Source of the DNA: an uncultured bacterium
GTDB lineage: Bacteria; Verrucomicrobiota; Verrucomicrobiia; CAIQCK01
Length of the DNA stretch: 64,000 nucleotides
Direction: 5' to 3'
Assembly: GCA_903870275.1 (NCBI GenBank)
Contig: CAIQCK010000121.1
Location: 192,461-256,460, forward strand
Shown here: positions 1 through 64,000 of the stretch, piece by piece
Layout of the letters: the number at the start of each line of letters is the position of its first letter
Position numbering within the stretch: position 1 is the first letter of the stretch
The notes under the pieces: model-generated
The model's input: only the letters and a program-made list of their open reading frames with translations
Database searches by the model: none
What the model was told of the DNA's origin: nothing
Position numbers and translations under genes: made by a program

Positions 1-5
1 GCCAG

Positions 6-3000
6 TTGATCGCCGCCGGCAGCGACTTCAACATGGTTGACACCGGTTCGGGCGAGGCGATAGTCAACGTTCAGGACGCCGCCACGGTGCAGATCTTGAA
101 ACTCCGTATGGCCAGGGGCGCCAACGCCATCGCTGTGTTCAACCAGAGCGGCGGCACTGTCCAGAGCATCAATGGTGGCACTGACTGGAACATTGGTGAG
201 ATCGCGGGCGGCTACGGCTACTACAATCTCAGCGGTGGTGTGCTGTCTGACACGAATGCGAACTTCCGCATCGGCGTGGGCGGCTGGGGTGAGATGGACA
301 TCACTGGCGGCACGTTCATCAACGCGAGCAACACCTCGGCGGGCTTTGGCGCCGGCATCATCGGCGTCTTCAATATCATGGGCGGCACCATGATCCAGAC
401 CACCAACCGCCTCGTCGCGGGCGATACTAACGGCACCATCGGCGTGGTCAGCGTGGGCAAGGGCGGCGTGATCAATGCGACCGGCGGCGGCCTCAAGCTC
501 GGCTGGAGCACGGGCGCGACCGGCATCTTCAACCTGCTCAGCGGCGGCACGCTCATCACGCCGATCGTGGAGCAGGGTTCCGGCAGCAACGATGTCTTCA
601 ATTTCAACGGCGGCGTGCTCAAAGCGGCGACCGCCAATTCCACCTTCGCCTTCACCAACGGCGGCACGGCCATCATTTACAGCGGCGGCGCGATCATTGA
701 CGCCACCAACCTCAGCATGACCATCGTGCAATCGTTGCTGGGGGCGACCGGCTTTGGCATCACGAACATCTCCGTGGCCTACGGCGGCGCGGGCTATACG
801 GCGCCGCCGATCGTCTTGATTCTCGGCAGCGGCAGCAACGCCACCGCCTACGCGCAGATTGACACCAACCCGGCTGACGCGACCTACGGCCAGGTGACCA
901 ACATCGTCGTGACCAACCCCGGCATGGGCTACAACGCCAGCAACACGGTCGTGGAGTTTATTGAACCTGGACTCTCAGGCCAGGGCGGCCCGACCTACGG
1001 GGCGCTGGCCGGCACGGCGTTGCTGGGCACCAACCTTGACGGCGGCCTGATCAAAAACGGCTACGGCGCGTTGACGCTGGCCGCCACGAACAACTACAGC
1101 GGCGCGACCCTCGTTAACGCCGGCTCGTTGGTGCTGGCATTCACCAACAACCTCGGCGGCGCACTCGGCTCCCTCGGCACCAATACGCTGACCTTGGCCG
1201 GCAACGCCGTGTCCATCGGCACAACGAACGTCCTGAGCCAGTCCTTCCTCGACTGGCTCAACGGCCGCATCAGTTCGAATTTCGGCGGTGCAGTGGTGTT
1301 GTCGGTGAACAGTTCCAGCAACCTGGCGTTCACGGGCAGCCGTCTGACCAACGCCTACCTCGGCAGCGCCTCGCTCAGCCCGGTGGTCTTCAGCGGCGCG
1401 GTGACCAACTGGGGCGATGCCGGCGGCGATGTCCGCCTCGGCGGCGGTTCGGGCTGGCTGGTTTACCAGCCCACGATTGGCGGCACCACCAACGTCTTCA
1501 TCGGCCCGGTCGGCGGCGATCCGCTCAGCACGGTTCAACTGTCCGGCACCAACACCTTCACCGCGCCGATCTGGGTCCAGTCGGGCTTCCTGGCGGTCAG
1601 CAACGACATCAATCTCGGCTCGATCGGCAACGTCGTGAACCTGGCCAACGGCGCGGGCATCCGGGTCACCAACACCTATGCGTGGGCCGGCACCCGGCAG
1701 ATAGTGATCAACGGCGGCGGCAGCATCGACGTGGACAGCGGCAGCCTGCTGCTGATGAGCAACGTCATTAATGGCGCCGCCAGCGGGGCGACGCTGGCCA
1801 AGGTCGGACCCGGCACGCTCTATCTGCAGAACAATAACAATATCGTCGGCTACAACGGCGGCACCTTCATCAGCAACGGCACCATCAGCATTGACAGCGA
1901 GAGGGAGCTGGGCACCAATTCCGCCGTCAACGTTTTGGGCGGTGTCCTTCAGATTCGCGGCCTGACCATGGTCGCCTCCAACCTCAACAACCTGGCAATC
2001 AACTGGAGCAATTTCAACGGCGGGTTGGACATCAACAACAACGCCATGGTCCTCAACCTGACTAACAACCTCGCCGGCAACGGCAACCTGATCAAGACGG
2101 GCAACGGCCTGCTGGTCCTGAGCGGTAACAACACGGCACAGAACATGATCACCGTCGCCGGCGGCGCGTTGCAGATCAGCAACGGCTTGGCGCTGGCGGG
2201 CGGCGGCACGTGGGTCCAGACCAACGGACAGTTGCAACTGGCGGGCAATATTATCACGGCCGCCGAGCCGATATACCTCTTTGGCTCGGGCATGTTTGGC
2301 AACAACGACGGCGCGTTGCGCAACGTCTCCGGCGCCAACACCAATGCCGGCTCGATCACGCTCCTCGGCGCCGCCCGTGTCAACGCGGACACCAACACGC
2401 TCCTCGTGCAATCCGGCAACATCACCAACGCCGGCTACGCGCTGACCATCGGCGGTTTCGGCAACACGTTCGTCAGCGGTGTCATTAGTGGCTTGGGCGG
2501 CCTGACCAAGGATGGCTATGGCACGCTGACGCTCAGCAACACCAATGGCTTCACCGGCGGCGTGACGCTCAACAGCGGCCTGCTGGCTCTCGACTACACG
2601 CTGGCGGGCAGCCCGGTGGGCAACATCATCACCAATGCCAACTGGCTGGCGCTCAACGGTGGCGAGTTCCTGATCCGCGGCCAGAACACGGCGGGTGTCA
2701 CCACCCAGACGTTCGCCTACCTGGCGGAGGGTGCTCCGGCGGGCGGCACTGGCATAGACAGCCCGCAATTGGTCGTCAGTAACGGCACCAGCGGGAGCAT
2801 CGTGGTCAATGTCGGCGCCATTACCCGCTCGATCGGCAACGGCGTGGTGGACGTCGGCCTGCCGCAGAATGGCAGCATCATCACCACGACCACCAACAAC
2901 AACGCGGGTCTCCTCGCGGTGGGCAACGTGCTGGTCACCATCACCAACACAGACTTCGCCATGGTGACCAACATCAACGGTTCCCTGGTGGTGGCCAAAT

Positions 3001-6000
3001 TCAACGGCTATACGAACGTTGCGGGCGGCAACCTGATTGCCAATAACACCAACAGCGTCCTGGGCCTCTGGCAGGGCGCTGGCGGCAACATCACGATCGA
3101 CACCCAGACAACGGCCATCTACGCCATTGCGGCCACCAACACCGACCAGATGGCCACGATCAACGTTACCGGCGGCACCAATGCGTTGAACACGTTGAGA
3201 CTGGGCACCAACGGTGCGATCCTGCTCGCGCCGGTATCGCGCGGATTGACCATCGGCGCGTCGGTCAACGACGGTTTCCTGACGGCGGGTTCGACCAACG
3301 CGGCGGCGGGCGAAATCGTGTTGATCAACAACTCGGCCAACAACCTCGTCATCAACTCCTCCATCAACAGCAACGGCATCGGCGCGGTGGTGGTGACGGT
3401 GGACGGCAGCGGCGTGGTGAACATCAACGGCACCAACTTTTTCAACGGCCTTTATGTTAATTCCGGCACGGTGAGCGTCTCCAACACCACGATCCTCGCC
3501 GGCGCCAGTCCGCTGACGGTGCGCGGCGGCACGCTTATCGTCAGTGGCGCAAACAACAATTTTGGCGGCGGCAACATGGTCGTGGACGCCGGCCAGCTCA
3601 TTATCTCCAACACCATCACCACCGGCAACAACCTGTTTATCGGCAATGCCATCGGCGACCGCGGCGTGGTCCTCGTCTCGTCCAACTTCCTGGGTGGCGC
3701 CAACTCCCAGTTGGACTTGGGCTTCGTGGCCGGGTCAGCCGGCGCGGTGTATCAGACCGCCGGTATTGTTACCAATGGCGGCCTTAGCGATCTGTCCCTG
3801 AATGTGGGCACCATGGGCTACGGTTACTACCGCATGAGCGGTGGTGCGCTTGCGAGTGGCAGGGTTGAATTGGGTGAAGGCCTCGGCGGCAACGGCGTCT
3901 TCGACATGTTTGGCGGCACGGCGACCGGCTCAATCTACACCATCCTCGGCGCGGCGAGTGGCAGCGGCGACAAAGTCATGAATATTTTGGGCGGCATTTA
4001 TTCCCAAACGGCCGCCAACCAGTTTGTCTTCAACTTCTACGGCGGCGGCGGGTTGACCGTTCTGAACGTGGGCGGCAGCGGCACTGTCAGCGCGCTCGGC
4101 ACCATCAACATGAACCAGGGCGGCAGCATGACGAACTACTCCGTCATCAACCTGTTGCCGGGCGGCGTACTCACCGTGGGTGGCATCACCGCCAGCAGCC
4201 CACAGGGTGCCGGCAACGCCCTGCTTAATTTCAACGGCGGCTTGTTGCAGGCCAGTGCCGCCTCGGCCGGCTTCATCACGAACATCGCCCCGGCGTTCGT
4301 TTACACCGGCGGCGCCATCATCGACTCCAGCAATTTCAGCATCAGCGCCATGGTGCCGTTGGTGGCGCCGGCCGGTTATGGCGTGACCAACATCGCCATC
4401 GCCAACGGCGGCGTGGGTTACATCGGCGCGCCCATCGTCCAGATCAACGGCGGCAGCGGCATGGGCGCCACGGCCATTGCCATTGTGGATCTGACGACGG
4501 GTGATTCGCGCTACGGCCAGGTGACCAACATTGTCATCACCAGCTACGGTTCCGGCTACCAGTCCAATGACGCCTTGAGCATCAACCTGGTCGGCGGCGG
4601 CGCGCTCCAGGCGGCCCAGCTGGGCACGTTCTCCTTCGGCACGAACAGCGCCGCCGGCGGTTTGGTCAAACTGGGCGCCGGCATGCTGACCCTTGCTGGC
4701 AACAACACCTACGGCGGCTCGACCATCATCAGCAACGGCACTTTGCAGGTCGGCATCAACGGCAACAGCGGCACGCTCGGCGTCGGCGGGGTCCTCGATT
4801 ACGGCACGCTGATCTTCTCCCGCGGCGATACGGTTTACACCAACAGCGCGCCCATTGACGGCACTGGCGCGGTCATCAACAACGGCACCGGCATGGTGAC
4901 GCTGGCCGGACTGAACACCTACAGCGGCGGCACGTGGATCAGCAACGGCGTGTTGCAGTTTAACAGCCCGAACAGCATACCCACCTCGGGCGGATTGATC
5001 GCGATCGCTACCAATGGTGTCGCGGCGTTGAACTTCGCCGGCATCCAGAACACTCTCAACACCTACTTTGACCCGAACAACACCTTCGGCACCATCGCCT
5101 TGACGACGAACAGCGCCAACGACAGCGTAATAGATCTAAGCACGGTTCCTTCCACCAACTTCTTCCTGGGCGCGTTGGGCGTGGTGAACTTCACCGGTTC
5201 CCTCGTGGCCAACGGCAACAGCATCTACCAGCTCGGCGGCGGCGGCGGCGTTCTGACCATCACCAGTGTTTTGACTGACGGCGGCTTGAATCAAAACGGC
5301 GTCGTCATCGGCGGCGCGAGTCCGGTCGGCGTCGTCTGGCTCCAGGGCACCAACACCTATGGCGGCGGCACGTTCATCAACGGCGGCGTGTTGCGGGCTG
5401 ACGAAGGTGTGGGCTTGTCGCCCTTCGGCAACCTCGTCATCAACGGCGGCGTCCTGGAGATCAGCACCAACTTCGTTCGGCCCCTCGGCAACATCTCCGG
5501 CGCCGACGTGGTTCAGGTAATCGGCGGCGGCGGCTTCAGCTCCTATGGCGGCACGGGCGCGGTCGTCAACATCGGCGGCGGCGGGATATTGAGCTGGGGC
5601 TCCGCCAACTTCAACCCGACCAACCTTATCTTGAACGCTGCCACGGCGAGCACCAACCTGACCTTTGCCAACGGCCTGAACCTTGGCGCCAATAATCGCA
5701 CCGTCAGCGTTTATTCGCTCACCGCGCCCGTCACCATCAGCGGCAACATCACCAACGGTTCTTTCAGCAAGAGCGGGCCGGGCACGCTGGTGCTGACGGG
5801 TAACAACGGCAATGGTGCCACCTACATCGACGGCGGCACGCTCCAGATCGGCGTCAACAACACGCTGCTGACCAACAGCATGATTGCCTTTGGCGATGTC
5901 ACCAACAATCCCAACGGCGGTGGCACACTCGACCTCAGCCTCTTCAATCAGACCGTCGGCACGCTGAGCGTCCAGACGACCAACAGCTTGGTTACCAATA

Positions 6001-9000
6001 GCATTATCATCGGCGCCGGCCACCAGTTGACCGTTCTCGGCAACGTGGTCATGGGTGTCAATGCGACTGCGGGAGCGCCGACCAACGGTGGAATTGGGAA
6101 TATGGTCATCAGCGGCGCGGGCAGCCTTGTGGTCACTGGCAACTCCTTCCGGGTGAGCGCGCTGGATTCGGCGCTCTCGGGTGGCGACAGGATGCTTCTC
6201 GATATGTCCGGATTGCCTGCGGCCACGATCAACTTGGGCGCCACGGGCTTGTTCCAAGTGGGTGATACGCAAACGAACTATGCCGGCGACGACACCTCCA
6301 CGGTGCTTCTGGCAAGCAATACCACGATCATTGCGGGCAACCTCAAGCTGGGACCCGGCGGTCGGGTTCCTGTTGGCGCGTTGTTCTGTCCTGTCCAGTC
6401 GCTGAGACTCGGCGGTGGCACCAACATTCTCAATGTCACCGTCATCAACCTCGGTTCGGACTCGAATTGCGAGGGCGGCTCCATCGTGTTCAATTTACCG
6501 ACGGGCACCCTGACCATCCGCGGCACCGATGGTGTCAGTCGCGCGGCGCTGAATATCGGCGCCGGCACCGCAACCGCGGGCGGGTCTGTGAGCAACGTCT
6601 TCGACGTGACGGGCCATAATGCCGACCTGTCGCTCGGCATGCTGACGATAGGCGGTCAGCCGCGCGGCGGCGCCGTGACCAACCTCTTTGCGTTCGACAC
6701 AGGCACGTTGAATATCGTCGGATTGAGGATCGGCGATCGCACCAACGTGGGCAGCGCCCCCTATACGAATACCGCCGCTTCCATTGTCAATATCGGCGGC
6801 GGGACGGTGACCATAGGCAGCAGCGGCGTGGTCATGGGCATCAACGTCAGCACGGCGCAATACGGCATCAACACAGCCGTCCTGAATATCACCAACGGCA
6901 TTGTCAACATCACCAACGGCATTTCCATGCTGACCCAGAGCAGCACCGTTAGCGCCGTCAGCAGCACGGTCAGCATCAGCGGAGGCATCGTCACGCTGGG
7001 CAGCAACATCATTACCGGCACGTCGGTGGCCGGTGGCGCGGCCCGCTCGGCCACGCTGAACCTCACCGGCGGCACACTCAACATGGGCGGTTACGCCATC
7101 GGCACTAACAACGCATGGATTGACAACGTCAACATCCAGGGCGGCACGCTCATGAACGTGTCGCAGATCAATACGGCGACGCCTTATGCCATTGTCAAGA
7201 CCAACACCGCTGTCCTCACGCTCGCCGGCAGCAATGCCTACACTGGCGCGACGGTTATCAACAACGGCACGTTTGTACTCGCCGGTTACTCCACTGGCTT
7301 CGGCGCGCTGACGGTTGGAGGCGCGGCCATGAACGTGACCGGAGGCACCGGCTATTACAACAATGTCACCCTCAATGGCGGGACGGTCTTGAACCTCCCC
7401 ACCGGCAGCTTGTTCCGGTTCACCAACACGTTCATGAACGGTTTGGGGTCGACGGTGGCGTTGCTCGGCGGCGTGTTGACCAATTCCGCGAGCACGGATG
7501 TTCTGACCAACTTCGGCACGATATATGGTACCGGAATCCTCGGCATGTTCTTGAACAACCAGCAGAGCGGCATCCTCGAGGCCACGGGCGGTGTGCTGGA
7601 GCTGACAATGGGATTCACGAATGCCGTCAACTATGGCTTGCTGGAGGCGTTCGGCACCGGTTCGGTCCTGAAGATTGACCAGGTGTTCAACAACTACGGC
7701 TCGATTTTCGTCACCAACGGCGGCTCGGTGGTGATAGGCGGTATCATCAACAACACCAACCTGGTCCTCAACAACACCACCGGGACCTTCGGAAGCCTTC
7801 AGAACAATGGCAGCATTATCGTGACCAATGGCGGCACGCTCAACGTGACTGGTAGCACGACGAACAACGGCTCGATCACGGTGGATGCCGGCAGCAGCGC
7901 CCAGTTTGACTACACGCTGACTCCTTACTCCACGAACATTTTCCTCGGAACGATCCGGTTCGCCGGCGATTTCGTCAACCAGTCGGTCATCAATACGAAC
8001 AACAACTTCAACGGCACGTTTATCTTCAACGGCACGTCGAATCCGGCGGTCGTCAAGACGCAGCAATTCGAGGTGGCCAGTCTGCCGGTGGGCACGAACC
8101 TGATTGCCACGACCAACTTCTTCGTCGGGACGTTCCAGGTGGGCGACCCGACGACGGGCAGCAACGGCTATGTCCAATTGGTGGACAACTATGACAATGG
8201 GTGGACGAACGTCCCCTTAAACCAGATCCTGGCGACCAGCAACCTCATTATCGCCCTCAGCAGTTCAGTCCTCGACTGGAACAACCGCAGCGGCTTCACC
8301 TACAACCTCAGCAACAGCGGCACGATGTTGTGGACCAACGCCGGCAACCCGGCGGGCGTATTCCTGCGGTTGGACGTGGTGAACACGTTCACCAACATGG
8401 GCACGATGAAGATCGGCAACGGCACGGTGCTGCAGCTCTCCAACGAATTCCTCAATGCCTCGACGGGCATTCTGAATCTGTTCAGCGGTGGCGTGCTGAC
8501 CAACTTCGCTGTCGGCGGCGTCCTGACCAACTCAGGCACGATCTACGGCGATGGCCTCGTGGCACCCGCTCTTTCCAACGGCGTCGGCAGCGTGGTGACG
8601 GCCAACGCCGGCACGCTGGTGCTCGGCGGCGGCATCGTCAACAGCGTCAACTACGGCGCGCTGGGCACGACCAACGCCGGCACGCTGGCCATCAACAATG
8701 CGACGCTGACCAACACTGCGGGTGCCACCATTGGCCTGCAGGGTGGCACCTTCACCCTGACGGGAGGAGGCGCCAGCAACGTCGTCAATCAAGGCACGAT
8801 TTCGGGCTTTGGCACGCATGCTGCCGTGGTGGACAACCAGGCGGGCGCGTCCATCATCGCCACCGGCGGCGTGCTGAATTTGACAGGTGGATTCAACAAC
8901 AACGCCGGCGCGGCGATTAACGCCGGCCTGCTGGCGGCGATGGGCGCGAGCGCGCAGTTGAATATCGCGCAGGCGTTCACCAACGTCGGCACGATCTCGC

Positions 9001-9995
9001 TCGGCAACGGCACGCTGACGGCCCCGAGCGTGAACAACGCCGGAAGCATTCTCGGCTACGGCACGTTCAACGCGGCGCTGAACAACACCGGCGGCGTCAC
9101 CAACAACGCCAGCGGTCGGACGCTGACGTTCATCCAGCCGGTCAACAACAACGTGGGCGGAGCGATCTCGGCGTTGAATAACAGCAGCCTGGCGTTCAAC
9201 AACGCGCTGCTCAACAGCGGCTCGATCACCGTGCAGGATCAGAGCACGGCGGCGTTCGCCGGCGCGGTGACCAACGCGGGCACGATCACGGTGCAGAACC
9301 AGAGCCTGCTGACGTTCAACGCGGGCCTGACCAACAACGGCACGCTGGCGTATGGGCCGGCGGTGAACCCCTCGACGACGATTGTCAATGGCAGCCTGAC
9401 GCTGGGCACGGGCGGCATCATCGCGATGGGCGGGCTCACCAACAACACGCTGGTGGTGCAGGGCAACTTCGTCAACAACAGCACCAACAACAACAGCTTC
9501 AACATGGCCAGCGGCGTGATGACGTTTGGCGCGGCGGGATCGCTGGCGACGAACACGTTTGAGGTGGCGGGCCGGAACCTGGGGACGAACTTCGCCGGGT
9601 TCAACAACAACTTTGCCGTGGGCACGCTGAACATGACCAACGCCATCCGGTTTGTGGATTACGTTAACAACGGCGGCGGGGGCAACTCCAACGAGGTGTT
9701 GTATGTGGACGTGCTGCACCTGTTCAACGGGGCAACGATGAAGTTGAGCGCGCTGACGATCTACGTCGGGTTGAACTTCATCTACGAGGATAGCAACGGC
9801 GTCAAGACGTTCAGCAGCGGCGTCATCAATCAGGCCAATGCGGCAAGCCTTGGCTTGTTGAATGCGACCTTTGACAACGGCGGCGAGATCGTGTTTGTGC
9901 CGGAGCCTTCGACGTATGCGCTGATGGGCCTGGGTCTGGCGGGCTTGGCGGGCTGGCGGCGGTGGAGAAAGAAAGACGGCAAGCGGCAAGCGTAG
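6..9995 (+). CDS. Giant (>3329 aa) surface repeat protein, 5'-partial. It contains many PATR (autotransporter-associated beta-strand) repeats and ends in a C-terminal PEP-CTERM sorting signal.
   Basis: The ORF is open to the window start. It begins at TTG with no signal peptide, so the N-terminus is truncated. The ~30-aa motif 'L.K.G.G.L.L.G.NtY.G.T.I..G.L' recurs dozens of times, e.g. LIKNGYGALTLAATNNYSGATLVNAGSLVL, LVKLGAGMLTLAGNNTYGGSTIISNGTLQVG and FSKSGPGTLVLTGNNGNGATYIDGGTLQIG. The C-terminus reads VPEPSTYALMGLGLAGLAGWRRWRKK, i.e. PEP, a hydrophobic helix and a basic tail. Confidence 0.85.
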   Translation: MIAAGSDFNMVDTGSGEAIVNVQDAATVQILKLRMARGANAIAVFNQSGGTVQSINGGTDWNIGEIAGGYGYYNLSGGVLSDTNANFRIGVGGWGEMDITGGTFINASNTSAGFGAGIIGVFNIMGGTMIQTTNRLVAGDTNGTIGVVSVGKGGVINATGGGLKLGWSTGATGIFNLLSGGTLITPIVEQGSGSNDVFNFNGGVLKAATANSTFAFTNGGTAIIYSGGAIIDATNLSMTIVQSLLGATGFGITNISVAYGGAGYTAPPIVLILGSGSNATAYAQIDTNPADATYGQVTNIVVTNPGMGYNASNTVVEFIEPGLSGQGGPTYGALAGTALLGTNLDGGLIKNGYGALTLAATNNYSGATLVNAGSLVLAFTNNLGGALGSLGTNTLTLAGNAVSIGTTNVLSQSFLDWLNGRISSNFGGAVVLSVNSSSNLAFTGSRLTNAYLGSASLSPVVFSGAVTNWGDAGGDVRLGGGSGWLVYQPTIGGTTNVFIGPVGGDPLSTVQLSGTNTFTAPIWVQSGFLAVSNDINLGSIGNVVNLANGAGIRVTNTYAWAGTRQIVINGGGSIDVDSGSLLLMSNVINGAASGATLAKVGPGTLYLQNNNNIVGYNGGTFISNGTISIDSERELGTNSAVNVLGGVLQIRGLTMVASNLNNLAINWSNFNGGLDINNNAMVLNLTNNLAGNGNLIKTGNGLLVLSGNNTAQNMITVAGGALQISNGLALAGGGTWVQTNGQLQLAGNIITAAEPIYLFGSGMFGNNDGALRNVSGANTNAGSITLLGAARVNADTNTLLVQSGNITNAGYALTIGGFGNTFVSGVISGLGGLTKDGYGTLTLSNTNGFTGGVTLNSGLLALDYTLAGSPVGNIITNANWLALNGGEFLIRGQNTAGVTTQTFAYLAEGAPAGGTGIDSPQLVVSNGTSGSIVVNVGAITRSIGNGVVDVGLPQNGSIITTTTNNNAGLLAVGNVLVTITNTDFAMVTNINGSLVVAKFNGYTNVAGGNLIANNTNSVLGLWQGAGGNITIDTQTTAIYAIAATNTDQMATINVTGGTNALNTLRLGTNGAILLAPVSRGLTIGASVNDGFLTAGSTNAAAGEIVLINNSANNLVINSSINSNGIGAVVVTVDGSGVVNINGTNFFNGLYVNSGTVSVSNTTILAGASPLTVRGGTLIVSGANNNFGGGNMVVDAGQLIISNTITTGNNLFIGNAIGDRGVVLVSSNFLGGANSQLDLGFVAGSAGAVYQTAGIVTNGGLSDLSLNVGTMGYGYYRMSGGALASGRVELGEGLGGNGVFDMFGGTATGSIYTILGAASGSGDKVMNILGGIYSQTAANQFVFNFYGGGGLTVLNVGGSGTVSALGTINMNQGGSMTNYSVINLLPGGVLTVGGITASSPQGAGNALLNFNGGLLQASAASAGFITNIAPAFVYTGGAIIDSSNFSISAMVPLVAPAGYGVTNIAIANGGVGYIGAPIVQINGGSGMGATAIAIVDLTTGDSRYGQVTNIVITSYGSGYQSNDALSINLVGGGALQAAQLGTFSFGTNSAAGGLVKLGAGMLTLAGNNTYGGSTIISNGTLQVGINGNSGTLGVGGVLDYGTLIFSRGDTVYTNSAPIDGTGAVINNGTGMVTLAGLNTYSGGTWISNGVLQFNSPNSIPTSGGLIAIATNGVAALNFAGIQNTLNTYFDPNNTFGTIALTTNSANDSVIDLSTVPSTNFFLGALGVVNFTGSLVANGNSIYQLGGGGGVLTITSVLTDGGLNQNGVVIGGASPVGVVWLQGTNTYGGGTFINGGVLRADEGVGLSPFGNLVINGGVLEISTNFVRPLGNISGADVVQVIGGGGFSSYGGTGAVVNIGGGGILSWGSANFNPTNLILNAATASTNLTFANGLNLGANNRTVSVYSLTAPVTISGNITNGSFSKSGPGTLVLTGNNGNGATYIDGGTLQIGVNNTLLTNSMIAFGDVTNNPNGGGTLDLSLFNQTVGTLSVQTTNSLVTNSIIIGAGHQLTVLGNVVMGVNATAGAPTNGGIGNMVISGAGSLVVTGNSFRVSALDSALSGGDRMLLDMSGLPAATINLGATGLFQVGDTQTNYAGDDTSTVLLASNTTIIAGNLKLGPGGRVPVGALFCPVQSLRLGGGTNILNVTVINLGSDSNCEGGSIVFNLPTGTLTIRGTDGVSRAALNIGAGTATAGGSVSNVFDVTGHNADLSLGMLTIGGQPRGGAVTNLFAFDTGTLNIVGLRIGDRTNVGSAPYTNTAASIVNIGGGTVTIGSSGVVMGINVSTAQYGINTAVLNITNGIVNITNGISMLTQSSTVSAVSSTVSISGGIVTLGSNIITGTSVAGGAARSATLNLTGGTLNMGGYAIGTNNAWIDNVNIQGGTLMNVSQINTATPYAIVKTNTAVLTLAGSNAYTGATVINNGTFVLAGYSTGFGALTVGGAAMNVTGGTGYYNNVTLNGGTVLNLPTGSLFRFTNTFMNGLGSTVALLGGVLTNSASTDVLTNFGTIYGTGILGMFLNNQQSGILEATGGVLELTMGFTNAVNYGLLEAFGTGSVLKIDQVFNNYGSIFVTNGGSVVIGGIINNTNLVLNNTTGTFGSLQNNGSIIVTNGGTLNVTGSTTNNGSITVDAGSSAQFDYTLTPYSTNIFLGTIRFAGDFVNQSVINTNNNFNGTFIFNGTSNPAVVKTQQFEVASLPVGTNLIATTNFFVGTFQVGDPTTGSNGYVQLVDNYDNGWTNVPLNQILATSNLIIALSSSVLDWNNRSGFTYNLSNSGTMLWTNAGNPAGVFLRLDVVNTFTNMGTMKIGNGTVLQLSNEFLNASTGILNLFSGGVLTNFAVGGVLTNSGTIYGDGLVAPALSNGVGSVVTANAGTLVLGGGIVNSVNYGALGTTNAGTLAINNATLTNTAGATIGLQGGTFTLTGGGASNVVNQGTISGFGTHAAVVDNQAGASIIATGGVLNLTGGFNNNAGAAINAGLLAAMGASAQLNIAQAFTNVGTISLGNGTLTAPSVNNAGSILGYGTFNAALNNTGGVTNNASGRTLTFIQPVNNNVGGAISALNNSSLAFNNALLNSGSITVQDQSTAAFAGAVTNAGTITVQNQSLLTFNAGLTNNGTLAYGPAVNPSTTIVNGSLTLGTGGIIAMGGLTNNTLVVQGNFVNNSTNNNSFNMASGVMTFGAAGSLATNTFEVAGRNLGTNFAGFNNNFAVGTLNMTNAIRFVDYVNNGGGGNSNEVLYVDVLHLFNGATMKLSALTIYVGLNFIYEDSNGVKTFSSGVINQANAASLGLLNATFDNGGEIVFVPEPSTYALMGLGLAGLAGWRRWRKKDGKRQA
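9896..9995 (+). other. PEP-CTERM sorting/anchor signal (an exosortase substrate motif) at the C-terminus of the giant protein.
   Basis: VPEPS, then the 17-aa hydrophobic stretch TYALMGLGLAGLAGW, then RRWRKK. Confidence 0.8.
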
Positions 9996-10028
9996 GAAGC
10001 ATCCGGCAGGAAGATTTCGCCAGTCTTG

Positions 10029-10913
10029 TCAGGGAAGTTTTACGGTGGGGGCAAAGAGCTGTTGGATGACGGGGTTGCCGGGGATGAAGAAACCCGACTG
10101 CATGGACATCCGGTAATCGCGTGGCGAGTAGCCATAGACCTTCCGGAACTTGTTGGAGAAGTGATACGGCGAGACGAAGCCGGCCGCGTCGGCGATTTCC
10201 CGGACAGGCAGGTTCGTGCGCACCAGCAACGCAGCCGCCCGCTCCAATCGCGCCAACCCCGCGCATTCCAGCGGTCCCATGTTGAGATGCCGGCGGAACA
10301 GGCGGCAGAGATGCTCCGGCGTGACGTGCGCGGCGCGGGCGAGATGCCCCAAGGTGAGAGGCGCGGGCGGATCCTGCACGAGCGCCTTGCGAATCGCGGC
10401 CAGCGATTTCTGCACGGCCGGCGGAAAATCCTCGTGTGGCTCGGAGACAATCGCCGTTCGCCCTGACAAAAAACTTTGCAGCATCAAAGTTACTGCCGAT
10501 TCCACCAACTGCGGCGGGGTCGTTGGCGCGCCGCTCGCCAGGCCGATGACGTAGCGGAACAATGGCCGCAGGATATCCTCGCTCGCGATCTGGCGGACGA
10601 CGGGCCACTGGTTCAGCGGCGGCCAGCCGGGGGCGGAGTAGTCGAAGCTGAAATGAAGGAAGGCGTGGATGGTTCGCGTGCGGACGTCCCAGTCGAATCG
10701 TTGAGTCATTCCCGGCCGTCCCAGCCAAATCGCACCCGGCGGCGCTTCGAACCGATGCTGGTCCAGTTCCACTTTCGCGGAGCCTTCGATGATCCAGATG
10801 AACTCGAAGTCGTAAAGCAGCCGCGGCCCGAAGGTCGCTCCCGGCGGATAGCCGGCGATACCGGATTGCCCAAGCAAGAGATTGTCCATCAGCGCGCTGT
10901 GCATAGAGATCAA
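10029..10913 (-). CDS. AraC-family transcriptional regulator: an N-terminal cupin-like sensor domain and a C-terminal HTH.
   Basis: The C-terminal part is 'TLGHLARAAHVTPEHLCRLFRRHLNMGPLECAGLARLERAAALLVRTNLPVREIADAAGFVSPYHFSNKFRKVYGYSPRDYR', a classic AraC HTH pair. It is divergent from the corrinoid/MtaB operon. Confidence 0.85.
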   Translation of the reverse strand: MISMHSALMDNLLLGQSGIAGYPPGATFGPRLLYDFEFIWIIEGSAKVELDQHRFEAPPGAIWLGRPGMTQRFDWDVRTRTIHAFLHFSFDYSAPGWPPLNQWPVVRQIASEDILRPLFRYVIGLASGAPTTPPQLVESAVTLMLQSFLSGRTAIVSEPHEDFPPAVQKSLAAIRKALVQDPPAPLTLGHLARAAHVTPEHLCRLFRRHLNMGPLECAGLARLERAAALLVRTNLPVREIADAAGFVSPYHFSNKFRKVYGYSPRDYRMSMQSGFFIPGNPVIQQLFAPTVKLP

Positions 10914-11058
10914 TAACAGGAATGTTTGTGCAAGTCCTGGGCATTGTCAAGTTGCGCTGGAAACGCATATTCTCTCAGTAAATTCAGCGTAGTTGCGGAT
11001 GGTATGAGGAAACCCCGCGATATACGCCAAGTTAATAAGAGAAAAGGACAAACGGCTC
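10914..11058. promoter_or_regulatory. Divergent intergenic promoter region between the AraC regulator (-) and the corrinoid protein/MtaB operon (+).
   Basis: A 145-bp AT-richer spacer between divergently oriented starts. AAGGA lies 10 nt upstream of the 11059 ATG. Confidence 0.4.
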
Positions 11059-11691
11059 ATGAGTGAGTTGCAAAAACTGACCGAAGCGGTGGAGAAGGGC
11101 AATCGCAACGAGGCAACCCGGCTGGTGAGGTCGTTGCTCGATGTGGGCATGGCGCCGCTGGACATCGTCGAGAAGGCGCTGGTGCCTGCCATGGGAATCG
11201 TCGGCGAGAAATTCAAGATCAGCCAGATTTTTGTTCCTGAAATGCTCATCGCGGCCCGCGCGATGAAGGAGTGCATGGCCATCCTGGAACCGTTGCTGGT
11301 CAAGGCCGGCATCAAGCCGAAATACACCGCCGTCATCGGCACCGTGCAGGGTGATCTCCACGACATTGGCAAGAACCTCGTGGCGATGATGTGGAAGGGC
11401 GCGAACATCGCCGTCGTGGACCTCGGCACGAACGTGACGCCGGAAAAATTTGTTGCCGCGGTCAGGGAGCACGGTGCGCAGATCGTCGGCCTGTCCGCGT
11501 TGCTGACGACGACAATGCCGGCGATGAAAACGACGGTAAAAGAATTGCGGGCCGCCGGAATGAACGCCGTCAAGGTCGTCATTGGCGGCGCGCCGATCAC
11601 GCGGGAGTTTGCCAGCGAAATCGGCGCGGACGGCTTTAGCGCCGACGCGGCGACGGCCGTGGACGTCGTGCGCCAGCTTGTGGCCGCGTGA
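11059..11691 (+). CDS. mtaC: Cobalamin-binding corrinoid protein (MtaC/MtmC-like): a helical cap plus a Rossmann-type B12-binding domain.
   Basis: DxHxxG motif 'GDLHDIGKNLV', followed by 'GLSALLTTTMPAMKTTVKELRAAGM...KVVIGGAPIT'. Length is 210 aa, typical of methyltransferase-cognate corrinoid proteins. Confidence 0.85.
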   Translation: MSELQKLTEAVEKGNRNEATRLVRSLLDVGMAPLDIVEKALVPAMGIVGEKFKISQIFVPEMLIAARAMKECMAILEPLLVKAGIKPKYTAVIGTVQGDLHDIGKNLVAMMWKGANIAVVDLGTNVTPEKFVAAVREHGAQIVGLSALLTTTMPAMKTTVKELRAAGMNAVKVVIGGAPITREFASEIGADGFSADAATAVDVVRQLVAA

Positions 11692-11721
11692 GATTGCATC
11701 CCGCACCAAAGGAACATCACC

Positions 11722-13101
11722 ATGTCTAAATTCACCAGTCTCGCCATCACCAATCCCGCCGACCTCCGCTTCGGTGTCGCGCCGAAGCCGCTGGTCACGC
11801 GCCGCGGCATGACCATCGGCGGCGGCATCGTCTATCCCGAACTGAACTTTACGCTGCCGCCGATGTATGTGAACCAGGAGACCATGCCGGAAGTGCGGCG
11901 GCAGTATCAGCAGATCATCAGCGGCGCGTTGCAACGCGCCGTCGAACTCGAAGCGCCGGGGCTGGTCATCGAGTTCGAGACGCTGCCGCCGATGACCGAA
12001 AACCCCGCGTGGGGTATCGAACTGGCGCGCATTCTTCTCGATGCGATGGAGCAGGCGCACTCCAAACACGGCCTCTTGAGCGCCCTGCGCATGACGCCGA
12101 ACGACACGCGCGAAATGGAGCGCCCGCCCGTGATGCGCAGCGGCCAGCTCTGGGAGCGGATGCTGGAGACCTTCGAGGGCAGCGCCGCCGCCGGCGCGGA
12201 ACTGCTCAGCATCGAGTCGGTAGGCGGCAAAGAAGTTAATGACGATGCGCTCACGATGGGCGACATCAGCGCCGTGATCTTCGCGCTCTGCGTCATGGGC
12301 GTGCGCGACATGCGCTTCCTTTGGACCGCGCTGGACAAGATCGCGAAGCGGCACGGCGTCCACTGCGCCGGCGACACCGCGTGCGGTTTCGGCAACACGG
12401 CGATGGTGCTGGCGGAGCAAAGGATGATTCCGCGCGTGTTCGCCGCCGTCGTGCGCGCGGTGACGGCGGTGCGGACGCTGGTGGGTTATGAATGCGGCTG
12501 CGTCGGTCCGGGCAAGGATTGCGGCTACGAGAACCCGATCCTGAAAGCCATCACCGGTTTCCCGATGGCGATGGAAGGAAAGACCGCCGCCTGCGCGCAT
12601 TTCAGCCCGCTGGGCAACATCGCCGCCGCCACCTGCGACACGTGGAGCAACGAGTCGGTTCAGAACGTCAAGCTCCTCGCCGGCATGGCGCCGACGTGCT
12701 ACGTCGAGCAACTCATCTACGACTGCCGCCTGATGAATCTCGCGCTCGCCGACGGGCGCGACGCGGCGTTGCTCTATCGCAAATGGATGGTCGCTTCCGA
12801 CGCCGCGCTCGATCCGCAGGCGTATGTGCTCACGCCCGAAAACTGCATCGCCATCGCGCAGGCGATTGTTGCCGCGCCCGATTATTATCAGGCCGGCAAA
12901 GCCGCTGCGCTGACGGCGATAAGACTGCTTCGCGAAGGCCTGGCGGACGGTCGGGTCAAGATCGCCCAGCGCGAACTGCCGTGGCTGGATACGATGCAGG
13001 ACGCGGTTGAAGGGTTGCCGGCGAAAGAGGGCGACTTTATCAACCAGATGATGCCGCTGGTGGACACGGCGAAGTTCGTGGCGAAAGATTACGATTTGTA
13101 A
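11722..13101 (+). CDS. mtaB: MtaB-family methanol(-like substrate):corrinoid methyltransferase.
   Basis: Length is 459 aa. The N-terminal 'KFTSLAITNPADLRFGV...QRAVELEAPGLVIEFETL' closely parallels archaeal MtaB, which I recall as 'RYTSMAYANADEMTFGV...ERAVELGSPAVVLETEHV'. Cys-rich candidate Zn-ligand segments are present (VHCAGDTACGFG, GYECGCVGPGKDCGYENP). It lies 30 bp downstream of the corrinoid protein gene. Confidence 0.75.
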   Translation: MSKFTSLAITNPADLRFGVAPKPLVTRRGMTIGGGIVYPELNFTLPPMYVNQETMPEVRRQYQQIISGALQRAVELEAPGLVIEFETLPPMTENPAWGIELARILLDAMEQAHSKHGLLSALRMTPNDTREMERPPVMRSGQLWERMLETFEGSAAAGAELLSIESVGGKEVNDDALTMGDISAVIFALCVMGVRDMRFLWTALDKIAKRHGVHCAGDTACGFGNTAMVLAEQRMIPRVFAAVVRAVTAVRTLVGYECGCVGPGKDCGYENPILKAITGFPMAMEGKTAACAHFSPLGNIAAATCDTWSNESVQNVKLLAGMAPTCYVEQLIYDCRLMNLALADGRDAALLYRKWMVASDAALDPQAYVLTPENCIAIAQAIVAAPDYYQAGKAAALTAIRLLREGLADGRVKIAQRELPWLDTMQDAVEGLPAKEGDFINQMMPLVDTAKFVAKDYDL

Positions 13102-13112
13102 TCGGCCCGAAA

Positions 13113-13871
13113 CTACCGGGCCAGGGCCGCCACGTTTTGCCACGCCATCGCCAGTCCGACGGTGAGGACGAAGCCGGCGAAGGCTTTTCGGATGGCGTGT
13201 TCGGAGAGCCGGCCTTTGGCGGCGACGCCGCCCGCCATGCCGGCCGTGGCCGCGGCCAGAAACGCCAGCGCCAGCCACCAGTCGAACTGAACGTAGCGAA
13301 GCTGGCCCGCAAGCCCCGCCAGCGAGTTCAGCGCGATGACCGCCAGCGACGTGCCGGTGGCCTTCTTGATGTCCAGCCCTCCGAAGATTGTCAACGCCGG
13401 CACGATCAGGAATCCGCCGCCAATGCCCAGAAAACCGGTCAGCGCGCCGACAATCAGGCCGATGAGGGCGCAACGCGCCGGCCCCTGACTTACCGTGCGC
13501 GCCGCTTCGCGCCGTTCCCGGAGCAGCGTCACGCCCACGACAAGCATGATGGCGGAGAACACCGTCAGCAGCGCCGGCTGCGAGACCAGATGCGTCAGCC
13601 GCGCTCCTCCATACGCGCCGATCACGCCTGTCACGGCGAACAGCAGCGCCACGCGCGCGTCGAAATGCCCGCGGCGGTATTGCATGACGCTGCCGGCAAG
13701 GCTCGTGCCGCCGACCACGACGAGCGCCATCGCCACCGCCTCCGAAGCCGGAACGCGCGCCACATAAACCAGCACCGGCAGCGTGATCATCGTGCCGCCG
13801 CTGCCGAGCAGTCCAAGCGCCACGCCGATCAAGCTCGCCAGAAGCAACCCTGCTGTTATCTCGGTGTTCAT
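13113..13871 (-). CDS. TauE/SafE (TSUP, DUF81) family anion exporter.
   Basis: Length is 252 aa with about 8 TM helices. It has the duplicated 'GxGGG' halves (LLGSGGTMITLPVL and FLGIGGGFLIVPAL) typical of the TSUP family. Confidence 0.85.
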   Translation of the reverse strand: MNTEITAGLLLASLIGVALGLLGSGGTMITLPVLVYVARVPASEAVAMALVVVGGTSLAGSVMQYRRGHFDARVALLFAVTGVIGAYGGARLTHLVSQPALLTVFSAIMLVVGVTLLRERREAARTVSQGPARCALIGLIVGALTGFLGIGGGFLIVPALTIFGGLDIKKATGTSLAVIALNSLAGLAGQLRYVQFDWWLALAFLAAATAGMAGGVAAKGRLSEHAIRKAFAGFVLTVGLAMAWQNVAALAR

Positions 13872-14021
13872 TTAAGACAGCCTGTGAAGGCGGCGGCATC
13901 ATCGCAATCCAGCGTTGGCCTGGCAATAGTCATCAGTGCGATGATAACGGGCTTGGCAGGGCGCAAATACGCGGAACATAATGCGGCGCGCGAAAGGGTC
14001 GTCAACCGACAACGAAACAGA
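13872..14021. promoter_or_regulatory. Divergent promoter region between TauE (-) and P1 (+). It contains a 9-bp inverted repeat.
   Basis: 'catcatcgca' at 13898-13907 pairs with 'tgcgatgat' at 13938-13946, with a 30-nt spacer. Confidence 0.3.
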
Positions 14022-17000
14022 ATGATGAAGAGCAGATTATTGCTGAAGCCTTGGAAACAAATGGCCGTGTTGGCTTTGGCGTTTTTCGCGAGTGCCGGAG
14101 TTTCAAATGCCGGCGAAACAGCCGTCAACCCGGCTGTGCTCGCCAACGCGCGCGAAATTCAGGATGCCACCGGTGTTAAAGGTGGCCTTATCGTCCATGT
14201 CGGCTGCGGCGACGGCACGCTGACGGCGGCGCTGCGAACGAGCGACAGTTTTATTGTTCACGGCCTCGACGCCGATGCGGCAAACATCGCGGCGGCGCGG
14301 CAGCACATCCAGTCGCTCGGTCTTTACGGGCCGGTGTCGGTCGAGACGTGGAGCGGCAAGCGGCTGCCTTACGCCGACAACCTCGTCAACCTCGTCGTGG
14401 TCAGCGACGAATCATCGGTTGGCCGTAACGAAATTCTGCGCGTGCTGGCTCCCGGCGGCGCGGCGCTTATTGTCAATTCCCGGTCACCGGGGCCCGATTC
14501 CCGATGGGTGAAACCGCTTCCGGGCGACACGGATGAGTGGACCCATTTTCTTCACGACGCCGGCAACAACGCCGTCGCGCACGACGCGCGCGTGGCCGCG
14601 CCGCGGTCGCTGCAATGGAGCGCGCCGCCGCTCTGGCTGCGCAGCCACGAAACGCCGTCGGGCGTTGAGGCGATGGTTTGCGGCGGCGGGCGGTTGTTTT
14701 ACATCTTCGACGAAGGACTGGTGGGCATCACCGACCAGCGGCTGCCGGAGCGATGGGCGTTGCTCTGCCGCGACGCGTTCAACGGCAAACTGCTCTGGCG
14801 GCGGCCGATTGAGAAATGGGGCTGGCCGGAATGGGCGCCGGAGAAATTTTCCACCGATTGGACCACCATCGTTGGCGGACGCACGATCGTGCCCGATGAA
14901 AACCAGCGCCGGCTCGTGGTGGACGGCGACCGGCTTTACGCGACGCTGAGTTACCGCGCGCCGCTTTCCATCCTCGACGCGGCTACCGGCAAAACGCTCG
15001 CGACGGTCGCCGACACCGCGCCCGTGCGGCAGATCGTCGCGGCCGATGGCGTGGCCTTGGTTTATTCGCACGACGCCAAGCCCGAGGTGGGGCCGTTGAG
15101 GCCGAAAGGCAAGGGGATGGTCAACGACGCTCCGCAAGGCGCGTTGATCGCTGTGCGCGGCGCGACCGGCCAGGTGCTCTGGCGCAAGAGCATCCCTGCG
15201 CTGCGCGGGTTGTCGCTGGCGATTGACGGCGGGCGCGTGGTGTTTCAGCACGGCAAGACGCTGAGCGCCCTCGACTTGAAGACGGGCGAACAACGCTGGC
15301 AGGCCGAAATCGACGAGGCAAACGTCCGCACGCTGGTGGCCTGCGCCGGCGCGGTGGTTTTGCTGGGTCAAAAGGGCCTGGAGACGCGCGACGCTGCGAC
15401 AGGCAGTCTGCTGTGGCAAAAAGAAGTGCCGCTGGCTCGCGGCCTAGGCAGCGAGGGACTTTACATCGTCAACGGCGTCGTCTGGCCGGACATGATTTCG
15501 GTGGATGACGGCCAGCAGCCGGACCTCAAGAGCAAAAGCCCGAACGTGCTGGCCGTCGGATACGATCTGCGCACTGGTGAGGAGCGTAAACGCATCTTCG
15601 TCCAGAACCTTCGCAGCCCGGAGCATCACCACCGGTGTTACCGGAACAAGGCGACGGACCGGTTCCTCATCAGTTCGCTGGAAGGCACCGAGTTCCTCGA
15701 CTTGCGCGGCAGCGAGCACACGCAGAATAATTTCGTCCGCGGCGCGTGCCGGCTCGGCATGATGCCGTGCAACGGGATGCTCTACGCGCCGCCCGACCAG
15801 TGCTTCTGCGAGCCGGGCTCGAAGCTTCTGGGCTTCAAAGCGCTCGCGCCGGAGCGGCCGTTGGGCGCGGAGAATGAAGTTTCGGACGCGGAACGGCTCG
15901 AACGCGGTCCCGCCTACGGCGCGACAATCCAAAATCCAAAATCCAAAATCCAAAATTCAGAGGATTGGCCGACCTACCGTCATGACGCGGCGCGACACGG
16001 CTCGACGCCGGCCGCGGTCGCGACGCCGCTGGGCGAGACCTGGTGCGTAAAGCTGGGCGGCGGTCTGACACAACCGGTCGCGGCAGAGGACCGCGTTTAC
16101 GTCGCGTCGAGGGACACGCACGCGCTCCACGCGCTGGAGTTGAAGACGGGCAAGCCGCTGTGGACGTTTGTCGCGGGCGGGAGGATTGACTCGCCGCCGA
16201 CGCTTGTGAGCGGTCTGGTGTTGTTTGGCAGCGCCGACGGCCATGTCTATTGCCTGCGCGCTGCCGACGGCGCGCTGGCGTGGCGGTTTCTGGCCGCGCC
16301 GGGCGAGCGGCGCATCGTCGTGGACGACCAGATCGAATCGGCCTGGCCGGTCCACGGCAGCGTGTTGGAGCGCGACGGCGTCGTGTATTTCACTGCCGGC
16401 CGTTCGAGCTACCTCGACGGTGGCATCCGGTTCTACGCGCTTGAGCCGGCCACCGGCAAAGTGCTCCGCCAGGCGACGCTGGCCGGACCGTTCCCCGACG
16501 GCAAAACCACGCGCGACGTTTCCTTCTACATCAACGGCGCCAACAACGACGTGCTGGTCAGCGAAGGCGGTTCAATCTACATGCGCCAGAAGCGGCTGAC
16601 ACCGGCGCTCGCGGAGCAGACCGCCGGGGAACTTTCCAAAATGGGCGAGAAGGATGTGGGTCTGCACCTGTTCTCCACGGCCGGGCTGCTCGATGCGTCG
16701 TGGTATAACCGGACGTTCTGGATGTATTCGAAGCGCTGGCCCGGTTTTCAGCTTGCCAACCAGGCGCCCAAAAGCGGCCAACTGCTCGTCGTGGACGGCG
16801 AGCGCACCTTCGGCGTGCAGCCGTTCTATCGGCGGAATGTCCACAGCCCCATGTTTTTTCCGGCCAAGGAAGGTTACCTGCTCTTTGCCGACAGGAACGC
16901 AACCGAGCCGCAGATCGTCGGCGAGGAGGGTGCGCGCAAACCCGTGGTGTGGCTCCCGCAGTCCGACTACGAACGCGGCGGCGGCCGGGCGGTCGAGAAG

Positions 17001-17342
17001 CTCGACAATCCGGCGTTCGGCCTCGACAAAATGATCGGTTACACGCGCGCCGATCCGCCGTTGTGGACGCTGTGGTTGCCGGTGCGTGTTCGCGCGATGG
17101 TCAAGGCGGGCGACGCGCTTTTCGTCGCCGGCCCGCCTGATGTGCTCGACGCGGCCGATCCTTGTGCCGCGTTCGAGGGCCGCAAGGGCGCCAGCCTCGT
17201 CACCGTCTCCGCGGGCGACGGCAAGCAACTCGCCAAGCTCTCGCTGGACGCGCCGCCGGTTTTCGACGGCATGATCGCCGCCGCAGGGCGGTTGTTGATG
17301 GCACTCGAAAATGGAAATCTGATCTGTATTGCCAAAGAATGA
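14022..17342 (+). CDS. Paralog P1. Secreted multidomain protein: Sec signal, class-I SAM-MTase-fold domain, PQQ-like beta-propeller, conserved Cys motif, IQNPKSK linker, second PQQ-like beta-propeller, and a C-terminal region.
   Basis: The true start MMKSRLLLKPWKQMAVLALAFFASAGVSNA is in frame. The upstream 295 codons of the six-frame ORF are antisense to TauE. MTase motif I is 'LIVHVGCGDGTL'. The post-I acid is 'HGLDAD'. The motif II/III-like segment is 'LPYADNLVNLVVVSD'. PQQ-like blades include 'GKPLWTFVAGGRIDSPPTLVSGLVLFGSADGHVYCLRAADGALAWRF'. Confidence 0.8.
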   Translation: MMKSRLLLKPWKQMAVLALAFFASAGVSNAGETAVNPAVLANAREIQDATGVKGGLIVHVGCGDGTLTAALRTSDSFIVHGLDADAANIAAARQHIQSLGLYGPVSVETWSGKRLPYADNLVNLVVVSDESSVGRNEILRVLAPGGAALIVNSRSPGPDSRWVKPLPGDTDEWTHFLHDAGNNAVAHDARVAAPRSLQWSAPPLWLRSHETPSGVEAMVCGGGRLFYIFDEGLVGITDQRLPERWALLCRDAFNGKLLWRRPIEKWGWPEWAPEKFSTDWTTIVGGRTIVPDENQRRLVVDGDRLYATLSYRAPLSILDAATGKTLATVADTAPVRQIVAADGVALVYSHDAKPEVGPLRPKGKGMVNDAPQGALIAVRGATGQVLWRKSIPALRGLSLAIDGGRVVFQHGKTLSALDLKTGEQRWQAEIDEANVRTLVACAGAVVLLGQKGLETRDAATGSLLWQKEVPLARGLGSEGLYIVNGVVWPDMISVDDGQQPDLKSKSPNVLAVGYDLRTGEERKRIFVQNLRSPEHHHRCYRNKATDRFLISSLEGTEFLDLRGSEHTQNNFVRGACRLGMMPCNGMLYAPPDQCFCEPGSKLLGFKALAPERPLGAENEVSDAERLERGPAYGATIQNPKSKIQNSEDWPTYRHDAARHGSTPAAVATPLGETWCVKLGGGLTQPVAAEDRVYVASRDTHALHALELKTGKPLWTFVAGGRIDSPPTLVSGLVLFGSADGHVYCLRAADGALAWRFLAAPGERRIVVDDQIESAWPVHGSVLERDGVVYFTAGRSSYLDGGIRFYALEPATGKVLRQATLAGPFPDGKTTRDVSFYINGANNDVLVSEGGSIYMRQKRLTPALAEQTAGELSKMGEKDVGLHLFSTAGLLDASWYNRTFWMYSKRWPGFQLANQAPKSGQLLVVDGERTFGVQPFYRRNVHSPMFFPAKEGYLLFADRNATEPQIVGEEGARKPVVWLPQSDYERGGGRAVEKLDNPAFGLDKMIGYTRADPPLWTLWLPVRVRAMVKAGDALFVAGPPDVLDAADPCAAFEGRKGASLVTVSAGDGKQLAKLSLDAPPVFDGMIAAAGRLLMALENGNLICIAKE
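15926..15960 (+). repeat. In-frame heptanucleotide tandem repeat (aatccaa) of about 4.7 units inside P1. It encodes IQNPKSKIQNS.
   Basis: aatccaaaatccaaaatccaaaatccaaaattcag. Confidence 0.85.
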
Positions 17343-17349
17343 TCCAAGC

Positions 17350-20300
17350 ATGAACCGATTTGCGACCTGCACCCTCATCGCCGCGCTGGCTTGGGTTTCC
17401 GCCAACGCGGATCAACCGTCGGCGTCACAGATTCTCAAAGAGACCGGCATCCAAGGCGGCCTCGTCGTTCACGTCGGTTGCGGCGATGGCTCGTTGACGG
17501 CGGCATTGCGCGCGAACGACAGTTTTATTGTCCAGGGTCTCGATACCGACGCGAAGCATGTCGAGGCAGCGCGCAAGCACATCGCGTCGCTCGGCCTTTA
17601 CGGCAAGGTGACGGCGGAGCCGTGGGACGGCGGGCGGCTGCCTTACATCGAGAACTTCGTCAACCTCGTCGTGGTGAGCGAGGGGTGCCGTGTGGCGGAG
17701 GAGGAGATCATGCGCGTGCTTGCGCCCAACGGCGTGGCCATCGTCGGAAGCCGAAAGATCGTGAAGCCGCGGCCGAAGGAAATGGACGAGTGGACGCATT
17801 ACCTGCACGACCCCGGCAACAACGCCGTCGCGCATGATTCGCTGGTCGGCCCGCCGCGACAGTACCAGTGGATTGGCGGGCCACGCTGGTCGCGGCATCA
17901 CGACCACATGAGCAGTATCAGCGCAGTGGTCTCGGCCAATGGCCGGCTGTTCTACATCGTGGACGAAGGTCCGCGCGCCTCCATCCTGTTGCCGCCCCAA
18001 TGGTCGCTCGTCGCCCGCGATGCGTTCAACGGGACCATCCTCTGGACGCGTCCCATCCCGGAATGGAACACACAACTCTGGCCGCTCAAGAGCGGTCCCA
18101 ACCAGCTTCCGCGCAGGCTGGTGGCCGCCGGCGACCGCGTGTATGTCACGCTCGGCATTGACGCGCCGGTGAGCGAACTCGATGCAGCCACGGGCCGAAC
18201 GTTGCGCGCGTTCGAGGGCACGCAGGAAACCGACGAAATCCTGTTTTCCGACGGCATGCTGTTTCTGCTGGTGGCCGAAGCGCCGAACCAATGGAAGGAT
18301 TACCGGCCGAAGCACACCTACGTTTGGGACAACACAAACCGCGCGAACAAGGAATGGGCGTGGGACCGGCAGAGGCGTCACGTCATGGCTGTGGACGCCG
18401 GCAGCGGCCGCAAGCTCTGGAAATCCGAGCAACGCGTCGCGCCGCTGACGCTGGCGTTGGACACACAGCACGTGTTCTTCTACGACGGCGAGAAAACCGT
18501 CGCCTTGGACCGCAAGAGCGGCCAGCCGTTGTGGTCATCGGAACCGGTTCCTCACAAACAGCCGTTCCCGACCGGCTATGGGCCAACGCTGGTGGCGCAG
18601 GACGACGTGGTGCTGCTCTCCGTCGAGCGCTTGACCATGACCGCTTTCGCCGCAGCCACCGGCAAGAAGTTGTGGTCGGCCGAGCATCATCGCGGCGGCC
18701 ACGCTTCACCCGACGATTTGTTGGTCATTGACGGCCTCGTGTGGTCGGGCCGGATTGCGGATGGCAAGGACGATGGCGTTTTCACCGGTCGCGACCTGCG
18801 CACGGGCGAGGTCAAAAGCGAGTTCGCCTGCGACAACGTCAACTACTGGTTTCATCACCGCTGCTATCGCGCGAAGGCGACCGACCGGTTTATTCTGACC
18901 TCGCGCACGGGCACGGAGTTTGTGGATATCGCAGCGAAGCACTGGGACCTCAACCACTGGGTTCGCGGCGCGTGCCTCTACGGGGTGATGCCCGCCAACG
19001 GTCTGCTCTATGCGCCGCCGCATCCGTGCGCCTGCTACCTCGAATCGAAGCTGTCCGGTTTCAACGCACTCGCGCCGGCGCGCCCAACCATGGAACGTGG
19101 AGCGTCGAGCGTGGAGCGTCTCGAACGCGGCCCGGCCTTTGCGGAAATCCAAAACTCAAAAACCAAAATCCAAAATGCGGAAGATTGGCCCACCTACCGC
19201 AGCGACGCCGCCCGCAGCGGCTTTGCGAAAACGGATGTGCCGTCCGACCTCAAGCTTGCCTGGCAAGCGGACATCGGCGGCAAACTCAGCAGCGTCACGG
19301 TCGCGGACGGCCGGGTGTTCGTCGCGTCGGTGGACACGCACACGGTGCATGCGCTCGACGCGGCCACGGGCAAACCGGCGTGGACATTCACTGCCGGCGC
19401 ACGCGTGGATTCGCCGCCGACGATTTGGACGGGGCGCGTGCTCTTTGGCTCGGCCGATGGTTGGGTCTATTGTCTGCGCGCGGAGGACGGCGCGTTGGTG
19501 TGGCGGTTTCGCGCCGCGCCGGAAGAGCGGCGGATGATGGCCATTGAGCAGTTGGAATCGGTCTGGCCGGTTTCCGGCGCCGTGCTGGTGCGCGACGGTG
19601 TGGTGTTTTGCGTGGCCGGCCGCTCGGCGTTTCTCGACGGCGGCATGCGGCTGTTGCGGTTGGACGCGGCGACAGGCCGCGAATTATCCGAGACGGTCCT
19701 CAACGACCGCGACTTGTCCACTGGCGAGCCGCTGCAAAAATTCGTGCAACAACTCGACATGCCCACCGCCCTGCCGGATGTGCTTTCCTGCGACGGCCGC
19801 TCGGTATACATGCGCGCCCAGCGGTTTGACCTCAACGGCGCGCGGCAGGAGTTCGCGCCGATGGACCCCAAGGAACAAACGGGCGAGGGAGTGCATTTAT
19901 TCTCGCGCAGCGGCTTCCTCGACGACACCTGGTGGCACCGGTCCTTCTGGATGTATGGGCGGGGAGTGAAGTCCGGATACGGCGATTGGTTCAAGCCGGG
20001 AAACTACGCGCCGTCGGGCCGTTTGATGGTGTTCGACGATTTCGCGCTCTACAGCTTCGACCGCAAGCCGATGTCCATGTGCAACGCCTCGGTCTATGAT
20101 TACTATCTCTATGCCGCCGACAAACAGACCAAGGAGGAGGCCATCCAGCGCGTGACCGCCGCCAACGGCCGGATGAACGCTGCTTCGATCAAGAAGGTCG
20201 CATCCACTTCCGACTGGGCGCTGCGGAAAAAGTTCTCGCTCAGCGAACTCTCCGCCGCCGGCTTCAAGTGGGCGGAGGGCGATCTGCCGCTGCTGGCTCG

Positions 20301-21186
20301 CGGTATGGTGCTCGCCCGCAATACGGTTTTCATCGCCGGCCCACCGGACGTCGTGGACGAGGAAAAAGTCATTCAAAGCCCTGACGATCCGGCGATCAAG
20401 ATGAAGCAGGCCGAGCAGGTTGCCGCGCTCGAAGGACGGCGGGGTGCGCTGCTCTGGGCGTGTTCGGCCGCCGATGGCCGAAGACTCGCCGCATGGCAAC
20501 TCGACGCCGTGCCCGTGTTCGACGGCATGGCCGCGGCCCAGGGCAAACTGTTCTTTGCCACCATCGATGGCAAGGTCGTCTGCCTCGGTGGCAATGGGAC
20601 GCCGCTGAAACCCGCGCCCGACGCGAAACTCACGCCGCTGGACATCGGCGTGAAAACGACCGTGATCAACCTGCCCTCCAAGGCCGCCGACTTTGCCCGG
20701 CTCGACCAAGCGCGTGTTTTTGAGTCCGATATCGGTTACCGCGTCGCCACGGAGACGAAAAAGGTCGGTCTGGCGTTAAAAAAACTCGACGCGCCGTTGG
20801 ATGGCCGAGTGACGCTCAAGTGCAAGCTGCAGTTCACCAGTGTCGCGGGATTGCGCAACGGTTACCTCGCCTTCGGTGACGGCGCCGAGGAGGCGAACTT
20901 GGTGAAGTGCGGTCTGCGAGTGGCGATGAAGACCGCGGCGATCATTCAAGGGCCGCTCAGCAAGAACAAAGGCGCCACGACGCCGTATGCGGCAGACGCT
21001 GAGAAAGTTCACGAGCTGGTTGTAACCGTGGACCTCGCGTCGGGTAACGTTACCTTCCGAAGCGGTTCGGCAACCGTATCCGCCAAGCTGGCGCAGCCGA
21101 TGAAGCGCATCACTCACGTCGGCTACTGCACCAACAACGCCACGGTGGATTTTAGTCCGGTTGAAATCGGCGGCGCGGCGAAGTAG
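17350..21186 (+). CDS. Paralog P2. Secreted MTase-fold plus PQQ-like beta-propeller multidomain protein.
   Basis: The ATG at 17350 (MNRFATCTLIAALAWVSANA signal) lies 7 bp after the P1 stop. The TTG at 17329 reported by the ORF track is rejected. The segment 'GGLVVHVGCGDGSLTAAL...LPYIENFVNLVVVSEG' is collinear with P1, including 'HHRCYRAKATDRF...VRGACLYGVMPANGLLYAPPHPCACYLESKL' and 'IQNSKTKIQNAEDWPTYRSD'. Confidence 0.8.
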   Translation: MNRFATCTLIAALAWVSANADQPSASQILKETGIQGGLVVHVGCGDGSLTAALRANDSFIVQGLDTDAKHVEAARKHIASLGLYGKVTAEPWDGGRLPYIENFVNLVVVSEGCRVAEEEIMRVLAPNGVAIVGSRKIVKPRPKEMDEWTHYLHDPGNNAVAHDSLVGPPRQYQWIGGPRWSRHHDHMSSISAVVSANGRLFYIVDEGPRASILLPPQWSLVARDAFNGTILWTRPIPEWNTQLWPLKSGPNQLPRRLVAAGDRVYVTLGIDAPVSELDAATGRTLRAFEGTQETDEILFSDGMLFLLVAEAPNQWKDYRPKHTYVWDNTNRANKEWAWDRQRRHVMAVDAGSGRKLWKSEQRVAPLTLALDTQHVFFYDGEKTVALDRKSGQPLWSSEPVPHKQPFPTGYGPTLVAQDDVVLLSVERLTMTAFAAATGKKLWSAEHHRGGHASPDDLLVIDGLVWSGRIADGKDDGVFTGRDLRTGEVKSEFACDNVNYWFHHRCYRAKATDRFILTSRTGTEFVDIAAKHWDLNHWVRGACLYGVMPANGLLYAPPHPCACYLESKLSGFNALAPARPTMERGASSVERLERGPAFAEIQNSKTKIQNAEDWPTYRSDAARSGFAKTDVPSDLKLAWQADIGGKLSSVTVADGRVFVASVDTHTVHALDAATGKPAWTFTAGARVDSPPTIWTGRVLFGSADGWVYCLRAEDGALVWRFRAAPEERRMMAIEQLESVWPVSGAVLVRDGVVFCVAGRSAFLDGGMRLLRLDAATGRELSETVLNDRDLSTGEPLQKFVQQLDMPTALPDVLSCDGRSVYMRAQRFDLNGARQEFAPMDPKEQTGEGVHLFSRSGFLDDTWWHRSFWMYGRGVKSGYGDWFKPGNYAPSGRLMVFDDFALYSFDRKPMSMCNASVYDYYLYAADKQTKEEAIQRVTAANGRMNAASIKKVASTSDWALRKKFSLSELSAAGFKWAEGDLPLLARGMVLARNTVFIAGPPDVVDEEKVIQSPDDPAIKMKQAEQVAALEGRRGALLWACSAADGRRLAAWQLDAVPVFDGMAAAQGKLFFATIDGKVVCLGGNGTPLKPAPDAKLTPLDIGVKTTVINLPSKAADFARLDQARVFESDIGYRVATETKKVGLALKKLDAPLDGRVTLKCKLQFTSVAGLRNGYLAFGDGAEEANLVKCGLRVAMKTAAIIQGPLSKNKGATTPYAADAEKVHELVVTVDLASGNVTFRSGSATVSAKLAQPMKRITHVGYCTNNATVDFSPVEIGGAAK
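19146..19178 (+). repeat. Degenerate copy of the heptanucleotide repeat inside P2. It encodes IQNSKTKIQNA.
   Basis: aatccaa aactcaa aaaccaa aatccaa aatgcgg. Confidence 0.75.
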
Positions 21187-21195
21187 GCTTCATCC

Positions 21196-22287
21196 GTGCA
21201 AAAATGCCGCGCATATTCCGACTCGGTCCTCTTGGGGAGGCCACGAGTCTGGCCAGTCGTCGCAGTCGTTTTTTGCTGGACCGTGGTTTTTAACGCGTTC
21301 GCGTGTTCGGTGCCGGTGTTTCGCTACGCGCTCGACCGCTGGCCGGCGGAGAACTACGAGCTTCGCGTGGACCGTGCCGCCGCCGCCACGCCGGAGATGA
21401 CAACGCTGCTGGGGGCGCTCCGCACCAATTCGCTCGCAAACGTGACGGTTCAGACGTCGGCCATCGCGGGGCCGGCGACAGCGAAACTGGTTTTTCCCGA
21501 TCCGCCGGGCGGCGAAGTGTGGAGCGGACCATTGAGCGCCGCCAATTTGGAACTGGCGTTGGACTCGCCGGTCCGGCGCGAGATCGCCCGCCGCATTGTC
21601 CACGGCGAGTCGGCGGTGTGGGTGCTGGTCGAATCCGGCGACGCTGCGGCGGACGACAAAGTCGCAAGCGCGCTGGAGCGGCGGCTCAAACAATGGGTGT
21701 CGGCCGCCGCGCTGCCGGAGCAGGACCCCAACGATCCGACCAGCCAGATCGGCCCCGGTCCCGCGCTGGCGTTGCGGTTCTCGGTCCTGCGCTTGTCGCG
21801 GAAAGATCCGCGCGAGGCTGTAACGCTGGCGATGTTCGAGGCCAACAGCGACGAGATCAGGCGGCTCCGCACCGTGCCCATCGCGTTTCCGGTGTTCGGC
21901 CGCGGCCGCGTGCTCGCGGCGGTGCCGAAGGAAAACCTGACGGACGAGAGCATTGACGAAGTGTGCGCGTTCATCGTGGGCGCTTGTTCGTGCCAAGTGA
22001 AGGACTCGCGCACCGGCTGGGACTTGCTGCTGAGTTTCAACTGGGACGAGGAACTCGCGCGCGTGGAGGAGCAGCGGCAGAGTGCCGCGGTGGCGGCCCC
22101 GCCGGCGGCGCCGGCCAATCCGCCCGCCGCGCAGTCCGCGCTGAAACCGGAGACTGTCACGATTCGCGGCGGGTCCGCCGCCGGCGCGCCTGGCGCGATG
22201 AATGGGCGCGCGTGGTTGGCGGTCGCGCTGGTTCTCGCCTGCATGGGAGGAATTGCAGCGGTGGGATGGAGCAGGAGAAAACGATGA
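21196..22287 (+). CDS. Hypothetical membrane-anchored protein with an N-terminal hydrophobic segment and a C-terminal TM with basic tail. It is translationally coupled to modA.
   Basis: It starts 9 bp after the P2 stop. Its stop overlaps the modA start as ATGA (22284-22287). It reads 'VWPVVAVVFCWTVVFNAFA' ... 'AWLAVALVLACMGGIAAVGWSRRKR'. I recognise no known domain. Confidence 0.6.
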   Translation: MQKCRAYSDSVLLGRPRVWPVVAVVFCWTVVFNAFACSVPVFRYALDRWPAENYELRVDRAAAATPEMTTLLGALRTNSLANVTVQTSAIAGPATAKLVFPDPPGGEVWSGPLSAANLELALDSPVRREIARRIVHGESAVWVLVESGDAAADDKVASALERRLKQWVSAAALPEQDPNDPTSQIGPGPALALRFSVLRLSRKDPREAVTLAMFEANSDEIRRLRTVPIAFPVFGRGRVLAAVPKENLTDESIDEVCAFIVGACSCQVKDSRTGWDLLLSFNWDEELARVEEQRQSAAVAAPPAAPANPPAAQSALKPETVTIRGGSAAGAPGAMNGRAWLAVALVLACMGGIAAVGWSRRKR

Positions 22288-23822
22288 AACGAGCCGTAAC
22301 CATCATTGCCGTCCTTGGGGTGACATTGGGAATCATCGTGTGGTTTTACCGGCAGGCCGCGCCGTCGTCGGCGGGCCGGACGCTCACGGTGTATTGCGCC
22401 GCCGGCATCAAGAAACCCGTCGAAGCCATCGCCACGGCTTACCGCGACGAGTTCGGCGTCAACGCCGGGTTGCAATACGGTGGGACCGCTTCGTTGCTGA
22501 GCGCGATCCGAGTCGCGAAAACCGGCGACCTTTTCATCGCCGCCGACGCCACCGCCATCGCGGACGCGCGAAAGATGGGCCTGGTGCGCGAGGTGTTGCC
22601 GCTGGTGCGCCAGACGCCGGTAATCGCTGTGATGAAAGGCAACCCGAAAGGCATCCGCGCGCTCGACGATCTATTGCGGCCGGGCGTGCGGTTTGCGCTC
22701 GCCAACCCGGAGAGTGCCAGCATCAGCCGCGTGGTGAAGCGGCTGCTCGGCCCGCGCTGGGAAACGTTCAGCGCGCGCGCGGTGGTGCTCAAACCGACGG
22801 TGATGGACATTGCCAGCGACGTGACGCTCGGCGCGGTGGACGCGGCATTGGTGTGGGACTCGACCACGTCGCAGTTTGCCGCGCTGGAGATCGTGCCGGC
22901 GGCGGAGTTCGCCGGCGCTGCGGAAACGGCCAGCGTGGCGGTGCTCGCCGCGTGCGCACAGCCGGCAGCGGCGCTGCGGTTCGCGCGCTACTTGACCGCG
23001 CCGGAGAAAGGCGCGCCAATTTTTGCCGCGCAAGGTTTTCATCCTGCCGGCGGCGACAAGTGGAGCGGGAAACCGACGCTGGTGCTCTACAGCGGCGGCG
23101 TCAACCGGCCGGCGATACAGCAGACGCTGAAAGAGTTCGCCGACCGCGAGGGCGTGGACCTCACGACGGTGTTCAACGGTTGCGGCATCCTCTGCGCGAC
23201 GATGCGCGCGATGGCGAAGACACCGGGCGCGAACATTCCCGACGCCTACTACGCCTGCGACGTTTGTTTTGTGCCGCCCGTCGCCGATCTCTATCCGGAG
23301 GCGGTGGTCCTGACGGAAGCCGACATCATGCTCGCCGTGCCGAAGGGCAACCCGAAAAACCTCCACGCGTTGTTGGACCTCGCGCAGCCCGGCCTTAAGA
23401 TCGGCATCTGCAACTCCGAGCAGTCCACGCTCGGCTACATGACCAAAGGCATGCTCAAGGAGACCGGGCTTTACCCGTCGGTGATGAAGAACGTCTGTTC
23501 GCAGGTGCCGACTGCCGACCTGCTGATCAACCAACTCCGCACCGGTTCGCTCGATGCGGCCATCGTTTATGACGTGAACGCGAAACCCGTTGCGGCGTAT
23601 ATAGATACTATGCCGATCAAGCACGCCGGGGCCAAGGCCGCGCAGCCGTTCGCGGTGGCGGCGCATTCGCCGAACGCGCTGCTCGCGCACCGGCTGCTTG
23701 ATTTTCTGCGCGCCAACCGCGAGCGTTTTGAGAAGGCCGGTTTCCACTGGCGCGACGACGGGACCGCCATCGTGAGCAAGGACATTGTCGTGCCGGATTA
23801 CCTGAAGAAAGCCAATGACTGA
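22284..23822 (+). CDS. modA: Tandem-fused (two-domain) ModA-like molybdate/tungstate ABC transporter substrate-binding protein.
   Basis: Signal/TM 'MKRAVTIIAVLGVTLGIIVW'. The first half is 'TLTVYCAAGIKKPVEAIATAYRDEFGVNAGLQYGGTASLLSAIRVAKTGDLFIAAD'. The second half is 'TLVLYSGGVNRPAIQQTLKEFADREGVDLTTVFNGCGILCATMRAMAKTPGANIPDAYYACD'. Both fit the ModA/WtpA type-II periplasmic binding protein pattern. Confidence 0.8.
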   Translation: MKRAVTIIAVLGVTLGIIVWFYRQAAPSSAGRTLTVYCAAGIKKPVEAIATAYRDEFGVNAGLQYGGTASLLSAIRVAKTGDLFIAADATAIADARKMGLVREVLPLVRQTPVIAVMKGNPKGIRALDDLLRPGVRFALANPESASISRVVKRLLGPRWETFSARAVVLKPTVMDIASDVTLGAVDAALVWDSTTSQFAALEIVPAAEFAGAAETASVAVLAACAQPAAALRFARYLTAPEKGAPIFAAQGFHPAGGDKWSGKPTLVLYSGGVNRPAIQQTLKEFADREGVDLTTVFNGCGILCATMRAMAKTPGANIPDAYYACDVCFVPPVADLYPEAVVLTEADIMLAVPKGNPKNLHALLDLAQPGLKIGICNSEQSTLGYMTKGMLKETGLYPSVMKNVCSQVPTADLLINQLRTGSLDAAIVYDVNAKPVAAYIDTMPIKHAGAKAAQPFAVAAHSPNALLAHRLLDFLRANRERFEKAGFHWRDDGTAIVSKDIVVPDYLKKAND

Positions 23823-24609
23823 CCAGCATCGCGCCGGGCCGAACTGGCCCTTCTGGGTCACGATCGCCGTCATCACCGCCGCTTACCTCGCGTTGTTGCT
23901 CGGGATGCTGGCGGCCACGGCCACCTACAGCTCGCCGCATCATCTCCTCCACGCGCTCGGCTCGCGCGAAATCCAATACGCCACCGGCCTCAGCCTCGTC
24001 AGTTGCACCATCGCCGCGCTGCTGTCGCTCGTCGTCGCCGTGCCCGTCGGCTACCTGATGTCGCGCGGCCGGTTCGCCGGCAAGAACACGCTCGACACGC
24101 TGCTCGACGTGCCGATTGTCCTGCCGCCGATGGTGATCGGGTTGTGTTTGCTGATTTTGTTCCAGACGCCGATCGGACGGGCGATTGATCGCGTCGTGCC
24201 GTTCACCTACACGGTGTTCGGCGTGCTGCTGGCGCAGTTCACCGTCGCCGCGGCGTTCGCCGTGCGGCAGATGCGGACGACGTTCGATCATTTGCCGTCG
24301 CGGCCGGAGGACGTGGCAATGACGCTCGGTTGCTCGCGCGGCCGGGCCGTCTGGCTCGTCACGCTGCCCGCCGCCAAGCGCGGGATGTTCAGCGCCGCGA
24401 GCATCGCGTGGGCGCGGAGCCTCGGCGAGTTCGGGCCGATCCTGGTTTTCGCCGGCGCGACGCGGATGAAAACCGAGGTGCTGCCGACGACGGTCTGGCT
24501 GGAACTGAGCGTCGGCAACCTGGAGGCGGCGATTGCGGTGAGCCTGATGATGGTGGCGTTGGCAGTGGCGGTGCTGCTGGCGATGCGTGCGGTGGGGGAG
24601 AGGCCATAA
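23815..24609 (+). CDS. modB: ModB-like ABC transporter permease (molybdate/tungstate/sulfate CysTW family).
   Basis: Length is 264 aa with 6 TM helices. The EAA-like loop is 'AMTLGCSRGRAVWLVTLPAAKRG'. An 8-bp overlap with modA. Confidence 0.85.
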   Translation: MTDQHRAGPNWPFWVTIAVITAAYLALLLGMLAATATYSSPHHLLHALGSREIQYATGLSLVSCTIAALLSLVVAVPVGYLMSRGRFAGKNTLDTLLDVPIVLPPMVIGLCLLILFQTPIGRAIDRVVPFTYTVFGVLLAQFTVAAAFAVRQMRTTFDHLPSRPEDVAMTLGCSRGRAVWLVTLPAAKRGMFSAASIAWARSLGEFGPILVFAGATRMKTEVLPTTVWLELSVGNLEAAIAVSLMMVALAVAVLLAMRAVGERP

Positions 24610-24709
24610 AGAAAATGGATCCACGGATTACACGGATTGCACGGATGGCGGATTCGGAATCAGATTTTCTTTCCATGTCATCAGTGAAATCCGTGGATGC
24701 TTTCCCATC
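24610..24709. repeat. Intergenic inverted repeat plus a short tandem direct repeat between modB and modC.
   Basis: 'ggatccacggatt' pairs with the reverse complement 'aaatccgtggatgc'. The direct repeats are 'cacggatt acacggatt gcacggatgg cggattcgg'. Confidence 0.6.
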
Positions 24710-25387
24710 ATGATCGCCCTTGAACACATCGCCATTCGCGCCGGCGCGTTCGCGCTGAGCGACGTTTCCTTTACGGTGCCGGAAGCGGTTTACGGCGTGC
24801 TCATGGGGCCGACCGGCTGCGGCAAGACGACGCTGGTGGAAATCATCTGCGGCTTGCGAAAGCCCGAATCCGGCCGCGTGCTGGTGAACGGCCGCGACGT
24901 GACGCACGAGTCGTCCGGCAACCGCGGCGTCGGCTACGTGCCGCAGGACGGCGCGATGTTCCCGACGATGACCGTCCGCCAGCAACTCGGCTTTGCGCTG
25001 CGAATCCGGCGGCGGCCCGTGGAGGAAACGGCGGCGCGCGTCGCAGAGCTGGCGTCGCAACTCGGCATCGCGCACCTGCTCGACCGCAAGCCGCACGGTC
25101 TCTCCGGCGGCGAACGGCAGCGCGTGGCGTTGGGGCGGGCGCTGGCGGCGCGGCCGGCGGTGCTGCTGCTCGACGAGCCGCTCTCTGCGCTCGACGAAAA
25201 CATGCGCGGCGACATGCGCGACCTGCTCAAGCGTGTCCAACGCGAGCACGGCGTCTCCGTGCTTCACGTCACCCACGACCGCTCCGAGGCGCGGCAGGTG
25301 GCCGGTCTGTTGCTCGTGATGACGGAGGGTTGCGTGCGGCCGGCGGATTTGAATACACTGGGAGCGCCATGCACCTGCCAGCCTTGA
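24710..25387 (+). CDS. modC: ModC-like ABC transporter ATP-binding protein. There is no C-terminal TOBE/Mop domain.
   Basis: Walker A 'GPTGCGKTT', ABC signature 'LSGGERQRV', Walker B 'LLLDEPLSALD', H-loop 'HVTHD'. Confidence 0.85.
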   Translation: MIALEHIAIRAGAFALSDVSFTVPEAVYGVLMGPTGCGKTTLVEIICGLRKPESGRVLVNGRDVTHESSGNRGVGYVPQDGAMFPTMTVRQQLGFALRIRRRPVEETAARVAELASQLGIAHLLDRKPHGLSGGERQRVALGRALAARPAVLLLDEPLSALDENMRGDMRDLLKRVQREHGVSVLHVTHDRSEARQVAGLLLVMTEGCVRPADLNTLGAPCTCQP

Positions 25388-26118
25388 CCGACGACGAGCG
25401 CACCATCTACCAGTGGCAGATGTGGGTTCCGGGTTTGGGCGAGGAGGGCCAGCGGAAACTCAAAGGCGCGTCGGTGCTCATCTCCCGCGTCGGCGGCCTC
25501 GGCGGCGTGGTGGCTTACGAACTGGCCGCCGCGGGCGTCGGTCGGCTCGTGCTCGCCCACGCTGGCAACCTCAAGCCCGCCGACCTGAACCGCCAGCTTC
25601 TCCAGACCCACGACCACATCGGCAAACCGCGCATCGAGTCCATCGCGCGCCGGCTGCGCGATCTCAACCCGCGCCTCGACATCGTCGCGGTCTGCGAAAA
25701 CGTCACTGAGGAAAACGCCGGCAGTCTTGTGGCGCAGGCGGATGTGGTGGTGGACGCCGCGCCGCTCTTCGAGGAACGGTTCGCGCTGAACCGCGCCGCT
25801 GTCCGTCAGGGCAAACCGATGGTCGAGTGCTCCATGTATTCGATGGAAGCACACGTCACGACGATCCTGCCGGGCCGCACCGCGTGCCTGCAATGCCTCG
25901 TTCCCGAAAAACCCGCCGACTGGAAGCGCCAGTTCCCCGTCATCGGCGCGGTTTCCGGCACCGCCGGCTGCGTCGGCGCGGTCGAGGTCATCAAACTCCT
26001 TACCGGCATCGGCGACCCGCTCGCCGGCGCAATGCTGGTGATGGACCTCCGGACCATGAACTTCCGCCGCGTCAAAACCGCGCGCAGGCCCGATTGCCCC
26101 GTGTGTGCTGGAAGCTGA
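25369..26118 (+). CDS. moeB: ThiF/MoeB-family E1-like adenylyltransferase (molybdopterin-synthase adenylyltransferase-like).
   Basis: Nucleotide-binding 'VLISRVGGLGGVVAYELAAAGVGRLVLAHAGN' and a C-terminal zinc knuckle 'CLQC...DCPVCAG'. A 19-bp overlap with modC. Confidence 0.8.
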   Translation: MHLPALTDDERTIYQWQMWVPGLGEEGQRKLKGASVLISRVGGLGGVVAYELAAAGVGRLVLAHAGNLKPADLNRQLLQTHDHIGKPRIESIARRLRDLNPRLDIVAVCENVTEENAGSLVAQADVVVDAAPLFEERFALNRAAVRQGKPMVECSMYSMEAHVTTILPGRTACLQCLVPEKPADWKRQFPVIGAVSGTAGCVGAVEVIKLLTGIGDPLAGAMLVMDLRTMNFRRVKTARRPDCPVCAGS

Positions 26119-26167
26119 CGGCTGGCGTCTGATCTCTAAGCACTGACCTCTGTCCCGTTCTCAGTTC

Positions 26168-26782
26168 TCAGTTTGTCCCCAACGCATTTCCTGCCGCCTT
26201 ACTGCCGATTTCGCGCAGGGTTTTCCAGGCAGCGGAGTCTTGAGGACTGGGGGAAACCAGCAGGATCAAACAGGTCTGTTTTGACGCCGGCCGCGGCATC
26301 ACGAGGGCTTCCACATGGAGGGTGAGCTTGCGGCCGTCGGAAAAGGAGTCGAAGAAAACGACTTCGGCGGCGAAGCGTTTCTTTCCAGCCGGGCTGGGCG
26401 GCATCGCATTCACCACGGCCCTCATTTGTCCGGCGTCCGGCGAGAGTCCCTTGCCCCGGCCCACGGCGATGCTGAGTCCGCGGTAATACTTCTCAAGAAA
26501 ATCCTTGAGCTCCGTCGCGCCCAGTTCCGGCGCGCCGTCGGCCAGAATGGCCACCACATAGGTGAAATAGGTGCTGGTGCGGGTGTCGAACATTCCGGGA
26601 GCGAAACGGATTTCCTCGGAGCCGGTGAGCTTGATGTCCGGCGCAAATCCTGGAGGGATGGCCATTCCTTCGAAGCGCCAATCCGTGGGCTCTTTGAGAA
26701 TCGTGGGGCGGTCCGGCCCGGCGGCATTGAGCGGGACCTGCAAAGCCAGCAACAGGAGTGTGAAACCAAGGATTTGTTTCAT
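26168..26782 (-). CDS. Hypothetical secreted protein.
   Basis: Signal peptide MKQILGFTLLLLALQVPLNAAGP. It is coding-like in composition, with no recognisable domain. It is the last gene of the minus-strand operon. Confidence 0.55.
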   Translation of the reverse strand: MKQILGFTLLLLALQVPLNAAGPDRPTILKEPTDWRFEGMAIPPGFAPDIKLTGSEEIRFAPGMFDTRTSTYFTYVVAILADGAPELGATELKDFLEKYYRGLSIAVGRGKGLSPDAGQMRAVVNAMPPSPAGKKRFAAEVVFFDSFSDGRKLTLHVEALVMPRPASKQTCLILLVSPSPQDSAAWKTLREIGSKAAGNALGTN

Positions 26783-26792
26783 GGGAGTTTCT

Positions 26793-27647
26793 TCATACGC
26801 GCAGCCTGTCACCGGCGGCGAACGCGTCCCGGACGGTGGCGGTCCTGAGCATGAGGATGCAGGCGACAGGCCAAACGCAACCGAGAAGCATCAAGACGGC
26901 AGTCCAAAAGACCTTCATAACGCGCGCGCTGCTGCTGTTGTTGGTTGTGGGCGCGAAAGACTGCCCTGTGGTCGAAAACTGCTTCTGCTGCACCTTCGTC
27001 ATTTCGAGCAGCGATTTCGTTCGCTGCAGATTCGCTTTCGCCTCCGGGGTCGCCAACTGCGGGTCCTTGTCCATCTCCGCCTGCTGCCTTTGCACATCTT
27101 TTTCCAAACTGGCGGTCATCTGCTGGCTCTGCTGCGCCAACTCGGCATGCATGTTCTGCACCGCTTGCATTACCTCGTCGCCGAAAACAGCATGCGCGAC
27201 AAGAGGATGGATCACTGCGGCAACAATAAGGGCGATGCTCACGCCGATGGCCAGTCTTCTTGCCCAACCGGCCATGCAAAGGAGGCCGATGCCGGAGATT
27301 AGAAGAAGCAACCTGAGCAGACCATCCACGCCGCCTGAGATGGCATAACTGGCCTTCATCCGTGGTGTTGCGAATGTGTTTACAAACTTCGCCTGAGCCG
27401 ACAACAAGTCGGAATGCGTCCGGGCGAATTGTTCGTCCGCGCGTTTCTGAGACTCGGTTTCGTCCAAAGCCTTGCCGGATTCGCGCAACGTCTGCAGGGC
27501 GTGATTTTGCACTTCCTGTGCAAATCCAAAACCCTTTTGGACCAATGTCGGCGTGGCCATCGTCATCACGGCGAGGCAGCCGCATAGCAGGCCGAACACG
27601 ATGTTGACGATGGCAACCGCAGTTACAAGACCGGGACGTTTTTGCAT
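26793..27647 (-). CDS. Hypothetical integral membrane protein (about 4 TM).
   Basis: The N-terminal and C-terminal parts are hydrophobic-helix-rich (VTAVAIVNIVFGLLCGCLAVMTMA and VFWTAVLMLLGCVWPVACILML). The middle is Q/E-rich. It lies 82 bp downstream of P3. Confidence 0.55.
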   Translation of the reverse strand: MQKRPGLVTAVAIVNIVFGLLCGCLAVMTMATPTLVQKGFGFAQEVQNHALQTLRESGKALDETESQKRADEQFARTHSDLLSAQAKFVNTFATPRMKASYAISGGVDGLLRLLLLISGIGLLCMAGWARRLAIGVSIALIVAAVIHPLVAHAVFGDEVMQAVQNMHAELAQQSQQMTASLEKDVQRQQAEMDKDPQLATPEAKANLQRTKSLLEMTKVQQKQFSTTGQSFAPTTNNSSSARVMKVFWTAVLMLLGCVWPVACILMLRTATVRDAFAAGDRLRV

Positions 27648-27729
27648 GGCGAATACCTCCTGTGCCAGAACCTCACTTCAGGTTCCTGGCTGAACGTTAA
27701 AGATCAGGTGCTCATGAGATCGGCGCGGC

Positions 27730-30700
27730 TCACTTTTCAAACTCGACGATCAGTTCCGGGCCTTTGCCGCTTTCGCGGGCGAAGTAGTTCACGCCGTCGG
27801 TGCTCACGGGGTCAATGGCGAGACTGAGTGTCTTCATGCCGTCGAACGAAAGATGTTTCAGCGGCACTTCGACGATCTGGTTGGAGTTGACGCGGCCGAT
27901 GTTGGCCAGCACCGTGCCGGGGGCGGGGCGGTTGGCGTAGGTGATGTCGTCTTCGCGCCACGGCTCGGTGACGAGGCAGATGTTGCCGCCGTTGACGGAT
28001 TCGTTGCCGGCGTTGATGAGGCGCAGCTTGGCGGAAACTGGTTTGCCGGGAACAGCGAGCGAGAACTTCAGGTAGGCGACCTGGTGGTGATCGTCGCCCA
28101 TCTTCTTGTCGCCGCCGTCCACCAGCAGCACGGGCACTTTGCCGTAGTTGGCGGTGGGCGCGAGCCGGATCACGTGGGCATCGGCAATCGCTTTGAAGAC
28201 CATGCGGTCGCCGCGGCCCAGATAATCCACCGTTATGTCGCGCGCGACCTCGACTGCGCCGTCGCGCCGGAGGAGTTGGACGCGGGCGGTGTATTGCGAC
28301 GACTGCGGTTTTCCGGCGACGGCAAACTTGCACTCGACTTCCGCTTTCTGGCCGACCAGCAGATTGATAGGCGTCTCGGCCGGCGTCACGGTGAAACCTT
28401 TCGGCGCGGCAATCCGCAGCGTGCCGGCGAAGTCACTGTCGGTCTGGTTCGAGAGTTGAAGCGTCGCGGTTTGTTCGGGTTTCGCGTTGTTCAACAAAAC
28501 CGGCGGCACGGTGACGGCCACGCCCAGCATCCGCTCGCGCAACACTTCCACCGTCTGGAGAATGGGCGCCTGCTCCGGCGCGGGCTGGCGCGTTTTTGGC
28601 ACGAACTCAATGAGCAGGCTGTCGTCAACTTCCACGCCGCTGAACTCCTTGACGAGGGCCTTGCGCAGTCCGCCGGCTTCCTTGACGACGTCGAAATCCT
28701 TGAGCGCGACTTTCTTCTGGAGCTTCACATCGAAGACGCGCTGGCCGGGCTTGGCGTCGTCCATCTCCGCGAAGCCGAGGCGGACAGTATAGCGGCCCGT
28801 GCCGTCGCCGGGATTCAGCAGCGGGATGTCGCAGGAAGCGATGCCGCGGCAGCCGAACGTGTAGAGCCACGGGCTGCGCGTGCCCTCGATGCGGACGAAA
28901 TCGGCGCTTTGAGCGAGATATTTGCCGATGCCTGGTTGCAGGGTTATACCGAGTTTGAATTGCAGCACCAAGCTGGGCGTTGCCGGCGCGGGACGCGGGT
29001 AGGCGAGCCAGAGTGTGCCGGCGTCATCGCGGCGGTCGCCCGGCGCGCCGAGGTTCAGGGCGAGATGTTTCACCGGCTTGGTGTCGCCCGCGAGACTGTA
29101 TTTGCCCCATGCGCGGTTTTCCTCGCGCGGCGCGAGCACCGTCGTGCAGACGATCGGGAACGGGCACATGCAACCGGAGCTGGCTTCGGGCATCATGACG
29201 AGGCCGTTGGCGGCGATGAAGTTGATCCAGCAACCGGGCCGCTGGCCGCCAAAGGTGGTCGTGCCGGAGTCGCCGATGAGATCGTAATAGCCGAGGTAGT
29301 AGGAGCGGAACAACATGACGTTGGCGCAGGCCGCCGGCGTGCCGCAGTGATGGCCGGGCCGCGCGAACTGCCACGGCTCGGTGCGGCCGGTGATGGGGTT
29401 GACGCGCGTGCGCTGCTCGCCGGTCTTGAGGTCGAACGCCCACGGCTCGGCGTGGAACGTGTCGCCGATGATGAGCGGGCGGACGCGGTAGGCGATGTTC
29501 TTCGACCAGAGCGGCGAGCCGTCGCTGGCGGCGAGCGCGATCACGCGGCGCTTGTCAAACTGGTTGGCGAAAAATTCCTTCCAGAAATGGCCGTCGGTAT
29601 AGACGCCGAAGAACACCAGCACGCCGTCGTGGACCATGCTGCCGAGCGTGCCCCAATGCGTGCCGCCGACGCAGCCGGTGAGGTCCATTTGTTTATTCCA
29701 GACCGTCCGGCCCGTCGCCAGATCGAGCGCCGTGACGCCGCGCATCGGCGACGGCCGCGCTGGTTTGATCACGCCGGGCGCGGATTTGGGGCCGCCGTCG
29801 GCGAAAAACACGCGGCCTCCGCCGATGGAGATGGTCGCGTCCTGAATGCCGCCGCCATACGTCCAACGGATGCGGCTGGTCGCCGTGTCGAAAGCGAACA
29901 GGATGTCGGAAACATTATTGGTCCGGCTGCCGCTGCCGACGAGGAGGCCGTCGGCGACGGCGACATAGCGCCAGGAGCGCGGCTTGCCGTCGGTGACCTT
30001 CGGCAACGCGTAGGTGGCCTTGATCGCGCCGGTGGCGATGTCGAGGCGCAGGCACTTGTTCGTCGTGGCGACATAGAAACTGCTCTCGTCCGCCGCGAGA
30101 TTGCTGGATTCGTCCGAGGTCCCCGCGCGGATGACGTTGGGAATTTTCCGGTCCCACAGTTTCAGTCCATTGTAAGCGTCGTAGGCGTTGACCGCGTTTT
30201 CGCCCTCAACGAGCATGACGCCGTTGACCGACAGCGGCGCGGCGGCGCGGCGATGCCGGCTGATCATTTGGAGCGGGCCGGGATCGCCGAACCAAAGCAA
30301 ACCGAGCGGGCACTTCACGAGCTTGTCGTCGCCGCAGGTGGTGTTGGCGGCGTCGGCATATTCGTGCGTCCACGCGCCCGCGCCGGGCAACGGCCCGCGT
30401 TTGAGCATGGCCCACGCGCCGTCCGTCTCCGTCACCTCCACGCCGGGAACGCCGCCGCTGGCGAACCACGCCCGCAATCCGGCCGGCGTGAGAGTGGGGA
30501 TGTCGCCCTTCGCCTCGGCGGGCTGGCCGAGCATGGCGACGCCGCCGCACGGTTTGAGGACGCGGAGGATTTCCTTCGCGGAACAATCGTTGAGCCGGCC
30601 GAGCAACGCGGTTTCGGAGACGATGAGGTTGGCAAAATAGGACGCATACGGCAGGTGATCCAGCGCGCCCTGGTCTACGGTGACGCGCGTGCCGTAAACA

Positions 30701-32574
30701 CCCGCGGCGTCGAGCGCCTTCCGCGCAGCGGCGACTTTTTGCGCGTCGGGCTCAATGCCGATGATCCTCAGCTCCGTGTGTTTGGCGAGTTCCAGCGCGA
30801 GCCGGCCGGTCTCGCAACCGAGCACGAGACAGAAACCGCGTTTGACGCCCGATTCGCGCGCGATGGTCCTCGCGCCGGCGGCGCAGACGGCGGTGATCCT
30901 GTCCTGCGGATAAGGCGACGTGTTCGTGGGCTCGGCGACGGCCACGGCGGGCTTGACCGCGCCCGGCGCGAAACAATAAATCGCCCCGGTGTCCGTGCTC
31001 ACGTAGAGCCGGCCGCCGGCGACGGTGAGACCCTTGGCTTTGCCGCTGACCTTCGCTTCCCAGAGTTTGATGCCGGTGTCCGCGTTGACGGCCATCACGT
31101 GGCTTGGGCCGCCGGCAAACAAAACCTCGCCCGCGAGAATCAGCGCGTCGGAGCAGTCGCACGGCAGGCGCCATTTCACGCACGACTTCATCTCCGCGTC
31201 GGCCTGCGCCAACTGTTTATCCATGCCTTGCAGCCGCTTCTCGACGCCGTCCAGTTTTTTGTTCACCTCGTTGAGCTTGGCTTCGTCCTCCTTCAGCATC
31301 TTCCCGGTTTCGTCCCGCGTGGCTTCGAGCGCGGCGCGCTGCGGATCGTCCGCCGGCAGCGAGGCGAGCTTGGCGTTGACGCTGGCCAGGGATGACTGCG
31401 CATGCGCGATCAGAATGGTCAGGCGCTTCTGGTCCTTGCGCGATGTGCCTGACTCGGCGTTGAGCGCGACGCGCTGGGTGTGGAGGTGGAACCGCAGGAC
31501 GCTGGCCTGCGGATAAATCTCCCGCTTCAACGCCATCACCGCGTTGCTGGTGCTCAGGTAGGCAAGGCCCTCGGTCATGATGACCTTGCGCGCGGCGAAC
31601 CACGCCGCCTCCACCCGGGTGGCGCTGTCGTAGCCGATGATCTCCTCGGTGCCGGTGTAGAGCTGGTTGTCGGCCAGCAACGCAAAGGTGCCGCCGATGG
31701 GCTTGTTGCCAAAAGTGGCCGCGAAGGTCGGACCTTTGATCTTGGGGTTGGCCGGGGCGGACAACGCGACCTCATACAGGCGGTGGCCGTCCTGCCGGTC
31801 GAACGCCGAGGGCGAAACGCGGCCTTGCGGGACGAACAGATTGGTGTTGCTGGCGAGCAGGTAGCCTTGCGGCGACATGCGGCCCTCGGTGGACTCGCCG
31901 CCCGTGTCGTTGCGCCAGAGCAACTGCCCGTCGCTGGCGCGCGCCGCCTCCACATACACGCCCTCCGCCGGAAAAATCCCCGCCCCGTAATACGCCACCC
32001 CGCCGTCCACCAGCACGCCCGTCCGCACCGGCCACATGGATATCATCCGGCCGTGGCCGAGCAACCGTTGATCGCCCGGACCGGGGCGGCGCTGCCAGAT
32101 CACCCTGCCGTCGCTGGCGGCGAGGCAATACACCTGGCCGTCGTCGGAGCCGACATACACGCGGTCGTCGCACACCGTCGGCGCGAGCCGCACCGGGCCG
32201 CCGGTGAAAAACGTCCACCGCACCCGCCCGCTCGCCGCGTCGAGGCAATACACCTTGTTGTCCGCCGACGAGCCGAAGTAGAGCGCGCCGCCCGCGACCA
32301 CCGTGTGGAAGGCGTCGTCGAACCGCACCCGCGGCAATTCCAGAAAACCCTCCACCGGCACGTCGCGCGGCGGTTCCCACGCCGGCGCGGGCGCCTGGCG
32401 TGAGCGGTAAACCCACGACTCCGCGAGCGGCGTGGCGAGCTTCTCCGGCGAGATGCCGCTGCGGGCCATGTCGTGCCGGTAGGTGGGCCAGTCATCGGCG
32501 CTAGCTGCGGCCAGGGCGGCGGCGGCAAGGACCAGGACAACCGGCGTTCGTAACCGCAAAGGCAACCGTTTCAT
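27730..32574 (-). CDS. Paralog P3 (1614 aa). Secreted protein with a permuted architecture: PQQ-like beta-propeller, coiled coil, degenerate MTase-fold domain, second beta-propeller region, and a C-terminal CBM96/DNRLRE-like beta-sandwich.
   Basis: The start MKRLPLRLRTPVVLVLAAAALAAASA precedes 'DDWPTYRHDMARSGIS', which is the same junction motif as in P1, P2 and P4. Blades read 'RVRWTFFTGGPVRLAPTVCDDRVYVGSDDGQVYCLAASDGRVIWQ'. The coiled coil is 'LEATRDETGKMLKEDEAKLNEVNKKLDGVEKRLQGMDKQLAQADAEMK'. The MTase-fold is 'FCLVLGCETGRLAL...LPYASYFANLIVSE'. The C-terminus is 'DAHVIRLAPTANYGKVPVLLVDGG...VAYLKFSL...AKLRLINAG...ICLVTEPWREDDITYANRP'. Confidence 0.8.
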   Translation of the reverse strand: MKRLPLRLRTPVVLVLAAAALAAASADDWPTYRHDMARSGISPEKLATPLAESWVYRSRQAPAPAWEPPRDVPVEGFLELPRVRFDDAFHTVVAGGALYFGSSADNKVYCLDAASGRVRWTFFTGGPVRLAPTVCDDRVYVGSDDGQVYCLAASDGRVIWQRRPGPGDQRLLGHGRMISMWPVRTGVLVDGGVAYYGAGIFPAEGVYVEAARASDGQLLWRNDTGGESTEGRMSPQGYLLASNTNLFVPQGRVSPSAFDRQDGHRLYEVALSAPANPKIKGPTFAATFGNKPIGGTFALLADNQLYTGTEEIIGYDSATRVEAAWFAARKVIMTEGLAYLSTSNAVMALKREIYPQASVLRFHLHTQRVALNAESGTSRKDQKRLTILIAHAQSSLASVNAKLASLPADDPQRAALEATRDETGKMLKEDEAKLNEVNKKLDGVEKRLQGMDKQLAQADAEMKSCVKWRLPCDCSDALILAGEVLFAGGPSHVMAVNADTGIKLWEAKVSGKAKGLTVAGGRLYVSTDTGAIYCFAPGAVKPAVAVAEPTNTSPYPQDRITAVCAAGARTIARESGVKRGFCLVLGCETGRLALELAKHTELRIIGIEPDAQKVAAARKALDAAGVYGTRVTVDQGALDHLPYASYFANLIVSETALLGRLNDCSAKEILRVLKPCGGVAMLGQPAEAKGDIPTLTPAGLRAWFASGGVPGVEVTETDGAWAMLKRGPLPGAGAWTHEYADAANTTCGDDKLVKCPLGLLWFGDPGPLQMISRHRRAAAPLSVNGVMLVEGENAVNAYDAYNGLKLWDRKIPNVIRAGTSDESSNLAADESSFYVATTNKCLRLDIATGAIKATYALPKVTDGKPRSWRYVAVADGLLVGSGSRTNNVSDILFAFDTATSRIRWTYGGGIQDATISIGGGRVFFADGGPKSAPGVIKPARPSPMRGVTALDLATGRTVWNKQMDLTGCVGGTHWGTLGSMVHDGVLVFFGVYTDGHFWKEFFANQFDKRRVIALAASDGSPLWSKNIAYRVRPLIIGDTFHAEPWAFDLKTGEQRTRVNPITGRTEPWQFARPGHHCGTPAACANVMLFRSYYLGYYDLIGDSGTTTFGGQRPGCWINFIAANGLVMMPEASSGCMCPFPIVCTTVLAPREENRAWGKYSLAGDTKPVKHLALNLGAPGDRRDDAGTLWLAYPRPAPATPSLVLQFKLGITLQPGIGKYLAQSADFVRIEGTRSPWLYTFGCRGIASCDIPLLNPGDGTGRYTVRLGFAEMDDAKPGQRVFDVKLQKKVALKDFDVVKEAGGLRKALVKEFSGVEVDDSLLIEFVPKTRQPAPEQAPILQTVEVLRERMLGVAVTVPPVLLNNAKPEQTATLQLSNQTDSDFAGTLRIAAPKGFTVTPAETPINLLVGQKAEVECKFAVAGKPQSSQYTARVQLLRRDGAVEVARDITVDYLGRGDRMVFKAIADAHVIRLAPTANYGKVPVLLVDGGDKKMGDDHHQVAYLKFSLAVPGKPVSAKLRLINAGNESVNGGNICLVTEPWREDDITYANRPAPGTVLANIGRVNSNQIVEVPLKHLSFDGMKTLSLAIDPVSTDGVNYFARESGKGPELIVEFEK

Positions 32575-32715
32575 ATTCACGACTCCAATACTCCGCCACT
32601 CCATCACTCCAATACTTCACCACTCCACATCGCAGCCCGGCCGGCGATGGCGCCCGCCATGGAGCGTCACATCCATCGTCCGGTATTGTCATCGAGCGTA
32701 GGCAACGCCCGGACC

Positions 32716-32835
32716 GAAGGCGAGGTTGAAATGCCTGTCGCCAAAGCCTGCCGGATTTCAACGCGGAGGCGCAGAGGACGCAGAGGTTCTGCAAGAGCCT
32801 TTGCGCTTCTCGGCGTTCTCTGCGTCTCTGCGGTT
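32716..32835. promoter_or_regulatory. Conserved non-coding element, copy A, upstream of P3 and downstream of the response regulator.
   Basis: It shares its termini with copy B at 37130-37324. Left end: 'gaaggcgaggttgaaatgcc' versus 'gaaggcgaggttgaaatggcc'. Right end: 'gagcctttgcgcttctcggcgttctctgcg' versus 'gagcctttacgtttctccgcgttctctgcg'. Confidence 0.5.
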
Positions 32836-32871
32836 GACTCCGTCTCCATCCGGCTGGCCACGCGCGGTTGC

Positions 32872-33396
32872 TTAGGATTCCGAAAGGGGGATGAACTGCC
32901 GGTTCTCGTGCCACGGTTTGTTCGCCAGCTCCGCGAGCATTTCTTCTGCCAGCGACGTGACAAACTCCGTCGTTGTTGATGCCGCCGCGCCAGCAGCCGC
33001 ATCGCGTTGGTCAAACAGTTCGTCCACCCGCCTCAACAAGTCGGGCAGTTGATTGGTCTTGGAGAAGTAACCATCCGCTCCCACCATGAAACCTTCGACT
33101 CTGTAACTGGCCGGGTCCAGCGCCGACATGATCCAGATCGGCACATGCCCCATGGCCGGGTTGCCCCGAATGGAACGGCAGACTTCCAAGCCCGGCATTT
33201 TCGGCAGCATCAGGTCCAGCACGATCAAGTCCGGGCGGCAACGGGAAGCTTGATCCAGCCCGCTCTCGCCATCGGCGGCGATGACCGTTTCATGTCCTTT
33301 TTGTTGCAGGCGATACTTTAAGATCGCCGCGAAGTCCTGTTCATCCTCGATGATGAGCACCCGCTTCCGTCCCATGTCTTGGCCTAGTCCATTCAT
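32872..33396 (-). CDS. Stand-alone response-regulator receiver domain (CheY-like).
   Basis: 'KRVLIIEDEQDF...PDLIVLDLMLPKMPGLEVCRSIR...PIWIMSALD...GADGYFSKT'. There is no output domain. The start is ambiguous among 33447, 33396 and 33375. Confidence 0.7.
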   Translation of the reverse strand: MNGLGQDMGRKRVLIIEDEQDFAAILKYRLQQKGHETVIAADGESGLDQASRCRPDLIVLDLMLPKMPGLEVCRSIRGNPAMGHVPIWIMSALDPASYRVEGFMVGADGYFSKTNQLPDLLRRVDELFDQRDAAAGAAASTTTEFVTSLAEEMLAELANKPWHENRQFIPLSES

Positions 33397-33447
33397 GCCG
33401 CGAATCAAACACGGATTCGTAACGAGACGGCGGCGTTTGAGTGACAA

Positions 33448-33920
33448 GTGGGTAAAAAGCAGGTAGGGACGGCGCGCTGCGCCGTCCGCGCATGGTTCGC
33501 CGATGACAACAACCTTCGCCCCTACCTTTTCAGCCAGAATCCCAACGGGATTCTAGCACTCAGCCCAGGGTTGCGAGGTTGCGGCAACTTTGGGCTGAGT
33601 GATGTTGCCCCGTTGGGGCAAATGCGGCGACTCGCGGCGTTTGCTGTAGCGGCGGTCTCTGCCCCCGAAAGCTTTCGGGGCTGACCGCCGGATAACTGGG
33701 AGGGGCGACATTCTTGTCGCCCGATGATGATTCGGCGACAGGAATGTCGCCGCTCCCAGTTCATTACGATTTGATTTCGGTGGTAGGGCGCGACCGTCGG
33801 GCGCGCCGCATCGTTGTTTCGGCCGGCCCAGCGGTCCGGCCCTACCTTTCGGCGGTCAGAGACCGCCGCTACAGGGCGCGATCCATCGTTTCAGAAACGA
33901 TCCTCAAAACACGGAGGAAT
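33448..33920. other. Hairpin-dense non-coding spacer between P4 and the response regulator, carrying at least 8 strong palindromes.
   Basis: Hairpins found: 33467-33487 ggacggcgc-gct-gcgccgtcc; 33558-33601 cactcagcccagggttgc/gcaactttgggctgagtg; 33604-33620 ttgcccc-gtt-ggggcaa; 33663-33680 ccccgaaagctttcgggg; a 24-bp inverted repeat at 33698-33721 / 33734-33757 in which each arm is itself a hairpin; 33848-33866 cggcggtc-aga-gaccgccg; 33876-33892 atcgttt-cag-aaacgat. Confidence 0.6.
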
Positions 33921-36900
33921 TTATTCTGACTTGCCGAAGCAGAGGGCCTTGCCGTTTTGCAGGGTGAGAAAGACGTGCTGGCCGGCGAGCGCGAGGCTGT
34001 CATAGACCGGTGGCATTTCCAGCGGATACTCCGCCACGATCCGGCCGTCTTTGGTCGAAAGCAGCGCGAGAAATCCGCTGACGGCGCCGGCGTCGCACAC
34101 GGTTCCCGCCACGACCACTGCGTTGTCGCACAACGACATCGCCTCGGCCTGGTGATTGGCCGGCATCGCCTGCCGCCACGCGTAATCTTCCCGCGCCAGC
34201 TTCCCGGCACCCGCGGTCTTCGCGCGCTCCATGGCGTAGCACGAGCGCGACTTGCTCTCATAGCCAAAGACGGTGTTCCCGTTCCAACAGAAGATTTCCG
34301 CGGTGGCGCGGCCGAACTTTTGCCCGCCGGATCGGCGTGTGCCCATGCGGGTCCACGAGCCGTCCATCAACGCTTCCAGCGGCGCGTCGCGCTCGCCCTT
34401 GGCCGCGACATCGCCCTCGCCGGTCTTGGGGTCGAATTGAAGATGATGGAGTTTGATGCTTCCGTCGCGCGCGACGAGCAGATCGTTTTCGCGGACGGGG
34501 CCGGGACCGACCTCCCTGGCCCAGAGCTGCCGGCCGCTGGCGGGATCGAGCGCGCAGACGGCCAGGCCGCCGTCGGTTTCCGACGAACGGCCGGCCGACG
34601 CGTAGAGCACGCCCTCGTGGACCAGCACCGATCCGGGCACCGGCCAGACGGACTCCATCGCGCCGAACGCCACCATGCGGCGCTCCCAAGGCGCGATGCG
34701 CGCGCGCCACGCCAGTTGGCCGTCGCGGGCGCGAAGCGCGTAAACCCATCCGTCGTGCGAGCCGATCAGGCAGAGGTCGCCGTGGATCGTGGGCGGCGAA
34801 TCGAGCCGCCCGCCCACCGTGGCGCGCCAGAGCGGCTTGCCGGTGGCGGCGTTGAGCGCGACGACTTGAGCGGTGTCCGTGGCGGCTGCGAAAACCATTC
34901 CGTTGGCGACGACGGGCGCGCTGAGGCAGGAGGTGAGCTGCGCCTGCCACGCCGCCGCGAGCGGACCGGTGGGAGGACGAGCGGCTTCGCGCTGCCAGAG
35001 GAGTTTGAGTTTTTCAGGGATCGCGCTCTGGGTGGCGCCGCTGCGTTCGCCGTCGTGGCGGTAGAGGGGCCAGTCTACTGAATTTTGGATTTTAGATTTT
35101 GGATTTTGGATTTCGGAATTAGAAGTTGGGAGTTGGGGGGTGGAATTTTGGATTTGCTTCGCAGGTCTCGCAGACTCGGCTTTGGATTTTAGATTTTGGA
35201 TTTCGGATGTTGGCGATTGGCGATTGGAGATTTGAGATTTGGAATCTGGAATTTGAAATTTCGCACCGAAGGCGGGGCCGGGCTCGATGGGACGCGGCTT
35301 TTCAAATTCGCCGGCCGCGGGCGGGTCGCCGCTGGGGCCGAACGCAACGAAGCCCGGCACCTGGCCCGGCGCGCACCGGCAGAAGTTCTGGCCGGTGAAA
35401 AACATGCCGAGCGCCGGGGTCGCGCCTTCGATGCAAGCGCCGCGGGCCGCGGCATAACTGATATGCGTGGCGCTGCCCTTGAACGTCGCGCCCTCCGGCG
35501 ATGGCGCCAGCTCCAGGTAGGAGCAGCCGCGGCTGGCGGTGACGTAGTTGCCGACGACGGCGGCCGGCGTGCACATCGGCGAGTCCATGGAGACCGGCAA
35601 CAGGCCTTTCACCTCGCCCGTCCTGGGATCGTATTTTTTGCTTTCGTGCCAGAGCAGGCCGTCCACCAGCGGCGTCCAGAATCGGCCGGCCGGTTTGATC
35701 TCCCACAACACCTTGCCGTCGGCGGCGGAGAGGATGGAGATCGTCTTCGCCTTGGGCCGGGCGACGGAGAGCATGCCGAGACCCGCGCAGTTGAGATTCA
35801 TCGGCGTCGCCGGCTCGAACTGCGTGTGCTCGACGCGCCATCGCTCGCGGCCGGTTTGCAAATCCACCGCGACGATCCGCTGGCCGGTCGGCGGGTTGCC
35901 CGATTGCAGCAGCAGATAAACGACGCCGTCGGCGGTGACCATCTCCTGCGCCGGCACCGGCAGGGACCATTTCGCCGCGCCGCTGGCCGCGTCGAAGGCT
36001 TCGATCGCGCCCGCCGCGCCGGTCTTGTTCACCCACGGCGCCCAGATGACGCCGCGCTCGAACTGCTTGAGTTCCTCCTTCGCTTCCCAGCCGGAAGAGA
36101 TCAGCACGTTCTGCGAGAGGAGCAGGCGGACGGTCTGGTATTTCACCGGGCAACTGACCGCGACCGCGCCGCTGGCGGCGTCGAGTCCGACGAGGCGGTC
36201 CTTTTTGTAAACATAAACGCGGCGGTCGTCGGCGACGATGGGGGCGAGGTTGAAGGCGTTGAGGGCCTGGCCGTTGTCGAGCGTCTCGCAGTTCAGTTTC
36301 CAGAGCGGCAGGCCGTTGAACGCGTCGCGCGCGGTGACGTATTGCTCCTGCTTGTGTTTGGCGAACGACGCCGGCGCGAGGTTTTCTAGCTCCGTGGTGC
36401 TGAGCGTGAAACAGCGGCCGTTGGCGATGACCCAGCCGCGGCAGGCGGCCCACATGTTGAAGTTCATCGGCAGCCCGTCCTGCCAGCGGAGGCCGGAGGG
36501 AAACTTCACGACGCGGTCGGCCGAGACGCGGTTGCCGTCGGCGCTGTGCGCCGGTTGCGGCCAGTCGTCCATTTCCGGCGGACGCGGCTTGACCGAGCGG
36601 GTCCATCGGCCGGCCTTGCGGACGCAGATCGCGCCGCCGGGCGCGACGATGCGCTCGACCTCCGCGGTCGTCAGGCCTTGCGCGCTCAGGGCGGGCCAGT
36701 CCTCGATCACCACGAGATTGGCGAGGTCGCGGAGGTAAGGAAGGTGAACTAAAGGCATCTTCTCTACCATCGCTTTTCCGGCGATCCCCCTCGTCTCGAT
36801 GGCTTTGCGCGCGCGATCGAGCGCGGCGTCGTCGAGCGCCAGCCCGTGCACGAGGAGGTTGCTGTCGGCGGCGAGGTCGGCGGTGAGGGCTGGGTTGTTC

Positions 36901-37067
36901 TTGGAGCCGCAGCCGAGATGAACACAGAGGCCGATCTTGACGCCCGCGACTTCGAGGATTTGGTCCGCTTGCGTTTTGGCGGGCGCAGCGTTGGCATTGA
37001 GAGTCCACGCGAGAATCAGTCCAATGACGGACAGCAGTGACAGGAATTTTTGAGTCATGCGCATCAT
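33921..37067 (-). CDS. Paralog P4 (1048 aa). Secreted MTase-fold (degenerate motif I) plus PQQ-like beta-propeller multidomain protein, with an expanded IQNxKSK linker.
   Basis: Signal MMRMTQKFLSLLSVIGLILAWTLNANA. MTase fold 'GLCVHLGCGSKNNPALTADLA...LVHGLALDD...LPYLRDLANLVVIED'. The linker 'IQNLKSK...IQNSTPQLPTSNSEIQNPKSKIQNSVDWPLYRHDGERSG' is followed by the C-terminal propeller 'GKPLWRATVGGRLDSPPTIHGDLCLIGSHDGWVYALRARDGQLAWR'. Confidence 0.8.
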   Translation of the reverse strand: MMRMTQKFLSLLSVIGLILAWTLNANAAPAKTQADQILEVAGVKIGLCVHLGCGSKNNPALTADLAADSNLLVHGLALDDAALDRARKAIETRGIAGKAMVEKMPLVHLPYLRDLANLVVIEDWPALSAQGLTTAEVERIVAPGGAICVRKAGRWTRSVKPRPPEMDDWPQPAHSADGNRVSADRVVKFPSGLRWQDGLPMNFNMWAACRGWVIANGRCFTLSTTELENLAPASFAKHKQEQYVTARDAFNGLPLWKLNCETLDNGQALNAFNLAPIVADDRRVYVYKKDRLVGLDAASGAVAVSCPVKYQTVRLLLSQNVLISSGWEAKEELKQFERGVIWAPWVNKTGAAGAIEAFDAASGAAKWSLPVPAQEMVTADGVVYLLLQSGNPPTGQRIVAVDLQTGRERWRVEHTQFEPATPMNLNCAGLGMLSVARPKAKTISILSAADGKVLWEIKPAGRFWTPLVDGLLWHESKKYDPRTGEVKGLLPVSMDSPMCTPAAVVGNYVTASRGCSYLELAPSPEGATFKGSATHISYAAARGACIEGATPALGMFFTGQNFCRCAPGQVPGFVAFGPSGDPPAAGEFEKPRPIEPGPAFGAKFQIPDSKSQISNRQSPTSEIQNLKSKAESARPAKQIQNSTPQLPTSNSEIQNPKSKIQNSVDWPLYRHDGERSGATQSAIPEKLKLLWQREAARPPTGPLAAAWQAQLTSCLSAPVVANGMVFAAATDTAQVVALNAATGKPLWRATVGGRLDSPPTIHGDLCLIGSHDGWVYALRARDGQLAWRARIAPWERRMVAFGAMESVWPVPGSVLVHEGVLYASAGRSSETDGGLAVCALDPASGRQLWAREVGPGPVRENDLLVARDGSIKLHHLQFDPKTGEGDVAAKGERDAPLEALMDGSWTRMGTRRSGGQKFGRATAEIFCWNGNTVFGYESKSRSCYAMERAKTAGAGKLAREDYAWRQAMPANHQAEAMSLCDNAVVVAGTVCDAGAVSGFLALLSTKDGRIVAEYPLEMPPVYDSLALAGQHVFLTLQNGKALCFGKSE
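35080..35270 (-). repeat. Expanded, interrupted array of the heptanucleotide repeat (ttggatt on +, aatccaa on -) inside P4.
   Basis: On the + strand: gaattttggattttagattttggattttggatttcgg ... ggaattttggatttgc ... ctttggattttagattttggatttcggatgttgg ... gagatttgagatttggaatctggaatttgaaattt. Confidence 0.8.
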
Positions 37068-37129
37068 GTTCTCCGCTGAAGTTGTTTCCAAGATCCAGTT
37101 TCGGCGGCGAGCGTAGCAGCGCGCGGATG

Positions 37130-37324
37130 GAAGGCGAGGTTGAAATGGCCGACAGTGCACCCGTTTACGACCGCACCGAACTTCGCGTCTTCGCGCCTTC
37201 CCTGTTGAATTTTTCCGTCATGGGATTTTGAACAGGGAAGGCGCGAGGACGCGAAGACAGTCGGGGCGCTGAGGCCCCTTCCACATTCAAAACGAGCCTT
37301 TACGTTTCTCCGCGTTCTCTGCGG
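37130..37324. promoter_or_regulatory. Conserved non-coding element, copy B, in the divergent region between P4 (-) and the ROK kinase operon (+). It contains a perfect 17-bp inverted repeat.
   Basis: It has the same termini as copy A. Internally, 'gcgccttccctgttgaa' (37193-37209) pairs with 'ttgaacagggaaggcgc' (37228-37244), separated by an 18-nt loop. Confidence 0.5.
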
Positions 37325-37500
37325 TGAATTTCCGTATCCTCACCATCAGCGATCCATTCTTGGTTTTGGCCGGAGTCGGTGGTAATATAAATTTCTTGTC
37401 GCGCCGCTTCGACGCGACAGGTTGACGTTTTGCTGCGGGAAGCCGGTTTTGAGGAACGAGGCAAACTTGGTTGGTGTTGCGAGACTGAGGAGGACGAACG

Positions 37501-38508
37501 ATGAGTCACGGGAAGCAAAAACAGCATGTGGTCGGTGTGGACCTGGGCGGCACGAAAATCCTGGCGGCGGTGTTTGACGGGAACTTTCGCGTGTTGAGCC
37601 GTGAAAAGAAAAACACGCGGCCGGAGTTGGGCGTGGATGGCGTCATCGGGCGCGTGGCCGAGTGCGTCAACGAGGCGCTGGCGGCGGCGGCGGTCCCGCA
37701 CGCGGCCATCGCGGCCATCGGCATCGGCATCCCGGGGATGGTGGATCGGGAGCGGGGCCTGGTGCGCATTGCGCCGAATCTGAACTGGCATGAACTGCCG
37801 CTGGCGAGGCTGGCGGAGCGGCGGTTGCATTTTCCGGCGGCGCTGATCAACGACGTTCAGGCGGGCACGCTGGCGGTGAAGCATCAGGGCGCGGGCCGCA
37901 AGTTGCAAAACTTTGTCTGCATGTTCATCGGCACCGGCATCGGCGGCGGGATCGTTTTGAACAGCGAGCTTTATCGCGGCTCGAGCGGCATGAGCGGCGA
38001 GATCGGCCACATGGTGGTCGTGCCGGAGGACGGGCCGAAGTGCGGTTGCGGCAACCGCGGCTGTCTCGAGTCGGTCGCCAGCCGCAGCGCCATCGTGCGC
38101 CGCGTCGTGGCGGCGATCGAGAAGGGGCGCAAGAGCGTCGTGTCGGATTTGTGCGACGGCGACATGACGCGTGTCCGCAGCCGGATTCTGGCGGAGGCTT
38201 ACCGTGAGGGCGACAAGCTGGTGCGCCGGATCGTGGATGAGGCCGCCGACTACATCGGCATCGGCGCGGCGAATTTGATCAACATCCTCAACCCGCAGGC
38301 CGTCATTCTCGGCGGCGGGTTGATGCAGGCGCTCGGCGAGAAACTGTTGCCGCGCATCCGCAAGTCGGCGATGGCTCACGTCATCGGGGCCAATCCGGAG
38401 CGGGTGAAGATTCTCGACTCCGGTCTCGGTGACGACGCGGGCATCATCGGCGCCGGTCTTGCGGCGCGGGCCAAGGTGGCGACAGCGAAAGAACGATTTT
38501 TTCGCTGA
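37501..38508 (+). CDS. ROK-family sugar kinase (glucokinase-like).
   Basis: 'VVGVDLGGTKILAAV' phosphate-1 motif. ROK Zn motif 'CGCGNRGCLE'. 'ILGGGL'. Confidence 0.85.
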   Translation: MSHGKQKQHVVGVDLGGTKILAAVFDGNFRVLSREKKNTRPELGVDGVIGRVAECVNEALAAAAVPHAAIAAIGIGIPGMVDRERGLVRIAPNLNWHELPLARLAERRLHFPAALINDVQAGTLAVKHQGAGRKLQNFVCMFIGTGIGGGIVLNSELYRGSSGMSGEIGHMVVVPEDGPKCGCGNRGCLESVASRSAIVRRVVAAIEKGRKSVVSDLCDGDMTRVRSRILAEAYREGDKLVRRIVDEAADYIGIGAANLINILNPQAVILGGGLMQALGEKLLPRIRKSAMAHVIGANPERVKILDSGLGDDAGIIGAGLAARAKVATAKERFFR

Positions 38509-38555
38509 TGTAACATGATCGTAACAATGGCGTGAGAAGATGCGGGACACGGAGC

Positions 38556-40160
38556 ATGGACCAATCCATTAAAAAAATTGAGAAACCGGTTGTCGAGGGC
38601 GTGCGGTCGGTGGCGGTGATTGACATCGGCTCCACCGCCGTCCGGCTGAGCATCGCCGAGATCGGCGTGGACGGCACCTTGCGCCCGCTGGAATCGCTCC
38701 AGCGCGCGGTGCATTTGGGCAAGGACGCGTTCACGTCGGGCGTCATCCAGCCCTCCACGGCCGCCGAGGTCGTCAGCATTCTCCAGGCGTTCCGCCGGAC
38801 GATGAAGGAATACGGCATCACGCGCGACGACCAGATTCGCGCCGTGGCCACGAGCGCCGTGCGCGAGGCGGAGAACCGCGACGTGTTCCTCGACCGCCTC
38901 TACATGACCACGCAACTCAACGTCGAAGCCATCGAAGGCGCGGAGGAGAACCGGCTGACCTACATTGCCGTGCACGACCTGTTTCAAAAAGACGCCAAAC
39001 TGCGGAAAAGCGACGTGGCGATTGTGGAGGTGGGCGGCGGCAGCACGGAGTTGATTCTGGTGCGGGACGGCCTCATCTCCTTTGCGAACACCTACCGGCT
39101 CGGTTCGTTGCGGATGCGCGAAACGCTGGAAACGTATCGTGCGCCCGCCGACCGCGCGCGCGCGTTGCTGGGCCAGCACATCAAGCGCACCGTGGACCAG
39201 CTTCAAGGGACGCTGGCCGGCGCGGAGGTGTCGTATCTGATCGCCGTCTCCGGCGACGCGCGGTTTGCGGCGTCGCTGGTGGAGCCGGCGTGGGACAAGC
39301 AGGGCGTGGTGCGGATAGATTTCAAAACATTCGTCGGCGTGGTGAACCAGCTCGTGCCGGTTTCCGTGGACGAACTGGTGCGCAAGTATCACATCCCCTA
39401 CCAGGAGGCGGAGACGATTGGTCCGGCGCTGCTGGCGTATGAACATCTGGCGCGCGCGTTTCACGTGAAGCAAATCCTCGTGGCCGGCGCTTCGCAGCGC
39501 GACGGGCTGCTGAAGGAAATGGCCGTGCGCGGCGCGTGGACGTCGGAGTTTGCCGAGCAGGCGGTGCATTCGGCGACGTTGCTGGCGGAGAAATACGGCG
39601 TCAACGACGGCCACTCGCGGCACGTGAGCGAGATGTGTGTGAAGATGTTTCGCGAATTGCGGGCGGAGCACGGACTGGACGAGCGGTTCGAATTGTTGCT
39701 GCGCATCGCCGGTCTGTTGCACGAGGTGGGCGTGTTCGTCAGCGACCGCAGTCATCACAAGCACTCCATGTATCTGATCCTGAACAGCGATCTGTTCGGC
39801 CTGACGAGGAAAGAAATCACGCTCATCGCGCTGGTGGCGCGCTATCACCGCCGGGCGATGCCGCGCCCCTACCACACCGACTACACGTCGCTCGACCGGG
39901 ACAGCCGGCTGGTGGTGGCCAAACTGGCGGCGCTTTTGCGGGTGGCGGATTGCATGGACCGCAAACATTTGCAGGATTTGAAGACGGTTTCGTTCTCGCG
40001 GGAGAAGGACCAGTTTGTGATCACCGTCCACGACGCGGTGGACTTGACACTGGAACAACTGGCGCTCAAGGACAAAGCGAACCTGTTCGAGCAAATTTTT
40101 GGCGCGAAGGTGGTGTTGCGGTCGGCGCTGGACGCGGACGAGGCGGTGCCCCATGCCTGA
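38556..40160 (+). CDS. ppx: Ppx/GppA-family exopolyphosphatase (N-terminal ASKHA domains plus HD domain).
   Basis: 'VAVIDIGSTAVRLSIAE', 'EVGGGSTELI', and an HD-domain region 'LLHEVGVFVSDRSHHKHSMYLI'. An 8-bp overlap with ppk1. Confidence 0.85.
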   Translation: MDQSIKKIEKPVVEGVRSVAVIDIGSTAVRLSIAEIGVDGTLRPLESLQRAVHLGKDAFTSGVIQPSTAAEVVSILQAFRRTMKEYGITRDDQIRAVATSAVREAENRDVFLDRLYMTTQLNVEAIEGAEENRLTYIAVHDLFQKDAKLRKSDVAIVEVGGGSTELILVRDGLISFANTYRLGSLRMRETLETYRAPADRARALLGQHIKRTVDQLQGTLAGAEVSYLIAVSGDARFAASLVEPAWDKQGVVRIDFKTFVGVVNQLVPVSVDELVRKYHIPYQEAETIGPALLAYEHLARAFHVKQILVAGASQRDGLLKEMAVRGAWTSEFAEQAVHSATLLAEKYGVNDGHSRHVSEMCVKMFRELRAEHGLDERFELLLRIAGLLHEVGVFVSDRSHHKHSMYLILNSDLFGLTRKEITLIALVARYHRRAMPRPYHTDYTSLDRDSRLVVAKLAALLRVADCMDRKHLQDLKTVSFSREKDQFVITVHDAVDLTLEQLALKDKANLFEQIFGAKVVLRSALDADEAVPHA

Positions 40161-42270
40161 AACCGACATTCCGCTGCTGAACCGCGAACTGAGCTGGATC
40201 GAGTTCAACGCCCGCGTGCTGGAGGAGGCGCGCGACGCGGCGATGCCGTTGCTGGAACGGCTGAAATTCCTCGCCATCAGCGGCTCCAACCTCGACGAAT
40301 TCTTCATGGTGCGCGTCGGCGGGTTGCAGCAGTTGCTCGAAGAAGGCAAGAACACGCCCGATCCCTGCGGCCTCACGAGCGCACAACAACTGGCCGAAAT
40401 CGGCCGGCGCGCCCGGCAACTCGTGGCCGACCAATACGAGTGCCTGCTGAAAGAGTTGGAGCCGGCGCTGGCGGCGGCGGGCATCCGGCGCGCGCGCGTC
40501 GAGGGCTTGAGCGCGGAGCAACACGAGCATCTCGAACGCGTGTTCAACCGCGACCTTTATCCGGTCATCACGCCCATTGCGATTCACTCGCCCGAGACGT
40601 TTCCGTTGCTGCCCGGCCTCAGTGTCAACCTGCTCGTTCGGCTCGAACCGGCGCCAGACGCGCCGCAGGAGCAGCGGTTCGCGGTCATGCCCCTGCCGAA
40701 GACCCTGGCGCGGTTGATACCCGTGCCCGATGCGGCGAAATACACCTGCGTGCTGCTGGAGGACATGGTCGCGGCGTTTGTCACGCGGTTCTTTCCCGGC
40801 GAGGCGGTTGCCGAGTGCGTGCCGTTCCGCGTCACGCGCAACGCCGACCTGGCGGTTCGAGAAGACCAGGCCGGCGACCTGCTCGCGCACATGCGGGAAG
40901 TGCTGGACGCCCGCAAGCGCAGCAACTGCGTGCGGCTGGAGGCGGACGAGCGTATTTCCGAACCGAGCCTGGCGTATTTGAAAAGCACGCTCAAGGTTTC
41001 CGACGAGGAGATTTACAAGGTTCCCGGCCCGGTGGACCTGACGGTATTCTGGCCGGTGGTGCGGCTGCCTGGGTTCGACGCGCTCAAGGACACGCCCTGG
41101 CCGCCGCAGCCGTCGCCGGAGATTCCGCCCGACGCGGCGATGTTTGACATCATCGCGCGCAAGGACGTGCTGCTGTTTCATCCTTACCAGAGTTTCGAGC
41201 CGGTCTTGCGGCTGGTCGAGCAGGCGGCGGACGACCCGAACGTGCTGGCTATCAAACAGATTCTTTACCGCACCAACGAAAACAGCCGCATTGTCGCCGC
41301 GCTGGCCCGCGCGGCCAACCGCGGCAAGTTGGTGACGGCGTTGGTGGAACTGAAAGCGCGCTTTGACGAGGCGCGCAACATCGGGTGGGCCGAGGCGCTC
41401 GAGCACGCCGGCGTGCAGGTGATCTACGGACTGAAACGGCTGAAGGTTCACGCGAAGGTCTGCATCATCGTCCGCCGCGAGCCGGCCGGCATCCGGCGCT
41501 ACATGCATTTCAGCACCGGCAACTACAACGAGGTCACGGCGCGGCTTTACAGCGACGTTGGCCTGATGACGTGCAACGACGACCTTGCCGCCGACGCCAC
41601 AGCGTTTTTCAACGCCATCACGGGCTACTCGCAGCCGATCCTCTATCGCAAGATCGAGGCCGCCCCGCACGGTCTGCGGCCGCGATTGATCGCGCTGATC
41701 GAGAGCGAGATCGAACGCTGCAAGCAAGGGCAGAAGGCCCGCATCATGGCGAAGCTGAATGCCCTCGTGCATCGCGACGTCATCGAGGCGCTTTACCGCG
41801 CCTCGCAGGCCGGCGTGGAAGTCGAACTCAGCATCCGCGGCGTTTGCTGCCTTCGCCCCGGCGTGCCCGGCGTCAGCGAAAACATCATCGTCACCAGCGT
41901 TCTGGATCGCTTCCTCGAACACGGCCGCATTTTTTATTTCCACCACGGCGGCGAGGAACAGGTGTTCATCTCCAGCGCGGACTGGATGCCGCGCAACCTC
42001 GACCGGCGCGTGGAACTGCTCGTGCCCGTCGAGGACCCGGCGTGCCGCAGTCAACTGATCGCCATCCTGGAAACGTGCATGCAGGACACGGCCAAGGCGC
42101 GCCGGTTGTTGCCCGACGGCCGCTACGAGCGCGTGAAGCCGGCGCGTCGCGTCAAGCCGCTGCGGTCGCAGGAGGCGTTTTACCGGCAGGCGTGCAAAGC
42201 GGCGGAACAGGCGGAGAAGAACCTCTACATGGTCTTCGAGCCGCAACTGCCCGCGGCAGTGGAGAAATGA
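40153..42270 (+). CDS. ppk: Polyphosphate kinase 1.
   Basis: N-terminal 'LLNRELSWIEFNARVLEEA...LERLKFLAISGSNLDEFFMVRV'. Two PLD-like HKD halves ('LKVHAKVCIIVRRE', 'HGRIFYF...'). Length about 700 aa. Confidence 0.9.
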   Translation: MPETDIPLLNRELSWIEFNARVLEEARDAAMPLLERLKFLAISGSNLDEFFMVRVGGLQQLLEEGKNTPDPCGLTSAQQLAEIGRRARQLVADQYECLLKELEPALAAAGIRRARVEGLSAEQHEHLERVFNRDLYPVITPIAIHSPETFPLLPGLSVNLLVRLEPAPDAPQEQRFAVMPLPKTLARLIPVPDAAKYTCVLLEDMVAAFVTRFFPGEAVAECVPFRVTRNADLAVREDQAGDLLAHMREVLDARKRSNCVRLEADERISEPSLAYLKSTLKVSDEEIYKVPGPVDLTVFWPVVRLPGFDALKDTPWPPQPSPEIPPDAAMFDIIARKDVLLFHPYQSFEPVLRLVEQAADDPNVLAIKQILYRTNENSRIVAALARAANRGKLVTALVELKARFDEARNIGWAEALEHAGVQVIYGLKRLKVHAKVCIIVRREPAGIRRYMHFSTGNYNEVTARLYSDVGLMTCNDDLAADATAFFNAITGYSQPILYRKIEAAPHGLRPRLIALIESEIERCKQGQKARIMAKLNALVHRDVIEALYRASQAGVEVELSIRGVCCLRPGVPGVSENIIVTSVLDRFLEHGRIFYFHHGGEEQVFISSADWMPRNLDRRVELLVPVEDPACRSQLIAILETCMQDTAKARRLLPDGRYERVKPARRVKPLRSQEAFYRQACKAAEQAEKNLYMVFEPQLPAAVEK

Positions 42271-42273
42271 GCC

Positions 42274-43758
42274 ATGAGCGCCGCCCGCGGAGCAGCCAGG
42301 CTGTCGGTCGAGCAACTCTGCCGGAAATACGACAACGAAGATACGCACACCCGGCACGTCACCGCGATGGCGCTGCGGCTGTTTGACGGCGCAAGGCGCG
42401 CGTTGAAGCTCGCCGCCGGCGACCGCGCGATTCTCGAAATGGCCGGACGGCTTCACGACGTCGGCTACAGTGTCCATCCGTCCGATCACCGGCAACGCGG
42501 TGTTGGAATCGTCTTGCGCGAAGGGCTGAAAGGATTTTCCGATCCGGACCGCGATCTGATCGCGGCGGTGATGTTCCTTCATTCCGGCGATGCGCGGGCG
42601 GTGCGGCGCCACCGCTGGGTCCGGCGGTTGCCGCAGCCGCAGCGCGCCCTCCGTCTCGGCGCTTTGTTGCGCGTGGCCGACGGCTTGGATTACGGCCACC
42701 GCCAGGACGCCACGATCCAAACGGTGCGGGCCGAAGCCGGAGCTATTCGGGTCGCCGTCCGTTCCGGCCGTTTCCCGCACAACATCGCGCGCGCCAATCA
42801 GAAAGCCGATCTCTGGCGGCTGGTTTTTCCGATGGACATCGAACTGGCTTCCACTGAAGGCGGCGCGGGCGAGGAACCGGGTTTGATCCGGCCCGGCTTG
42901 GGTGTCGCGGAAGCCGCGCGGCGGTTGCTGGTGTTACAGGCGAAAACCATTTGGGTTAACATTTCCGGCGCGAAAGAGGGCGAGAGTGTCAAGCCGCTGC
43001 ATGACATCCGCGTGGCCGCCCGTCAGATGCGCGCCGTGTTGCGTGCGTTTCGCAAACTGCTAGAGAAAACATCCGCGCCAGGCCTCGACCTCGCGCTCCA
43101 GCGGCTGAGCCGCTCGCTGGGGCCGGCGCGCGACGCGGATGTCTGGGCCGTTCTTCTGACGAGCAGGGGAGTGCGGAAGCGGCTTGCAGACGAACCGGGT
43201 TGGGAGGCGTTCGTGCTTCATCATCTTCAGCGCCGGCGGCGGCAAGTGGCCGTGGTGCGGCGGTGCCTGAACCAACAGCAGACGGCGGCGCTCAAGCTCA
43301 AGTTTGGCCGGTTGCTGCGGGTTGAACTACCGCGGCTCGTCCGGACCGAGCCGGGCGGGACACTGGAAAAATTTGCGCGCCGGCAGCTTCGGAAGGAGTG
43401 GCGCCGGGCGCTTGCCCTCGCTTGCCTGCGCCATTCGAAGTCGCCCGACGACCTGCACCGCCTTCGCATCGCCCTGCGCCGCGTGCGCTATCTGGGAGTG
43501 TTTTTTGCGCCGGCGCTGGGCGCGACGGTTGAAAAGCTCGCCGAGCGCGTTCATGCCGCCGAGCGGTCACTGGCGCGCGTTCACGACACCGATGTGGGAT
43601 TGGCGCGTCTGGCGTCGGGCCGGCTGAAACCGCCGCGTGCATTGGTGTCGCTGCTCAAGCAACGCCGCCGTGAACATCTGGCTAAGCTGGATGTGACATG
43701 GCGTTGCTTAAGCCAGCCTGCCTTCCAACGGGCCGTCCGCCGCAAACTCAAGATGTAG
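42274..43758 (+). CDS. HD-domain (Ppx C-terminal-like) plus CHAD-domain protein.
   Basis: The N-terminus 'THTRHVTAMALRLFD...LEMAGRLHDVGY' resembles the Ppx HD domain. The C-terminal ~250 aa is helical and Arg/His-rich ('VHDIRVAARQMRAVLRAF...LHRLRIALRRVRYLGVFF'), typical of CHAD. It starts 4 bp after the ppk1 stop. Confidence 0.8.
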   Translation: MSAARGAARLSVEQLCRKYDNEDTHTRHVTAMALRLFDGARRALKLAAGDRAILEMAGRLHDVGYSVHPSDHRQRGVGIVLREGLKGFSDPDRDLIAAVMFLHSGDARAVRRHRWVRRLPQPQRALRLGALLRVADGLDYGHRQDATIQTVRAEAGAIRVAVRSGRFPHNIARANQKADLWRLVFPMDIELASTEGGAGEEPGLIRPGLGVAEAARRLLVLQAKTIWVNISGAKEGESVKPLHDIRVAARQMRAVLRAFRKLLEKTSAPGLDLALQRLSRSLGPARDADVWAVLLTSRGVRKRLADEPGWEAFVLHHLQRRRRQVAVVRRCLNQQQTAALKLKFGRLLRVELPRLVRTEPGGTLEKFARRQLRKEWRRALALACLRHSKSPDDLHRLRIALRRVRYLGVFFAPALGATVEKLAERVHAAERSLARVHDTDVGLARLASGRLKPPRALVSLLKQRRREHLAKLDVTWRCLSQPAFQRAVRRKLKM

Positions 43759-43873
43759 CCGCGGGCCATTTCGCCAGGCGGTGTTGTCGGGCGAATGCTG
43801 AATATGGTATGGTGAACGGTAGAGCTGTTGTTCGGGCGCGACCAGAACTGTCATTTGTGACCGGGAGACAACA

Positions 43874-44983
43874 ATGAAGGGCGAAGTCATTTACCTCTAC
43901 GCCTACGACATCGCCTACGAGGCGAACCTCGCCGAGATTGAAAAGAGAATGTCCGGCGCGGCGGAGCGGTTCCACCTCGGCCGGCTCAGGGACGCGCCGC
44001 GCGATTTTCCGGTTTACCAGCCGCTGGCGATCGAGATGGAGAAGGCACAACTGGAAACCGCCAACGGCCCACTGGTGCTTACGATCGCCGTCAAGTTGTT
44101 CGCGCTTGGCGCTGTCTCGGTGAAGGTGCGCGTGCCGGTCGCTTGCGAGCATATCACGGATCTCCTCGCGTTCCGCAACCTGAGTTTCAAGGACGGCACG
44201 ACGCTCGACGGCCGGGTGCAGGACATCGCGCAACGGTTGTTTGACGATTGGAAGCCGCTGCTCGACACGCCGGTGACGGCGTTGGAGGAGGCGGAAGTTT
44301 ACACCGTCTTCTGTCTCAACGCACCGGTGACGGGGACCGACGCCGGTGAACCCATGGAGCGGTGGCTGCAAAGCAACGAGCGCGAGGTGGCGGCGCTGCT
44401 CAGCGGCGAGACGGACGCGTCGCGGCTCAGCGGGCAGGAGGTGGAGGAGACGCTGAAGTATCGGTATTCCTACTACCAGAACGATCTGGCGGTGGTGGAT
44501 TGGGACACGGCGTTGTTGGTGGACACGCTGGAAGGCTACCAGGAAACGCTCTACGTGCTGGAGGTGGCCAATCTGCAACTTGAGGAGTTGAAGGTTTACG
44601 ACGCGAAGCTCGACCAGGTGCTGGACAAGGCGTATGACGATGTGGAGGTGGTGGCGCGGCCGCACGCGTTCCGCGCCCGCCAGCACGTGCTCAATGAGTT
44701 GCGCGGGATCAAGATGGATCTCGCGAAGGTGGCGGACGAGCTGTCGAACATCACGAAGTTCTTCGGTGACTGGCATCTGGCGCGGATCTACATGGGCTGC
44801 GCGGCGCGTTTCCACCTGTCGGAGTGGGAGGACAACGTGAACCAGAAACTGCGCGCGCTGGACGGCCTCTACACGATGTTGCAGCAGGACAGCACCAATC
44901 GCGTAATGATGGTGCTGGAGATTTCTATTGTTGCGCTGTTCGTCATAGACCTTATCATCATCGTCGTGCTGGGAGTGAAGTGA
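43874..44983 (+). CDS. Hypothetical protein with a C-terminal TM helix, possibly DUF155/RMD1-like.
   Basis: Length is 369 aa. The soluble N-terminal region ends in 'MMVLEISIVALFVIDLIIIVVLGVK'. The family assignment is tentative. Confidence 0.55.
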   Translation: MKGEVIYLYAYDIAYEANLAEIEKRMSGAAERFHLGRLRDAPRDFPVYQPLAIEMEKAQLETANGPLVLTIAVKLFALGAVSVKVRVPVACEHITDLLAFRNLSFKDGTTLDGRVQDIAQRLFDDWKPLLDTPVTALEEAEVYTVFCLNAPVTGTDAGEPMERWLQSNEREVAALLSGETDASRLSGQEVEETLKYRYSYYQNDLAVVDWDTALLVDTLEGYQETLYVLEVANLQLEELKVYDAKLDQVLDKAYDDVEVVARPHAFRARQHVLNELRGIKMDLAKVADELSNITKFFGDWHLARIYMGCAARFHLSEWEDNVNQKLRALDGLYTMLQQDSTNRVMMVLEISIVALFVIDLIIIVVLGVK

Positions 44984-44993
44984 GGACCTGACC

Positions 44994-46256
44994 ATGCAAA
45001 CAGCCGTGGACATGCAGCGAATCTTCTATCTGCTCGGCGTCGCGCTGGGGCTGGGGTTGTTGGTCGGCTTGCAGCGCGAGCGTTCCTCCGCGGTGCGGCT
45101 GGCGGGTTTTCGCACGTTTCCGATCATCACGATTTTGGGGACAGTCTGCGCGTTGCTCGCGCAGCAGTTCGGCGGGTGGGTGCTGGCGACGGGATTCCTG
45201 ACGATCGGGGCGATCGCGTTGGCGGGCTATCAGGCCAAGATGAAGCTGGGCGAAACCACGCCGAGTCTCATCACGGAAATGTCCATCCTGTTGATGTTCG
45301 GAGTGGGCGCCTATTTGGTTGTCGGCCCGACGGCGGTGGCGGTGGCTATCGTGGGCGGGGTGGCGGTGCTGTTGTATCTGAAGCCGCAGTTGCACGGGTT
45401 GGCCTCGAAGATTGGCGAGACGGATTTCAAGGCCATCATGCAGTTCGTGCTGATCACGCTCGTCATTCTGCCCGTGTTGCCGAACCATGCCTATGGTCCC
45501 TACGACGTGCTCAATCCCCACCGCATCTGGCTGTTCGTCGTGTTCATCGTCTCCATCAGCCTCGCCGGCTACGTCGCTTACAAGTTCTTCGGTCAAAGCG
45601 CCGGTGCGATGATCGGCGGCGTGCTCGGCGGGCTGATCTCCAGCACGGCGACAACCGTCAGCTACGCGCGGCGGTCGAGGGCGGTGGCGAACAGCGAAAA
45701 CATCGCCGCCTTCGTCATCCTTGTGGCTTCGACGATTTTATATGGCCGCGTGCTGGTGATTCTTGCGGCCATTGTACCGGATGCCTTGCGCGTGGTGACG
45801 CCGCCGCTCGGCGCGATGCTGGGCGCGCTGGTCGTGATCTGCGTTGGCCTGTGGCTCAAGGAACGCCACGACCCGGTCCGGATGCCGGAGCAGACCAACC
45901 CGACCGAGTTGAAACCGGCGATCCTTTTCGGCGTGATGTTTTCGATCGTGCTGCTCGCCACCGCCGTCGGCAAAGCGCGTTTTGGCGAAGGCGGCCTCTA
46001 TGCGGTGGCGGCGTTGTCGGGCCTTACCGATGTGGACGCGATTTCGCTGTCCAGCGCGCAGATGGTCAGCGACAAACGTCTCGACGCCGACACCGCCTGG
46101 CGGCTGATCCTTCTCGCGTCGTTGTCGAACCTGCTTTTCAAGGGCGTGGTGGTGGCAGTGCTCGGCTCGCGCCGGTTGCTGGTGAGAGTTGGCGTCCTCT
46201 TTGCGGTCGTGTTCGCCATCGGCACTTCGATTCTGATTTTCTGGCCGCGTGCGTGA
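44994..46256 (+). CDS. MgtC/SapB-family membrane protein with a DUF4010-like C-terminal half.
   Basis: Length is 420 aa and polytopic. The N-terminal 'LLGVALGLGLLVGLQRE' resembles an MgtC signature. Confidence 0.75.
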   Translation: MQTAVDMQRIFYLLGVALGLGLLVGLQRERSSAVRLAGFRTFPIITILGTVCALLAQQFGGWVLATGFLTIGAIALAGYQAKMKLGETTPSLITEMSILLMFGVGAYLVVGPTAVAVAIVGGVAVLLYLKPQLHGLASKIGETDFKAIMQFVLITLVILPVLPNHAYGPYDVLNPHRIWLFVVFIVSISLAGYVAYKFFGQSAGAMIGGVLGGLISSTATTVSYARRSRAVANSENIAAFVILVASTILYGRVLVILAAIVPDALRVVTPPLGAMLGALVVICVGLWLKERHDPVRMPEQTNPTELKPAILFGVMFSIVLLATAVGKARFGEGGLYAVAALSGLTDVDAISLSSAQMVSDKRLDADTAWRLILLASLSNLLFKGVVVAVLGSRRLLVRVGVLFAVVFAIGTSILIFWPRA

Positions 46257-46318
46257 GGACCCTGGAACCCCGGCGCGGCCGATAGCAAGCTGGTTTCATT
46301 TTCACGGAGACAACAATC

Positions 46319-47461
46319 ATGCAAAACTTCATTTACAAGAACCCCACTGAGATTTTGTTCGGTCGCGGGATGATCGCGGAAGTTGCCGGCCGCGTGTCGG
46401 CGGACGCGCCGGTGCTGTTTCTCTACGGCGGCGGCTCCATCAAGCGCAACGGCGTTTATGATCAGGTGAAGGCTGCGTTGAAGAAACATCGCGTGGTGGA
46501 GTTCGGCGGCGTCGAAGCCAATCCGCTCTACGAAACCTGTCTCGCGGCGGTGGACGTGGTGAAGCGCGAGCGGGTCGGGTTCATCCTCGCCGTTGGCGGC
46601 GGCTCGGTGCTGGACGCGGGCAAGTTCATTGCCGCCGCGGCGTGCTTTTCTGGCGCGGACCCGTGGGACATCCTGCGCAGCGGCGGCAAGGCCGTCCAGG
46701 CCGCGCTGCCCGTCGGCACGGTGCTGACGCTGTCCGCCACCGGCTCCGAGGCGAACGGCAACTCGGTCATCTCGCGCCGGGCGACGCAGGAAAAGCTGCC
46801 TTTCACTTCCAACCACTCGTTTCCGGTCTTCTCGGTGCTGGACCCGGAGACGACCTTCACACTGCCGCCGAAACAAGTGCGCAACGGCGTCGTGGACGCG
46901 ATCGCTCATGTCATGGAACAGTATATGACCTTCCCGGCGGACGCGCCATTGCAGGACCGGATGGCGGAGTCCGTGCTCCAGACGCTGGTCGAAGTCGGGC
47001 CGGTGACGCTGGCGGAGCCGAAGAACTACGAAGCGCGGGCCGCTTTCATGTGGAGCGCGACACTGGCGCTGAACACGCTTCTCGGTTGCGGCGTGCCACA
47101 GGATTGGGCCACGCACATGATCGGTCACGAGTTGACGGCGTTTTACGGTCTGGACCACGCCGAGACGCTCGCCGTCGTCATGCCCGGCGTGTGGCAACAC
47201 AAACTGGCGCAGAAGAAGGCGAAGCTGGAGCAGTATGGCCGGCGCGTCTGGAACGTCGCCTCCGCCAAGGCGGCCATCGAGAAAACGGAGGCGTTTTTCA
47301 ACTCCATCGGGATGCCAACGCGGTTGCAGGCTTACAACATTTCCGCGGAGGAAGCCGTTGCGAAAATCAGCGCGAGATTTGCGGAGCGAAAGGCCACCTT
47401 CGGCGAGCACGGTGACATCGATTCCGCCGCCGCCGCTGCGATCTTGCGTCTGCGCGCGTGA
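46319..47461 (+). CDS. Iron-containing (group III) alcohol dehydrogenase, YqhD-like.
   Basis: 'GGGSIKRNG', 'AVGGGSVLDAGKFIA', and metal-binding 'DAIAHVMEQY...HMIGHELTAFYGLDHA'. Confidence 0.85.
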   Translation: MQNFIYKNPTEILFGRGMIAEVAGRVSADAPVLFLYGGGSIKRNGVYDQVKAALKKHRVVEFGGVEANPLYETCLAAVDVVKRERVGFILAVGGGSVLDAGKFIAAAACFSGADPWDILRSGGKAVQAALPVGTVLTLSATGSEANGNSVISRRATQEKLPFTSNHSFPVFSVLDPETTFTLPPKQVRNGVVDAIAHVMEQYMTFPADAPLQDRMAESVLQTLVEVGPVTLAEPKNYEARAAFMWSATLALNTLLGCGVPQDWATHMIGHELTAFYGLDHAETLAVVMPGVWQHKLAQKKAKLEQYGRRVWNVASAKAAIEKTEAFFNSIGMPTRLQAYNISAEEAVAKISARFAERKATFGEHGDIDSAAAAAILRLRA

Positions 47462-47476
47462 GCCGGCGCCGTTGTC

Positions 47477-48487
47477 TTACTTCGCCGCTTTCGTCGGGGT
47501 TTCAACCGCCAACTGCGCGACGCTGTCGCCGCGGATGGGCGAGTAGTCCCGTTCCACGCGCGCCCGGAGATCGCGGGTGACGCGGATGTTCTGGAAGTAA
47601 GGCTCGAAACCGGAGGCTTCCTCCATGTCGGGGAGGTTTTGCAGGTGAAAGTGCAGATGCGGCTCGTTGGACTGACCGCTGTTGCCGCACCTGCCGATGA
47701 GTTGGCCGGCTTTCACGGTGTCGCCAACCCTCACGCAGATGGAACCGAACATCAGGTGTTCGAGCACGCTAAACTCGCTGTCGGAATGTTTGATCATGAT
47801 GGAGTTGCCGATGGCGCAAAAGCCATTCGGCGTGCCGGGTTTGCTGTCCGGCACGCCGTCAATCACCATGACGACCGTGCCGTCGGCGGGCGCGAGGATA
47901 TCCGTGCCGTAGACATAGTAGTCCTCGTTGGCCTTGCCTTCATCCTGGTGCGACTTGTGCAGCGAGTCGCGGATGAGCATGTCCAAGGCCCGCCGCTGGC
48001 TGCGGATGTTGGCGTTGCGGTTCAACTCAGCTGTCGCGCCGCCCCACCTCACATACCACTCGCCGTTGAACGGCAGGCGCATCGGCGTCTTGTTGCGTTC
48101 GGGTAGCGCGATGATCGCGCCGGCCGGCGTCAGGTTCAGGCCGGTGATTTGTCCCTTGCGGTCCAGTGTCAACGCCATCCTCCATTCGCCGCGCTCGGCC
48201 CCCAGCAAAAGGGAGGCGCCGCCGCCGCTGGCAACCGATTCCTTGACATCGAGCAAATTGCCGCGTGCCGCGAGGATGCTGCGGAAATACACCCGCGCCT
48301 TCGCCTCCGTAAACGTGCCGCGCAGCGCCGGGCCGAGCATCTCGTGAATCTTGATCTGGTCGTCGGCATTGATGTAGCCGATGAGTTTTTTCGCGGTGGT
48401 GACGAACTCAGTGTCCGCCGCCATCGCCGCCGTCGCGCCGAACAGCAGCGCGAGCCAGAATTGAGCGTTCCAACATCGCCGGATCAT
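47477..48487 (-). CDS. Secreted M23/LytM-family metallopeptidase.
   Basis: Signal peptide. 'HSDSEF' (HxxxD) and 'SNEPHLHFHL' (HxH) motifs. Confidence 0.8.
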   Translation of the reverse strand: MIRRCWNAQFWLALLFGATAAMAADTEFVTTAKKLIGYINADDQIKIHEMLGPALRGTFTEAKARVYFRSILAARGNLLDVKESVASGGGASLLLGAERGEWRMALTLDRKGQITGLNLTPAGAIIALPERNKTPMRLPFNGEWYVRWGGATAELNRNANIRSQRRALDMLIRDSLHKSHQDEGKANEDYYVYGTDILAPADGTVVMVIDGVPDSKPGTPNGFCAIGNSIMIKHSDSEFSVLEHLMFGSICVRVGDTVKAGQLIGRCGNSGQSNEPHLHFHLQNLPDMEEASGFEPYFQNIRVTRDLRARVERDYSPIRGDSVAQLAVETPTKAAK

Positions 48488-48494
48488 ATTACCC

Positions 48495-49484
48495 TCAGTT
48501 TGCCCCGTTCTTCTTCAACACGTCGCTGATGCTCACCGGCTGGCCGCCGAGCTTCTTGCTTTCGTCGGAAGCTTCCATGAACGCAAGGATCTCGATCGTC
48601 TCGCGCTCCGGCACCGGTGCCACGCCGGTCTGGAAAAACTTGATCACCTCGACCAGCAGCGGCGCGTAACCGTCATAGGCGCCAATTTCGGCTTCACCCT
48701 TGTCGCCCTTGGCGGTGCCGCCGTAAGGCTTCTGGCCTTTGGCATGGGAACCTTCGCGGAAGATACCGGTCCGGCCGCCGCTCCACGTGCCGGTCACTTC
48801 GATCCGGCCATCCTCGGTCGTGCCGCGCTTCACCGTCTCGCAGCCCGCGCCCATCACGGTGAACAGCGACTCGACGCCATGGATGCCATACCAGAACAAC
48901 TCCGGATGATGCGGTTCCAGATTGACCGGGCTGGAGGTCCACGCGCTGAGCACCTTGCCGACGGAACCGTTGCGGACCGCTTGCGTCGCCTTGCCGTATC
49001 GCAGCGACGATGAGCTGAACACCGCCACGTTGTTCTCCTTCGCAAGCCGGAAAATCTCCAGCGCGTCGTGCAACGAGCCGGCCATCGGCTTGTCTATGAA
49101 CAGCCGCTTGCCGGCCTTGATGACAGGCCGCGCCTGCGCTAGATGCGGCCGTCCGTCCACGCTCTCCAGCATCACCGCGTCCACCTGCTTGCAGAGTTCC
49201 TCGATGGAGTCCACGATTTTGACGCCGAAGTCTTTCTGCAACTGTTCGGTGTATTTGTCCACGCGCGACGCGCTCGATTCGATGTCAGGACTGCCGCCCT
49301 TGAACGCGGCAACCACTTTGGCGCCGTCGACGTGGTTCTTGTCTTTCGGGTCGTTGAGCGTTTTCGTGAACGCAAGGACGTGCGAGGTGTCCAGCCCGAT
49401 CAGGCCGATGCGCAGATCTTCGCTGAAACAGGTGGCGGCGGCGAGGAGGACGGTGGCGGCGAGCAGTGAAGTTATGGTTTTCAT
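48495..49484 (-). CDS. Gfo/Idh/MocA-family oxidoreductase (Sec signal).
   Basis: 'LRIGLIGLDTSHVLAF' Rossmann N-terminus and 'DAVMLESVDGRPHLAQARPVIKAGKRLFIDKP' (the EKP-like motif). Confidence 0.8.
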   Translation of the reverse strand: MKTITSLLAATVLLAAATCFSEDLRIGLIGLDTSHVLAFTKTLNDPKDKNHVDGAKVVAAFKGGSPDIESSASRVDKYTEQLQKDFGVKIVDSIEELCKQVDAVMLESVDGRPHLAQARPVIKAGKRLFIDKPMAGSLHDALEIFRLAKENNVAVFSSSSLRYGKATQAVRNGSVGKVLSAWTSSPVNLEPHHPELFWYGIHGVESLFTVMGAGCETVKRGTTEDGRIEVTGTWSGGRTGIFREGSHAKGQKPYGGTAKGDKGEAEIGAYDGYAPLLVEVIKFFQTGVAPVPERETIEILAFMEASDESKKLGGQPVSISDVLKKNGAN

Positions 49485-49515
49485 AATTTGGAGTCTTGGG
49501 TAGAATCATACGCTT

Positions 49516-50829
49516 ATGAACCAATCAATCAATCGCAGAATTTTCCTCCAACAGTCCGCCGCCCTCGGGGCCGGCCTTGCCGCTTGGCGGACCGTGTCCC
49601 CGGTGGTTGCCGCCGAGGCCAACGCCAAGCTCGTTGTCGCCGTCATGGGCTGCAACAGCCGCGGCATGGCGCACGTTGACGGATTGATTGCCGCGCCGAA
49701 TGTCGAGATCGCCTACATCTGCGACGTGGATTCACGCGCGCTCGAGAAGGGCATCAAGACGGTCGCCAAGAAGACGGGCAAGGAGCCGAAAGGCGTCAAG
49801 GATTTCCGCCGGGTTCTCGACGACAAATCGGTGGACGCGCTCACCATCGCCACGCCGAACCACTGGCACGCCATCGCCACCATCATGGCTTGCGCCGCCG
49901 GCAAACACGTTTATGTCGAAAAACCGGGCAGCCACGACCCGCACGAGTCGGAGTTGATGGTGGCCGCCGCGCGCAAATACCAGCGCGTCGTCCAGATGGG
50001 CAACCAGCGCCGCAGCATGGCCGGCGTCATCGAGGCCATTGAAAAACTCCGCGCCGGCGTCATCGGCCGCGTGTTGACCGCGCGTTGCTACTACACGCGC
50101 AACCGCCCGACCATCGGCCACGGCAAGCCCGCGCCCGTGCCGGAGTGGCTCGATTGGGAGCTTTGGCAGGGCGCCGCGCCGGAGCGGCCGTTCGTGGACA
50201 ACCTCGTTCACTACAATTGGCACTGGTTCTGGCACTGGGGCAACGGCGAGCTGGGCAACAATGCCATTCATTCCGTGGACGTGGCGCGCTGGGGCTTGTG
50301 CGTGGATGCGCCGCGCCGCGTCACGTTCGGCGGCGGCCGCTATCGGTTCCAGGACGACCAGGAAACACCGGATACCGGTGTTGCGACGTTCGATTACGGC
50401 GACAAGCTGATCACATGGGAGCAGAGCAGTAGCCACGATCGCAAAGGCGAGACACAAAGCACGACGAATTTCTACGGCGAAGGCGGCATGCTCTCGATGA
50501 TCGGTACCGGCTACAAACTCTACGACCTGAAAGGCAAGGAAATGGGTGGTTGGAAGACCAGCGGCGAGGGCGACACCGTGCGCGGTGTCGGCGGTGAATA
50601 CGAGCACTTTGCCAACTTCGTGGAGAGCGTCCGCCAGAACAAGCGTCCCCACTCCGACATCGGCGAGTGCCAGAAGAGCACGATGCTTTGCCACTACGCC
50701 AACATCGCCTACCGCACCGGCCACACGATCAACGTGGACCAGAAGACCGGCAAGATCGTTGACGACGCGAAGGCGGCCGCGCTCTGGCGGCGTTCGGAGT
50801 ATCGCAAGGGCTGGGAGCCGAAAGTATAG
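49516..50829 (+). CDS. Gfo/Idh/MocA-family oxidoreductase with a Tat signal.
   Basis: Twin-arginine 'NRRIFLQQSAALGAGLAA'. 'LVVAVMGCNSRG'. 'HVYVEKP'. Confidence 0.85.
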   Translation: MNQSINRRIFLQQSAALGAGLAAWRTVSPVVAAEANAKLVVAVMGCNSRGMAHVDGLIAAPNVEIAYICDVDSRALEKGIKTVAKKTGKEPKGVKDFRRVLDDKSVDALTIATPNHWHAIATIMACAAGKHVYVEKPGSHDPHESELMVAAARKYQRVVQMGNQRRSMAGVIEAIEKLRAGVIGRVLTARCYYTRNRPTIGHGKPAPVPEWLDWELWQGAAPERPFVDNLVHYNWHWFWHWGNGELGNNAIHSVDVARWGLCVDAPRRVTFGGGRYRFQDDQETPDTGVATFDYGDKLITWEQSSSHDRKGETQSTTNFYGEGGMLSMIGTGYKLYDLKGKEMGGWKTSGEGDTVRGVGGEYEHFANFVESVRQNKRPHSDIGECQKSTMLCHYANIAYRTGHTINVDQKTGKIVDDAKAAALWRRSEYRKGWEPKV

Positions 50830-50875
50830 CGAGAATCTGCTTGTCTGAATCCCACGCGAGGCGTAGAGAGGCGGC

Positions 50876-52246
50876 ATGAAAACCCCTCTCTACGCCTCGC
50901 TCGTTTCCCGCCGCATCAGCCGCCGCCGCTTCCTGCAATCCTCCGCGCTCGCCGCCGGGGCGACCGTGCTGGGCGCGCCGGCGTTGCTGCGCGGGCAGAA
51001 CCTCAACGACAAACTCAACGTCGCCGTCGTCGGTTGCGGCGGACGCGGCGGCTCCAACATGGGCGATGTCGGCAAGACGGAAAACATTGTTGCGCTCTGC
51101 GATGTGTTTGAGTCGAACATCGAGAAGGCCGCACAGAAATTTTCGCAGGCGAAGAAATACAACGACTTTCGCAAGCTCTTCGACGACGCGAAGGATTTCG
51201 ACGCCGTGGTGGTCAGTACCACCGAGCACACGCACGCCCTGGCGGTGATGCGGGCGTTGAAGCACAAGAAGCACGTCTATTGCGAGAAGCCGCTTACGCA
51301 CGATGTCTATGAGTGCCGCCAGATTCGCAAGACGCTGCGCAGCCTCAAGGTCGCCACGCAGATGGGCACGCAAATCCACGCCGGCGACAACTATCGCCGC
51401 GTCGTCGAGCTGATCCAGAGCGGCGCGATTGGCCCGGTGCGCGAGGCGCACGTCTGGGTGGACCGCACGTGGGGGCGGCAGAGTCCGGAGGACGCGAAAA
51501 CTTACGGCGACCGCGTGAGCAGCCAGGAGCGGCCGACGGAAACGGAGCCGGTGCCCGCGGGCTTGAACTGGGACCTCTGGATCGGCCCCGCGCCGTTCCG
51601 TCCGTTCAACTCGATCTACTGGCCCGGCTCGAAGTGGTATCGCTGGTGGGATTTCGGCAATGGCACCATGTCCGACCTCGGCAGCCATTGGAACGACCTG
51701 CCGTTCTGGGCGTTGAAGCTCGACGCGCCGCTCACCATCGAGGCCGCTGGCCCGCCGCCGCATCCGGAGATCGCGCCCGCCACGATGAGCGCGACCTACA
51801 CTTACGGCGCGCGCGGCGACATGCCGCCGGTGAAGCTGACGTGGTATCAGGGCCAGATGAAGCCGCCGCAATACACCGAGGGCAAAATCCCCCAGTGGAA
51901 AAGCGCCGCGCTGTTCGTGGGCGACAAAGGCATGGTGCTCACCGATTACGGCAAGCACATGCTGTTGCCGGAGGAAAAGTTCAAGGACTTCAAGCGGCCC
52001 GAACCGTTCATTGCTAAGTCACTCGGCCATCACGCCGAGTGGATTCACGCCTGCAAGACCGGCGAGCCGACTACGTGCAACTTCGAGTATTCCGGCGCGC
52101 TCACTGAAGCCAACCACCTCGGCAACGTCGCCTACCGCCTTGGCAAAAAACTGGAATGGGATTCCGCCGCGCTCAAGGTGACGAACTGTCCCGAAGCCGC
52201 CGCTCTCATCCGCCGCCCGTATCGCAAGGGATGGACGCTGGCGTGA
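50876..52246 (+). CDS. Gfo/Idh/MocA-family oxidoreductase with a Tat signal.
   Basis: '[19 protein letters not shown]'. '[15 protein letters not shown]'. 'HVYCEKP'. Confidence 0.85.
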
Positions 52247-52415
52247 GTGCGCGGTCACTGCCGAGTGCCGCAAACACGCTTAAATCATCGGCGGGAAACG
52301 CGATGATCCATTTCAGTCGTCCCTCCGGGACGGATTGATTTCGAGGATCGTGTTCCTGGCGTTGAAGGGTCTGTTGCCCAAATCGTCTTAGCCGCGGAGC
52401 GGCGCCAGATCGTAG

Positions 52416-52675
52416 CCCACGGCGCGAGCCGTGGGTTTCGTGACGCAGAACGAAAGCCCCGGCAGGGGCGAAAGAAATCATACATCGGTGAGGTTTTCTG
52501 CCGCCCCGACGGGGCTTATGTTTTTCGGGCCACTATTCCCACGGCTTGCGCCGTGGGCTATTTTCTGGCGCGCCTCCGGCGCTCTCCTCCAGAACTGGCT
52601 TGTTCTTGAGCAAACAGAACATTTGGGCAACACGCCCTAAAACGCCGGGCTAATGTCAGCCGCTCCTATGGAGCG
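52416..52675. repeat. Symmetric set of paired hairpins in the 455-bp spacer, including a Rho-independent-terminator-like hairpin followed by a T-run.
   Basis: X1 52416-52435 cccacggc-gcga-gccgtggg. Y1 52457-52468 cccc-ggca-gggg. Y2 52503-52515 gcccc-gac-ggggc, followed by ttatgttttt. X2 52538-52557 cccacggc-ttgc-gccgtggg. 52659-52675 ccgctcc-tatg-gagcgg. Confidence 0.6.
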
Positions 52676-52700
52676 GAGTTCTCCAAGCAGTTCGCCGTGC

Positions 52701-54335
52701 TTAAGGCTTCGGACTCGCGCCCTTGTATCGCACCGTCAGATGCAGGTCGGTGAGAAAGCCTTTGTCTTGTGGGGCGGGCGTGACGGTGACGACATTGGCG
52801 CCTTGCTTCACCAGTTTGGCGTCGAGTTTGAACTCCAGCCAGTCTTTGGCGATTGCGCCGCCAGCGAGCGAAACGTCGTTGAGCGCGACCACGGCGTTGG
52901 CGGGTTGTTTCAACACTTTGAATTGCAGCCGCAGAGTCAAATCCGCGCCCACGCCTTTGGACTCGCCCCAACGCACGTCATCGCCGACCGAAAACTTCAC
53001 CGTCGCCGGCTTGTCGGGTGCGAGCGGCAACGACGCACCGGGATTGAGCGTCGCGAGGTGGATGAAGCTCTGATGCGGCAGCGAGTTGCCGGCGGCAACG
53101 CCGACGCCGCGCACGCTGGCGAAATAATCCTTGTTCATCCGTTGCAACGCCGCCGGATCGCCCAACTCGCGCCAGAGCGGACTGCGCGGGTTGAAGAAGT
53201 TGAACATGTAAACGCCGTCCGCGCCGGCGGCCCAGACATTCATGGCGCGCGCCCGGTAAGCCTCGACCGACGAGCGAAGACCGCGGGCCGCCTCGTCCCG
53301 CACGCGCGATTCGTCCAGCGACGGATAGACCGGCACGCCGTATTTGTGGCCGAGCGCGACGCTGTATTCCCACGGATTGAGCTGGATGTAGCTCGTGACC
53401 ACCAGCAGGTCCGCCAGATCGTCGGCAAGCCAGCGCTCCAGATCAATGCCGATGGCCCGGCTGTATTCGACCGAGTCCGGCACGCGCACGGCCATGAGCA
53501 GCGGCCGTCCGCGCCGCCGGCCCACGTCGTCGCACATCGCGCGGATGCGCTGGAGCAAGCCGGTCATCTGCGCGCGGTCCTCGTCGTCGCACGGCAGGCC
53601 TTGAGCGTTGTGCTTGAAGAAAATCGGGTGGCGGAAGAAATCCAGTTCGACGCCATCCACGTCGTAATTCCGGCAAACCTCCTCGACGTAACGAAACGCC
53701 AGGTCGCGAACCTCCGCGCGCCCGAAATCCACGGCGGACCACGCGCCGTATTTGGGTTTTTGCTGCGGCGTGCCGAACAGATATTCGGGGTGCGCCACCT
53801 TCAGTTTGTTCATGTTGAACATGACCGGCCCATACTCCGTGAGCGAGCCATCGTGCGTGTCGTTCATCCGCAGCGACCAGAAGACTTCGATGCCATGCTT
53901 CCGCCCGAACTCTGTCATCACCCGCAGCGGATCAATGCCCGCGTCGAGGAAAGCGCGCGTGGGATTGTTCGTGAACGGTGCCTCGCGCGTTTCGAAGACC
54001 TGGCCAACCTTCGTGTTGTGCGTGAACACGCCGAAACCGGAACTCCATGTGCAGTAGAAAATGCTGTCCACCTGCGAGCCGGCGAGCGCGGTGGTCCGGG
54101 CCTTCAGCAATTCCTCCGCGGTCACAGCCTTGCACTGATACACGATATCGTCGCCGTCGTTGTTGAAGATGATCCGCCGTTTGCGATGCGCCGCTTCCTT
54201 GCGGCGTTGCTTGAAGGAGTCGGCGGAAGGATTGCCGGAGGCACCGCCATTTTCCGCTGCGATACAAGAATCAGCGTCGCCAACGAGCAGCAACGCTGCG
54301 CCGACGGTAATCAACCAGAACGTTGTTCTTTTCAT
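52701..54335 (-). CDS. Secreted glycoside-hydrolase-like (beta/alpha)8-barrel protein, possibly the GHL10/DUF187-like family.
   Basis: Signal MKRTTFWLITVGAALLLVG. 'RIIFNNDGDD', 'GIEVFWSLRMNDTHD' and 'VDGVELDFFRHP' resemble TIM-barrel GH-like families. The family assignment is tentative. Confidence 0.6.
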   Translation of the reverse strand: MKRTTFWLITVGAALLLVGDADSCIAAENGGASGNPSADSFKQRRKEAAHRKRRIIFNNDGDDIVYQCKAVTAEELLKARTTALAGSQVDSIFYCTWSSGFGVFTHNTKVGQVFETREAPFTNNPTRAFLDAGIDPLRVMTEFGRKHGIEVFWSLRMNDTHDGSLTEYGPVMFNMNKLKVAHPEYLFGTPQQKPKYGAWSAVDFGRAEVRDLAFRYVEEVCRNYDVDGVELDFFRHPIFFKHNAQGLPCDDEDRAQMTGLLQRIRAMCDDVGRRRGRPLLMAVRVPDSVEYSRAIGIDLERWLADDLADLLVVTSYIQLNPWEYSVALGHKYGVPVYPSLDESRVRDEAARGLRSSVEAYRARAMNVWAAGADGVYMFNFFNPRSPLWRELGDPAALQRMNKDYFASVRGVGVAAGNSLPHQSFIHLATLNPGASLPLAPDKPATVKFSVGDDVRWGESKGVGADLTLRLQFKVLKQPANAVVALNDVSLAGGAIAKDWLEFKLDAKLVKQGANVVTVTPAPQDKGFLTDLHLTVRYKGASPKP

Positions 54336-54499
54336 AAGACTGTCCCGTGACATTCGCGCGGCCAACGCAGATTCATGAAGGGCAGGGCGGGACTCCGTCG
54401 AGCCTCCTTCAATCCGCATTCCGCATTCCAAAATCCGAAATCGAGAGCCGGCTAAACAGAGTCCGGCCCTGCCTCATTGGGTTTTGCGGCTGTGCTTCG

Positions 54500-55423
54500 C
54501 TACGATGCGCGCCACTTCAGTTCCAACGTCTGCCCGTGCTGGGCGTGATTGTGGTCAATGCAATTGAGCCGGAGCCGCGCGCCGTCGGGCAGCAACGTGG
54601 CGAGCACCCAGCCGGATGGCACGCCTTGTTTGAACACATAGGCCACCGCCGGCAGGTTGATGATCTGGATGCCGCTGTCGTGTTGCGTGATTTTCCAGAC
54701 GTGTGTGTGGCCGAAGACGTAGGCCTTCACCTGCTTGCGCGGCGCGAGCACTTTTAGGAACGCCTCGCTGTCGCGGAGGCCGGACGGCTTCCGCTCCTTG
54801 TCCGTGGCCACATCGAGGTTGTGATGCGCCGCCACAATCGCCGGCTTGTCGGGGTTGGCGTCGAGTGTTTTGGCCAGCCAATCGAGTTGCGCCTCGCCCA
54901 TCTCGCCGGAGGTGACGTTGGTCTTGTCGAGCGAGTCGAGCAGGAACCAGTTCGCCATCGGCGAGCGGACCATGGCAACACGCCGGTCAACGCCCGGATG
55001 ACTCGCCGCCTGTTCCTCGGCGAACGCCGCGCGCAGGTGGTTGCGGTCGTCGTGATTGCCCGTCGCGAGGTGGAGCGGAATTTGCGCGGCGCGGATGGGC
55101 TGCGCCAGCTCGGCAAACGTCGCGTAATCGCCTTCCTCTCCCTTGAGAACCGCGCAGTCGCCGGTGACGAGCGCAGCGGCGGGCCGTTGCGGCAACACGA
55201 TGACCTCCCGCAACGCGGTTTCAAAATGCTCGGCCATGTTTATCTCGCGCAAGACCTTCGCGCGATCGCCGGCAACGTGTGTGTCGGAAAGCAACGCCCA
55301 CGAGTTCGGGTCCGCCGGCTTTTCATCGGCCCAAAGCGGTCGCGGCCACAACAGACTCGCGCCGGCGGCGAGCGAACCTTTCAGAAACTGCCGGCGCGTG
55401 ATGGGCGGGATATAGATGGGCAT
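54500..55423 (-). CDS. Calcineurin-like metallophosphoesterase with a Tat signal.
   Basis: 'TRRQFLKGSLAAGASLLW'. 'GDCAVLKGEEGDY'. 'LATGNHD'. 'GHTHV'. Confidence 0.8.
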   Translation of the reverse strand: MPIYIPPITRRQFLKGSLAAGASLLWPRPLWADEKPADPNSWALLSDTHVAGDRAKVLREINMAEHFETALREVIVLPQRPAAALVTGDCAVLKGEEGDYATFAELAQPIRAAQIPLHLATGNHDDRNHLRAAFAEEQAASHPGVDRRVAMVRSPMANWFLLDSLDKTNVTSGEMGEAQLDWLAKTLDANPDKPAIVAAHHNLDVATDKERKPSGLRDSEAFLKVLAPRKQVKAYVFGHTHVWKITQHDSGIQIINLPAVAYVFKQGVPSGWVLATLLPDGARLRLNCIDHNHAQHGQTLELKWRAS

Positions 55424-55431
55424 GGTGGTTC

Positions 55432-57036
55432 CTATTCCAGTTCCGGCGGCACCGCGCCGTAGGTCCATGACGCTTTGGCGGGCGTCGCGGGCAACGGCTG
55501 CGGCACCGGCCCGGGCTTCATCTCGTTGGCGAGCGCGATGCCGGTGTTGGCGATCTGGCGGCCGGCGGTGACTTCCAGGTTGCTGTAACCCGTCAGTCGC
55601 GTTTCATAGCCGCCGCCGTGCGGGCCGAGCGCTTCCTCGGTCGGCACGTAGCCGACGCACCCGTTGGCCAACTCGACCGGGAAGGTGAACGGGAACTTGC
55701 TGCCTTTCTTGATGTCGAGGCCGTATTGCACAAAATATTCCGCCGGGTTGGTCACGAACACCGCCGGGCCGACCTGCACCGCCTGCACCTCCGTCTCCAC
55801 TTCCGGCCGCGACTTCATCAGCGCGTCGAGGACCACCGTCTCTTTCGCGAAGGTCCACTCCGTCGCGCCGACCTCCTTCGGGTCTTTTTGAATCATCTCC
55901 ATCGCCTTCTTCACCTTCTCCGGCGACGGCGCGCGGCGCTTAATGTTCCAAACCTTCTGCCGCACATCAAGGGGGATGTCGCTCGCCGCGCCGCGGCGGA
56001 TGAGCAGCAGCGTCTTGAACGCCTCCGCGCCGACCCGTCCGCCGACCAGTTGGCACCATTCTTCGGCGCCGGGGTTCTGGAACTTGGTCAGGTTGTCCAC
56101 CTGCGTGACATCGCCGCATGCGCCTTGCATGAATACGACGGGCAGCGCCGCGTTGCCGGTCGCGCCGCGCAGCGTCTGCTCCATCGCCCAAATCCAGTTT
56201 GCCGAGATGCCGCCGGGCGCGGTCGTCGCGTGGCAGGAAAAATTCACGACCACGCCGAGCAGGTTGCCCTTCAAGTCCCACACGCCGACCACGCCGACCT
56301 GTGGATCGATCGGCCCGGCGTACTCGATGATGTCGGGATTGCCCGCGCCGGGATGCGTGTAGCTGAGGCCATTCTTCATGCGCAGCCGGCGGTTGAACGC
56401 GACCTTGTCCTCGCAGCCGAAGCCGACGGCGAGCTTCGCATCGGTGCGCACCTCGTTGGCGAACACAACGGCTTCGACAACCTGCTTCTTCATCAGTTGC
56501 GTATAGCCGGGGTTGGAGACGATGGACTTGTTGTTGACCAGGTCCTTGACCAGTTCCGAGGCGTTGTCGAAATCACCCGGCTCGGCCATGCCGATCGGCC
56601 CGGATGAATGCGAGTGTGACGCGCCGATGAGCACGCACTCCGGCTTGATGCCGCAACGCTTCTCGATTTCCGCGCGCACCTCTTTTACAAAGGCGCGCGT
56701 TATAATCAACAGGTCCATGCCGACGAGCGCGACGCGTTTCTTGCCGTCGTCGAACACCACGGCGCGGACTTTGCAGGGATCGTGGAAGGTACGGTGGTAG
56801 CTCTTGCCGTAACCGCCGGGCCATTCCATGCCGATGTCCGGCGTGATGTCGCGCTCGGCGAATCCGGCCTTGAAGAAGCACGCCTTCTGTGGGCCGTGGG
56901 TGGATTTGGCGTCCCACCATTCCTCCGTTGTGGGTTTTGGCGCGGGCGCTTTTTGCTGGGCGCTTGCGGGGTTGGGTGCGACGGCCGCCGCCGCGCAGAT
57001 GACCATCACGAGTTGGACGAGGTGTTTTGTATTCAT
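55432..57036 (-). CDS. Secreted hypothetical protein, possibly related to the neutral/alkaline ceramidase N-terminal domain.
   Basis: Signal peptide. 'VLIGASHSHSSGP' and 'NFSCHATT' segments. The assignment is tentative. Confidence 0.55.
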   Translation of the reverse strand: MNTKHLVQLVMVICAAAAVAPNPASAQQKAPAPKPTTEEWWDAKSTHGPQKACFFKAGFAERDITPDIGMEWPGGYGKSYHRTFHDPCKVRAVVFDDGKKRVALVGMDLLIITRAFVKEVRAEIEKRCGIKPECVLIGASHSHSSGPIGMAEPGDFDNASELVKDLVNNKSIVSNPGYTQLMKKQVVEAVVFANEVRTDAKLAVGFGCEDKVAFNRRLRMKNGLSYTHPGAGNPDIIEYAGPIDPQVGVVGVWDLKGNLLGVVVNFSCHATTAPGGISANWIWAMEQTLRGATGNAALPVVFMQGACGDVTQVDNLTKFQNPGAEEWCQLVGGRVGAEAFKTLLLIRRGAASDIPLDVRQKVWNIKRRAPSPEKVKKAMEMIQKDPKEVGATEWTFAKETVVLDALMKSRPEVETEVQAVQVGPAVFVTNPAEYFVQYGLDIKKGSKFPFTFPVELANGCVGYVPTEEALGPHGGGYETRLTGYSNLEVTAGRQIANTGIALANEMKPGPVPQPLPATPAKASWTYGAVPPELE

Positions 57037-57056
57037 GGAATTCTGCTCCGCAGTCT

Positions 57057-58322
57057 TCAGCCGACGATCCCGGCGATATCGATCATGTAAACCTGGCGCC
57101 CGCCGTTGTGCGGCGAGTCGAAAATGACTTTTTTACCGTCGCGGCTGCAACACGGATGCGTGTCGCAACGCCACTCGCCGGTGTATTCCTTGGGCGAGAG
57201 AAAATGGCCGAGTTCGACGCGGCGGTTGGTGGGGATGTGGAACATGTGGATGTTCTGGCAACGCTGCTTGTCGGGATAGGTGTCGTTGAGCACCCACTCG
57301 TTGCGCGTGCAGGGGACGTGGGTGATGTGGCCATCGCCGCGGTTGAGCACTCCCTCGCCAATGACCTCGACGTTGCGGGTCTTGTCCTCGAAGATGCAGA
57401 ACTTCCACTCGTTGTCGGGCGGATGGCCAGCGTAGGCGGTGATGTGGTTCGCGTCGCGCCAGACGAAGTGCGAGACCTTGCCGTTCGGGATGAGTTGATA
57501 CAAATCCGTGCCGTCCGGCCGGGCGGTGAAGGCGCGCGTGAGAAAACCCTTCTTTCCCGGCTGGCTCCAGCGATGCAGGAAGAAAAACCGCGTGCCGTCG
57601 GTGTTGACGAGCAGATGGTTGAACCAGTGCTTCGACTCGGCGTTGAATGCCAGCGCCGGCGGGCCGGTGAACGGAATCTTTGCCACCTCGGCAAACGGGA
57701 GCACCAGCGTCTGTTTGCCGGTGCGCATGTCCATGCGCCAGATGCCGGCGTTGTCGGGCGCGAGCACGTCGCGGTTCGGGTCGGGAATGCCGGTGTAGCC
57801 GTAGCCGGGCCGCGTGTCGTTGAGCCGGCGGAAATCGGGCGCGACCGCCCAACGGCCGTCGGGGCTGAGGGCGTAAAACGGATTCGGCAGCGTGCGTTTC
57901 TTGCCCGACTTTACGTCGAGCACGTGGCTGACGAAACGGTCGCCCTCGCGGTCGTTCCACGCCACCTCGCTCTTGGTGCCTGGCACCCATTGCATCATGC
58001 AACCCTGCTGCCAGTTCCAGGCGCGGGAACTGCCGAGTTCGGTCCACTGGTCGCCGTCCTGGATGTCCACCATGCCGACATGGATCACGTCGTCCGCCGT
58101 CGGCGAGCGGCCTTCGAAGTCCACCTCGTTGCAGACCACGAGGCGGTTGGCCGGGTCGAACAACAGCTTGTCGTAATAAGCGCGCCAATGAAACTTCGGC
58201 CCGCGCGTGATGGCGCGGACGGGCGGCAGTTTTTCTTCCGAGGCCCGGGCTGACGCAAGGCCGGCCAGCGGAAGGGACGCGAGCGTCTTGATGAGATCTC
58301 TGCGATTCCAGACGGTGCTCAT
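57057..58322 (-). CDS. Hypothetical Tat-secreted protein (beta-rich).
   Basis: The Tat-like 'NRRDLIKTLASLPLAGLASARA' follows the internal Met at 58322. The upstream part of the six-frame ORF lacks signal features. No domain is recognised. Confidence 0.55.
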   Translation of the reverse strand: MSTVWNRRDLIKTLASLPLAGLASARASEEKLPPVRAITRGPKFHWRAYYDKLLFDPANRLVVCNEVDFEGRSPTADDVIHVGMVDIQDGDQWTELGSSRAWNWQQGCMMQWVPGTKSEVAWNDREGDRFVSHVLDVKSGKKRTLPNPFYALSPDGRWAVAPDFRRLNDTRPGYGYTGIPDPNRDVLAPDNAGIWRMDMRTGKQTLVLPFAEVAKIPFTGPPALAFNAESKHWFNHLLVNTDGTRFFFLHRWSQPGKKGFLTRAFTARPDGTDLYQLIPNGKVSHFVWRDANHITAYAGHPPDNEWKFCIFEDKTRNVEVIGEGVLNRGDGHITHVPCTRNEWVLNDTYPDKQRCQNIHMFHIPTNRRVELGHFLSPKEYTGEWRCDTHPCCSRDGKKVIFDSPHNGGRQVYMIDIAGIVG

Positions 58323-58693
58323 TGTTGGATGACTCCCGGATTGCCGGGTCTTAATCGACCCATTCGCCTTCACGTTCTCTGTCCGCATACGCGATGTTAT
58401 GCCTTCTGGCCGGTCAGTTCCTCTTTGAATCCACAGATTCACCGACGGTTTGACTTTGACTCGTCACCTGCACTCTATGCCGGCGGGTGTCCGCACGGCT
58501 ACATGGAACCCGACGTATACTGGTATTTTTCCGATGCGGGCGGCATGTCGGAATGACGCCGCGAACCGCCGCCGCTGTCAATGTCATTCTTGTCGTTGCT
58601 ACTGCACTCTTGTAATCGGTCCGGTCTGCGCTACTCTGCCTCGCATCAAAGGAACCCGGTCTGCGCTAATTCTCATCGAAAGGAAAAGCCAAC

Positions 58694-60112
58694 ATGATTT
58701 GCTCTCGTGCCCTGAAACTTCTGTTCTCCACGCTGTGCCTTGGCTTGCTGGTCGGCGCCGCTTGCGCTCAATCCCAACCATCCTCCACCGGCGCGCTGCC
58801 GCCGGCCTCCGAGCGCCTCGTGGTTCTCATCAGCGTGGACGGGCTGGCGGCTTACTATCTCAACGATCCGAAGGCCGACATGCCGACGATTCGCCGGCTC
58901 GCGCGGGAGGGCGTTGGCGGCAACGGCATGAAATGCGCGATGCCGTCGGTGACGTGGCCGACGCACACGACGATGGCCACCGGCTGCTGGGCCGGCCGCC
59001 ACGGCGTCATTGGCAATTCGTATTGGGACCGCGAGGCCGGCAAGAGCGTGGCGTTCATTCCCGACCCGCTGTTCGACAAGGACGAGATCGTGAAGGTGCC
59101 AACAATCTATGATGTGGCGCATCGTGCCGGCTTGAAAACCGCGGGTATCTGCTGGCCCGCCAGCCGCAATGCGAAGACGTTCGACTGGACCGTGCCGGAT
59201 ATTTTTCCCGACGACCTCTTTCAGAAGTATTCAACGCCGTCGTGGCTCGTCGAGTTGCGCGAGGCGAACATTCCGTTCTGGATGCAGGAGACGTGGTGCA
59301 AAGCGCCGGCCGGCGGCGCCCAGCGCGACTGGATGTATGCGCGCATGGCCGCGCAGGTGATTTACAAGCACCGGCCGAACCTGCTGATGCTGCACTTGAT
59401 GGAGACCGACCACGTGCAGCACGCCAAAGGACCGCAGACGCCCGACGCGTATTGGGCGTGCAGCTACGAGGATGATCGCGTGAGCACTGTGCTGGAGGCG
59501 GCAAAGGAGATGTTCCCCGGTCGCGTGACGTTCATCGTCGTTTCCGACCACGGCTTCAATCCCTATACGCGCGAAATCCGGCCGAACGTGAAGCTGCGGC
59601 AGGACGGCTTGGTCAAAATGGAGGGCAGCAAGGTCGTCGCGCGCCAGGCGACCGCGTTGGGGCAGGGCGGCAGCACGTTCATTTACGTGCTCGACAAGGA
59701 GCACCGCGCGGAAATCGTGTCGAAGCTCGCGGCAGAGTTTCGCGCCGTCGAGGGCGTGGAGGTGGCCATCGAGCCGAAGGACTTTGCGAAGTATGGCATG
59801 GTCACGCCCGACAAGGACCCGCGCATGGGCGACCTGGTGTTGAGCGCGAAGGAGGGTTTTTCGTTTTCCGACAGCGCCGCCGGCGACGCCGTGGTCACGC
59901 CGCCGAGCGAGACGCTGAAAGGCACGCACGGCTACAACCCGGAACAAAAGAAAATGCGGGCGACGTTCGTAGCTTGGGGCGCGGGCATCCGGCGCGGCGT
60001 GAAGCTGACCGACATGGAGGCCGTTGACCTCGCGCCAACGATCGCGCGACTGCTCGGGTTGACGATGCCGGACGTGGACGGCAAGGTGCGTGAGGACATT
60101 CTGGCGAAATAA
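58694..60112 (+). CDS. Secreted alkaline-phosphatase-superfamily ectonucleotide pyrophosphatase/phosphodiesterase (ENPP-like).
   Basis: Signal peptide. 'LVVLISVDGL' metal-binding Asp pair. 'TFIVVSDHGF'. 'GTHGYNP'. Confidence 0.8.
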   Translation: MICSRALKLLFSTLCLGLLVGAACAQSQPSSTGALPPASERLVVLISVDGLAAYYLNDPKADMPTIRRLAREGVGGNGMKCAMPSVTWPTHTTMATGCWAGRHGVIGNSYWDREAGKSVAFIPDPLFDKDEIVKVPTIYDVAHRAGLKTAGICWPASRNAKTFDWTVPDIFPDDLFQKYSTPSWLVELREANIPFWMQETWCKAPAGGAQRDWMYARMAAQVIYKHRPNLLMLHLMETDHVQHAKGPQTPDAYWACSYEDDRVSTVLEAAKEMFPGRVTFIVVSDHGFNPYTREIRPNVKLRQDGLVKMEGSKVVARQATALGQGGSTFIYVLDKEHRAEIVSKLAAEFRAVEGVEVAIEPKDFAKYGMVTPDKDPRMGDLVLSAKEGFSFSDSAAGDAVVTPPSETLKGTHGYNPEQKKMRATFVAWGAGIRRGVKLTDMEAVDLAPTIARLLGLTMPDVDGKVREDILAK

Positions 60113-60118
60113 ACTCCG

Positions 60119-61381
60119 GTGAGGCTGCTCGTCCACGCGTTTCTGTTTGCGGTGGCCGTCTCTGCGGCGATGGCGGCGGAGATGCCTCCATCGCAGACCG
60201 TTCCGTGGGAACAAATCCGCTCCGTTCCGATGGCCGGCGGCTTGCGCGCGTTCTGGGACGTGGGCGGCGGCGACCGCGACTTCAACCGCGAGCAGGCGGC
60301 GCGGCACGGGTTTGAGATCGTGGACCTGCTCGGCACCTACTCAGATTATCCCGGCAGGCAGAAGGAGAACATCAGCAACTTCCTCAAGGAGAACCGCGTC
60401 AACCCGTGGCGGAAGCCGGATTATTTCGAGCGGATCATCAAGCGCAACATCGCATCCGCCGGCGGCAAGGGCGCGATCTTTGTCCACGACATCGAATTTG
60501 GTTTTGAGGAGGACATCGGGAAGGCGTGGGCCGACGAAGAGGCACGGAAGGCGTCCGGCGCGAAGACGGAGAAACAGTTTGCCGAAGCCTACTACCGCGA
60601 ATGGGCGACGTGGTTCTCGCTGCCGTGCCTTTGGGCGAAGGAGCAATGGCCGCATGAACCGGTGGGGATTTACGGCCCGCAGCCGTTCCGTCGTGACTAC
60701 TGGGGCATTGCCGGCAAAAGCGCGCAGCAGATTGACGGCACGCACGCGCGCGACGCGGACCTTTGGGAGCACATTGACCGGTTCGTGGACTTCTACATTG
60801 CCAGCGTCTATGTCTTCTACGACGACCCCGGCTCGGTTTACTACATCGCGTCGAACATCGAGGAGAACGTCGCGCGGACCCGCCGTTATGGCAGCAAACC
60901 CCTCTACGCCTACGAGTGGCTTCGCTACCACGACAGCAACAAAAAGCTCGCCGGCCAAGAACTGGCACCGTATCAGGTGGAGGCGATGGCCGTGTTGCCG
61001 TATTTCACCGGCGCGCGCGGGCTGGTGCTTTGGGGATGGGAACCGAAACGCAAGGGCCAGTATTACGAGCGGCTACAGCTGTTCATGAACAGCCTCGGCC
61101 GCGTGTCGGACCTGTCCGCGAAGATCGCGAAGGCGGAACTGGTTGTGGACGAGCCGGCTCATTTGCTCTGGAAAGAAAAACGCCCGCTGGTGCGGCGGCT
61201 CCGCGTCGCGGCCGGCGAGTGGATCGTGATGGCGGTCAACCCGTGGCAGGCCGAGGACGCGCGGAGCAGCGTCCGTGTGAATTGCGACGGCCAGCCCGTC
61301 GAGCTTTCGATCGAAGGCCGGCACACAGAGATCTATCACATCGAGTCGGGGCGCGTTTTGCGCCTGCAGGCGGCGCCTTGA
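60119..61381 (+). CDS. Hypothetical secreted protein.
   Basis: Signal MRLLVHAFLFAVAVSAAMAA. Length is 420 aa. It starts 7 bp after the ENPP stop. No domain is recognised. Confidence 0.55.
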   Translation: MRLLVHAFLFAVAVSAAMAAEMPPSQTVPWEQIRSVPMAGGLRAFWDVGGGDRDFNREQAARHGFEIVDLLGTYSDYPGRQKENISNFLKENRVNPWRKPDYFERIIKRNIASAGGKGAIFVHDIEFGFEEDIGKAWADEEARKASGAKTEKQFAEAYYREWATWFSLPCLWAKEQWPHEPVGIYGPQPFRRDYWGIAGKSAQQIDGTHARDADLWEHIDRFVDFYIASVYVFYDDPGSVYYIASNIEENVARTRRYGSKPLYAYEWLRYHDSNKKLAGQELAPYQVEAMAVLPYFTGARGLVLWGWEPKRKGQYYERLQLFMNSLGRVSDLSAKIAKAELVVDEPAHLLWKEKRPLVRRLRVAAGEWIVMAVNPWQAEDARSSVRVNCDGQPVELSIEGRHTEIYHIESGRVLRLQAAP

Positions 61382-61418
61382 ACGCCGTGACCGACAACAG
61401 TTGATGAGGAACGACAGA

Positions 61419-63545
61419 ATGAAAGCATGGTTCATTGCAGCAACAGTGATTGCAGCGCAGACAGCGTGGTCCCCGGCGACCGCCGCCGAGCCGGCGCGCA
61501 CCGACATGGTCATTTACGGCGCGACCTCCGGCGGCGTGGCGGCGGCCATCGCGGCGTCGCGCGAAGGCAAGAGCGTGCTGCTGCTGGAGCCGGGCCGGCA
61601 TCTCGGCGGGCTGACCACCGGCGGCTTGGGCGCGACCGACATTGGCAACAAGGCGGCCATCGGCGGCATCGCGCGGGAGTTTTACGAGCGCATCCACCAG
61701 CACTACTCGAAACCGGAGTCGTGGTATCTGGAGAAACCGGAGGAGGTCGCGAAGCAAATGGCCGGACAGGAGCGCGGCAAGGACCCGCTCGTTGAAAAGA
61801 CCGGCCGGCCCACGAAATGGACGTTCGAGCCGCACGTGGCGATGGACCTCTACAAGCAGATGTTGCGTGAGGCGAAGGTGGAGTGCCTGTTCGAGCAGCG
61901 GCTCGCGACGGTGAAGAAGGACGGCGCGCGCATCGTGGAGATCGCGATGGAAAACGGCCGCGTGTTCGCTGGCAGGATGTTCATTGACGCCAGCTACGAA
62001 GGCGACCTGATGGCGAAGGCCGGCGTTTCCTACCACGTCGGCCGCGAGGCGAATGCAAAATACGGCGAGACGATCAACGGCGTCCGCGCCGTGACGCCGC
62101 AGCACCAGTTCAAGGTGGCGGTGGACCCGTACGTGAAGCCGGGCGACCCGTCGAGCGGATTGCTGCCGTTCGTCCAGCCGGGTGATGGCGGCAAGCCGGG
62201 CGACGGCGACCGCTGCGTGCAGGCCTATAACTTCCGCCTTTGCATGACGAAAGTGGACGGCAACAAACTTCCGTGGATCGCGCCGCCGGGCTACGACGAG
62301 AAGAAATACGAGCTGCTGGCGCGTTACCTCGAAGCGCAGGTCGCCGCCGGCAGGATGCCGAAGGTCGGCGAGTTGATGAACCCCGTGCGGATGCCGAACG
62401 GCAAGACCGACACCAACAACAACGGGCCGTTCTCCAGCGACTTCATCGGCGCGAATTACGATTACCCCGACGGCGATTACGCCACGCGCGAGCGCATTTG
62501 GAAGGAGCACGAAAACTACCATCGTGGTTTCCTTTATTTTCTCGCGACCAGCCGGCGCGTGCCCCAGCCGCTGCACAACGAGATGAACGAGTGGGGTCTG
62601 GCGAAGGACGAGTTCGCCACCACGGCCGGCTGGCCGGCGCAGATGTATGTCCGCGAGGCGCGGCGGATGATTTCCGATTACGTCATGACTGAGCACGATT
62701 GCCGTTGGGAGCGCAAGGTGGCGGACGGCGTCGGTCTCGGCGCCTACAACATGGACAGCCACAACTGCCAGCGCCTCGTCAAAAACGGCCGCGCCGAGAA
62801 CGAAGGCGACGTGCAGGTGGCCGTGCGCGGCCCGTATCCGGTCTCGTATCGCTCCCTCGTGCCGAAAGCCGCCGAGTGCAACAACCTCTTCGTGCCGGTC
62901 TGCCTCTCGGCGACGCACATCGCCTACGGGTCCATCCGCATGGAGCCGGTCTTCATGATTCTGGGCCAGTCCAGCGCCGTGGCGGCGGCGATAGCGATGG
63001 ACGACGGCGTGACGGCGCAGCAGGTCTCCTACAAAAAACTCGCCGCGAAACTGAAGGCACAGGGCCAGATCATCACCAACGAGGGTTTCCCCGTCCGGCA
63101 GCCGCACAGCGCCTTGGCTCTCGACGCCGGCAAGCTCGCCGGCATTGTCGTGGACGACTCGCAGGCGGCGGTCACGGGCGAGTGGGCGCACGGCGCTTCC
63201 GCCGGCCCGTTTGTCGGCGATGGCTATATCCACGACGGCAACACCGACAAGGGCCAGAAGCGCGTCCGCTACACGCCAAAGCTGCCGAAAGCCGGCCGCT
63301 ACGAAGTGCGCATCATCTACTCGCCGCTCGGCAATCGCGCCACCAACGTCCCCGTCGTCATCCACGCCGCCGACGGCGAGACAACCGTCGTGGTCAACCA
63401 GCGCCAGCCGCTTCCAGGCGGCCAGTCGTTGAAGCTGGGCGTCTTCCGATTCGACGCCGGCGCGGCGGGCTGGGTGGAGATTCGCAACGACGGCACCGAC
63501 GGCCACGTCATTGCCGACGCCGTCCAGTTCGTGCCGATCCAGTAG
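61419..63545 (+). CDS. Secreted FAD-dependent oxidoreductase (FAD_oxidored/PF12831-like) with a C-terminal beta-sandwich domain.
   Basis: Signal MKAWFIAATVIAAQTAWS. FAD-binding 'DMVIYGATSGGVAAAIAASREGKSVLLLE'. The C-terminus reads 'GDGYIHDGNTDKG...RYEVRIIYSPLGNRATNVPVVIHAADGE'. Confidence 0.8.
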   Translation: MKAWFIAATVIAAQTAWSPATAAEPARTDMVIYGATSGGVAAAIAASREGKSVLLLEPGRHLGGLTTGGLGATDIGNKAAIGGIAREFYERIHQHYSKPESWYLEKPEEVAKQMAGQERGKDPLVEKTGRPTKWTFEPHVAMDLYKQMLREAKVECLFEQRLATVKKDGARIVEIAMENGRVFAGRMFIDASYEGDLMAKAGVSYHVGREANAKYGETINGVRAVTPQHQFKVAVDPYVKPGDPSSGLLPFVQPGDGGKPGDGDRCVQAYNFRLCMTKVDGNKLPWIAPPGYDEKKYELLARYLEAQVAAGRMPKVGELMNPVRMPNGKTDTNNNGPFSSDFIGANYDYPDGDYATRERIWKEHENYHRGFLYFLATSRRVPQPLHNEMNEWGLAKDEFATTAGWPAQMYVREARRMISDYVMTEHDCRWERKVADGVGLGAYNMDSHNCQRLVKNGRAENEGDVQVAVRGPYPVSYRSLVPKAAECNNLFVPVCLSATHIAYGSIRMEPVFMILGQSSAVAAAIAMDDGVTAQQVSYKKLAAKLKAQGQIITNEGFPVRQPHSALALDAGKLAGIVVDDSQAAVTGEWAHGASAGPFVGDGYIHDGNTDKGQKRVRYTPKLPKAGRYEVRIIYSPLGNRATNVPVVIHAADGETTVVVNQRQPLPGGQSLKLGVFRFDAGAAGWVEIRNDGTDGHVIADAVQFVPIQ

Positions 63546-63551
63546 AAAAAA

Positions 63552-64000
63552 ATGAAAAACAGCATGAAACCAGATCATCGCAGCCGAACAATCTCGCTCC
63601 ATGCCGCGGTGCTCTTGTTGGCGTGGATGCCGTCCATTTCTCTCGGCGAAACCTTCCCGGACACGACAGAAAATATCCACCTCGGCCTGACGTTCGATTA
63701 CGGCATGCCCAAACACGATCTGACTCCTCTGGCCGGCAGGGTGGATTACATCTGGGGCGCGTCGCCCGATTTCAAGGGGCGTGCGGTTCCTTCGATGCAT
63801 CACTACATGCCTTTTGAGCGCGATGCCAAACGCGACACCCTCGCCTGGCTGCAAGCCAATCATCCCGATTGGATAGTCTATCAAGCCGACCGCAAGACCG
63901 TCGCCTGGTCGTTCGGCTCCACTCATTCCGTCCCGATCGACATCACCAATCCCGAGGTCGTCGCCTACCAGCTGCAGGAGGCGGCCGAGTTCCTCGCCCG
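63552..64000 (+). CDS. Hypothetical secreted protein, 3'-partial at the window end.
   Basis: ATG at 63552. 'MKNSMKPDHRSRTISLHAAVLLLAWMPSISLGE' is signal-like. The frame is open to position 64000. It is not present in the supplied ORF track. Confidence 0.45.
   Translation, partial: MKNSMKPDHRSRTISLHAAVLLLAWMPSISLGETFPDTTENIHLGLTFDYGMPKHDLTPLAGRVDYIWGASPDFKGRAVPSMHHYMPFERDAKRDTLAWLQANHPDWIVYQADRKTVAWSFGSTHSVPIDITNPEVVAYQLQEAAEFLA

Follow-up and report, generated by a model that had tools for sequence, protein, structure and literature searches.

Gene content of the locus and kinship of the four paralogues

The window, i.e. the whole stretch of DNA analysed, comprises 64,000 nt, and all positions refer to it. 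Its region 14022-37067 contains four large genes (P1 to P4), whose reading frames are uninterrupted, together with the genes and sequence elements collected in Table 1; mtaC-mtaB, AraC and TauE genes, on which the initial annotation is silent, lie directly upstream of P1.

Table 1. Genes, repeat arrays and upstream blocks of the locus.
Feature	Position	Strand	Description
P1	14022..17342	+	signal peptide, class-I methyltransferase (MTase)-like domain (~aa 37-165), propeller 1, disordered linker, propeller 2
Array in P1 linker	15926..15956	+	heptanucleotide array (AAATCCA) x4.4
P2	17350..21186	+	paralogue with C-terminal extension of ~190 aa; opens the conserved operon
Array in P2 linker	19145..19176	+	heptanucleotide array x4.6
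unk	21196..22287	+	363 aa; N-terminal signal/anchor, C-terminal TM helix, CxC motif
Substrate-binding protein (SBP)	22284..23822	+	512 aa; double SBP_bac_11, N-terminal half ModA-like
ABC permease	23815..24609	+	BPD_transp_1; ModB/Wtp/Cys family
ABC ATPase	24587..25387	+	ABC_tran; exact start uncertain
ThiF/MoeB-like adenylyltransferase	25330..26118	+	Pfam ThiF E 9e-52; exact start uncertain
orf26168	26168..26812	-	small hypothetical protein, exported; not retained in related loci
orf26793	26793..27647	-	hypothetical membrane protein; not retained in related loci
P3	27730..32574	-	permuted paralogue: propeller 2, helical segment, MTase-like domain, propeller 1 with Cys motif, Malectin, CBM96
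Two blocks upstream of P3	32716..32826	-	common to the P4 upstream region (37130-37147, 37303-37325)
Receiver-only response regulator	32872..33447	-	Response_reg; at this position specific to this genome
P4	33921..37067	-	paralogue; MTase motif I degenerate, linker expanded
Two arrays in P4 linker	35082-35117, 35181-35213	-	heptanucleotide arrays
Matching blocks upstream of P4	37130..37325	-	flank a 29-nt inverted repeat (37181-37256)

In BLASTP comparisons P1 shares 43% identity with P2 over the full length and 29% with P4 (E 5e-103), and it aligns with P3 in two blocks of swapped order (P1 645-849 with P3 25-251, P1 41-610 with P3 566-1149), which identifies P3 as a circular permutation. The Pfam model PQQ_2 was matched in all four proteins (E 1e-33 to 1e-38), and Methyltransf_25 exceeded its gathering score of 27 in P1 (36.1), P2 (33.1) and P3 (39.4); P4 gave no Pfam match to Methyltransf_25, though the P1 domain can be aligned to the N-terminal part of P4. 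P3 carries additional Malectin (1256-1321) and CBM96/DNRLRE (1459-1610) modules, and the C-terminal extension of P2 had zero Pfam or NCBIfam matches even at relaxed thresholds. In the AF2 model of P1 (pLDDT 81.7, pTM 0.89) the MTase-like domain is minimal (~130 aa); propeller 1 bears an HHHRC...C...CxC motif and propeller 2 a large insertion. Sec-type signal peptides are predicted from sequence at all four N-termini and in 107 of 120 homologues; in the sequences read they are of the A-x-A type and lack a lipobox. The initial annotation had described P1 to P4 as paralogues sharing a signal peptide, a methyltransferase fold, PQQ-like blades and a 'DWPTYRHD' junction motif, with P3 permuted and ending in a CBM-like module, and these descriptions agree with the alignments, the domain searches and our reading of the sequences.

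The four proteins (1,048-1,614 aa) are members of a very large Sec-exported family of about 1,100 aa that has no characterised member. The family search returned 5964 matches. Species-representative genomes contain at least 583 family loci, and there are 656 clusters at 50% identity (E<=1e-30, aa 150-640), nearly all of which are ~1,050-1,100 aa long with ~140-160 residues ahead of the matched region. The common layout is an MTase-like domain, an 8-bladed propeller of PQQ_2 type with a His3/Cys4 motif at its end, a disordered linker and a second propeller. Hosts belong to Planctomycetota, Verrucomicrobiota, Lentisphaerota and other phyla, and the family is plentiful in members of the three named phyla from anoxic lakes, sediments and groundwater, often with multiple copies per genome. 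Its annotations are generic, either 'PQQ-binding-like repeat protein' or 'BamB family'. Across phyla P1 orthologues retain 60-77% identity, which points to a function under strong constraint. Family genes are typically grouped as paralogue clusters (17 of 35 informative loci); MtaB, MtaC, TauE and AraC genes were found in none of 82 loci seeded with P1. The literature yielded nothing relevant on a combination of MTase and propeller domains, and the structure matches are at the level of the fold, in line with the earlier statement that no characterised system of this composition was known.

A conserved six-gene operon from P2 to ThiF

P2 and the five genes that follow it (17350-26118) form a conserved, tightly packed operon whose junctions overlap or nearly abut; the stop codon of unk, for example, overlaps the start codon of the binding protein (ATGA). 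The order P2-unk-SBP-permease-ATPase-ThiF recurs in at least eight lineages and in samples that are unrelated. It is kept in the window and in loci L086, L157, L158, L102/L141 and L106, with partial cases in L093, L095, L098, L100, L136 and L142 and variants in L147, L142 and L010. L157 and L158 had been chosen solely by the length of the assembled sequence, and in L086 the binding protein is 77%, unk 49% and P2 55% identical to the genes of the window. Of 24 informative loci seeded with the binding protein, 7 contain the full cassette, 6 of them with a P gene upstream, whereas 0 of the 17 that lack the full cassette have a P gene there; many loci encode the binding protein but no P protein. 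Judged by the P1-seeded survey alone, in which mod/ThiF genes were present in 1 of 82 loci, there appeared to be no link to a transporter, a conclusion overturned for the P2 subfamily by the surveys seeded with the binding protein and with unk. The coupling may be restricted to this one subfamily, since most family genes, as sampled by the P1-seeded loci, have no nearby transporter.

The transporter genes and the ThiF-like gene resemble ModABC and MoeB at the family level, every NCBIfam equivalog score being under its cutoff: the binding protein scored 58.6 with TIGR01256 (modA; cutoff 62.5), the permease 155.5 with modB (182.6) and 195 with TIGR01581 (210), the ATPase 171 with modC (285) and 216 with its top match WtpC (440), and the ThiF-like enzyme 203.7 with its best match PRK08762 (449) and 145.8 with TIGR02355 (376.6). 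The nearest solved relative of the binding protein is ModA (E 1e-9). The association proposed in the initial annotation holds for the P2 subfamily as one with a Mod-like cassette and a ThiF/MoeB-like gene, and the names modABC and moeB are valid at the family level only. As in ModABC plus MoeB, a binding protein, a permease and an ATPase of the Mod/Wtp/Cys oxyanion family are followed by a ThiF/MoeB-family enzyme; unlike that arrangement, the binding protein comprises two domains in 512 aa, and the first two genes of the operon encode an exported propeller protein of 1,300 aa and a tentatively thioredoxin-like membrane protein. The latter, unk, is the product of a gene additional to those of the initial annotation; it is a periplasmic protein anchored in the membrane, contains the motif C-S-V-P-V-F-R-Y-A-L-D-R-W and matched no Pfam or NCBIfam model, relaxed thresholds included; a tandem thioredoxin-like fold is tentatively predicted from weak Foldseek matches (E 8.5e-4, TM ~0.2-0.55).

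The remaining genes do not follow this pattern. In the closest relatives (L088 and L091) the corresponding genes have neither the receiver nor orf26168 or orf26793 between them, and the two small ORFs gave no Pfam or NCBIfam match at relaxed thresholds. A receiver adjoins family genes in ~3-6 of 82 loci, which is about the chance rate, mostly in Phycisphaerae with a full kinase set. We thus rejected the receiver as a system component and regard it and the two small ORFs as local additions, while P1, P3 and P4 are extra paralogues beside the operon that reflect the clustering habit of the family. The proposal that the entire 23 kb constitutes one co-regulated system is contradicted by these surveys: it is the transporter and ThiF genes that recur with P2-type genes, and the receiver does not. 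The upstream elements said to be shared were found ahead of P3 and P4 only, not P1, and in no related locus, so they are specific to this genome and were dismissed as a conserved regulatory element.

Heptanucleotide arrays in the inter-domain linkers

A tandem repeat whose unit is not a multiple of three is found inside the ORFs of P1, P2 and P4 and across the family. In the locus the heptamer repeats are confined to these three genes (14 matches versus 0.32 expected), so the slippery repeats noted at the outset are shared by P1, P2 and P4 and not by P3. Across lineages the arrays occupy two fixed inter-domain linkers, all of them in frame; they evolve in concert, and their length is fixed at ~4.5 units. 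Heptamers are reported to be the commonest class of long SSR among prokaryotes (PMC4679880), and the phase-variable O-acetyltransferase NeuO was the literature match for a heptanucleotide repeat (PMC13001214). A literature search on heptanucleotide repeats in Planctomycetes gave nothing relevant. The NeuO repeats lie inside the coding region, and tandem 7-nt units within an ORF are what NeuO-type or long SSRs and the family arrays have in common; in contrast to NeuO-type phase variation, the family arrays sit mid-gene in linkers at a fixed length. In consensus metagenome assemblies, none of ~110 family genes was a frame-switched OFF allele and no array length polymorphism was seen, near-identical cluster members being equal in length, and on these grounds phase variation was rejected. 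Programmed truncation was likewise rejected, because the alternative frames show no enrichment of early stops downstream of the array (17 of 84, with a background of 21%). Concerted, fixed-length linker arrays are a sequence-level feature that may be of general interest.

Proposed function of the P2 operon and competing readings

We consider it slightly better than an even bet (about 0.55) that, taken as a whole, the locus is a composite rather than one dedicated system, with a P2-to-ThiF operon for the release and uptake of an anion. For this operon we infer a mechanism in which exported P2 would act on a bound substrate outside the cytoplasm and either free a small anion or pass it on; this anion would be captured by the double binding protein and brought in by the Mod/Wtp-type ABC importer, and the ThiF/MoeB-like enzyme would serve the step in the cytoplasm, for which Mo/W-cofactor synthesis is the simplest candidate. 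Maturation of the invariant Cys cluster in the exported partner may be the task of unk, the tentatively thioredoxin-like protein. Functions suggested for other family members are likewise putative, and all structure matches are fold-level. Glycan-associated material is pointed to as the substrate by lectin-type modules (Laminin_G_3 in P2-type proteins, Malectin and CBM96 in P3) and by recurrent neighbours, namely sulfatases in 17 loci, TAT-type Gfo/Idh/MocA and DUF1080. Because these phyla are rich in sulfatases, the enrichment may in part be background. The P2 subfamily, tied to a complete uptake operon, offers the first experimental handle on an uncharacterised family.

The same modules and neighbours, to which GH127, arabinofuranosidase and the Laminin_G_3 domains of neighbouring HEAT proteins can be added, would equally suit exported enzymes or binding proteins for glycan processing, for instance of sulfated or methylated polysaccharides, with the propellers as catalytic or binding platforms and the adjacent transporter functionally meaningless. 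This is the strongest competitor, to which we give perhaps half the weight of the preferred reading. It has to contend with the association in 6 of 7 versus 0 of 17 loci, which is hardly chance, with a lack of CAZyme family similarity beyond the propeller fold, and with the high frequency of sulfatase and Gfo/Idh/MocA genes throughout these genomes, three Gfo genes being present elsewhere in the window itself.

An unlikely but broader reading joins a multi-phylum extracytoplasmic oxyanion system with nucleotide-level selection on heptamer periodicity in the coding linkers. The exported MTase-like/double-propeller enzyme, with a His3/Cys4 metal or redox site, would process an environmental form of an oxyanion, for example by freeing molybdate or tungstate from the thiolated or organic-bound forms of anoxic waters, or by methylating it; its product would feed a binding protein of two domains and an ABC importer, both dedicated to it, and the arrays would have an undescribed role at the DNA or mRNA level at the domain boundaries.

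Somewhat less likely still, P1-type proteins could be true extracytoplasmic SAM-dependent methyltransferases, with the degenerate paralogues as non-catalytic partners and an envelope component or the transporter-linked oxyanion or metalloid as the target. Motif I (GxGxG) and the acidic residue after strand 2 are conserved in P1 and P2, and P1 orthologues conserve the SAM-binding residues at 95-100%. The decay of motif I recorded in the initial annotation is evident in P3 (LGCETG) and P4 (LGCGSKNN) and was also seen in about half of a diverse set of 108 full-length representatives; given the P1 orthologues, decay is not the general rule for the fold. Family-wide, conservation is higher in motif II (LPY.DN) than in motif I, whereas the reverse is expected of active methyltransferases. 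The export signal is conserved, the domain is minimal, we know of no extracytoplasmic source of SAM, and the phrase 'periplasmic methyltransferase' has 0 occurrences in ~8 million full texts. Catalytic methyl transfer is doubtful because SAM is not known to be available outside the cytoplasm and motif I is degenerate in about half of the subfamilies. In the preferred reading the MTase-like domain is a genuine class-I fold, which probably binds a ligand in P1-type proteins and probably has a purely structural role in many paralogues, among them P3 and P4. The retention of SAM-binding residues in an exported domain poses a real biochemical question.

Non-enzymatic envelope scaffolds or chaperones resembling BamB or EMC1 are improbable: BamB and designed propellers are the best sequence-level matches and EMC1 and BamB are among the Foldseek matches, but the family proteins are three times as large as BamB, have many copies per genome and no lipobox in the sequences read, and their cross-phylum identity and invariant His/Cys cluster suit a catalytic or metal site better. 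BamB (YfgL; TIGR03300 / PRK11138) itself, the usual automatic annotation, has a PQQ_2-type 8-bladed propeller in common with the family and was rejected, since TIGR03300 gave 73-92 bits against a cutoff of 285 and the family proteins have extra domains, many paralogues and ~1,100-1,600 aa compared with ~390.

Ordinary quinoprotein dehydrogenases, named at the outset as the kind of well-characterised enzyme these proteins might prove to be, were rejected because TIGR03075 gave 39-59 bits against a cutoff of 480 and covered one to a few blades. Clusters of PQQ alcohol or methanol dehydrogenases (ped / xox-lut) are the known type that includes an associated binding protein and ABC transporter; unlike them, the P proteins have two propellers and an MTase-like domain, no cytochrome c or pqq genes were seen in the operon, and its transporter is Mod/Wtp-like rather than PedA1A2BC-like, with a ThiF-like gene attached. 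Tetrathionate hydrolase of Acidithiobacillus, a single propeller, is 13-16% identical, a likeness no better than that to other 8-bladed propellers.

Gene order and the four paralogues

The gene order of the window (G+C content of 62-67%) was determined by GC3-based gene calling and an ORF listing. Because the junctions from P1 through the ThiF-like gene are gaps of 7-9 nt or overlaps, this spacing suggests that these genes are likely co-transcribed. The corrinoid protein/MtaB pair is found directly 5' of P1, and the host genome looks like a member of the PVC group (Planctomycetes-Verrucomicrobia-Chlamydiae).

Genes and repeats of the window, with heptanucleotide arrays in related loci
Feature	Position	Strand	Remarks
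Giant PATR/PEP-CTERM ORF	3-9995	+	>3,330 aa, extends past window start; 8 PATR autotransporter-type repeats; C-terminal PEP-CTERM sorting signal
AraC regulator	10029-10913	-	
mtaC-like corrinoid protein and MtaB	11059-13101	+	B12-binding_2 + B12-binding; MtaB, methanol:corrinoid methyltransferase, E 9e-169
TauE	13113-13871	-	
P1	14022-17342	+	
P2	17350-21186	+	
unk	21196-22287	+	363 aa
Double SBP_bac_11 binding protein (SBP)	22284-23822	+	512 aa
Permease, ATPase, ThiF-like	after SBP, in that order	+	
Two small ORFs	between ThiF-like gene and P3	-	
P3	27730-32574	-	
Receiver-only regulator	32872-33447	-	
P4	33921-37067	-	
Polyphosphate cluster	37501-43758	+	ROK kinase, Ppx/GppA, polyphosphate kinase (Ppk), HD+CHAD protein
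Permease/ATPase junction repeats	24605-24712		
Periodic repeat 5' of P3	32578-32628		
Inverted repeat upstream of P4	37181-37256		
Heptanucleotide arrays	15926-15956, 19145-19176, 35082-35213		
Heptanucleotide arrays in relatives	L001, L004, L005, L016, L025, L031, L033, L051, L058, L060, L076, L082, others		related loci

The paralogy of P1-P4 noted in the initial annotation was borne out by BLASTP, which also showed P3 to be a circular permutation, and by Pfam domains: PQQ_2 is present in all four proteins and Methyltransf_25/11 scored above threshold in P1, P2 and P3, the last of which also carries Malectin and CBM96. An identity as BamB or as known quinoprotein (PQQ) dehydrogenases was rejected, the NCBIfam scores lying far below the cutoffs. 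The AlphaFold model of P1 (69 input sequences, pLDDT 81.7, pTM 0.89) predicts a minimal MTase fold (aa 37-165) and two propellers; residues 637-647 are a disordered linker, and propeller 2 contains a large insertion that is poorly ordered.

Size, conservation and export of the family

Among the scored candidates, 5964 were significant relatives of P1, many of them 60-77% identical over the full length and stemming from MAGs of Verrucomicrobiota, Planctomycetota, Lentisphaerota and Phycisphaerae. Species-representative genomes hold at least 583 family loci, including bins of Armatimonadota, Anaerolineales, Sumerlaeota and Brocadiia. The central region alone retrieved 656 clusters (50% identity, E<=1e-30); in nearly all of them the protein is approximately 1,050-1,100 aa long and the match begins after some 140-160 residues. 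Source annotations read only 'PQQ-binding-like beta-propeller repeat protein', 'BamB family' or 'methyltransferase domain-containing protein'. In some genomes six or seven paralogues form one tandem array (related loci L087, 1-19225, and L004, 1-23155).

A signal-peptide-like N-terminus about 15-20 residues ahead of motif I was detected in 107 of 120 homologues, so that an exported MTase-like domain is predicted to be characteristic of the family. P1 orthologues show almost no variation at the SAM-binding residues, at C539, C576, C594 and C596, or in the HHH535-537 run. Across diverse subfamilies GxGxG is retained in only about half, whereas motif II 'LPY.DN' is almost universal, indicating at the level of sequence motifs that the fold is always retained and canonical SAM binding is not.

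A Mod-like operon coupled to one subfamily

A first survey, seeded on P1 and covering 82 loci, found mod-like and ThiF genes in a single locus (L010), receivers in a handful, and MtaB, MtaC, TauE and AraC in none. Other family members adjoin in 17 of 35 informative loci, typically as a P1-type and P2-type pair. Also found repeatedly nearby are sulfatases (17 loci), TAT-type Gfo/Idh/MocA oxidoreductases (7), HEAT+LamG proteins (5) and DUF1080 proteins (4).

Around P0044, a homologue at the related locus L086, a P2-like gene (55% identity to the window gene), a 311-aa protein (unk, 49%) and a double SBP (77%) are followed by the permease. When metagenomes were scanned with the binding protein as seed, 69 loci emerged, with unk directly upstream in 30, ModB in 34, ModC in 29, ThiF in 18 and a P-family gene in 12. 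Of the 24 whose flanks sufficed, the 7 containing unk, SBP and ModB/C include 6 with a P gene directly upstream, against 0 of the 17 with other configurations, which sit after PSCyt/PSD+DUF1501 pairs or unrelated genes. Two unk homologues, picked solely for lying on megabase contigs, both showed the order PQQ_2+Laminin_G_3 protein, unk, double SBP, permease, ATPase, ThiF. As these and the SBP-seeded loci show, the operon is conserved in at least 8 lineages (binding-protein identity 41% to 80%).

The closest relatives, L088, L091 and L154 (ModB 91-93% identical), have the order TauE(-), unk-SBP-ModB-ModC-ThiF, P3(-) [P4(-)]; they lack P1-P2 as well as the receiver and both small ORFs. The 23-kb region, initially read as one co-regulated envelope system including the receiver, is as a whole a lineage-specific juxtaposition that places the operon next to additional paralogues and to unrelated genes; what stands is an uncharacterised exported family, with one subfamily coupled to a Mod-like uptake operon that includes a ThiF/MoeB-like gene. 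TauE adjoins the cassette again in L088, L091 and L158, and in L088 ROK and Ppx likewise come after P3.

The transporter belongs to the Mod/Wtp/Cys oxyanion family, with molybdate nearest, yet it falls below every NCBIfam equivalog cutoff; the ThiF-like protein is nearest MoeB, also below cutoff, and among solved structures ModA is the best relative of the binding protein (E 1e-9). The unk family (at least 1182 members, all named 'hypothetical', no Pfam match) nearly always lies directly 5' of the double SBP and has invariant C37, P40, V41, R43, L46, W49 and C264-x-C266 and a C-terminal TM helix; its model (pLDDT 83.7) is weakly similar to PDI b-b'-type thioredoxin-like domains in tandem. Judged by gene order and domain content, the system may process a small anion extracytoplasmically, or hand it over to the importer, in a glycan-binding context. 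The permease/ATPase junction contains a 41-nt imperfect inverted repeat and a 9-nt tandem repeat (CACGGATTA x2.8).

Heptanucleotide arrays and upstream elements

In P1, P2 and P4 the 'slippery repeats' turn out to be (AAATCCA)n arrays, 4.4-5.1 units long and located in the linker immediately 5' of 'DWPTYRHD'. Period-7/14 arrays are 5.5x denser within family genes than outside (64 vs 27; 1.21 Mb of related loci) and map to two sites only, the MTase-to-propeller-1 and propeller-1-to-propeller-2 linkers. In the latter, period-7 runs of at least 14 nt occur in 18 of 74 genes, and no runs at any other period from 4 to 12 were found. The 12-13 codons from 'GPAY' to 'DWP' are occupied in orthologues by about 4.5 units, which vary by lineage (AAATCCA, AGATCCA, AGCAGAA, GCAGTCG, CAATCCG, CAATCGA, CAACTCT and others). 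These lineage differences indicate that substitutions become homogenised from unit to unit, with length and frame held constant. All arrays are in frame; a search for OFF alleles and length variants at them returned none, and alternative-frame stops showed no enrichment. Heptamers are reported to be the commonest long-SSR class in prokaryotes, but inside genes it is units in multiples of three that are expected (PMC4679880). An ORF adjoining the family cluster of L010 (2130-2816, Lentisphaerae MAG) contains several heptamer arrays, one of 15 units (CATCCAA).

The shared upstream elements of the initial annotation are real as blocks common to P3 and P4, yet they are confined to this genome. Between the two blocks, upstream of P4 only, lies a 29-nt inverted repeat (93% complementary, 18-nt loop). 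The P3 start codon is directly preceded by an 8-nt/24-nt periodic repeat, with about six GGAG (Shine-Dalgarno-like) motifs on the coding strand.

Follow-up and report, generated by a model that had tools for sequence, protein, structure and literature searches.

A composite gene block in Verrucomicrobiota: a conserved importer-ThiF operon and an inserted pair of beta-propeller genes

Why should the genes for two large secreted proteins, P1 and P2, lie in one tight block with those of an ABC importer and a ThiF/MoeB-type enzyme? A sequence-only reading of the locus had proposed that all seven genes are co-transcribed and that the propeller proteins work together with molybdate or tungstate uptake. 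Translation of the block yielded seven uninterrupted plus-strand open reading frames, bearing out the tight packing and reproducing every junction distance. The layout within the window (the whole 64-kb stretch of DNA analysed) is as follows.

13113..13871, minus strand: anion permease of the TauE/SafE family, transcribed divergently from the block (Pfam TauE, E 4.8e-48)
13872..14021, plus strand: shared intergenic region, homologous to the TauE-hyp spacer of relatives until just past the -10 box
13953-13982, plus strand: promoter-like site TTGGCA-N18-CATAAT, upstream of P1
14022..17342, plus strand: P1, secreted; combines a methyltransferase-like domain of class I with PQQ_2-type beta-propellers
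17342/17350, plus strand: P1-P2 junction, 7-nt gap
17350..21186, plus strand: P2, architecture of P1 plus a 200-aa C-terminal extension
P2-hyp junction: 9-nt gap, provided that GTG 21196 is the start of hyp
21196..22287, plus strand: hyp, with signal peptide and C-terminal membrane anchor; start codon GTG 21196 or TTG 21232
22284-22287, plus strand: hyp/binding protein junction, ATGA overlap
22284..23822, plus strand: tandem substrate-binding protein, membrane-anchored by an N-terminal helix (Pfam SBP_bac_11 in two stretches, 6e-67)
23815-23822, plus strand: binding protein/permease junction, 8-nt overlap
23815..24609, plus strand: ABC importer permease of the molybdate/sulfate clade (Pfam BPD_transp_1)
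24610..24709, no strand: 100-nt spacer between permease and ATPase genes, an inserted inverted-repeat element (CACGGAT repeats)
24710..25387, plus strand: ABC ATPase, 225 aa (ABC_tran 1.6e-35), without C-terminal TOBE/regulatory domain
25369-25387, plus strand: ATPase/ThiF-like junction, 19-nt overlap
25369..26118, plus strand: ThiF/MoeB-family E1-like adenylyltransferase (Pfam ThiF 7.6e-52), two CxxC pairs, no rhodanese domain
27730..32574, minus strand: P3, rearranged paralogue of the P family that carries Malectin and CBM96 domains (Pfam), convergent on the block
33921..37067, minus strand: P4, additional P-family paralogue, 29-33% identical to P1 and P2

The 4-, 8- and 19-nt overlaps are also present in the core operons of relatives, which makes the packing a conserved trait and no accident of the window. 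Two independent assemblies (ENA L085 and JGI L086) both show the orders TauE-P1-P2-hyp and hyp...ThiF, which excludes misassembly as the origin of the block. The P2-hyp distance depends on where hyp begins. Public annotations place the start at 21283 (JGI) or 21310 (ENA); both delete the signal peptide, and the ENA start deletes an invariant cysteine as well. The family alignment demands GTG 21196 or TTG 21232, so that the gap is either 9 nt, as originally read, or 45 nt.

Relatives of hyp numbered 565 in species-representative genomes, and 80 of their loci were analysed. The comparison identified the block as a composite, made of a conserved five-gene Verrucomicrobia operon and the inserted P1-P2 pair. 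The core genes are, in order, hyp, the tandem ModA-like binding protein, the permease, the ATPase and the ThiF/MoeB-like E1. The binding protein gene directly follows hyp in 48 of 67 loci, and permease, ATPase and ThiF genes occur downstream in 22/59, 21/56 and 16/48, respectively; the survey of hyp loci revealed no further recurrent neighbour beyond these four. ABC and ThiF genes accompany hyp in only about one-third of loci and a P gene occurs in just half of them, so the parts are separable. In many loci, hyp and the binding protein have neither ABC nor ThiF genes beside them, and a periplasmic rhodanese sometimes takes their place. The system is real, widespread and uncharacterised.

In the four closest relatives (L001, L002, L084 and the P0002 contig; hyp identity 70-79%), a minus-strand TauE gene lies directly upstream of the hyp-to-ThiF operon and P1/P2 are absent, a P2 orthologue of the L084 assembly being located on a separate contig. 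Alignment with L001, L002 and L084 shows conservation through CTTGGCA...CATA(A/G)T and divergence thereafter. The end of homology just past the -10 box places P1-P2 behind the promoter of the core, and the absence of P1/P2 here in all four relatives marks their specific linkage as recent; P1-P2 were thus recently inserted between core promoter and hyp in the window's lineage. The promoter-like site is the top match between 10 and 28 kb (10/12 in a scan by consensus match alone), and plus-strand scans found neither a sigma-70-like site nor an intergenic terminator-like site inside the block. The co-transcription claim is supported by the operon-like packing and by a single conserved promoter-like site with none internal. 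On the packing and this consensus match, a single transcription unit is the probable arrangement.

The first core gene, hyp, matches nothing in Pfam or NCBIfam. With more than 1182 homologues, and 3499 clusters at 50% identity, it defines in this analysis a large family that is still uncharacterised. The mature protein begins with a cysteine in the motif CS(V/I)PVFRYAL(D/E)RW, which, like the FGRGR and CSC motifs, is invariant in the family alignment. An AF2 model (pLDDT 81) predicts two thioredoxin-like domains, a weak assignment given the equally weak PDB matches behind it (Foldseek E >= 5e-3).

The importer resembles E. coli ModA/ModB/ModC (PDB 1AMF, 3R26; TIGR01256, TIGR02141, TIGR02142) in being a three-component type I ABC importer, but its genes are preceded by hyp and its binding protein is doubled and membrane-anchored. 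Domain 1 (approximately residues 30-255) is ModA-like and aligns full length with ModA structures. All top PDB matches of the binding-protein profile are ModA (2e-17 to 1e-8), with domain 1 alone aligned, and no sulfate-binding protein appears at E <= 1e-3. Ligand residues are nevertheless altered (S12 to G, S39 to T, Y170 to W, in an alignment with E. coli ModA that the PDB alignment corroborates). Domain 2 (approximately 259-512) is a divergent SBP_bac_11 domain that has no PDB match by itself; its four invariant cysteines (FNGCGxLC, YxACDxCFVPPV) are predicted to line the ligand cleft, although they could merely form structural disulfides. The binding protein narrowly misses the modA model TIGR01256 (58.6 bits, cut-off 62.5) and scores 30 bits with sulfate/thiosulfate models (cut-off 155). 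For the permease, the best model is the NifC-like porter TIGR01581, a hypothetical equivalog (195 bits, cut-off 210), followed by modB (155.5, cut-off 182.6) and the sulfate permease (126, cut-off 240). What the NifC-like clade transports is likewise a presumption, and the window offers no nif context. The best ATPase model is WtpC of the WtpABC tungstate importer (217 bits, cut-off 440), and alignment extends over positions 1-209 of 347 in WtpC and 7-212 of 353 in ModC only. These likenesses make a molybdate/tungstate importer a plausible candidate reading.

The last core gene encodes a full-length ThiF fold with the nucleotide-binding motif, about equally close to E. coli ThiF (5e-35) and MoeB (8e-31) and without a cysteine where ThiF has Cys184. 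By sequence it can be assigned to none of MoeB, ThiF, UbaA and HesA, and its gene differs from those of MoeB, ThiF and HesA in overlapping that of an ABC ATPase. The names modABC and moeB given to the locus must be reduced to family-level likeness, as every NCBIfam equivalog cut-off is missed. No MoaD/ThiS-type carrier gene lies within the 64-kb window. In three related loci (L042, L044, L076) a MoaD/ThiS-family ORF ending in PPMSGG adjoins ThiF, which fits either the MoeB reading or another sulfur-carrier E1 function. The gene directly after that of the binding protein encodes, in nine loci, a rhodanese lipoprotein whose loop is of the CX4R sulfurtransferase type. Together, the invariant cysteines and, in related loci, the rhodanese lipoprotein and MoaD-like carrier point to sulfur-transfer chemistry. 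There is precedent for a ThiF/MoeB-family enzyme tied to both elements in HesA, linked to the introduction of sulfur and molybdenum into FeMo-co (PMC6361004).

The interpretation we favor, with a probability of about 0.5, is that the two-layer block forms one transcription unit in which oxyanion uptake is coupled to sulfur chemistry. Domain 1 of the anchored two-domain binding protein would capture an oxyanion of the molybdate/tungstate class for import by the ModB/NifC-type permease and ATPase. In the periplasm, hyp (held by its C-terminal helix and exposing its N-terminal Cys and CSC motif on two putative thioredoxin-like domains), domain 2 and, in some lineages, the rhodanese lipoprotein would act on the ligand, or on the P proteins, handling or modifying them through thiol or sulfur-transfer reactions. 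The cytoplasmic E1 would activate a MoaD-type sulfur carrier, whose gene adjoins the E1 gene in some lineages and presumably lies elsewhere in the window's lineage. Uptake would thus be tied to the insertion of sulfur, whether into molybdopterin or during a Mo/S step like that of HesA. The secreted paralogues P1 and P2, forming the second layer, would have been co-expressed with the operon since their insertion.

Ordinary housekeeping molybdate/tungstate uptake, with MoeB serving molybdopterin and P1, P2 and hyp as periplasmic acquisition helpers, which was the original proposal, would account for the ModA-like domain 1, for the NifC/ModB- and WtpC-leaning permease and ATPase, and for a MoeB-like E1 with CxxC pairs, no Cys184 equivalent and a MoaD-like neighbour in three loci. 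We consider it unlikely. Besides the missed cut-offs, the binding protein is doubled, with a Cys-lined domain matching no solved ModA, and the ATPase lacks the TOBE domain. No molybdenum cofactor biosynthesis genes recur near hyp loci, moaA/C/E and moeA are absent from the window and related loci, and searches of the window and of seven related loci turned up no Moco riboswitch. The MoaD-like gene is unaccompanied by moaE, and the many hyp-binding protein loci without ABC or ThiF genes, some with a periplasmic rhodanese, do not fit a housekeeping role.

Equally improbable in our judgment is that the system acquires sulfur species instead of Mo/W: propeller proteins acting on polythionate, thiosulfate or sulfated substrates in the periplasm, sulfane sulfur relayed by hyp, domain 2 and rhodanese, thiosulfate or sulfate imported, and the E1 loading a MoaD/CysO-type carrier for thiol biosynthesis. 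The CysPTWA sulfate/thiosulfate importer does belong to the same binding-protein and permease superfamily, and the rhodanese in nine loci, the TauE/SafE (sulfite-exporter family) gene on the common promoter region in five related genomes and the invariant cysteines of hyp and domain 2 would all fit. Sulfate-type models, however, score far below Mo-type ones for binding protein and permease alike, the PDB search gave no sulfate-binding match at E <= 1e-3, and neither cysM, mec nor cysteine-synthesis genes neighbour the hyp loci. The P2 model (pLDDT 77, pTM 0.82) has tetrathionate hydrolase as its top Foldseek match (6L8A, E 3e-16), but BamB and PQQ dehydrogenases match at least as well; generic 8-bladed propellers make up the best structural matches, and the sequence-level match to the hydrolase, one among those to generic propeller blades, goes no further than E 7.5e-9. 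P1 and P2 share the fold and blade repeats of BamB and PQQ_2 proteins but are three times larger, score far under the BamB and PQQ-dehydrogenase cut-offs, and additionally have, at the N-terminus, a methyltransferase-like domain, as well as a block peculiar to the family, HHRCY...C...HxCxC, invariant at residues 500-568 of P2.

P1 (PQQ_2 9e-33, Methyltransf_25 1e-08) and P2 are paralogues, 43% identical by BLASTP. Motif I and the acidic residue of the methyltransferase-like domain are degenerate in about one-third of the hyp-adjacent clade, and the domain is probably not a working methyltransferase family-wide. The P1 orthologue is L081_c in the NJ tree, and P2 has orthologues of 71-76% identity in L081, L087 and L088. 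All four P paralogues of the window lie within 25 kb of each other, an abundance that raises the likelihood of accidental adjacency in this lineage; P3 is a conserved ThiF neighbour, equivalently placed in the P0002 contig, L084 and L086. Elsewhere, a monophyletic sister clade of P2 (NJ tree) supplies the gene immediately before hyp at 29 of 59 further loci in Verrucomicrobiota, the P stop lying 53-88 nt ahead of the invariant Cys codon of hyp in 16 loci. In L087 a 76% P2 orthologue and a hyp-family gene share a 4-nt overlap, and in L040 and L072 a second copy of hyp has a P3-type gene before it. P and ABC gene presence are correlated (odds ratio 6, p 0.012, phylogeny not corrected for). Three P subfamilies repeatedly found directly upstream of hyp-family genes argue that P proteins and hyp act jointly in the periplasm, and the P/hyp link is probably not accidental despite the recent insertion in the window. 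The expectation that P orthologues lie beside modABC-like genes elsewhere holds at family level, P-family genes adjoining those for hyp, the binding protein, the ABC components and ThiF in many Verrucomicrobiota, but fails for P1/P2 in the four closest relatives. Least likely is that P1-P2 are passengers, members of an expanded mobile family behind a convenient promoter whose adjacency to hyp and the ABC genes is functionally meaningless: the four P-less relatives, the four clustered paralogues and the 64-73% P2 orthologues in unrelated contexts (L081, L083, L088) suit this idea, but not the three hyp-adjacent subfamilies, with codons often overlapping or abutting, nor P0123 (76%; the closest with retrieved DNA context among the matches listed), fused into a hyp-binding protein-ABC-ThiF cluster.

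The 100-bp spacer with its inverted repeat, noted from the outset, was confirmed, with arms at 24605-24645 and 24672-24712 that are 73% complementary. Its fold is not better than that of shuffled sequences (z -1.8), and as it contains no T-run it was rejected as an intrinsic terminator. The permease and ATPase genes of L084 and P0002 share a 4-nt ATGA overlap without spacer, and L001 and L002 carry other insertions exactly at this junction, that of L001 being related to the window's. The spacer is thus an inserted element that split an ancestral ATGA overlap.

Every gene junction described by the sequence-only reading was reproduced upon translation, the block consisting of seven uninterrupted plus-strand ORFs:

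14022-17342, plus strand: P1
17350-21186, plus strand: P2, a secreted paralogue of P1, after a 7-nt gap
21196-22287, plus strand: hyp, a Cys-rich periplasmic family protein, 9-nt gap after P2
22284-23822, plus strand: tandem ModA-like binding protein, ATGA overlap with hyp
23815-24609, plus strand: permease, 8-nt overlap with the binding protein
24710-25387, plus strand: ATPase, 100-nt spacer after the permease
25369-26118, plus strand: ThiF-like protein (E1), 19-nt overlap with the ATPase

Because the G+C content of the window is 60-67%, many spurious ORFs run across the block genes; third-position G+C picks out the listed frames of the seven. The sole uncertain start is that of hyp. Public gene calls place it at 21283 or 21310; since both positions cost the signal peptide, and 21310 also the invariant Cys required by the family alignment, the GTG at 21196 or the TTG at 21232 is the likely start codon. 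P2 and hyp share their reading frame (21184-21198), being separated only by a TAG stop and 9 nt. Read-through would give a fusion protein; the shared frame is probably a coincidence.

The genes from hyp through ThiF satisfy the usual description of an operon, being codirectional, with short gaps or overlaps, and kept together across genomes. The junction between a P-like gene and hyp is tight in at least 16 loci, and gene order is the same in two independent assemblies. As judged from this layout, the seven-gene block is very likely one transcription unit (promoters were assessed by consensus scans only). The co-transcription proposed earlier is supported as very likely; the translational coupling proposed with it fails at the permease/ATPase junction. 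The inverted repeat noticed in this spacer is present (arms 24605-24645 and 24672-24712). The two genes share an ATGA overlap in L084, a related locus, and on the contig of the closest relative (P0002 contig); the window and the related loci L001 and L002 carry an insertion at exactly the overlap point, flanked by AT(G/A)A...ATGA. CACGGA(T/A) repeats are common to the window and L001 elements, the latter with a further nested palindrome, and the window element occurs once in the window. By sequence comparison, the spacer arose when a small inverted repeat was inserted, rather than being ancestral regulatory sequence, and is predicted to abolish coupling at this junction. A terminator or regulatory role for the hairpin was rejected, as it lacks a T-run, has a fold z-score of -1.8 and is explained by the inserted repeat. 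Long GC-rich palindromic repeats (e.g., TGTAGCGCCGGCATCCCTGCCGGCG...) also lie in intergenic regions of L002 (9780-9870), L084 (9850-9960) and L001 (4830-4910), occupying the TauE-hyp spacer and the permease/ATPase junction among other spots in the relatives.

P1 and P2 have a history of their own. The closest relatives of the genes from hyp to ThiF are found in the P0002 contig (79% hyp identity), L001, L002 and L084. All four show a minus-strand TauE/SafE permease gene (TauE), then directly hyp-binding protein-permease-ATPase-ThiF, then a P3-like gene (a further P-family member) on the opposite strand; P1 and P2 are missing from the TauE-hyp position in 4/4. Upstream of the block, the window carries AraC, MtaC and MtaB genes and a divergent TauE/SafE permease gene. 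The features outside the block are:

3-9995, plus strand: giant ORF with PATR autotransporter-type repeats (>3300 aa, open at the window edge)
within 10029-13101, minus strand: AraC-type regulator
11008-11691: MtaC-like corrinoid protein
11722-13101: MtaB homologue (Pfam MtaB, E 9e-169; under the NCBIfam methanogen cut-off)
26168-27647, minus strand: two small genes between ThiF and P3 (no family matches; one faint DUF4407)

The giant repeat protein and the AraC, MtaC and MtaB genes are common to the window and the P0002 contig. The AraC/MtaC/MtaB set is not found in L084 or L002; L084 and the P0002 contig both have giant ORFs beside the locus that are equivalent to that of the window. The two small genes are present in L086, an independent assembly of the same locus; L084 and the P0002 contig lack them, P3 there coming directly after ThiF.

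The TauE-P1 intergenic region of the window aligns with the TauE-hyp region of the relatives, and the aligned part includes CTTGGCA-N17/18-CATA(A/G)T, the best promoter-like match of the region in the consensus scan. On the left side, similarity stops just after the -10 hexamer; on the right, it is back by the codons for the invariant CSVPVFR of hyp. The right breakpoint is placed no more finely because hyp signal-peptide codons differ among all relatives, a variability that also led us to reject the idea that the insertion had replaced them. These alignments are most simply explained if P1-P2 were inserted between promoter and hyp once the lineage of the window had separated from that of P0002; on this comparison, P1 and P2 are recent arrivals in the operon. 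The window would thus record a two-gene insertion exactly behind a conserved promoter, one that re-creates a gene order seen elsewhere with other paralogues, and close relatives with and without P1-P2 offer a natural comparison for experiment. Genome GCA_016222825.1 carries the hyp operon (L084) and a 71% P2 orthologue (L088) on separate contigs, the latter in an array of four P paralogues. The same array lies beside lpxA/fabZ-lpxC in locus L081, and a Pirellulales P homologue stands alone.

The neighbourhood of hyp was surveyed in 80 loci (up to 10 kb per side) kept from 565 relatives, which a scan of species-representative genomes had found in Verrucomicrobiota and a few Planctomycetota. Neighbours were counted by tblastn with the window proteins, using only loci with enough flank. 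The check proposed earlier, for P proteins beside the importer elsewhere, came out positive for the P family as a whole: a P2-like gene lies immediately upstream of hyp in 29/59 loci. The tandem binding protein lies immediately downstream in 48/67, and permease, ATPase and ThiF are near hyp in 22/59, 21/56 and 16/48 loci, respectively. The complete order P-hyp-binding protein-permease-ATPase-ThiF occurs in MAGs of Chthoniobacterales, Limisphaerales, Verrucomicrobiales and Akkermansiaceae, and the core cluster is widespread among Verrucomicrobiota; we found no description of it in the literature. All-against-all ORF clustering of the 80 loci gave no further widely shared neighbour. Sulfatases, DUF1501/PSCyt and similar families recurred, each in few loci; as these families are abundant in the PVC group, they were taken as uninformative.

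A neighbour-joining tree puts the P-like proteins encoded next to hyp into a separate clade, whose sister clade contains the window's P2; P1 groups with the protein L081_c. Neither P gene of the window is therefore orthologous to the P gene that usually accompanies hyp. At locus L087, four P genes stand in tandem, and the last of them, a 76% P2 orthologue, shares 4 nt with a hyp-family gene (40% identity), which is followed by a LolCDE-like ABC pair, tandem binding protein, permease, ATPase and ThiF. The pair (LolC/MacB-type permease and LolD-like ATPase, 12919-14860) lies between the hyp-family gene and the binding protein in an otherwise 4-nt-overlapped cluster and gives this operon a further ABC system, one of exporter type. 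In L040 and L072, a second copy of hyp follows two P3-type genes. In 16 loci, the P stop lies only 53-88 nt ahead of the invariant Cys codon of hyp, the length of a signal peptide, and loci with a P gene more often have the ABC genes as well (odds ratio 6, p 0.012, a value not corrected for shared ancestry). That genes of three P subfamilies take up the same place before hyp argues for a functional partnership rather than chance proximity. The earlier proposal that the P proteins work with molybdate/tungstate uptake is partly supported: the association of the P family with hyp and the importer stands, with the qualifications that P1 and P2 are recent in this operon, that modABC and moeB are family-level names, and that molybdate/tungstate is one of two main candidate substrates.

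P1 and P2 (43% identity) each carry a signal peptide, a class I methyltransferase-like domain (Methyltransf_25, 36.1 and 33.1 bits; cut-off 27) and PQQ_2-type propellers. Both have intact SAM-binding motifs, VHVGCGDG...GLD (motif I GxGxG and the acidic residue after beta2). The GxGxG or the acidic residue is missing in about one-third of the hyp-adjacent P clade, and SAM would not be expected in the periplasm, where signal-peptide-bearing P proteins would reside; for these reasons, methyl transfer appears unlikely as a shared function of the family. The family signature is an invariant block, WFHHRCY...NHWVRGxCLYG...PPHxCxCY, and the alignment has no invariant column before residue 94. An AlphaFold model of P2 residues 1-1085 (pLDDT 77, pTM 0.82) matches eight-bladed propellers generically: tetrathionate hydrolase heads the list, BamB and PQQ dehydrogenases score almost the same, and designed propellers and BamB are ahead at the sequence level. 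The tetrathionate hydrolase identity was dropped, as BamB and designed propellers score equally well or better. P proteins reach neither the BamB model TIGR03300 (79 bits, cut-off 285) nor the PQQ alcohol dehydrogenase model TIGR03075 (45-59 bits, cut-off 480). Two more paralogues lie downstream on the opposite strand, one with Malectin and CBM96 domains, a hint that P proteins may contact glycan.

The hyp protein matches no Pfam or NCBIfam model, and its family, with more than 1182 homologues, almost all in Verrucomicrobiota, and 3499 clusters at 50% identity, is still without one. Isolates such as Brevifollis or Prosthecobacter also carry hyp (L029). A profile search of 1.8 billion representatives gave close family members for the best 150 matches listed, none linking to a known family. 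Longer members searched for domain fusions yielded nothing informative, a FabH fusion of one member being probably an artefact. In the family alignment, the signal peptide ends in A-x-A, not a lipobox, and the mature N-terminus carries the invariant C-(S/T)-(I/V)-PVFRYAL-(D/E)-RW; invariant FGRGR and CSC motifs and a C-terminal membrane helix complete the protein. Its AlphaFold model (pLDDT 81) contains two thioredoxin-like domains, the best PDB matches being PDI/ERp57 bb' and ResA, all weak (E >= 5e-3).

None of the block genes reaches the curated equivalog cut-offs for ModA, ModB, ModC, WtpBC, CysTW or MoeB/ThiF, which reduces "modABC" and "moeB" to family-level guesses. The binding protein (512 aa) begins with a membrane helix, continues with two SBP_bac_11 domains and scores 58.6 bits against ModA TIGR01256 (cut-off 62.5). 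A profile of 20 tandem binding proteins returned only ModA as top PDB matches (2e-17 to 1e-8), followed by PEB3 and AcfC, with no sulfate-binding protein at E <= 1e-3; the match is limited to domain 1. The ModA oxyanion-binding positions considered were S12, S39, A125, V152 and Y170 (E. coli numbering). Domain 1 has G41, T68 and W191 in place of S12, S39 and Y170; solved ModAs vary too (9wgd has D and A at ligand positions). Domain 2, with no match among solved structures, has G, Cys and Y at the S12, S39 and Y170 positions, and four invariant Cys (FNGCGxLC and YxACDxCFVPPV) that align with the second anion-binding loop and the end of strand 3 of ModA, so that they would lie at the predicted cleft. 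The best permease models are the NifC-like porter (TIGR01581, 195.0; cut-off 210.3) and ModB (TIGR02141, 155.5; cut-off 182.6), the sulfate permease model giving 125.7 (cut-off 240). The ATPase (225 aa) matches WtpC best, covers only 7-212 of the 353 positions of ModC TIGR02142 (171.8 bits, cut-off 285) and lacks a C-terminal TOBE/Mop regulatory domain. E1 (249 aa) is of the ThiF family (PF00899, 176.3 bits versus a 28.1 cut-off, profile 1-238 of 238), with Zn-binding CxxC pairs CLQC and CPVC. It reaches none of the MoeB models TIGR02355, NF004281 and NF006444 (146.1/376.6, 171.4/266 and 202.2/449, score/cut-off). Among E. coli proteins, it resembles MoeB (8e-31) and ThiF (5e-35) to nearly the same degree, ThiF being the slightly better PDB match.

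On balance, we regard the system as an oxyanion ABC importer in a new and widespread variant, whose thiol-rich accessory proteins in the periplasm are uncharacterised. As to the substrate class, the domain 1 PDB profile and the permease scores favour molybdate/tungstate, to which we give roughly even odds. If the block is the phylum's route of Mo/W uptake, it would use an unusual tethered, doubled and thiol-rich version of ModA; if not, the "modABC-moeB" labels of pipelines and readers misname a widespread system. The main rival is a sulfur species as substrate. In nine loci (L013, L015, L024, L033, L035, L037, L046, L059 and L061), a lipoprotein rhodanese (lipobox, then CX4R active-site loop) directly follows the binding-protein gene and replaces the permease-ATPase-ThiF part; in NCBIfam, it fits best to the rhodanese part of PRK08762, a rhodanese-MoeB family that is also the best model for the window's E1. 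The suggested search for a MoaD/ThiS-like carrier found no such ORF ending in Gly-Gly within the 64-kb window and, in L042, L044 and L076, a ThiS/MoaD-family ORF ending in PPMSGG adjoining a divergent ThiF (PF02597, 31.8 bits versus 22.5). Chemistry involving thiols or sulfur transfer is indicated by all of these parts: the Cys of hyp and of domain 2, the rhodanese in the periplasm, TauE, and the pairing of E1 with MoaD. A link of this kind between Mo and S has a published precedent in HesA, a ThiF/MoeB family member on which nitrogenase depends and which is suppressed by an excess of molybdate or cystine (PMC6361004).

The oxyanion-importer description leaves room for a bolder version, which we consider doubtful: P propellers, hyp, the Cys-lined domain 2 and a periplasmic rhodanese or a cytoplasmic E1/MoaD pair would form an undescribed PVC-specific machine coupling capture of Mo/W-class oxyanions to thiol/sulfane-sulfur chemistry at the importer. 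Possible examples would be delivery of thiolated metal, or of sulfur plus metal, as suspected for HesA/NifQ-type steps, and type I ABC importers would with it gain accessory modules of a new class. A routine ModABC importing molybdate is improbable, considering that the domain 1 ligand residues differ from those of ModA, domain 2 is Cys-lined and without solved match, ABC genes are missing from many loci that carry hyp and the binding protein, and neither Moco genes (near the block, in the window or in related loci) nor a Moco or other riboswitch (Rfam; whole window at gathering thresholds, 13-27 kb at E <= 1, seven related loci) were found.

Two minor features lie farther away. A plus-strand gene at 61281-63545 encodes a FAD_oxidored plus Golvesin_C protein with the same architecture as one directly upstream of hyp in L036 (7812-9848, minus strand). 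Finally, two full-length matches to the Acido-Lenti-1 sRNA (Rfam; gathering score 37) lie on opposite strands, about 100 nt apart:

52390-52435, minus strand: Acido-Lenti-1 sRNA, 56.5 bits
52538-52583, plus strand: Acido-Lenti-1 sRNA, 51.7 bits

Follow-up and report, generated by a model that had tools for sequence, protein, structure and literature searches.

Two homologous blocks upstream of P3 and P4 in a verrucomicrobial genome: probable copies of the control region of a former P4-P3 operon

In the 64 kb stretch of DNA analysed here (the window), two related non-coding stretches lie upstream of the genes P3 (copy A) and P4 (copy B). We conclude that these are probably paralogues, both descended from the promoter-proximal control region of an ancestral operon, P4-P3, that was later split. 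Copy B would still stand where that region first lay, in the interval between P4 and the divergently transcribed ROK kinase gene, and copy A would be a derived duplicate before P3, which would have been cut off from P4 by a 1.3 kb insert. Common to both is a core of 36-38 nt, TTTCA[A/G][C/T]CTCGCC-(17-19 nt)-TACGCT, which is kept before whichever gene leads; a 5' box recognised in a preliminary description of this DNA is the upstream end of that core. The relevant genes and blocks are as follows.

27730..32574, - strand: P3, 1614 aa, secreted, with PQQ-like propeller, methyltransferase, malectin and CBM96 domains
33921..37064, - strand: P4, 1047 aa, with a methyltransferase-like domain and PQQ-like propellers
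32872..33375, - strand: stand-alone receiver gene, 167 aa, Pfam Response_reg, within the 1.3 kb between P4 and P3
from 37501, divergent from P4: ROK kinase gene, then ppx and ppk
13137-17342 and 17329-21186, + strand: P1 and P2, tandem paralogues with the same Pfam make-up
37081..37150, - strand: full proximal block of copy B (R1 match 72.6 bits, E 9.5e-22)
37110..37146, - strand: core of copy B, gene-sense TTTCAACCTCGCC-17 nt-TACGCT, the ancestral site upstream of P4, holding most of the 5' box
32666..32736, - strand: full proximal block of copy A (R1 match 70.4 bits, E 4.7e-21)
32695..32732, - strand: core of copy A, gene-sense TTTCAACCTCGCC-18 nt-TACGCT, the putative derived copy upstream of P3

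Extent and homology of the two copies

Both boxes of the preliminary description are real. The 5' box, GAAGGCGAGGTTGAAATG[C/G]C, is exact at 32716-32735 and at 37130-37149 (+ strand), and no third occurrence was found in the 64 kb window even at 3 mismatches, against a chance expectation of 0.01. The 3' box, TTCTC[G/C]GCGTTCTCTGCG, occurs in the window only at 32807-32824 and 37306-37323; here the chance expectation was 0.22, with at least 2 matches in 3 of 100 shuffles. Likewise, the hairpin reported for copy A, GTTGAAATGCC...GGATTTCAAC, was recovered at 32725-32761. The homology extends ~50 nt past the 5' box in the direction of the genes, to ~32666 and ~37081, and takes in an invariant TACGCT. 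Beyond the box, the gene-strand (-) alignment of A and B reads CATTTCAACCTCGCCTTC..TCCG.GCG.TG.CTACGCTCG....ACyGGA...TGGA. A sequence-only model of this proximal block (R1) returned exactly two sites in the window (E ~1e-21), with the next best match at E = 0.33. A shared cis-acting region upstream of both P3 and P4, as first proposed, is thus supported.

Other parts of that description needed revision. The interiors of the copies had been called variable; the alignment shows that they are homologous between the copies, though interrupted by large indels. Each copy had been placed about 140-270 nt upstream of its start codon, whereas copy B begins just 66 nt from the called start codon of P4. 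Two short + strand ORFs that translate the box as EGEVEM had rightly been dismissed as artefacts: in the relative L082 the frame stops three codons past the box, a 34-aa + strand ORF was called by one gene caller only, and genome-wide matches to EGEVEM are unrelated coding genes.

Nor does the element belong to the paralogue family as a whole. Searching the window with R1 gave no copy upstream of P1 or P2, and P3 and P4 share the block by way of their former single operon. Moreover, identity between the P3 and P4 proteins is just 23-33%, and one is a circular permutation of the other, so their near-identical upstream DNA is not a leftover of an old gene duplication.

With regard to the proteins themselves, residues 28-225 of P3 align with 664-853 of P4, and residues 568-1124 of P3 with 33-542 of P4; the malectin and CBM96 domains of P3 are additions beyond the P4-like part. 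P4 also contains a 7-nt (21-nt) tandem array in frame (window 35070-35263). It expands a linker that in relatives is the 12-aa KIQNPKSKIQNP; in L081 the linker measures ~32 aa, against ~62 aa in the window. This linker is a fast-varying low-complexity link between the two halves of P4.

Gene order in relatives and the splitting of the operon

Contigs of the same strain, reached via an identical ROK protein, carry an identical element. Six informative loci (L081, L082, L083, L084, L087 and L088) were obtained through homologues of P4 and P3, and an R1 search of the relatives' loci gave one match per expected position in every locus. At two further loci, L085 and L086, whose P4 homologues are at most 63% identical, there was neither a core nor synteny.

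In four of the relatives (L082, L083, L084 and L088, the last grouped with L083 on P3 identity) P4 is 81-87% identical to that of the window. All four have the order ROK, a spacer of 187-207 nt, P4, a gap of 24-27 nt, and P3; the P0005 gene table gives the same ROK-P4-P3 order, again with P4 and P3 24-27 nt apart. A gap this short implies that P4 and P3 form one operon, in which the core occurs once. The sole copy of the block in these loci lies upstream of P4 and ends ~42 nt before an ATG preceded by GGAG. L081 is closer (P4 94-96% identical) and has both copies of the element, the counterpart of the copy A proximal block standing upstream of P3 at 8745-8814.

At the junction of P4 and P3, the window has 1.3 kb of hairpin repeats plus the receiver gene, and P3 has a core copy of its own. 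L081 holds a different 4.6 kb island there (4277-8933), with a DNA methylase, HATPase_c_3 and a vsr-like gene. In L087 (GCA_016222825; 4765-5000) P4 has been cleanly deleted and the block stands directly before P3; downstream of it come a short scar and then the old junction, CAGGATCGCTT-ATGAAAC. The close relatives thus form a natural series in the dismantling of an operon: intact P4-P3, split with two cores, and P3 alone.

The L081 island is itself flanked by two ~28-nt copies of CTCTGCGATCTCTGCG..GGCGG, at ~4366-4395 and ~8681-8708, which suggests site-specific integration at a hairpin. In the window, P4 and the receiver gene are separated by a spacer (33450-33900) dense with long, partly nested palindromes with arms of 27-34 nt; an outer inverted repeat, CTGTAGCGGCGGTCTCTG / CAGAGACCGCCGCTACAG, surrounds two inner hairpins.

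These gene orders also bear on the suggestion that the element is a target of the receiver's partner, that is, an operator for a DNA-binding partner of the adjacent receiver protein. The receiver gene does end 37 nt from copy A. However, it is cargo of the window lineage, absent from L081, L082, L083, L084, L087 and L088 (6 of 6 relatives with the core), and its protein has no DNA-binding domain by Pfam. We therefore regard an operator of this kind as extremely improbable.

How the second copy arose may be read from a trace at the end of P4:

33878..33920, - strand: what is left of the ancestral P4-P3 junction, namely the old Shine-Dalgarno GAGGATCG followed by a dead P3 start, CTGAAACGAT, that adjoins GGATCGC

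The window sequence that immediately follows the P4 stop is GAGGATCGTTT-CTGAAACGAT, as against GAGGATCGCTT-ATGAAAC(G)A at the P4-P3 junction of L082-L084. The P3 start codon has changed from ATG to CTG, and the dead start serves as a marker of the rearrangement breakpoint. At this join stands ATGGATCGC, a sequence that also immediately precedes the copy B insertion. When the two flanks of the 1.1 kb cargo are rejoined, they give a copy B-like sequence. Together, the remnant join, the ATGGATCGC match and the rejoining flanks favour a tandem duplication. Such a duplication would have spanned everything between a point upstream of P4 and the opening codons of P3, after which the second P4 would have been lost and the cargo inserted. 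This route is tentative and depends on a match of 7-9 nt. We also considered a transposon-style target duplication of ATGAAACG; tandem duplication fits the remnant join and the cargo flanks better.

The core and P3 may also have travelled together. Copy A and the block of L087 share derived states, namely GGCGTTGC, GGACGAT and the CATC..CG.C scar. In the P3 tree, the clade of the window and L081 lies next to the clade of L087, which holds P0123, P0124 and P0126 and is separate; by ROK and PPX, L087 lies next to L082. This conflict between the P3 tree and ROK/PPX implies replacement by recombination, in which a core-P3 module would have moved between lineages, and it weighs against the preferred reading. 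Within the P3 gene itself, a sliding-window comparison showed no recombination breakpoint.

The distal halves: hairpins and tandem arrays

Upstream of the proximal blocks, each copy continues into a distal half built of hairpins and short tandem arrays.

37153..37346, - strand: distal part of copy B, a ~194 nt insertion of the window lineage, boundaries +/-5 nt
37294-37323, - strand: 3' box of copy B, inside the distal insertion
37181-37209 and 37228-37256, - strand: inverted-repeat arms of the 29-bp hairpin of copy B
37181-37200, - strand: 8-nt tandem array of copy B (TRF)
32752..32842, - strand: distal part of copy A, an imperfect hairpin with 34-nt arms formed from two inverted short tandem arrays
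32752-32785 and 32809-32842, - strand: inverted repeat of copy A, 76% complementary
32795-32824, - strand: 3' box of copy A, one arm of the hairpin
32761-32786 (period 9) and 32802-32832 (period 8), - strand: tandem arrays of copy A (TRF)
32578..32628, - strand: 8/24-nt tandem array (TRF) of gene-sense TGGAGTG units with a Shine-Dalgarno-like GGAG, directly before the P3 start codon

TRF resolves the 3' box and its partner into inverted tandem arrays with units of 8-9 nt, which are confined to the window lineage. Neither the 3' box nor the hairpins were found in the ROK-P4 spacers of L082, L083, L084 and L088, all of which lack the copy B insertion. Even between the window and L081, the distal part of copy B differs by an 8-nt indel and substitutions, although neutral sites are 0.92 identical; the 3' box is thus a rapidly changing sequence. 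We conclude that the hairpin arrays are REP-like, lineage-specific and probably dispensable, and that they were probably copied along with the core; the hairpins would be at most insulating or RNA-stabilising. The array ahead of the P3 start codon, which has a shorter counterpart in L081, seems to have arisen by slippage from the old junction GTGTTTTGAGGATCG.

It was proposed that the element as a whole is a cis-regulatory RNA leader. On such a reading a transcribed riboswitch or attenuator would precede both P3 and P4, and the hairpins would be regulatory. Long hairpins are indeed present in both copies, copy B folds much better than its shuffles (z = -4.9), and three mutually complementary segments of copy B could in principle form alternative hairpins. 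The core, too, contains an inverted repeat, CA[A/G][C/T]...[A/G][C/T]TG, with symmetric variants (CAGC...GCTG, CAAC...GTTG and CAGT...ACTG) that include two symmetric double changes. However, hairpins and 3' box are missing at all orthologous loci outside the window lineage, and the hairpins differ by indels among relatives that are 94-96% identical. An Rfam search of 32400-37600, at gathering and at permissive thresholds, returned only miRNA-hairpin models, whose scores of 23-31 bits fall short of their thresholds (58-90). Turning to the core, its consensus fold is weak (-3.9 kcal/mol, with a positive covariation term) and its spacing varies by 2 nt. Double changes affect 2 of 7 pairs of the inner helix in a sample of nine sequences from about five lineages, and 16 of 500 shuffles reached at least the observed covariation score, a proportion that by the tool's calibration lies within the range of related structure-free sequences. 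We regard an RNA leader as improbable.

The same distal halves might instead point to a REP- or MITE-like mobile repeat, inserted upstream of each gene in a separate event. Several observations fit this: the distal ~194 nt of copy B are an insertion relative to L082-L088 and are made of inverted short tandem arrays, a third hairpin of the CGCAGAG type follows P4 in L081 with no core adjacent, and the neighbouring spacer is full of other long palindromes. Against it, the P4 site of every syntenic relative has the proximal half with the 5' box as ancestral sequence, and there are just two copies in 64 kb. Moreover, the element has no terminal inverted repeats, since neither end is an inverted copy of the other. 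With the 5' box as the query there were 60 matches in a genome collection, all chance or coding (e.g. EGEVEM in ferredoxin-like genes), and 14 in a metagenome collection, all unrelated; there was thus no homologous copy in these collections, which seemingly do not include this organism's contigs, so that such an absence carries little weight. We consider a mobile repeat unlikely for the element as a whole; at most the distal half may be of this kind.

The core as a putative promoter

The core upstream of P4 is kept in every syntenic relative examined that has P4 (L081, L082, L083, L084 and L088). The sequences compared number nine, from about five lineages. The two segments of the core are invariant, and the length of the spacer between them varies. 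TACGCT lies ~42 nt before the ATG of P4, which is preceded by a GGAG Shine-Dalgarno. Conservation falls off on both sides. Identity between the window and the relatives is 0.76-0.94 in the core, the highest within the ROK-P4 spacer, compared with 0.54-0.80 in the next 45 nt and 0.43-0.53 on the ROK side of the spacer. Four-fold degenerate sites of P4 and P3 are 0.55-0.78 identical, the saturation baseline being ~0.45. The copy A core is 0.86 identical to the copy B core and 0.89 identical to the core before P3 in L087.

A sceptical reading is that copy A is a functionless relic of segmental duplication, with P3 read through from P4, the receiver gene or the island genes. P4, P3 and all the genes between them share one strand, and no terminator-like sites occur between the receiver gene and P3. 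Moreover, identity between A and B is ~0.8 across the alignment, which could be compatible with neutral decay after duplication, an 18-base identical run being unremarkable at that level; copy A is ~0.93 identical between the window and L081, equal to the neutral baseline of 0.92. Against this, the 0.89 identity of the A-type core between the window and L087 exceeds that of the next 45 nt (0.62) and of P3 four-fold sites (0.75). The core has also survived two different cargo insertions and one deletion of P4, and in the window strong hairpins stand between the upstream genes and the core. We consider it unlikely that copy A is a relic.

What the core does is suggested by its layout. We infer that it is a promoter of a non-sigma-70 type, or an activator site, and propose TTCAACCTCGCC and TACGCT as its functional segments. 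TACGCT would serve as the -10-like hexamer, with the form TAnnnT; it retains T1, A2 and T6, three key -10 positions. In turn, TTCAnnCTCGCC would occupy the -35 position, bound by an alternative sigma factor or an activator. A tolerance of 17-19 nt in the spacing fits a -35/-10 arrangement better than it fits a folded RNA or a dimer operator. The proximal block of copy B would accordingly comprise the core and the first ~30 nt downstream of it, which is probably the start of the transcript. With a core before each gene, P3 and P4 could stay under common control despite their lost contiguity.

None of the promoter patterns compared accounts for the core. A sigma-70 scan (TTGACA-(16-18 nt)-TATAAT, at least 9 of 12 matches) found none in either copy region, where the -35 position reads CTCGCC. 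For sigma-54 (GG-N10-GC, TGGCAC-N5-TTGC), alignment by eye gave GG-N10-TTGC in A copies only, the GG position being CA or AA in copy B and L082. The ECF pattern (AAC at -35 and CGT at -10, 16-17 nt apart) is not conserved in the alignment: TCAACC becomes TCAGCC or TCAGTC in L082, L083, L084 and L088, and the -10 counterpart is CGCT or CGTT. Alignment by eye likewise showed no conserved Bacteroidetes-type or HrpL-type pattern, and no intrinsic terminator (GC-rich stem plus T-run) overlaps either copy; the distal hairpin of copy A has no T-run after it and is not terminator-like. Since the canonical sigma patterns are not conserved, we read the core as needing an alternative sigma factor or an activator. 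The distant homologue L086 has a canonical promoter, TTGACA-17-CAGAAT. Searching the literature for promoter motifs of Verrucomicrobia yielded only a paper on ECF41, whose motif does not match; the core motif itself is undescribed.

A bolder version, which we hold to be doubtful, would make the core the site of a dedicated putative sigma factor or activator that controls the secreted PQQ-propeller/methyltransferase/malectin pair in this verrucomicrobial group. The changes in the inner repeat would then reflect co-evolution or a functional hairpin, and the core with P3 would be a portable module recombining within the core. The core offers a short conserved motif with no sigma-70 fit, directly testable, from a phylum whose promoters are barely characterised.

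Several known systems invite comparison. Activator-dependent and alternative-sigma promoters (ECF-type, class II) resemble the core in their bipartite motif, a spacer of 17-19 nt, a TAnnnT-like hexamer and the lack of a sigma-70 -35 element; unlike ECF promoters, the core has A replaced by G within the hallmark AAC in four relatives. The distal halves recall REP/BIME palindromes in being long, imperfect intergenic hairpins that are lineage-specific and indel-prone, with several more nearby. They differ in being made of inverted 8-9 nt tandem arrays and in that three or four instances were seen. Acido-Lenti-1 RNA (RF01687) is also hairpin-shaped and present in the same window, yet it does not match the element. 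Its two matches above the gathering score, at 52390-52435 (-) and 52538-52583 (+) with 51.7 and 56.5 bits, share one intergenic spacer, where they stand in inverted orientation with ~100 nt between them; a look-alike at 33564-33620, an unrelated palindrome, scores 20 bits against a threshold of 37.

The splitting of operons by insertion, with the distal gene gaining or duplicating a promoter, is a general phenomenon of operon evolution. The window resembles it in that a two-gene operon with a gap of 24-27 nt has been interrupted and the distal gene has its own copy of the promoter region. We thus see ordinary operon remodelling here, neither a new RNA class nor a new mechanism. Where insertion sequences carry outward-reading promoters, the element supplies the promoter; P3 of the window instead has a copy of the native region.

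Follow-up and report, generated by a model that had tools for sequence, protein, structure and literature searches.

The window, by which is meant the whole stretch of 64,000 nucleotides from an uncultured bacterium that was analysed here, contains the gene P4 on its minus strand. The reading frame is continuous from 33921 to 37160, and the start at 37067 (MMRMTQKF, or MRMTQKF) matches the starts of the proteins P0044 and P0038. P4 is a secreted Verrucomicrobia protein of 1047 amino acids of a methyltransferase-like/PQQ-propeller type. It consists, in order, of a signal peptide, a SAM-methyltransferase-like domain, a beta-propeller, a Cys-rich piece (CRCAPGQ), a linker, and a C-terminal PQQ-like beta-propeller that opens with DWPLYRHD. 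Pfam PQQ_2 matches ORF residues 736-895 (E=7.8e-35). The linker is encoded by a tract of heptamers related to AAATCCA, and the paralogues P1 and P2, found in the same window, carry one such module each. The features are as follows:

33921-37067, minus strand: the P4 gene.
35080-35261 (182 nt), minus strand: the whole heptamer tract, encoding residues 601-663 of the 1047-aa protein (AKFQIPDSK...KIQNSV), a 63-residue linker.
35181-35261, minus strand: the 5' cluster, a mosaic of unit variants as listed by phase, common to the 1017-aa relatives.
35154-35180, minus strand: a 27-nt dispersed mini-element, variant A, GCCGAGTCTGCGAGACCTGCGAAGCAA, inside the array and translated as AESARPAKQ in P4.
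35115-35153, minus strand: degenerate units that are in phase according to the same listing, encoding IQNSTPQLPTSNS.
35080-35114, minus strand: the 3' near-perfect array, 5.1 copies at 89% in Tandem Repeats Finder (TRF), adjoining DWPLYRHD.
15926-15960, plus strand: the single AAATCCA module of the P1 paralogue, TIQNPKSKIQNS, ahead of EDWPTYRHD.
19145-19178, plus strand: the single, more degenerate module of the P2 paralogue, EIQNSKTKIQNA, ahead of EDWPTYRSD.

An AlphaFold2 model of P4, built on an alignment of 34 sequences, has a pLDDT of 83 and a pTM of 0.84, and the domains flanking the tract on either side are well folded in it. Residues 601-657 have a pLDDT of ~28 and secondary structure is absent there, and the tract is thus predicted to form a disordered interdomain linker. 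The identical 1047-aa protein is found on 14 public contigs (NCBI, JGI, ENA), which rules out an assembly artefact as the source of the tract. Programmed frameshifting or transcriptional slippage need not be invoked for P4, as the ORF is unbroken and the units are not slippery sites of the X XXY YYZ type.

The region 35080-35261 is made up of about 23 AAATCCA-type heptamers and one 27-nt non-repeat piece, all in frame in P4. TRF reports four period-7 arrays (35082-35117, 35181-35213, 35210-35232, and 35230-35261). The pattern AAATCCAAAATCC, with at most two mismatches allowed, matches the window 19 times, while 0.87 matches are expected from shuffled sequences. Nine of the 19 are found within 35080-35210 on the minus strand, and the remainder belong mainly to the single modules of P1 and P2. 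With a G+C content of 45% against ~70% in the flanks, the tract forms an AT-rich island. When the minus strand is followed in heptamer phase, 12 units are found at 35261-35178, the last one running into the 27-nt core. The non-repeat part of the core then occupies three 7-base slots, and is followed by 11 units (35156-35080), of which five are near-perfect. Perfect period-7 runs in the tract reach 19 nt at most, and the sequence is a mosaic of unit variants plus the 27-nt insert.

The 5' cluster contains the units AAATTTC, AAATTCC, AGATTCC, AAATCTC (twice), CAATCGC (twice), and CAACATC, followed by CGAAATC/CAAAATC/TAAAATC. A homologous peptide, AKFQIPNSKSQIANRQSPISEIRNQKS, is present in P0005, and the units AATCTCC and AATCGCC build arrays at other sites in the genome as well. 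The degenerate stretch reads ATCC, AAAATTC, CACCCCC, CAACTCC, CAACTTC, TAATTCC, and AACTCCC builds a separate array at C26:56680. The 3' array consists of GAAATCC, AAAATCC, AAAATCT, AAAATCC, and AAAATTC; over a stretch of 28 nt it matches an intergenic array (C90:136594-136621) at 100% and the P1 array at 96% identity. AAATCTA, a variant unit, is present twice in P4 and in three further arrays, and the other single-substitution variants occur at most once each. Since AAATCTA is common to several arrays and the identity to the C90:136594 array extends over 28 nt, the sequence suggests that arrays have been copied between loci.

The length of the linker, counted from the Cys motif to WPxYR, differs between P4 and its relatives:

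Distant Verrucomicrobia/Planctomycetes homologues (31-60% identity over the linker region): 54-57 residues, an ordinary Ala/Pro/Ser linker without heptamers or IQNPKSK.
Orthologues in G001, G005, G006, G007, and G010 (another genus; 71-87% identity to P4): 58 residues, with one 4.6-unit module, K-I/L-QNPKSKIQNP.
P0005, P0041, and P0043 (1017 aa, same 90% cluster; 96.6% identity): 78 residues, with the 5' cluster only.
This genome, P0038 (P0044 is P0038 with an extra start Met): 108 residues, with the full tract.

In the five single-module orthologues, from two genera, the linker length is invariant and the sequence drifts by point substitution, as exemplified by the G001 module, KIQNPRSTTQTPG. 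P0038 and P0005 are identical at 982 of 1017 aligned residues, and the sole gaps, amounting to 30 residues, all lie inside the tract. Compared to the single-module state, the 96.6%-identical relative has gained 60 nt and this genome a further 90 nt. Two TCCGAAATCCAAAATC stretches in the tract lie at a spacing of exactly 90 nt, equal to the length of the private insertion. The 1017-aa allele is found on 5 contigs, and the 90% cluster contains three allele states (78 residues, 108 residues, and frameshifted) among about 20 contigs. When metagenome contigs were searched with the linker region, near relatives of the source genome being excluded, distant matches only were obtained. As judged from these comparisons the P4 tract is a recent, lineage-specific expansion.

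An earlier note on this DNA had described an interrupted 7-bp array in several clusters, and the four TRF arrays and the 19 pattern matches agree with this description. The peptides quoted there, KFQIPDSKSQISNRQ, EIQNLKSK, IQNSTPQ, and EIQNPKSKIQNS, are all found in the translation of ORF 33921-37160. P4 indeed has several modules, with one each in P1 and P2, and the single module of constant length in the five orthologues confirms that the tract is expanded. The position of the module, directly ahead of DWP, is the same in P1, P2, P4, and 41%-identical homologues.

One member of the 90% cluster is split into two proteins, P0040 (733 aa) and P0042 (298 aa), encoded on the same contig. P0040 is 98% identical to P0005 as far as residue 629, and its tail of 104 residues corresponds to the window DNA translated in the +1 frame downstream of 35083, with 91 of 102 residues identical and the stop shared. 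Two residues fewer and one base add up to 7 nt, which indicates that P0040 has lost a single unit at the tract's 3' end. P0040 thus appears to be an allele where the lost unit has truncated the protein, leaving it without the C-terminal propeller. The out-of-frame allele is found on one contig versus 20 in-frame contigs in the 90% cluster, counted as contigs and not as reads, and this one frameshift allele, known from a single metagenome contig, may reflect an error of assembly or represent a minor variant.

The genome containing P4 (G000; 7.13 Mb, 62% G+C) has 147 period-7 arrays with a TRF score of at least 50, compared to 0 arrays of period 6, 15 of period 8, and 19 of period 9. The period-7 arrays belong to many unit families and have a median length of 33 nt. 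Of 258 clusters, 64% are intergenic or lie at gene edges, versus ~25% of random sites; these counts are approximate, as the genes were called by a home-made codon log-odds caller (4920 genes, 88% coverage) for which starts and some strands are uncertain. Coding classifiers using GC3 contrast or flank codon scores were dropped, since they failed the random-site control or picked wrong frames. The commonest unit, AAAATCC, goes against the general intergenic trend, with 27 of its 37 arrays in called genes. Of these, 26 are read in the sense direction (KSKIQNP), and one is antisense and hydrophobic (ILDFGFW). AAATCCA is without stop codons in all six frames, and the 27-nt core is stop-free in every sense frame. 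Other long clusters of period 7, 14, or 21 are also found in called genes of this genome.

The genes hosting arrays are bona fide as judged by Pfam. They encode inositol monophosphatase (two arrays), TilS, a GH106 rhamnosidase, and two proteins with FGE-sulfatase domains, as well as GH141-type beta-helix proteins, GT28, and HEAT proteins, and the arrays are positioned in loops or between domains. At the second inositol-monophosphatase site there is no array in G005, G006, G007, G003, and G009; G001 and G004 have 1.6 units, and G000 and G002 have 4.6 units, which is exactly 21 nt more. Each of the 11 family genomes contains the exact 20-mer of three AAATCCA units (2-22 matches), as do only four of 200 others in the phylum. 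The P4 tract fits a heptanucleotide simple-sequence repeat, given the excess over chance, the genome-wide excess of period 7, and differences by unit steps. The last of these are 7 nt in P0040 and 21 nt at the second monophosphatase site, while the P4 steps of 60 and 90 nt are not simple unit multiples.

The interruption at 35154-35180 is GC-rich and without heptamer periodicity. By BLAST and pattern searches 12 copies of its 27-nt core were found in 7 genomes of the family, each with different flanks. G000 has two copies besides P4 (C73:109321 and C124:6971), and the nine outside G000 are found in G001, G002 (three), G004 (two), G005, G006, and G010. At the 11 non-P4, non-homologous sites the copies are ~90% identical or more within a variant, and there are two core variants, ...GAGACCTGCGAAGC... 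and ...GAGACGAACGAAGTT.... All 12 have AAATCCA-type units on either side, always in one orientation, and no copies outside AAATCCA arrays were found in G000. Two sites exist in a filled and an empty form. At the site equivalent to G000 C90:99017, G004 alone has 27 extra bases, and in six genomes from two genera the array is uninterrupted and constant in length. At C73:109321 the 27 bases are found in G000 only, and seven congeners have an uninterrupted array. Protein comparison indicates that the P4 core is missing from the 96.6%-identical P0005. Depending on the locus the core is read in either of two frames, giving KSK-AESARPAKQ-IQN or KIQ-SRVRETxEA-NPKSK. The DNA is thus conserved and the peptide is not, which points to an element acting at the DNA level, and the interruption is a dispersed mini-element and not a decayed repeat.

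No hairpin was found in the core, as both variants, on both strands, fold no better than shuffled sequences (z -0.39 to +1.19). A 16-mer from the core had no match in 200 other genomes of the phylum, and the idea that the core is part of a wider family was dropped for this reason. Nor was a donor copy of variant A found elsewhere in this assembly, which is 93% complete, and intragenomic copying into P4 is therefore no more than conjectural. We tentatively propose, at somewhat less than even confidence, that the core is an ultra-small mobile element specifically targeting AAATCCA arrays, and that element and arrays together act throughout the lineage as an active writer of disordered in-frame linkers and loops, with P4 as a recent multi-step example. 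In Nostoc and its relatives, heptamer repeats (STRR) containing small dispersed repeats (SDR) of 21-27 nt were reportedly described by Elhai and co-workers in 2008. Both the core and the Nostoc SDRs are very small elements inside tandem heptamers, located at non-homologous sites and present or absent between close relatives. The core differs in its Verrucomicrobiota host, in the absence of a predicted hairpin, and in having copies in coding sequence that are read in two frames. Likened in this way by description, the SDR family is the nearest analogue of the core. If the proposal is true, the core and its arrays would be to Verrucomicrobia what the SDR-in-heptamer system is to cyanobacteria, acting in bona fide genes including housekeeping ones.

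The P4 tract is probably best explained as a lineage-specific, in-frame expansion of an AAATCCA repeat that pervades this Verrucomicrobia family, representing tolerated linker DNA and not a regulated device. The ancestral P4 linker, from GPAFG to DWP, would have carried a single module of ~4.6 units, K-I/L-Q-N-P-K-S-K-I-Q-N-P, as seen in two genera. The tract would then have grown in at least two steps: one of 60 nt, common to the 96.6%-identical relative, and one of 90 nt that is private to this genome. The second step may be the sum of the 27-nt mini-element and 63 nt of repeat (nine units), a split that, like the breakpoints, comes from the proteins and arithmetic, and that is consistent with each step having been in frame. 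Slipped-strand mispairing and array-to-array copying would be the processes behind the growth; as 60 nt is not a multiple of 21, simple slippage by three units at a time fails to explain step one.

Three 7-nt units in a row make up seven codons. Because AAATCCA and the core are stop-free and the sense reading is hydrophilic, this DNA is translatable as a disordered linker. The protein would remain intact only if the net change in length is divisible by three, and a slip by a single unit would cut it ahead of the C-terminal propeller, for which one natural relative provides an example. The extra 50 residues are most likely encoded by tolerated passenger DNA, any hydrophilic sequence being acceptable in this linker, with neutrality assumed. 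That the allele is identical on 14 contigs, and that no perfect run exceeds 19 nt, argues for tolerated repeat DNA rather than a switch.

A switch would make P4 a contingency locus resembling neuO, in which gain or loss of single heptamers toggles the full-length protein (phase variation), giving cells with and without the C-terminal propeller. The heptanucleotide repeat of neuO is known to switch in this manner (PMC3046976), the 7-nt unit is inherently out of frame, and a close relative with an exact 7-nt loss has a truncated protein. As P4 is secreted, variable selection is also possible. The tract is, however, heavily interrupted and falls short of a long perfect tract. Interruptions are known to stabilise microsatellites. 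Few alleles are found, with the present one identical on 14 contigs, the 1017-aa one on 5, and a single contig out of frame. The linker has the same length in five orthologous species, and the same repeat is found in housekeeping genes (TilS, inositol monophosphatase) where switching would be harmful. Phase variation is thus considered unlikely. By analogy with neuO, the repeat peptide or its length might instead be functional, providing reach between the propellers or a charged, Lys-rich tether. Such an adaptive linker would fit with the location of the module at the same pre-DWP junction in P1, P2, P4, and the 41%-identical homologues, with its being read nearly always in the hydrophilic sense frame, and with the activity of NeuO, which rises with the number of heptads (PMC3046976). 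On the other hand, distant homologues use an unrelated Ala/Pro/Ser linker of 10 residues, the residues of the module drift freely among orthologues (as in KIQNPRSTTQTPG of G001), and a core read in two frames at different loci disfavours an adaptive peptide. Purifying selection against the hydrophobic reading accounts equally well for the sense bias, and an adaptive role seems quite improbable.

How much of the tract could have arisen on the spot is a separate matter. In a purely local origin the ancestral module would have been repeatedly duplicated or extended by slippage, and the interruptions would be decayed units. The 90-nt spacing of the TCCGAAATCCAAAATC stretches, equal to the private insertion, is in line with this, and so is the single heptamer phase kept over most of the tract. 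For the core, a local origin is contradicted by the lack of periodicity and by its recurrence at 11 non-homologous array sites with clean insertion polymorphisms. The sharing of AAATCTA between P4 and three other arrays also speaks against it, and that everything arose locally is regarded as very improbable. This bears on the suggestion in the earlier note of repeated local duplication: the expansion is real, but the account is incomplete, as the interruption is a dispersed 27-nt element and the variant units suggest copying between arrays. The note had also called the linker hypervariable. Its length does differ among the closest relatives (78, 108, or frameshifted, with 58 in congeners), but the term is too strong for a linker that is length-invariant in five orthologues, occurs as an identical allele on 14 contigs, and has no perfect run longer than 19 nt.

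Prokaryotic long simple-sequence repeats (LSSRs) are the broader class to which this tract may be compared. According to the summary given in PMC4679880 of the survey by Mrazek, Guo and Shah (2007), heptanucleotide LSSRs outnumber the other classes of longer repeat in some bacteria, and coding regions seldom contain units whose length is not a multiple of three. As in that summary (PMC4679880), 7-nt tandem units dominate the longer repeats here, and the repeats are lineage-specific, phylogenetically scattered, and attributed to polymerase slippage. The difference is that the commonest unit in the present genome is mostly found in genes, in frame, and in one orientation. The TAACTGA repeats of marine Beggiatoaceae lie for the most part between genes and upstream of starts, and the minority that falls within ORFs is found at domain peripheries (PMC4679880). 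They resemble AAATCCA in being lineage-restricted heptamers with 2-6 tandem copies at many loci. However, TAACTGA contains stops in each forward frame and is kept out of coding sequence, while AAATCCA is stop-free and mainly genic. The poly-psi tract of neuO, an AAGACTC heptanucleotide VNTR in the O-acetyltransferase of the E. coli K1 prophage CUS-3 (PMC3046976), shares with P4 a coding 7-nt repeat, three units per heptad, a disordered peptide, a full-length product that needs a net in-frame length, and truncation upon a change of one unit. The neuO tract is long and perfect (2-93 copies), 5'-terminal, and prone to frequent switching (PMC3046976), while that of P4 is an internal, interrupted mosaic that contains a foreign 27-nt insert and occurs in only three allele states across some 20 contigs.

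New in this analysis are the stepwise history of P4's tract, as reconstructed from its relatives, and the 27-nt candidate array-targeting element together with the sites that exist in filled and empty form. Heptanucleotide repeats of bacteria form a known, unexplained class, usually thought to be excluded from coding sequence. For P4 itself the practical conclusion is modest, namely that the protein is predicted to have an unusually long, floppy linker. For annotation it follows that AT-rich repeat islands in the GC-rich genes of this lineage are translated linkers and should not be taken for gene boundaries. More generally, this Verrucomicrobia family would display the life cycle of a repeat in coding DNA, from the birth of an array in a loop, through in-frame growth by three units and concerted change of the units, to a frameshift casualty and the invasion of arrays by a 27-nt mini-element. 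This opens for studies, using comparative and population data, of how heptamers and the smallest dispersed elements spread, and of the share that they may have in the evolution of protein linkers and loops.

Besides the AAATCCA modules, the window also carries these short repeat arrays:

19096-19120, plus strand: second heptamer family of P2, CGTGGAG/CGTCGAG (canonical unit ACGCTCC)
32578-32628, minus strand: tandem array with an 8-nt unit (24-nt super-period), GGAGTGGT/GAAGTATT...
54413-54443, plus strand: heptamer array CATTCCG CATTCCA AAATCCG AAATCGA

The stretch in P2, one of the paralogues with a single AAATCCA module, is translated as ERGASSVERLERG and lies immediately upstream of the AAATCCA module of this protein; its canonical unit is found in 11 further arrays of the same genome (G000). 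The array at 32578-32628 is situated directly upstream of the start of the P3 gene (32574), abutting its ATG, and is a leader-region repeat of P3 with a period unlike that of the heptamers. The array at 54413-54443 is akin to the AAATCCA family. It lies about 60 nt beyond the stop (54350) of a plus-strand ORF at 52653-54350, but its intergenic status is unsure because our home-made gene caller predicted a gene on the opposite strand (minus, 52701-54431) in place of this ORF.

Elsewhere in G000, perfect heptamer arrays belonging to several families, at least 12 in all, crowd into a hot spot at around 50-75 kb of contig C26. Within it, a 1092-codon open frame at about 71.0-74.3 kb contains nine arrays, and it is doubtful that this frame is a real gene. 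Four GH141/beta-helix-type paralogues (C101:52380, C101:55103, C90:16729, and C95:8938) carry a heptamer-encoded insert of 11-12 residues in the same loop, in the context FATLE[HR]ARD[AG][VA]R - QSKIQNPKSKIE - V..RGG.Y, and one of the four uses the variant unit AATCTCA (ESQISNRKSQI).

An inositol-monophosphatase-family gene of G000 (C12:10366-11205, locus L054/L017; further loci L018-L026) has two in-frame AAATCCA arrays, both in loops. At the second site the array is absent, 1.6 units long or 4.6 units long (exactly +21 nt) among the nine genomes compared. At the loci equivalent to C90:99017-99044 (L041-L047) the unit is altered in concert within the array while protein length is preserved: in the relative G001 the entire array is homogenised to AATCAGA x4 with its length unchanged, and G003 has different units again.

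At C96:8054-8108 a 16-nt perfect hairpin, CCCGAAAGCGTTCGGG, splits an AAATCCA array; it is present in only one copy in G000, and is distinct from the 27-nt core, the dispersed mini-element confined to AAATCCA arrays. In two relatives, G002 (L028, orthologous to C88:3440-3505) and G005 (L029, orthologous to C46:905-973), an array+core+array composite of 54-66 nt is found where G000 has an unrelated GC-rich loop of 21-30 nt. The composite thus appears to take the place of native loop sequence instead of being a plain addition to it.
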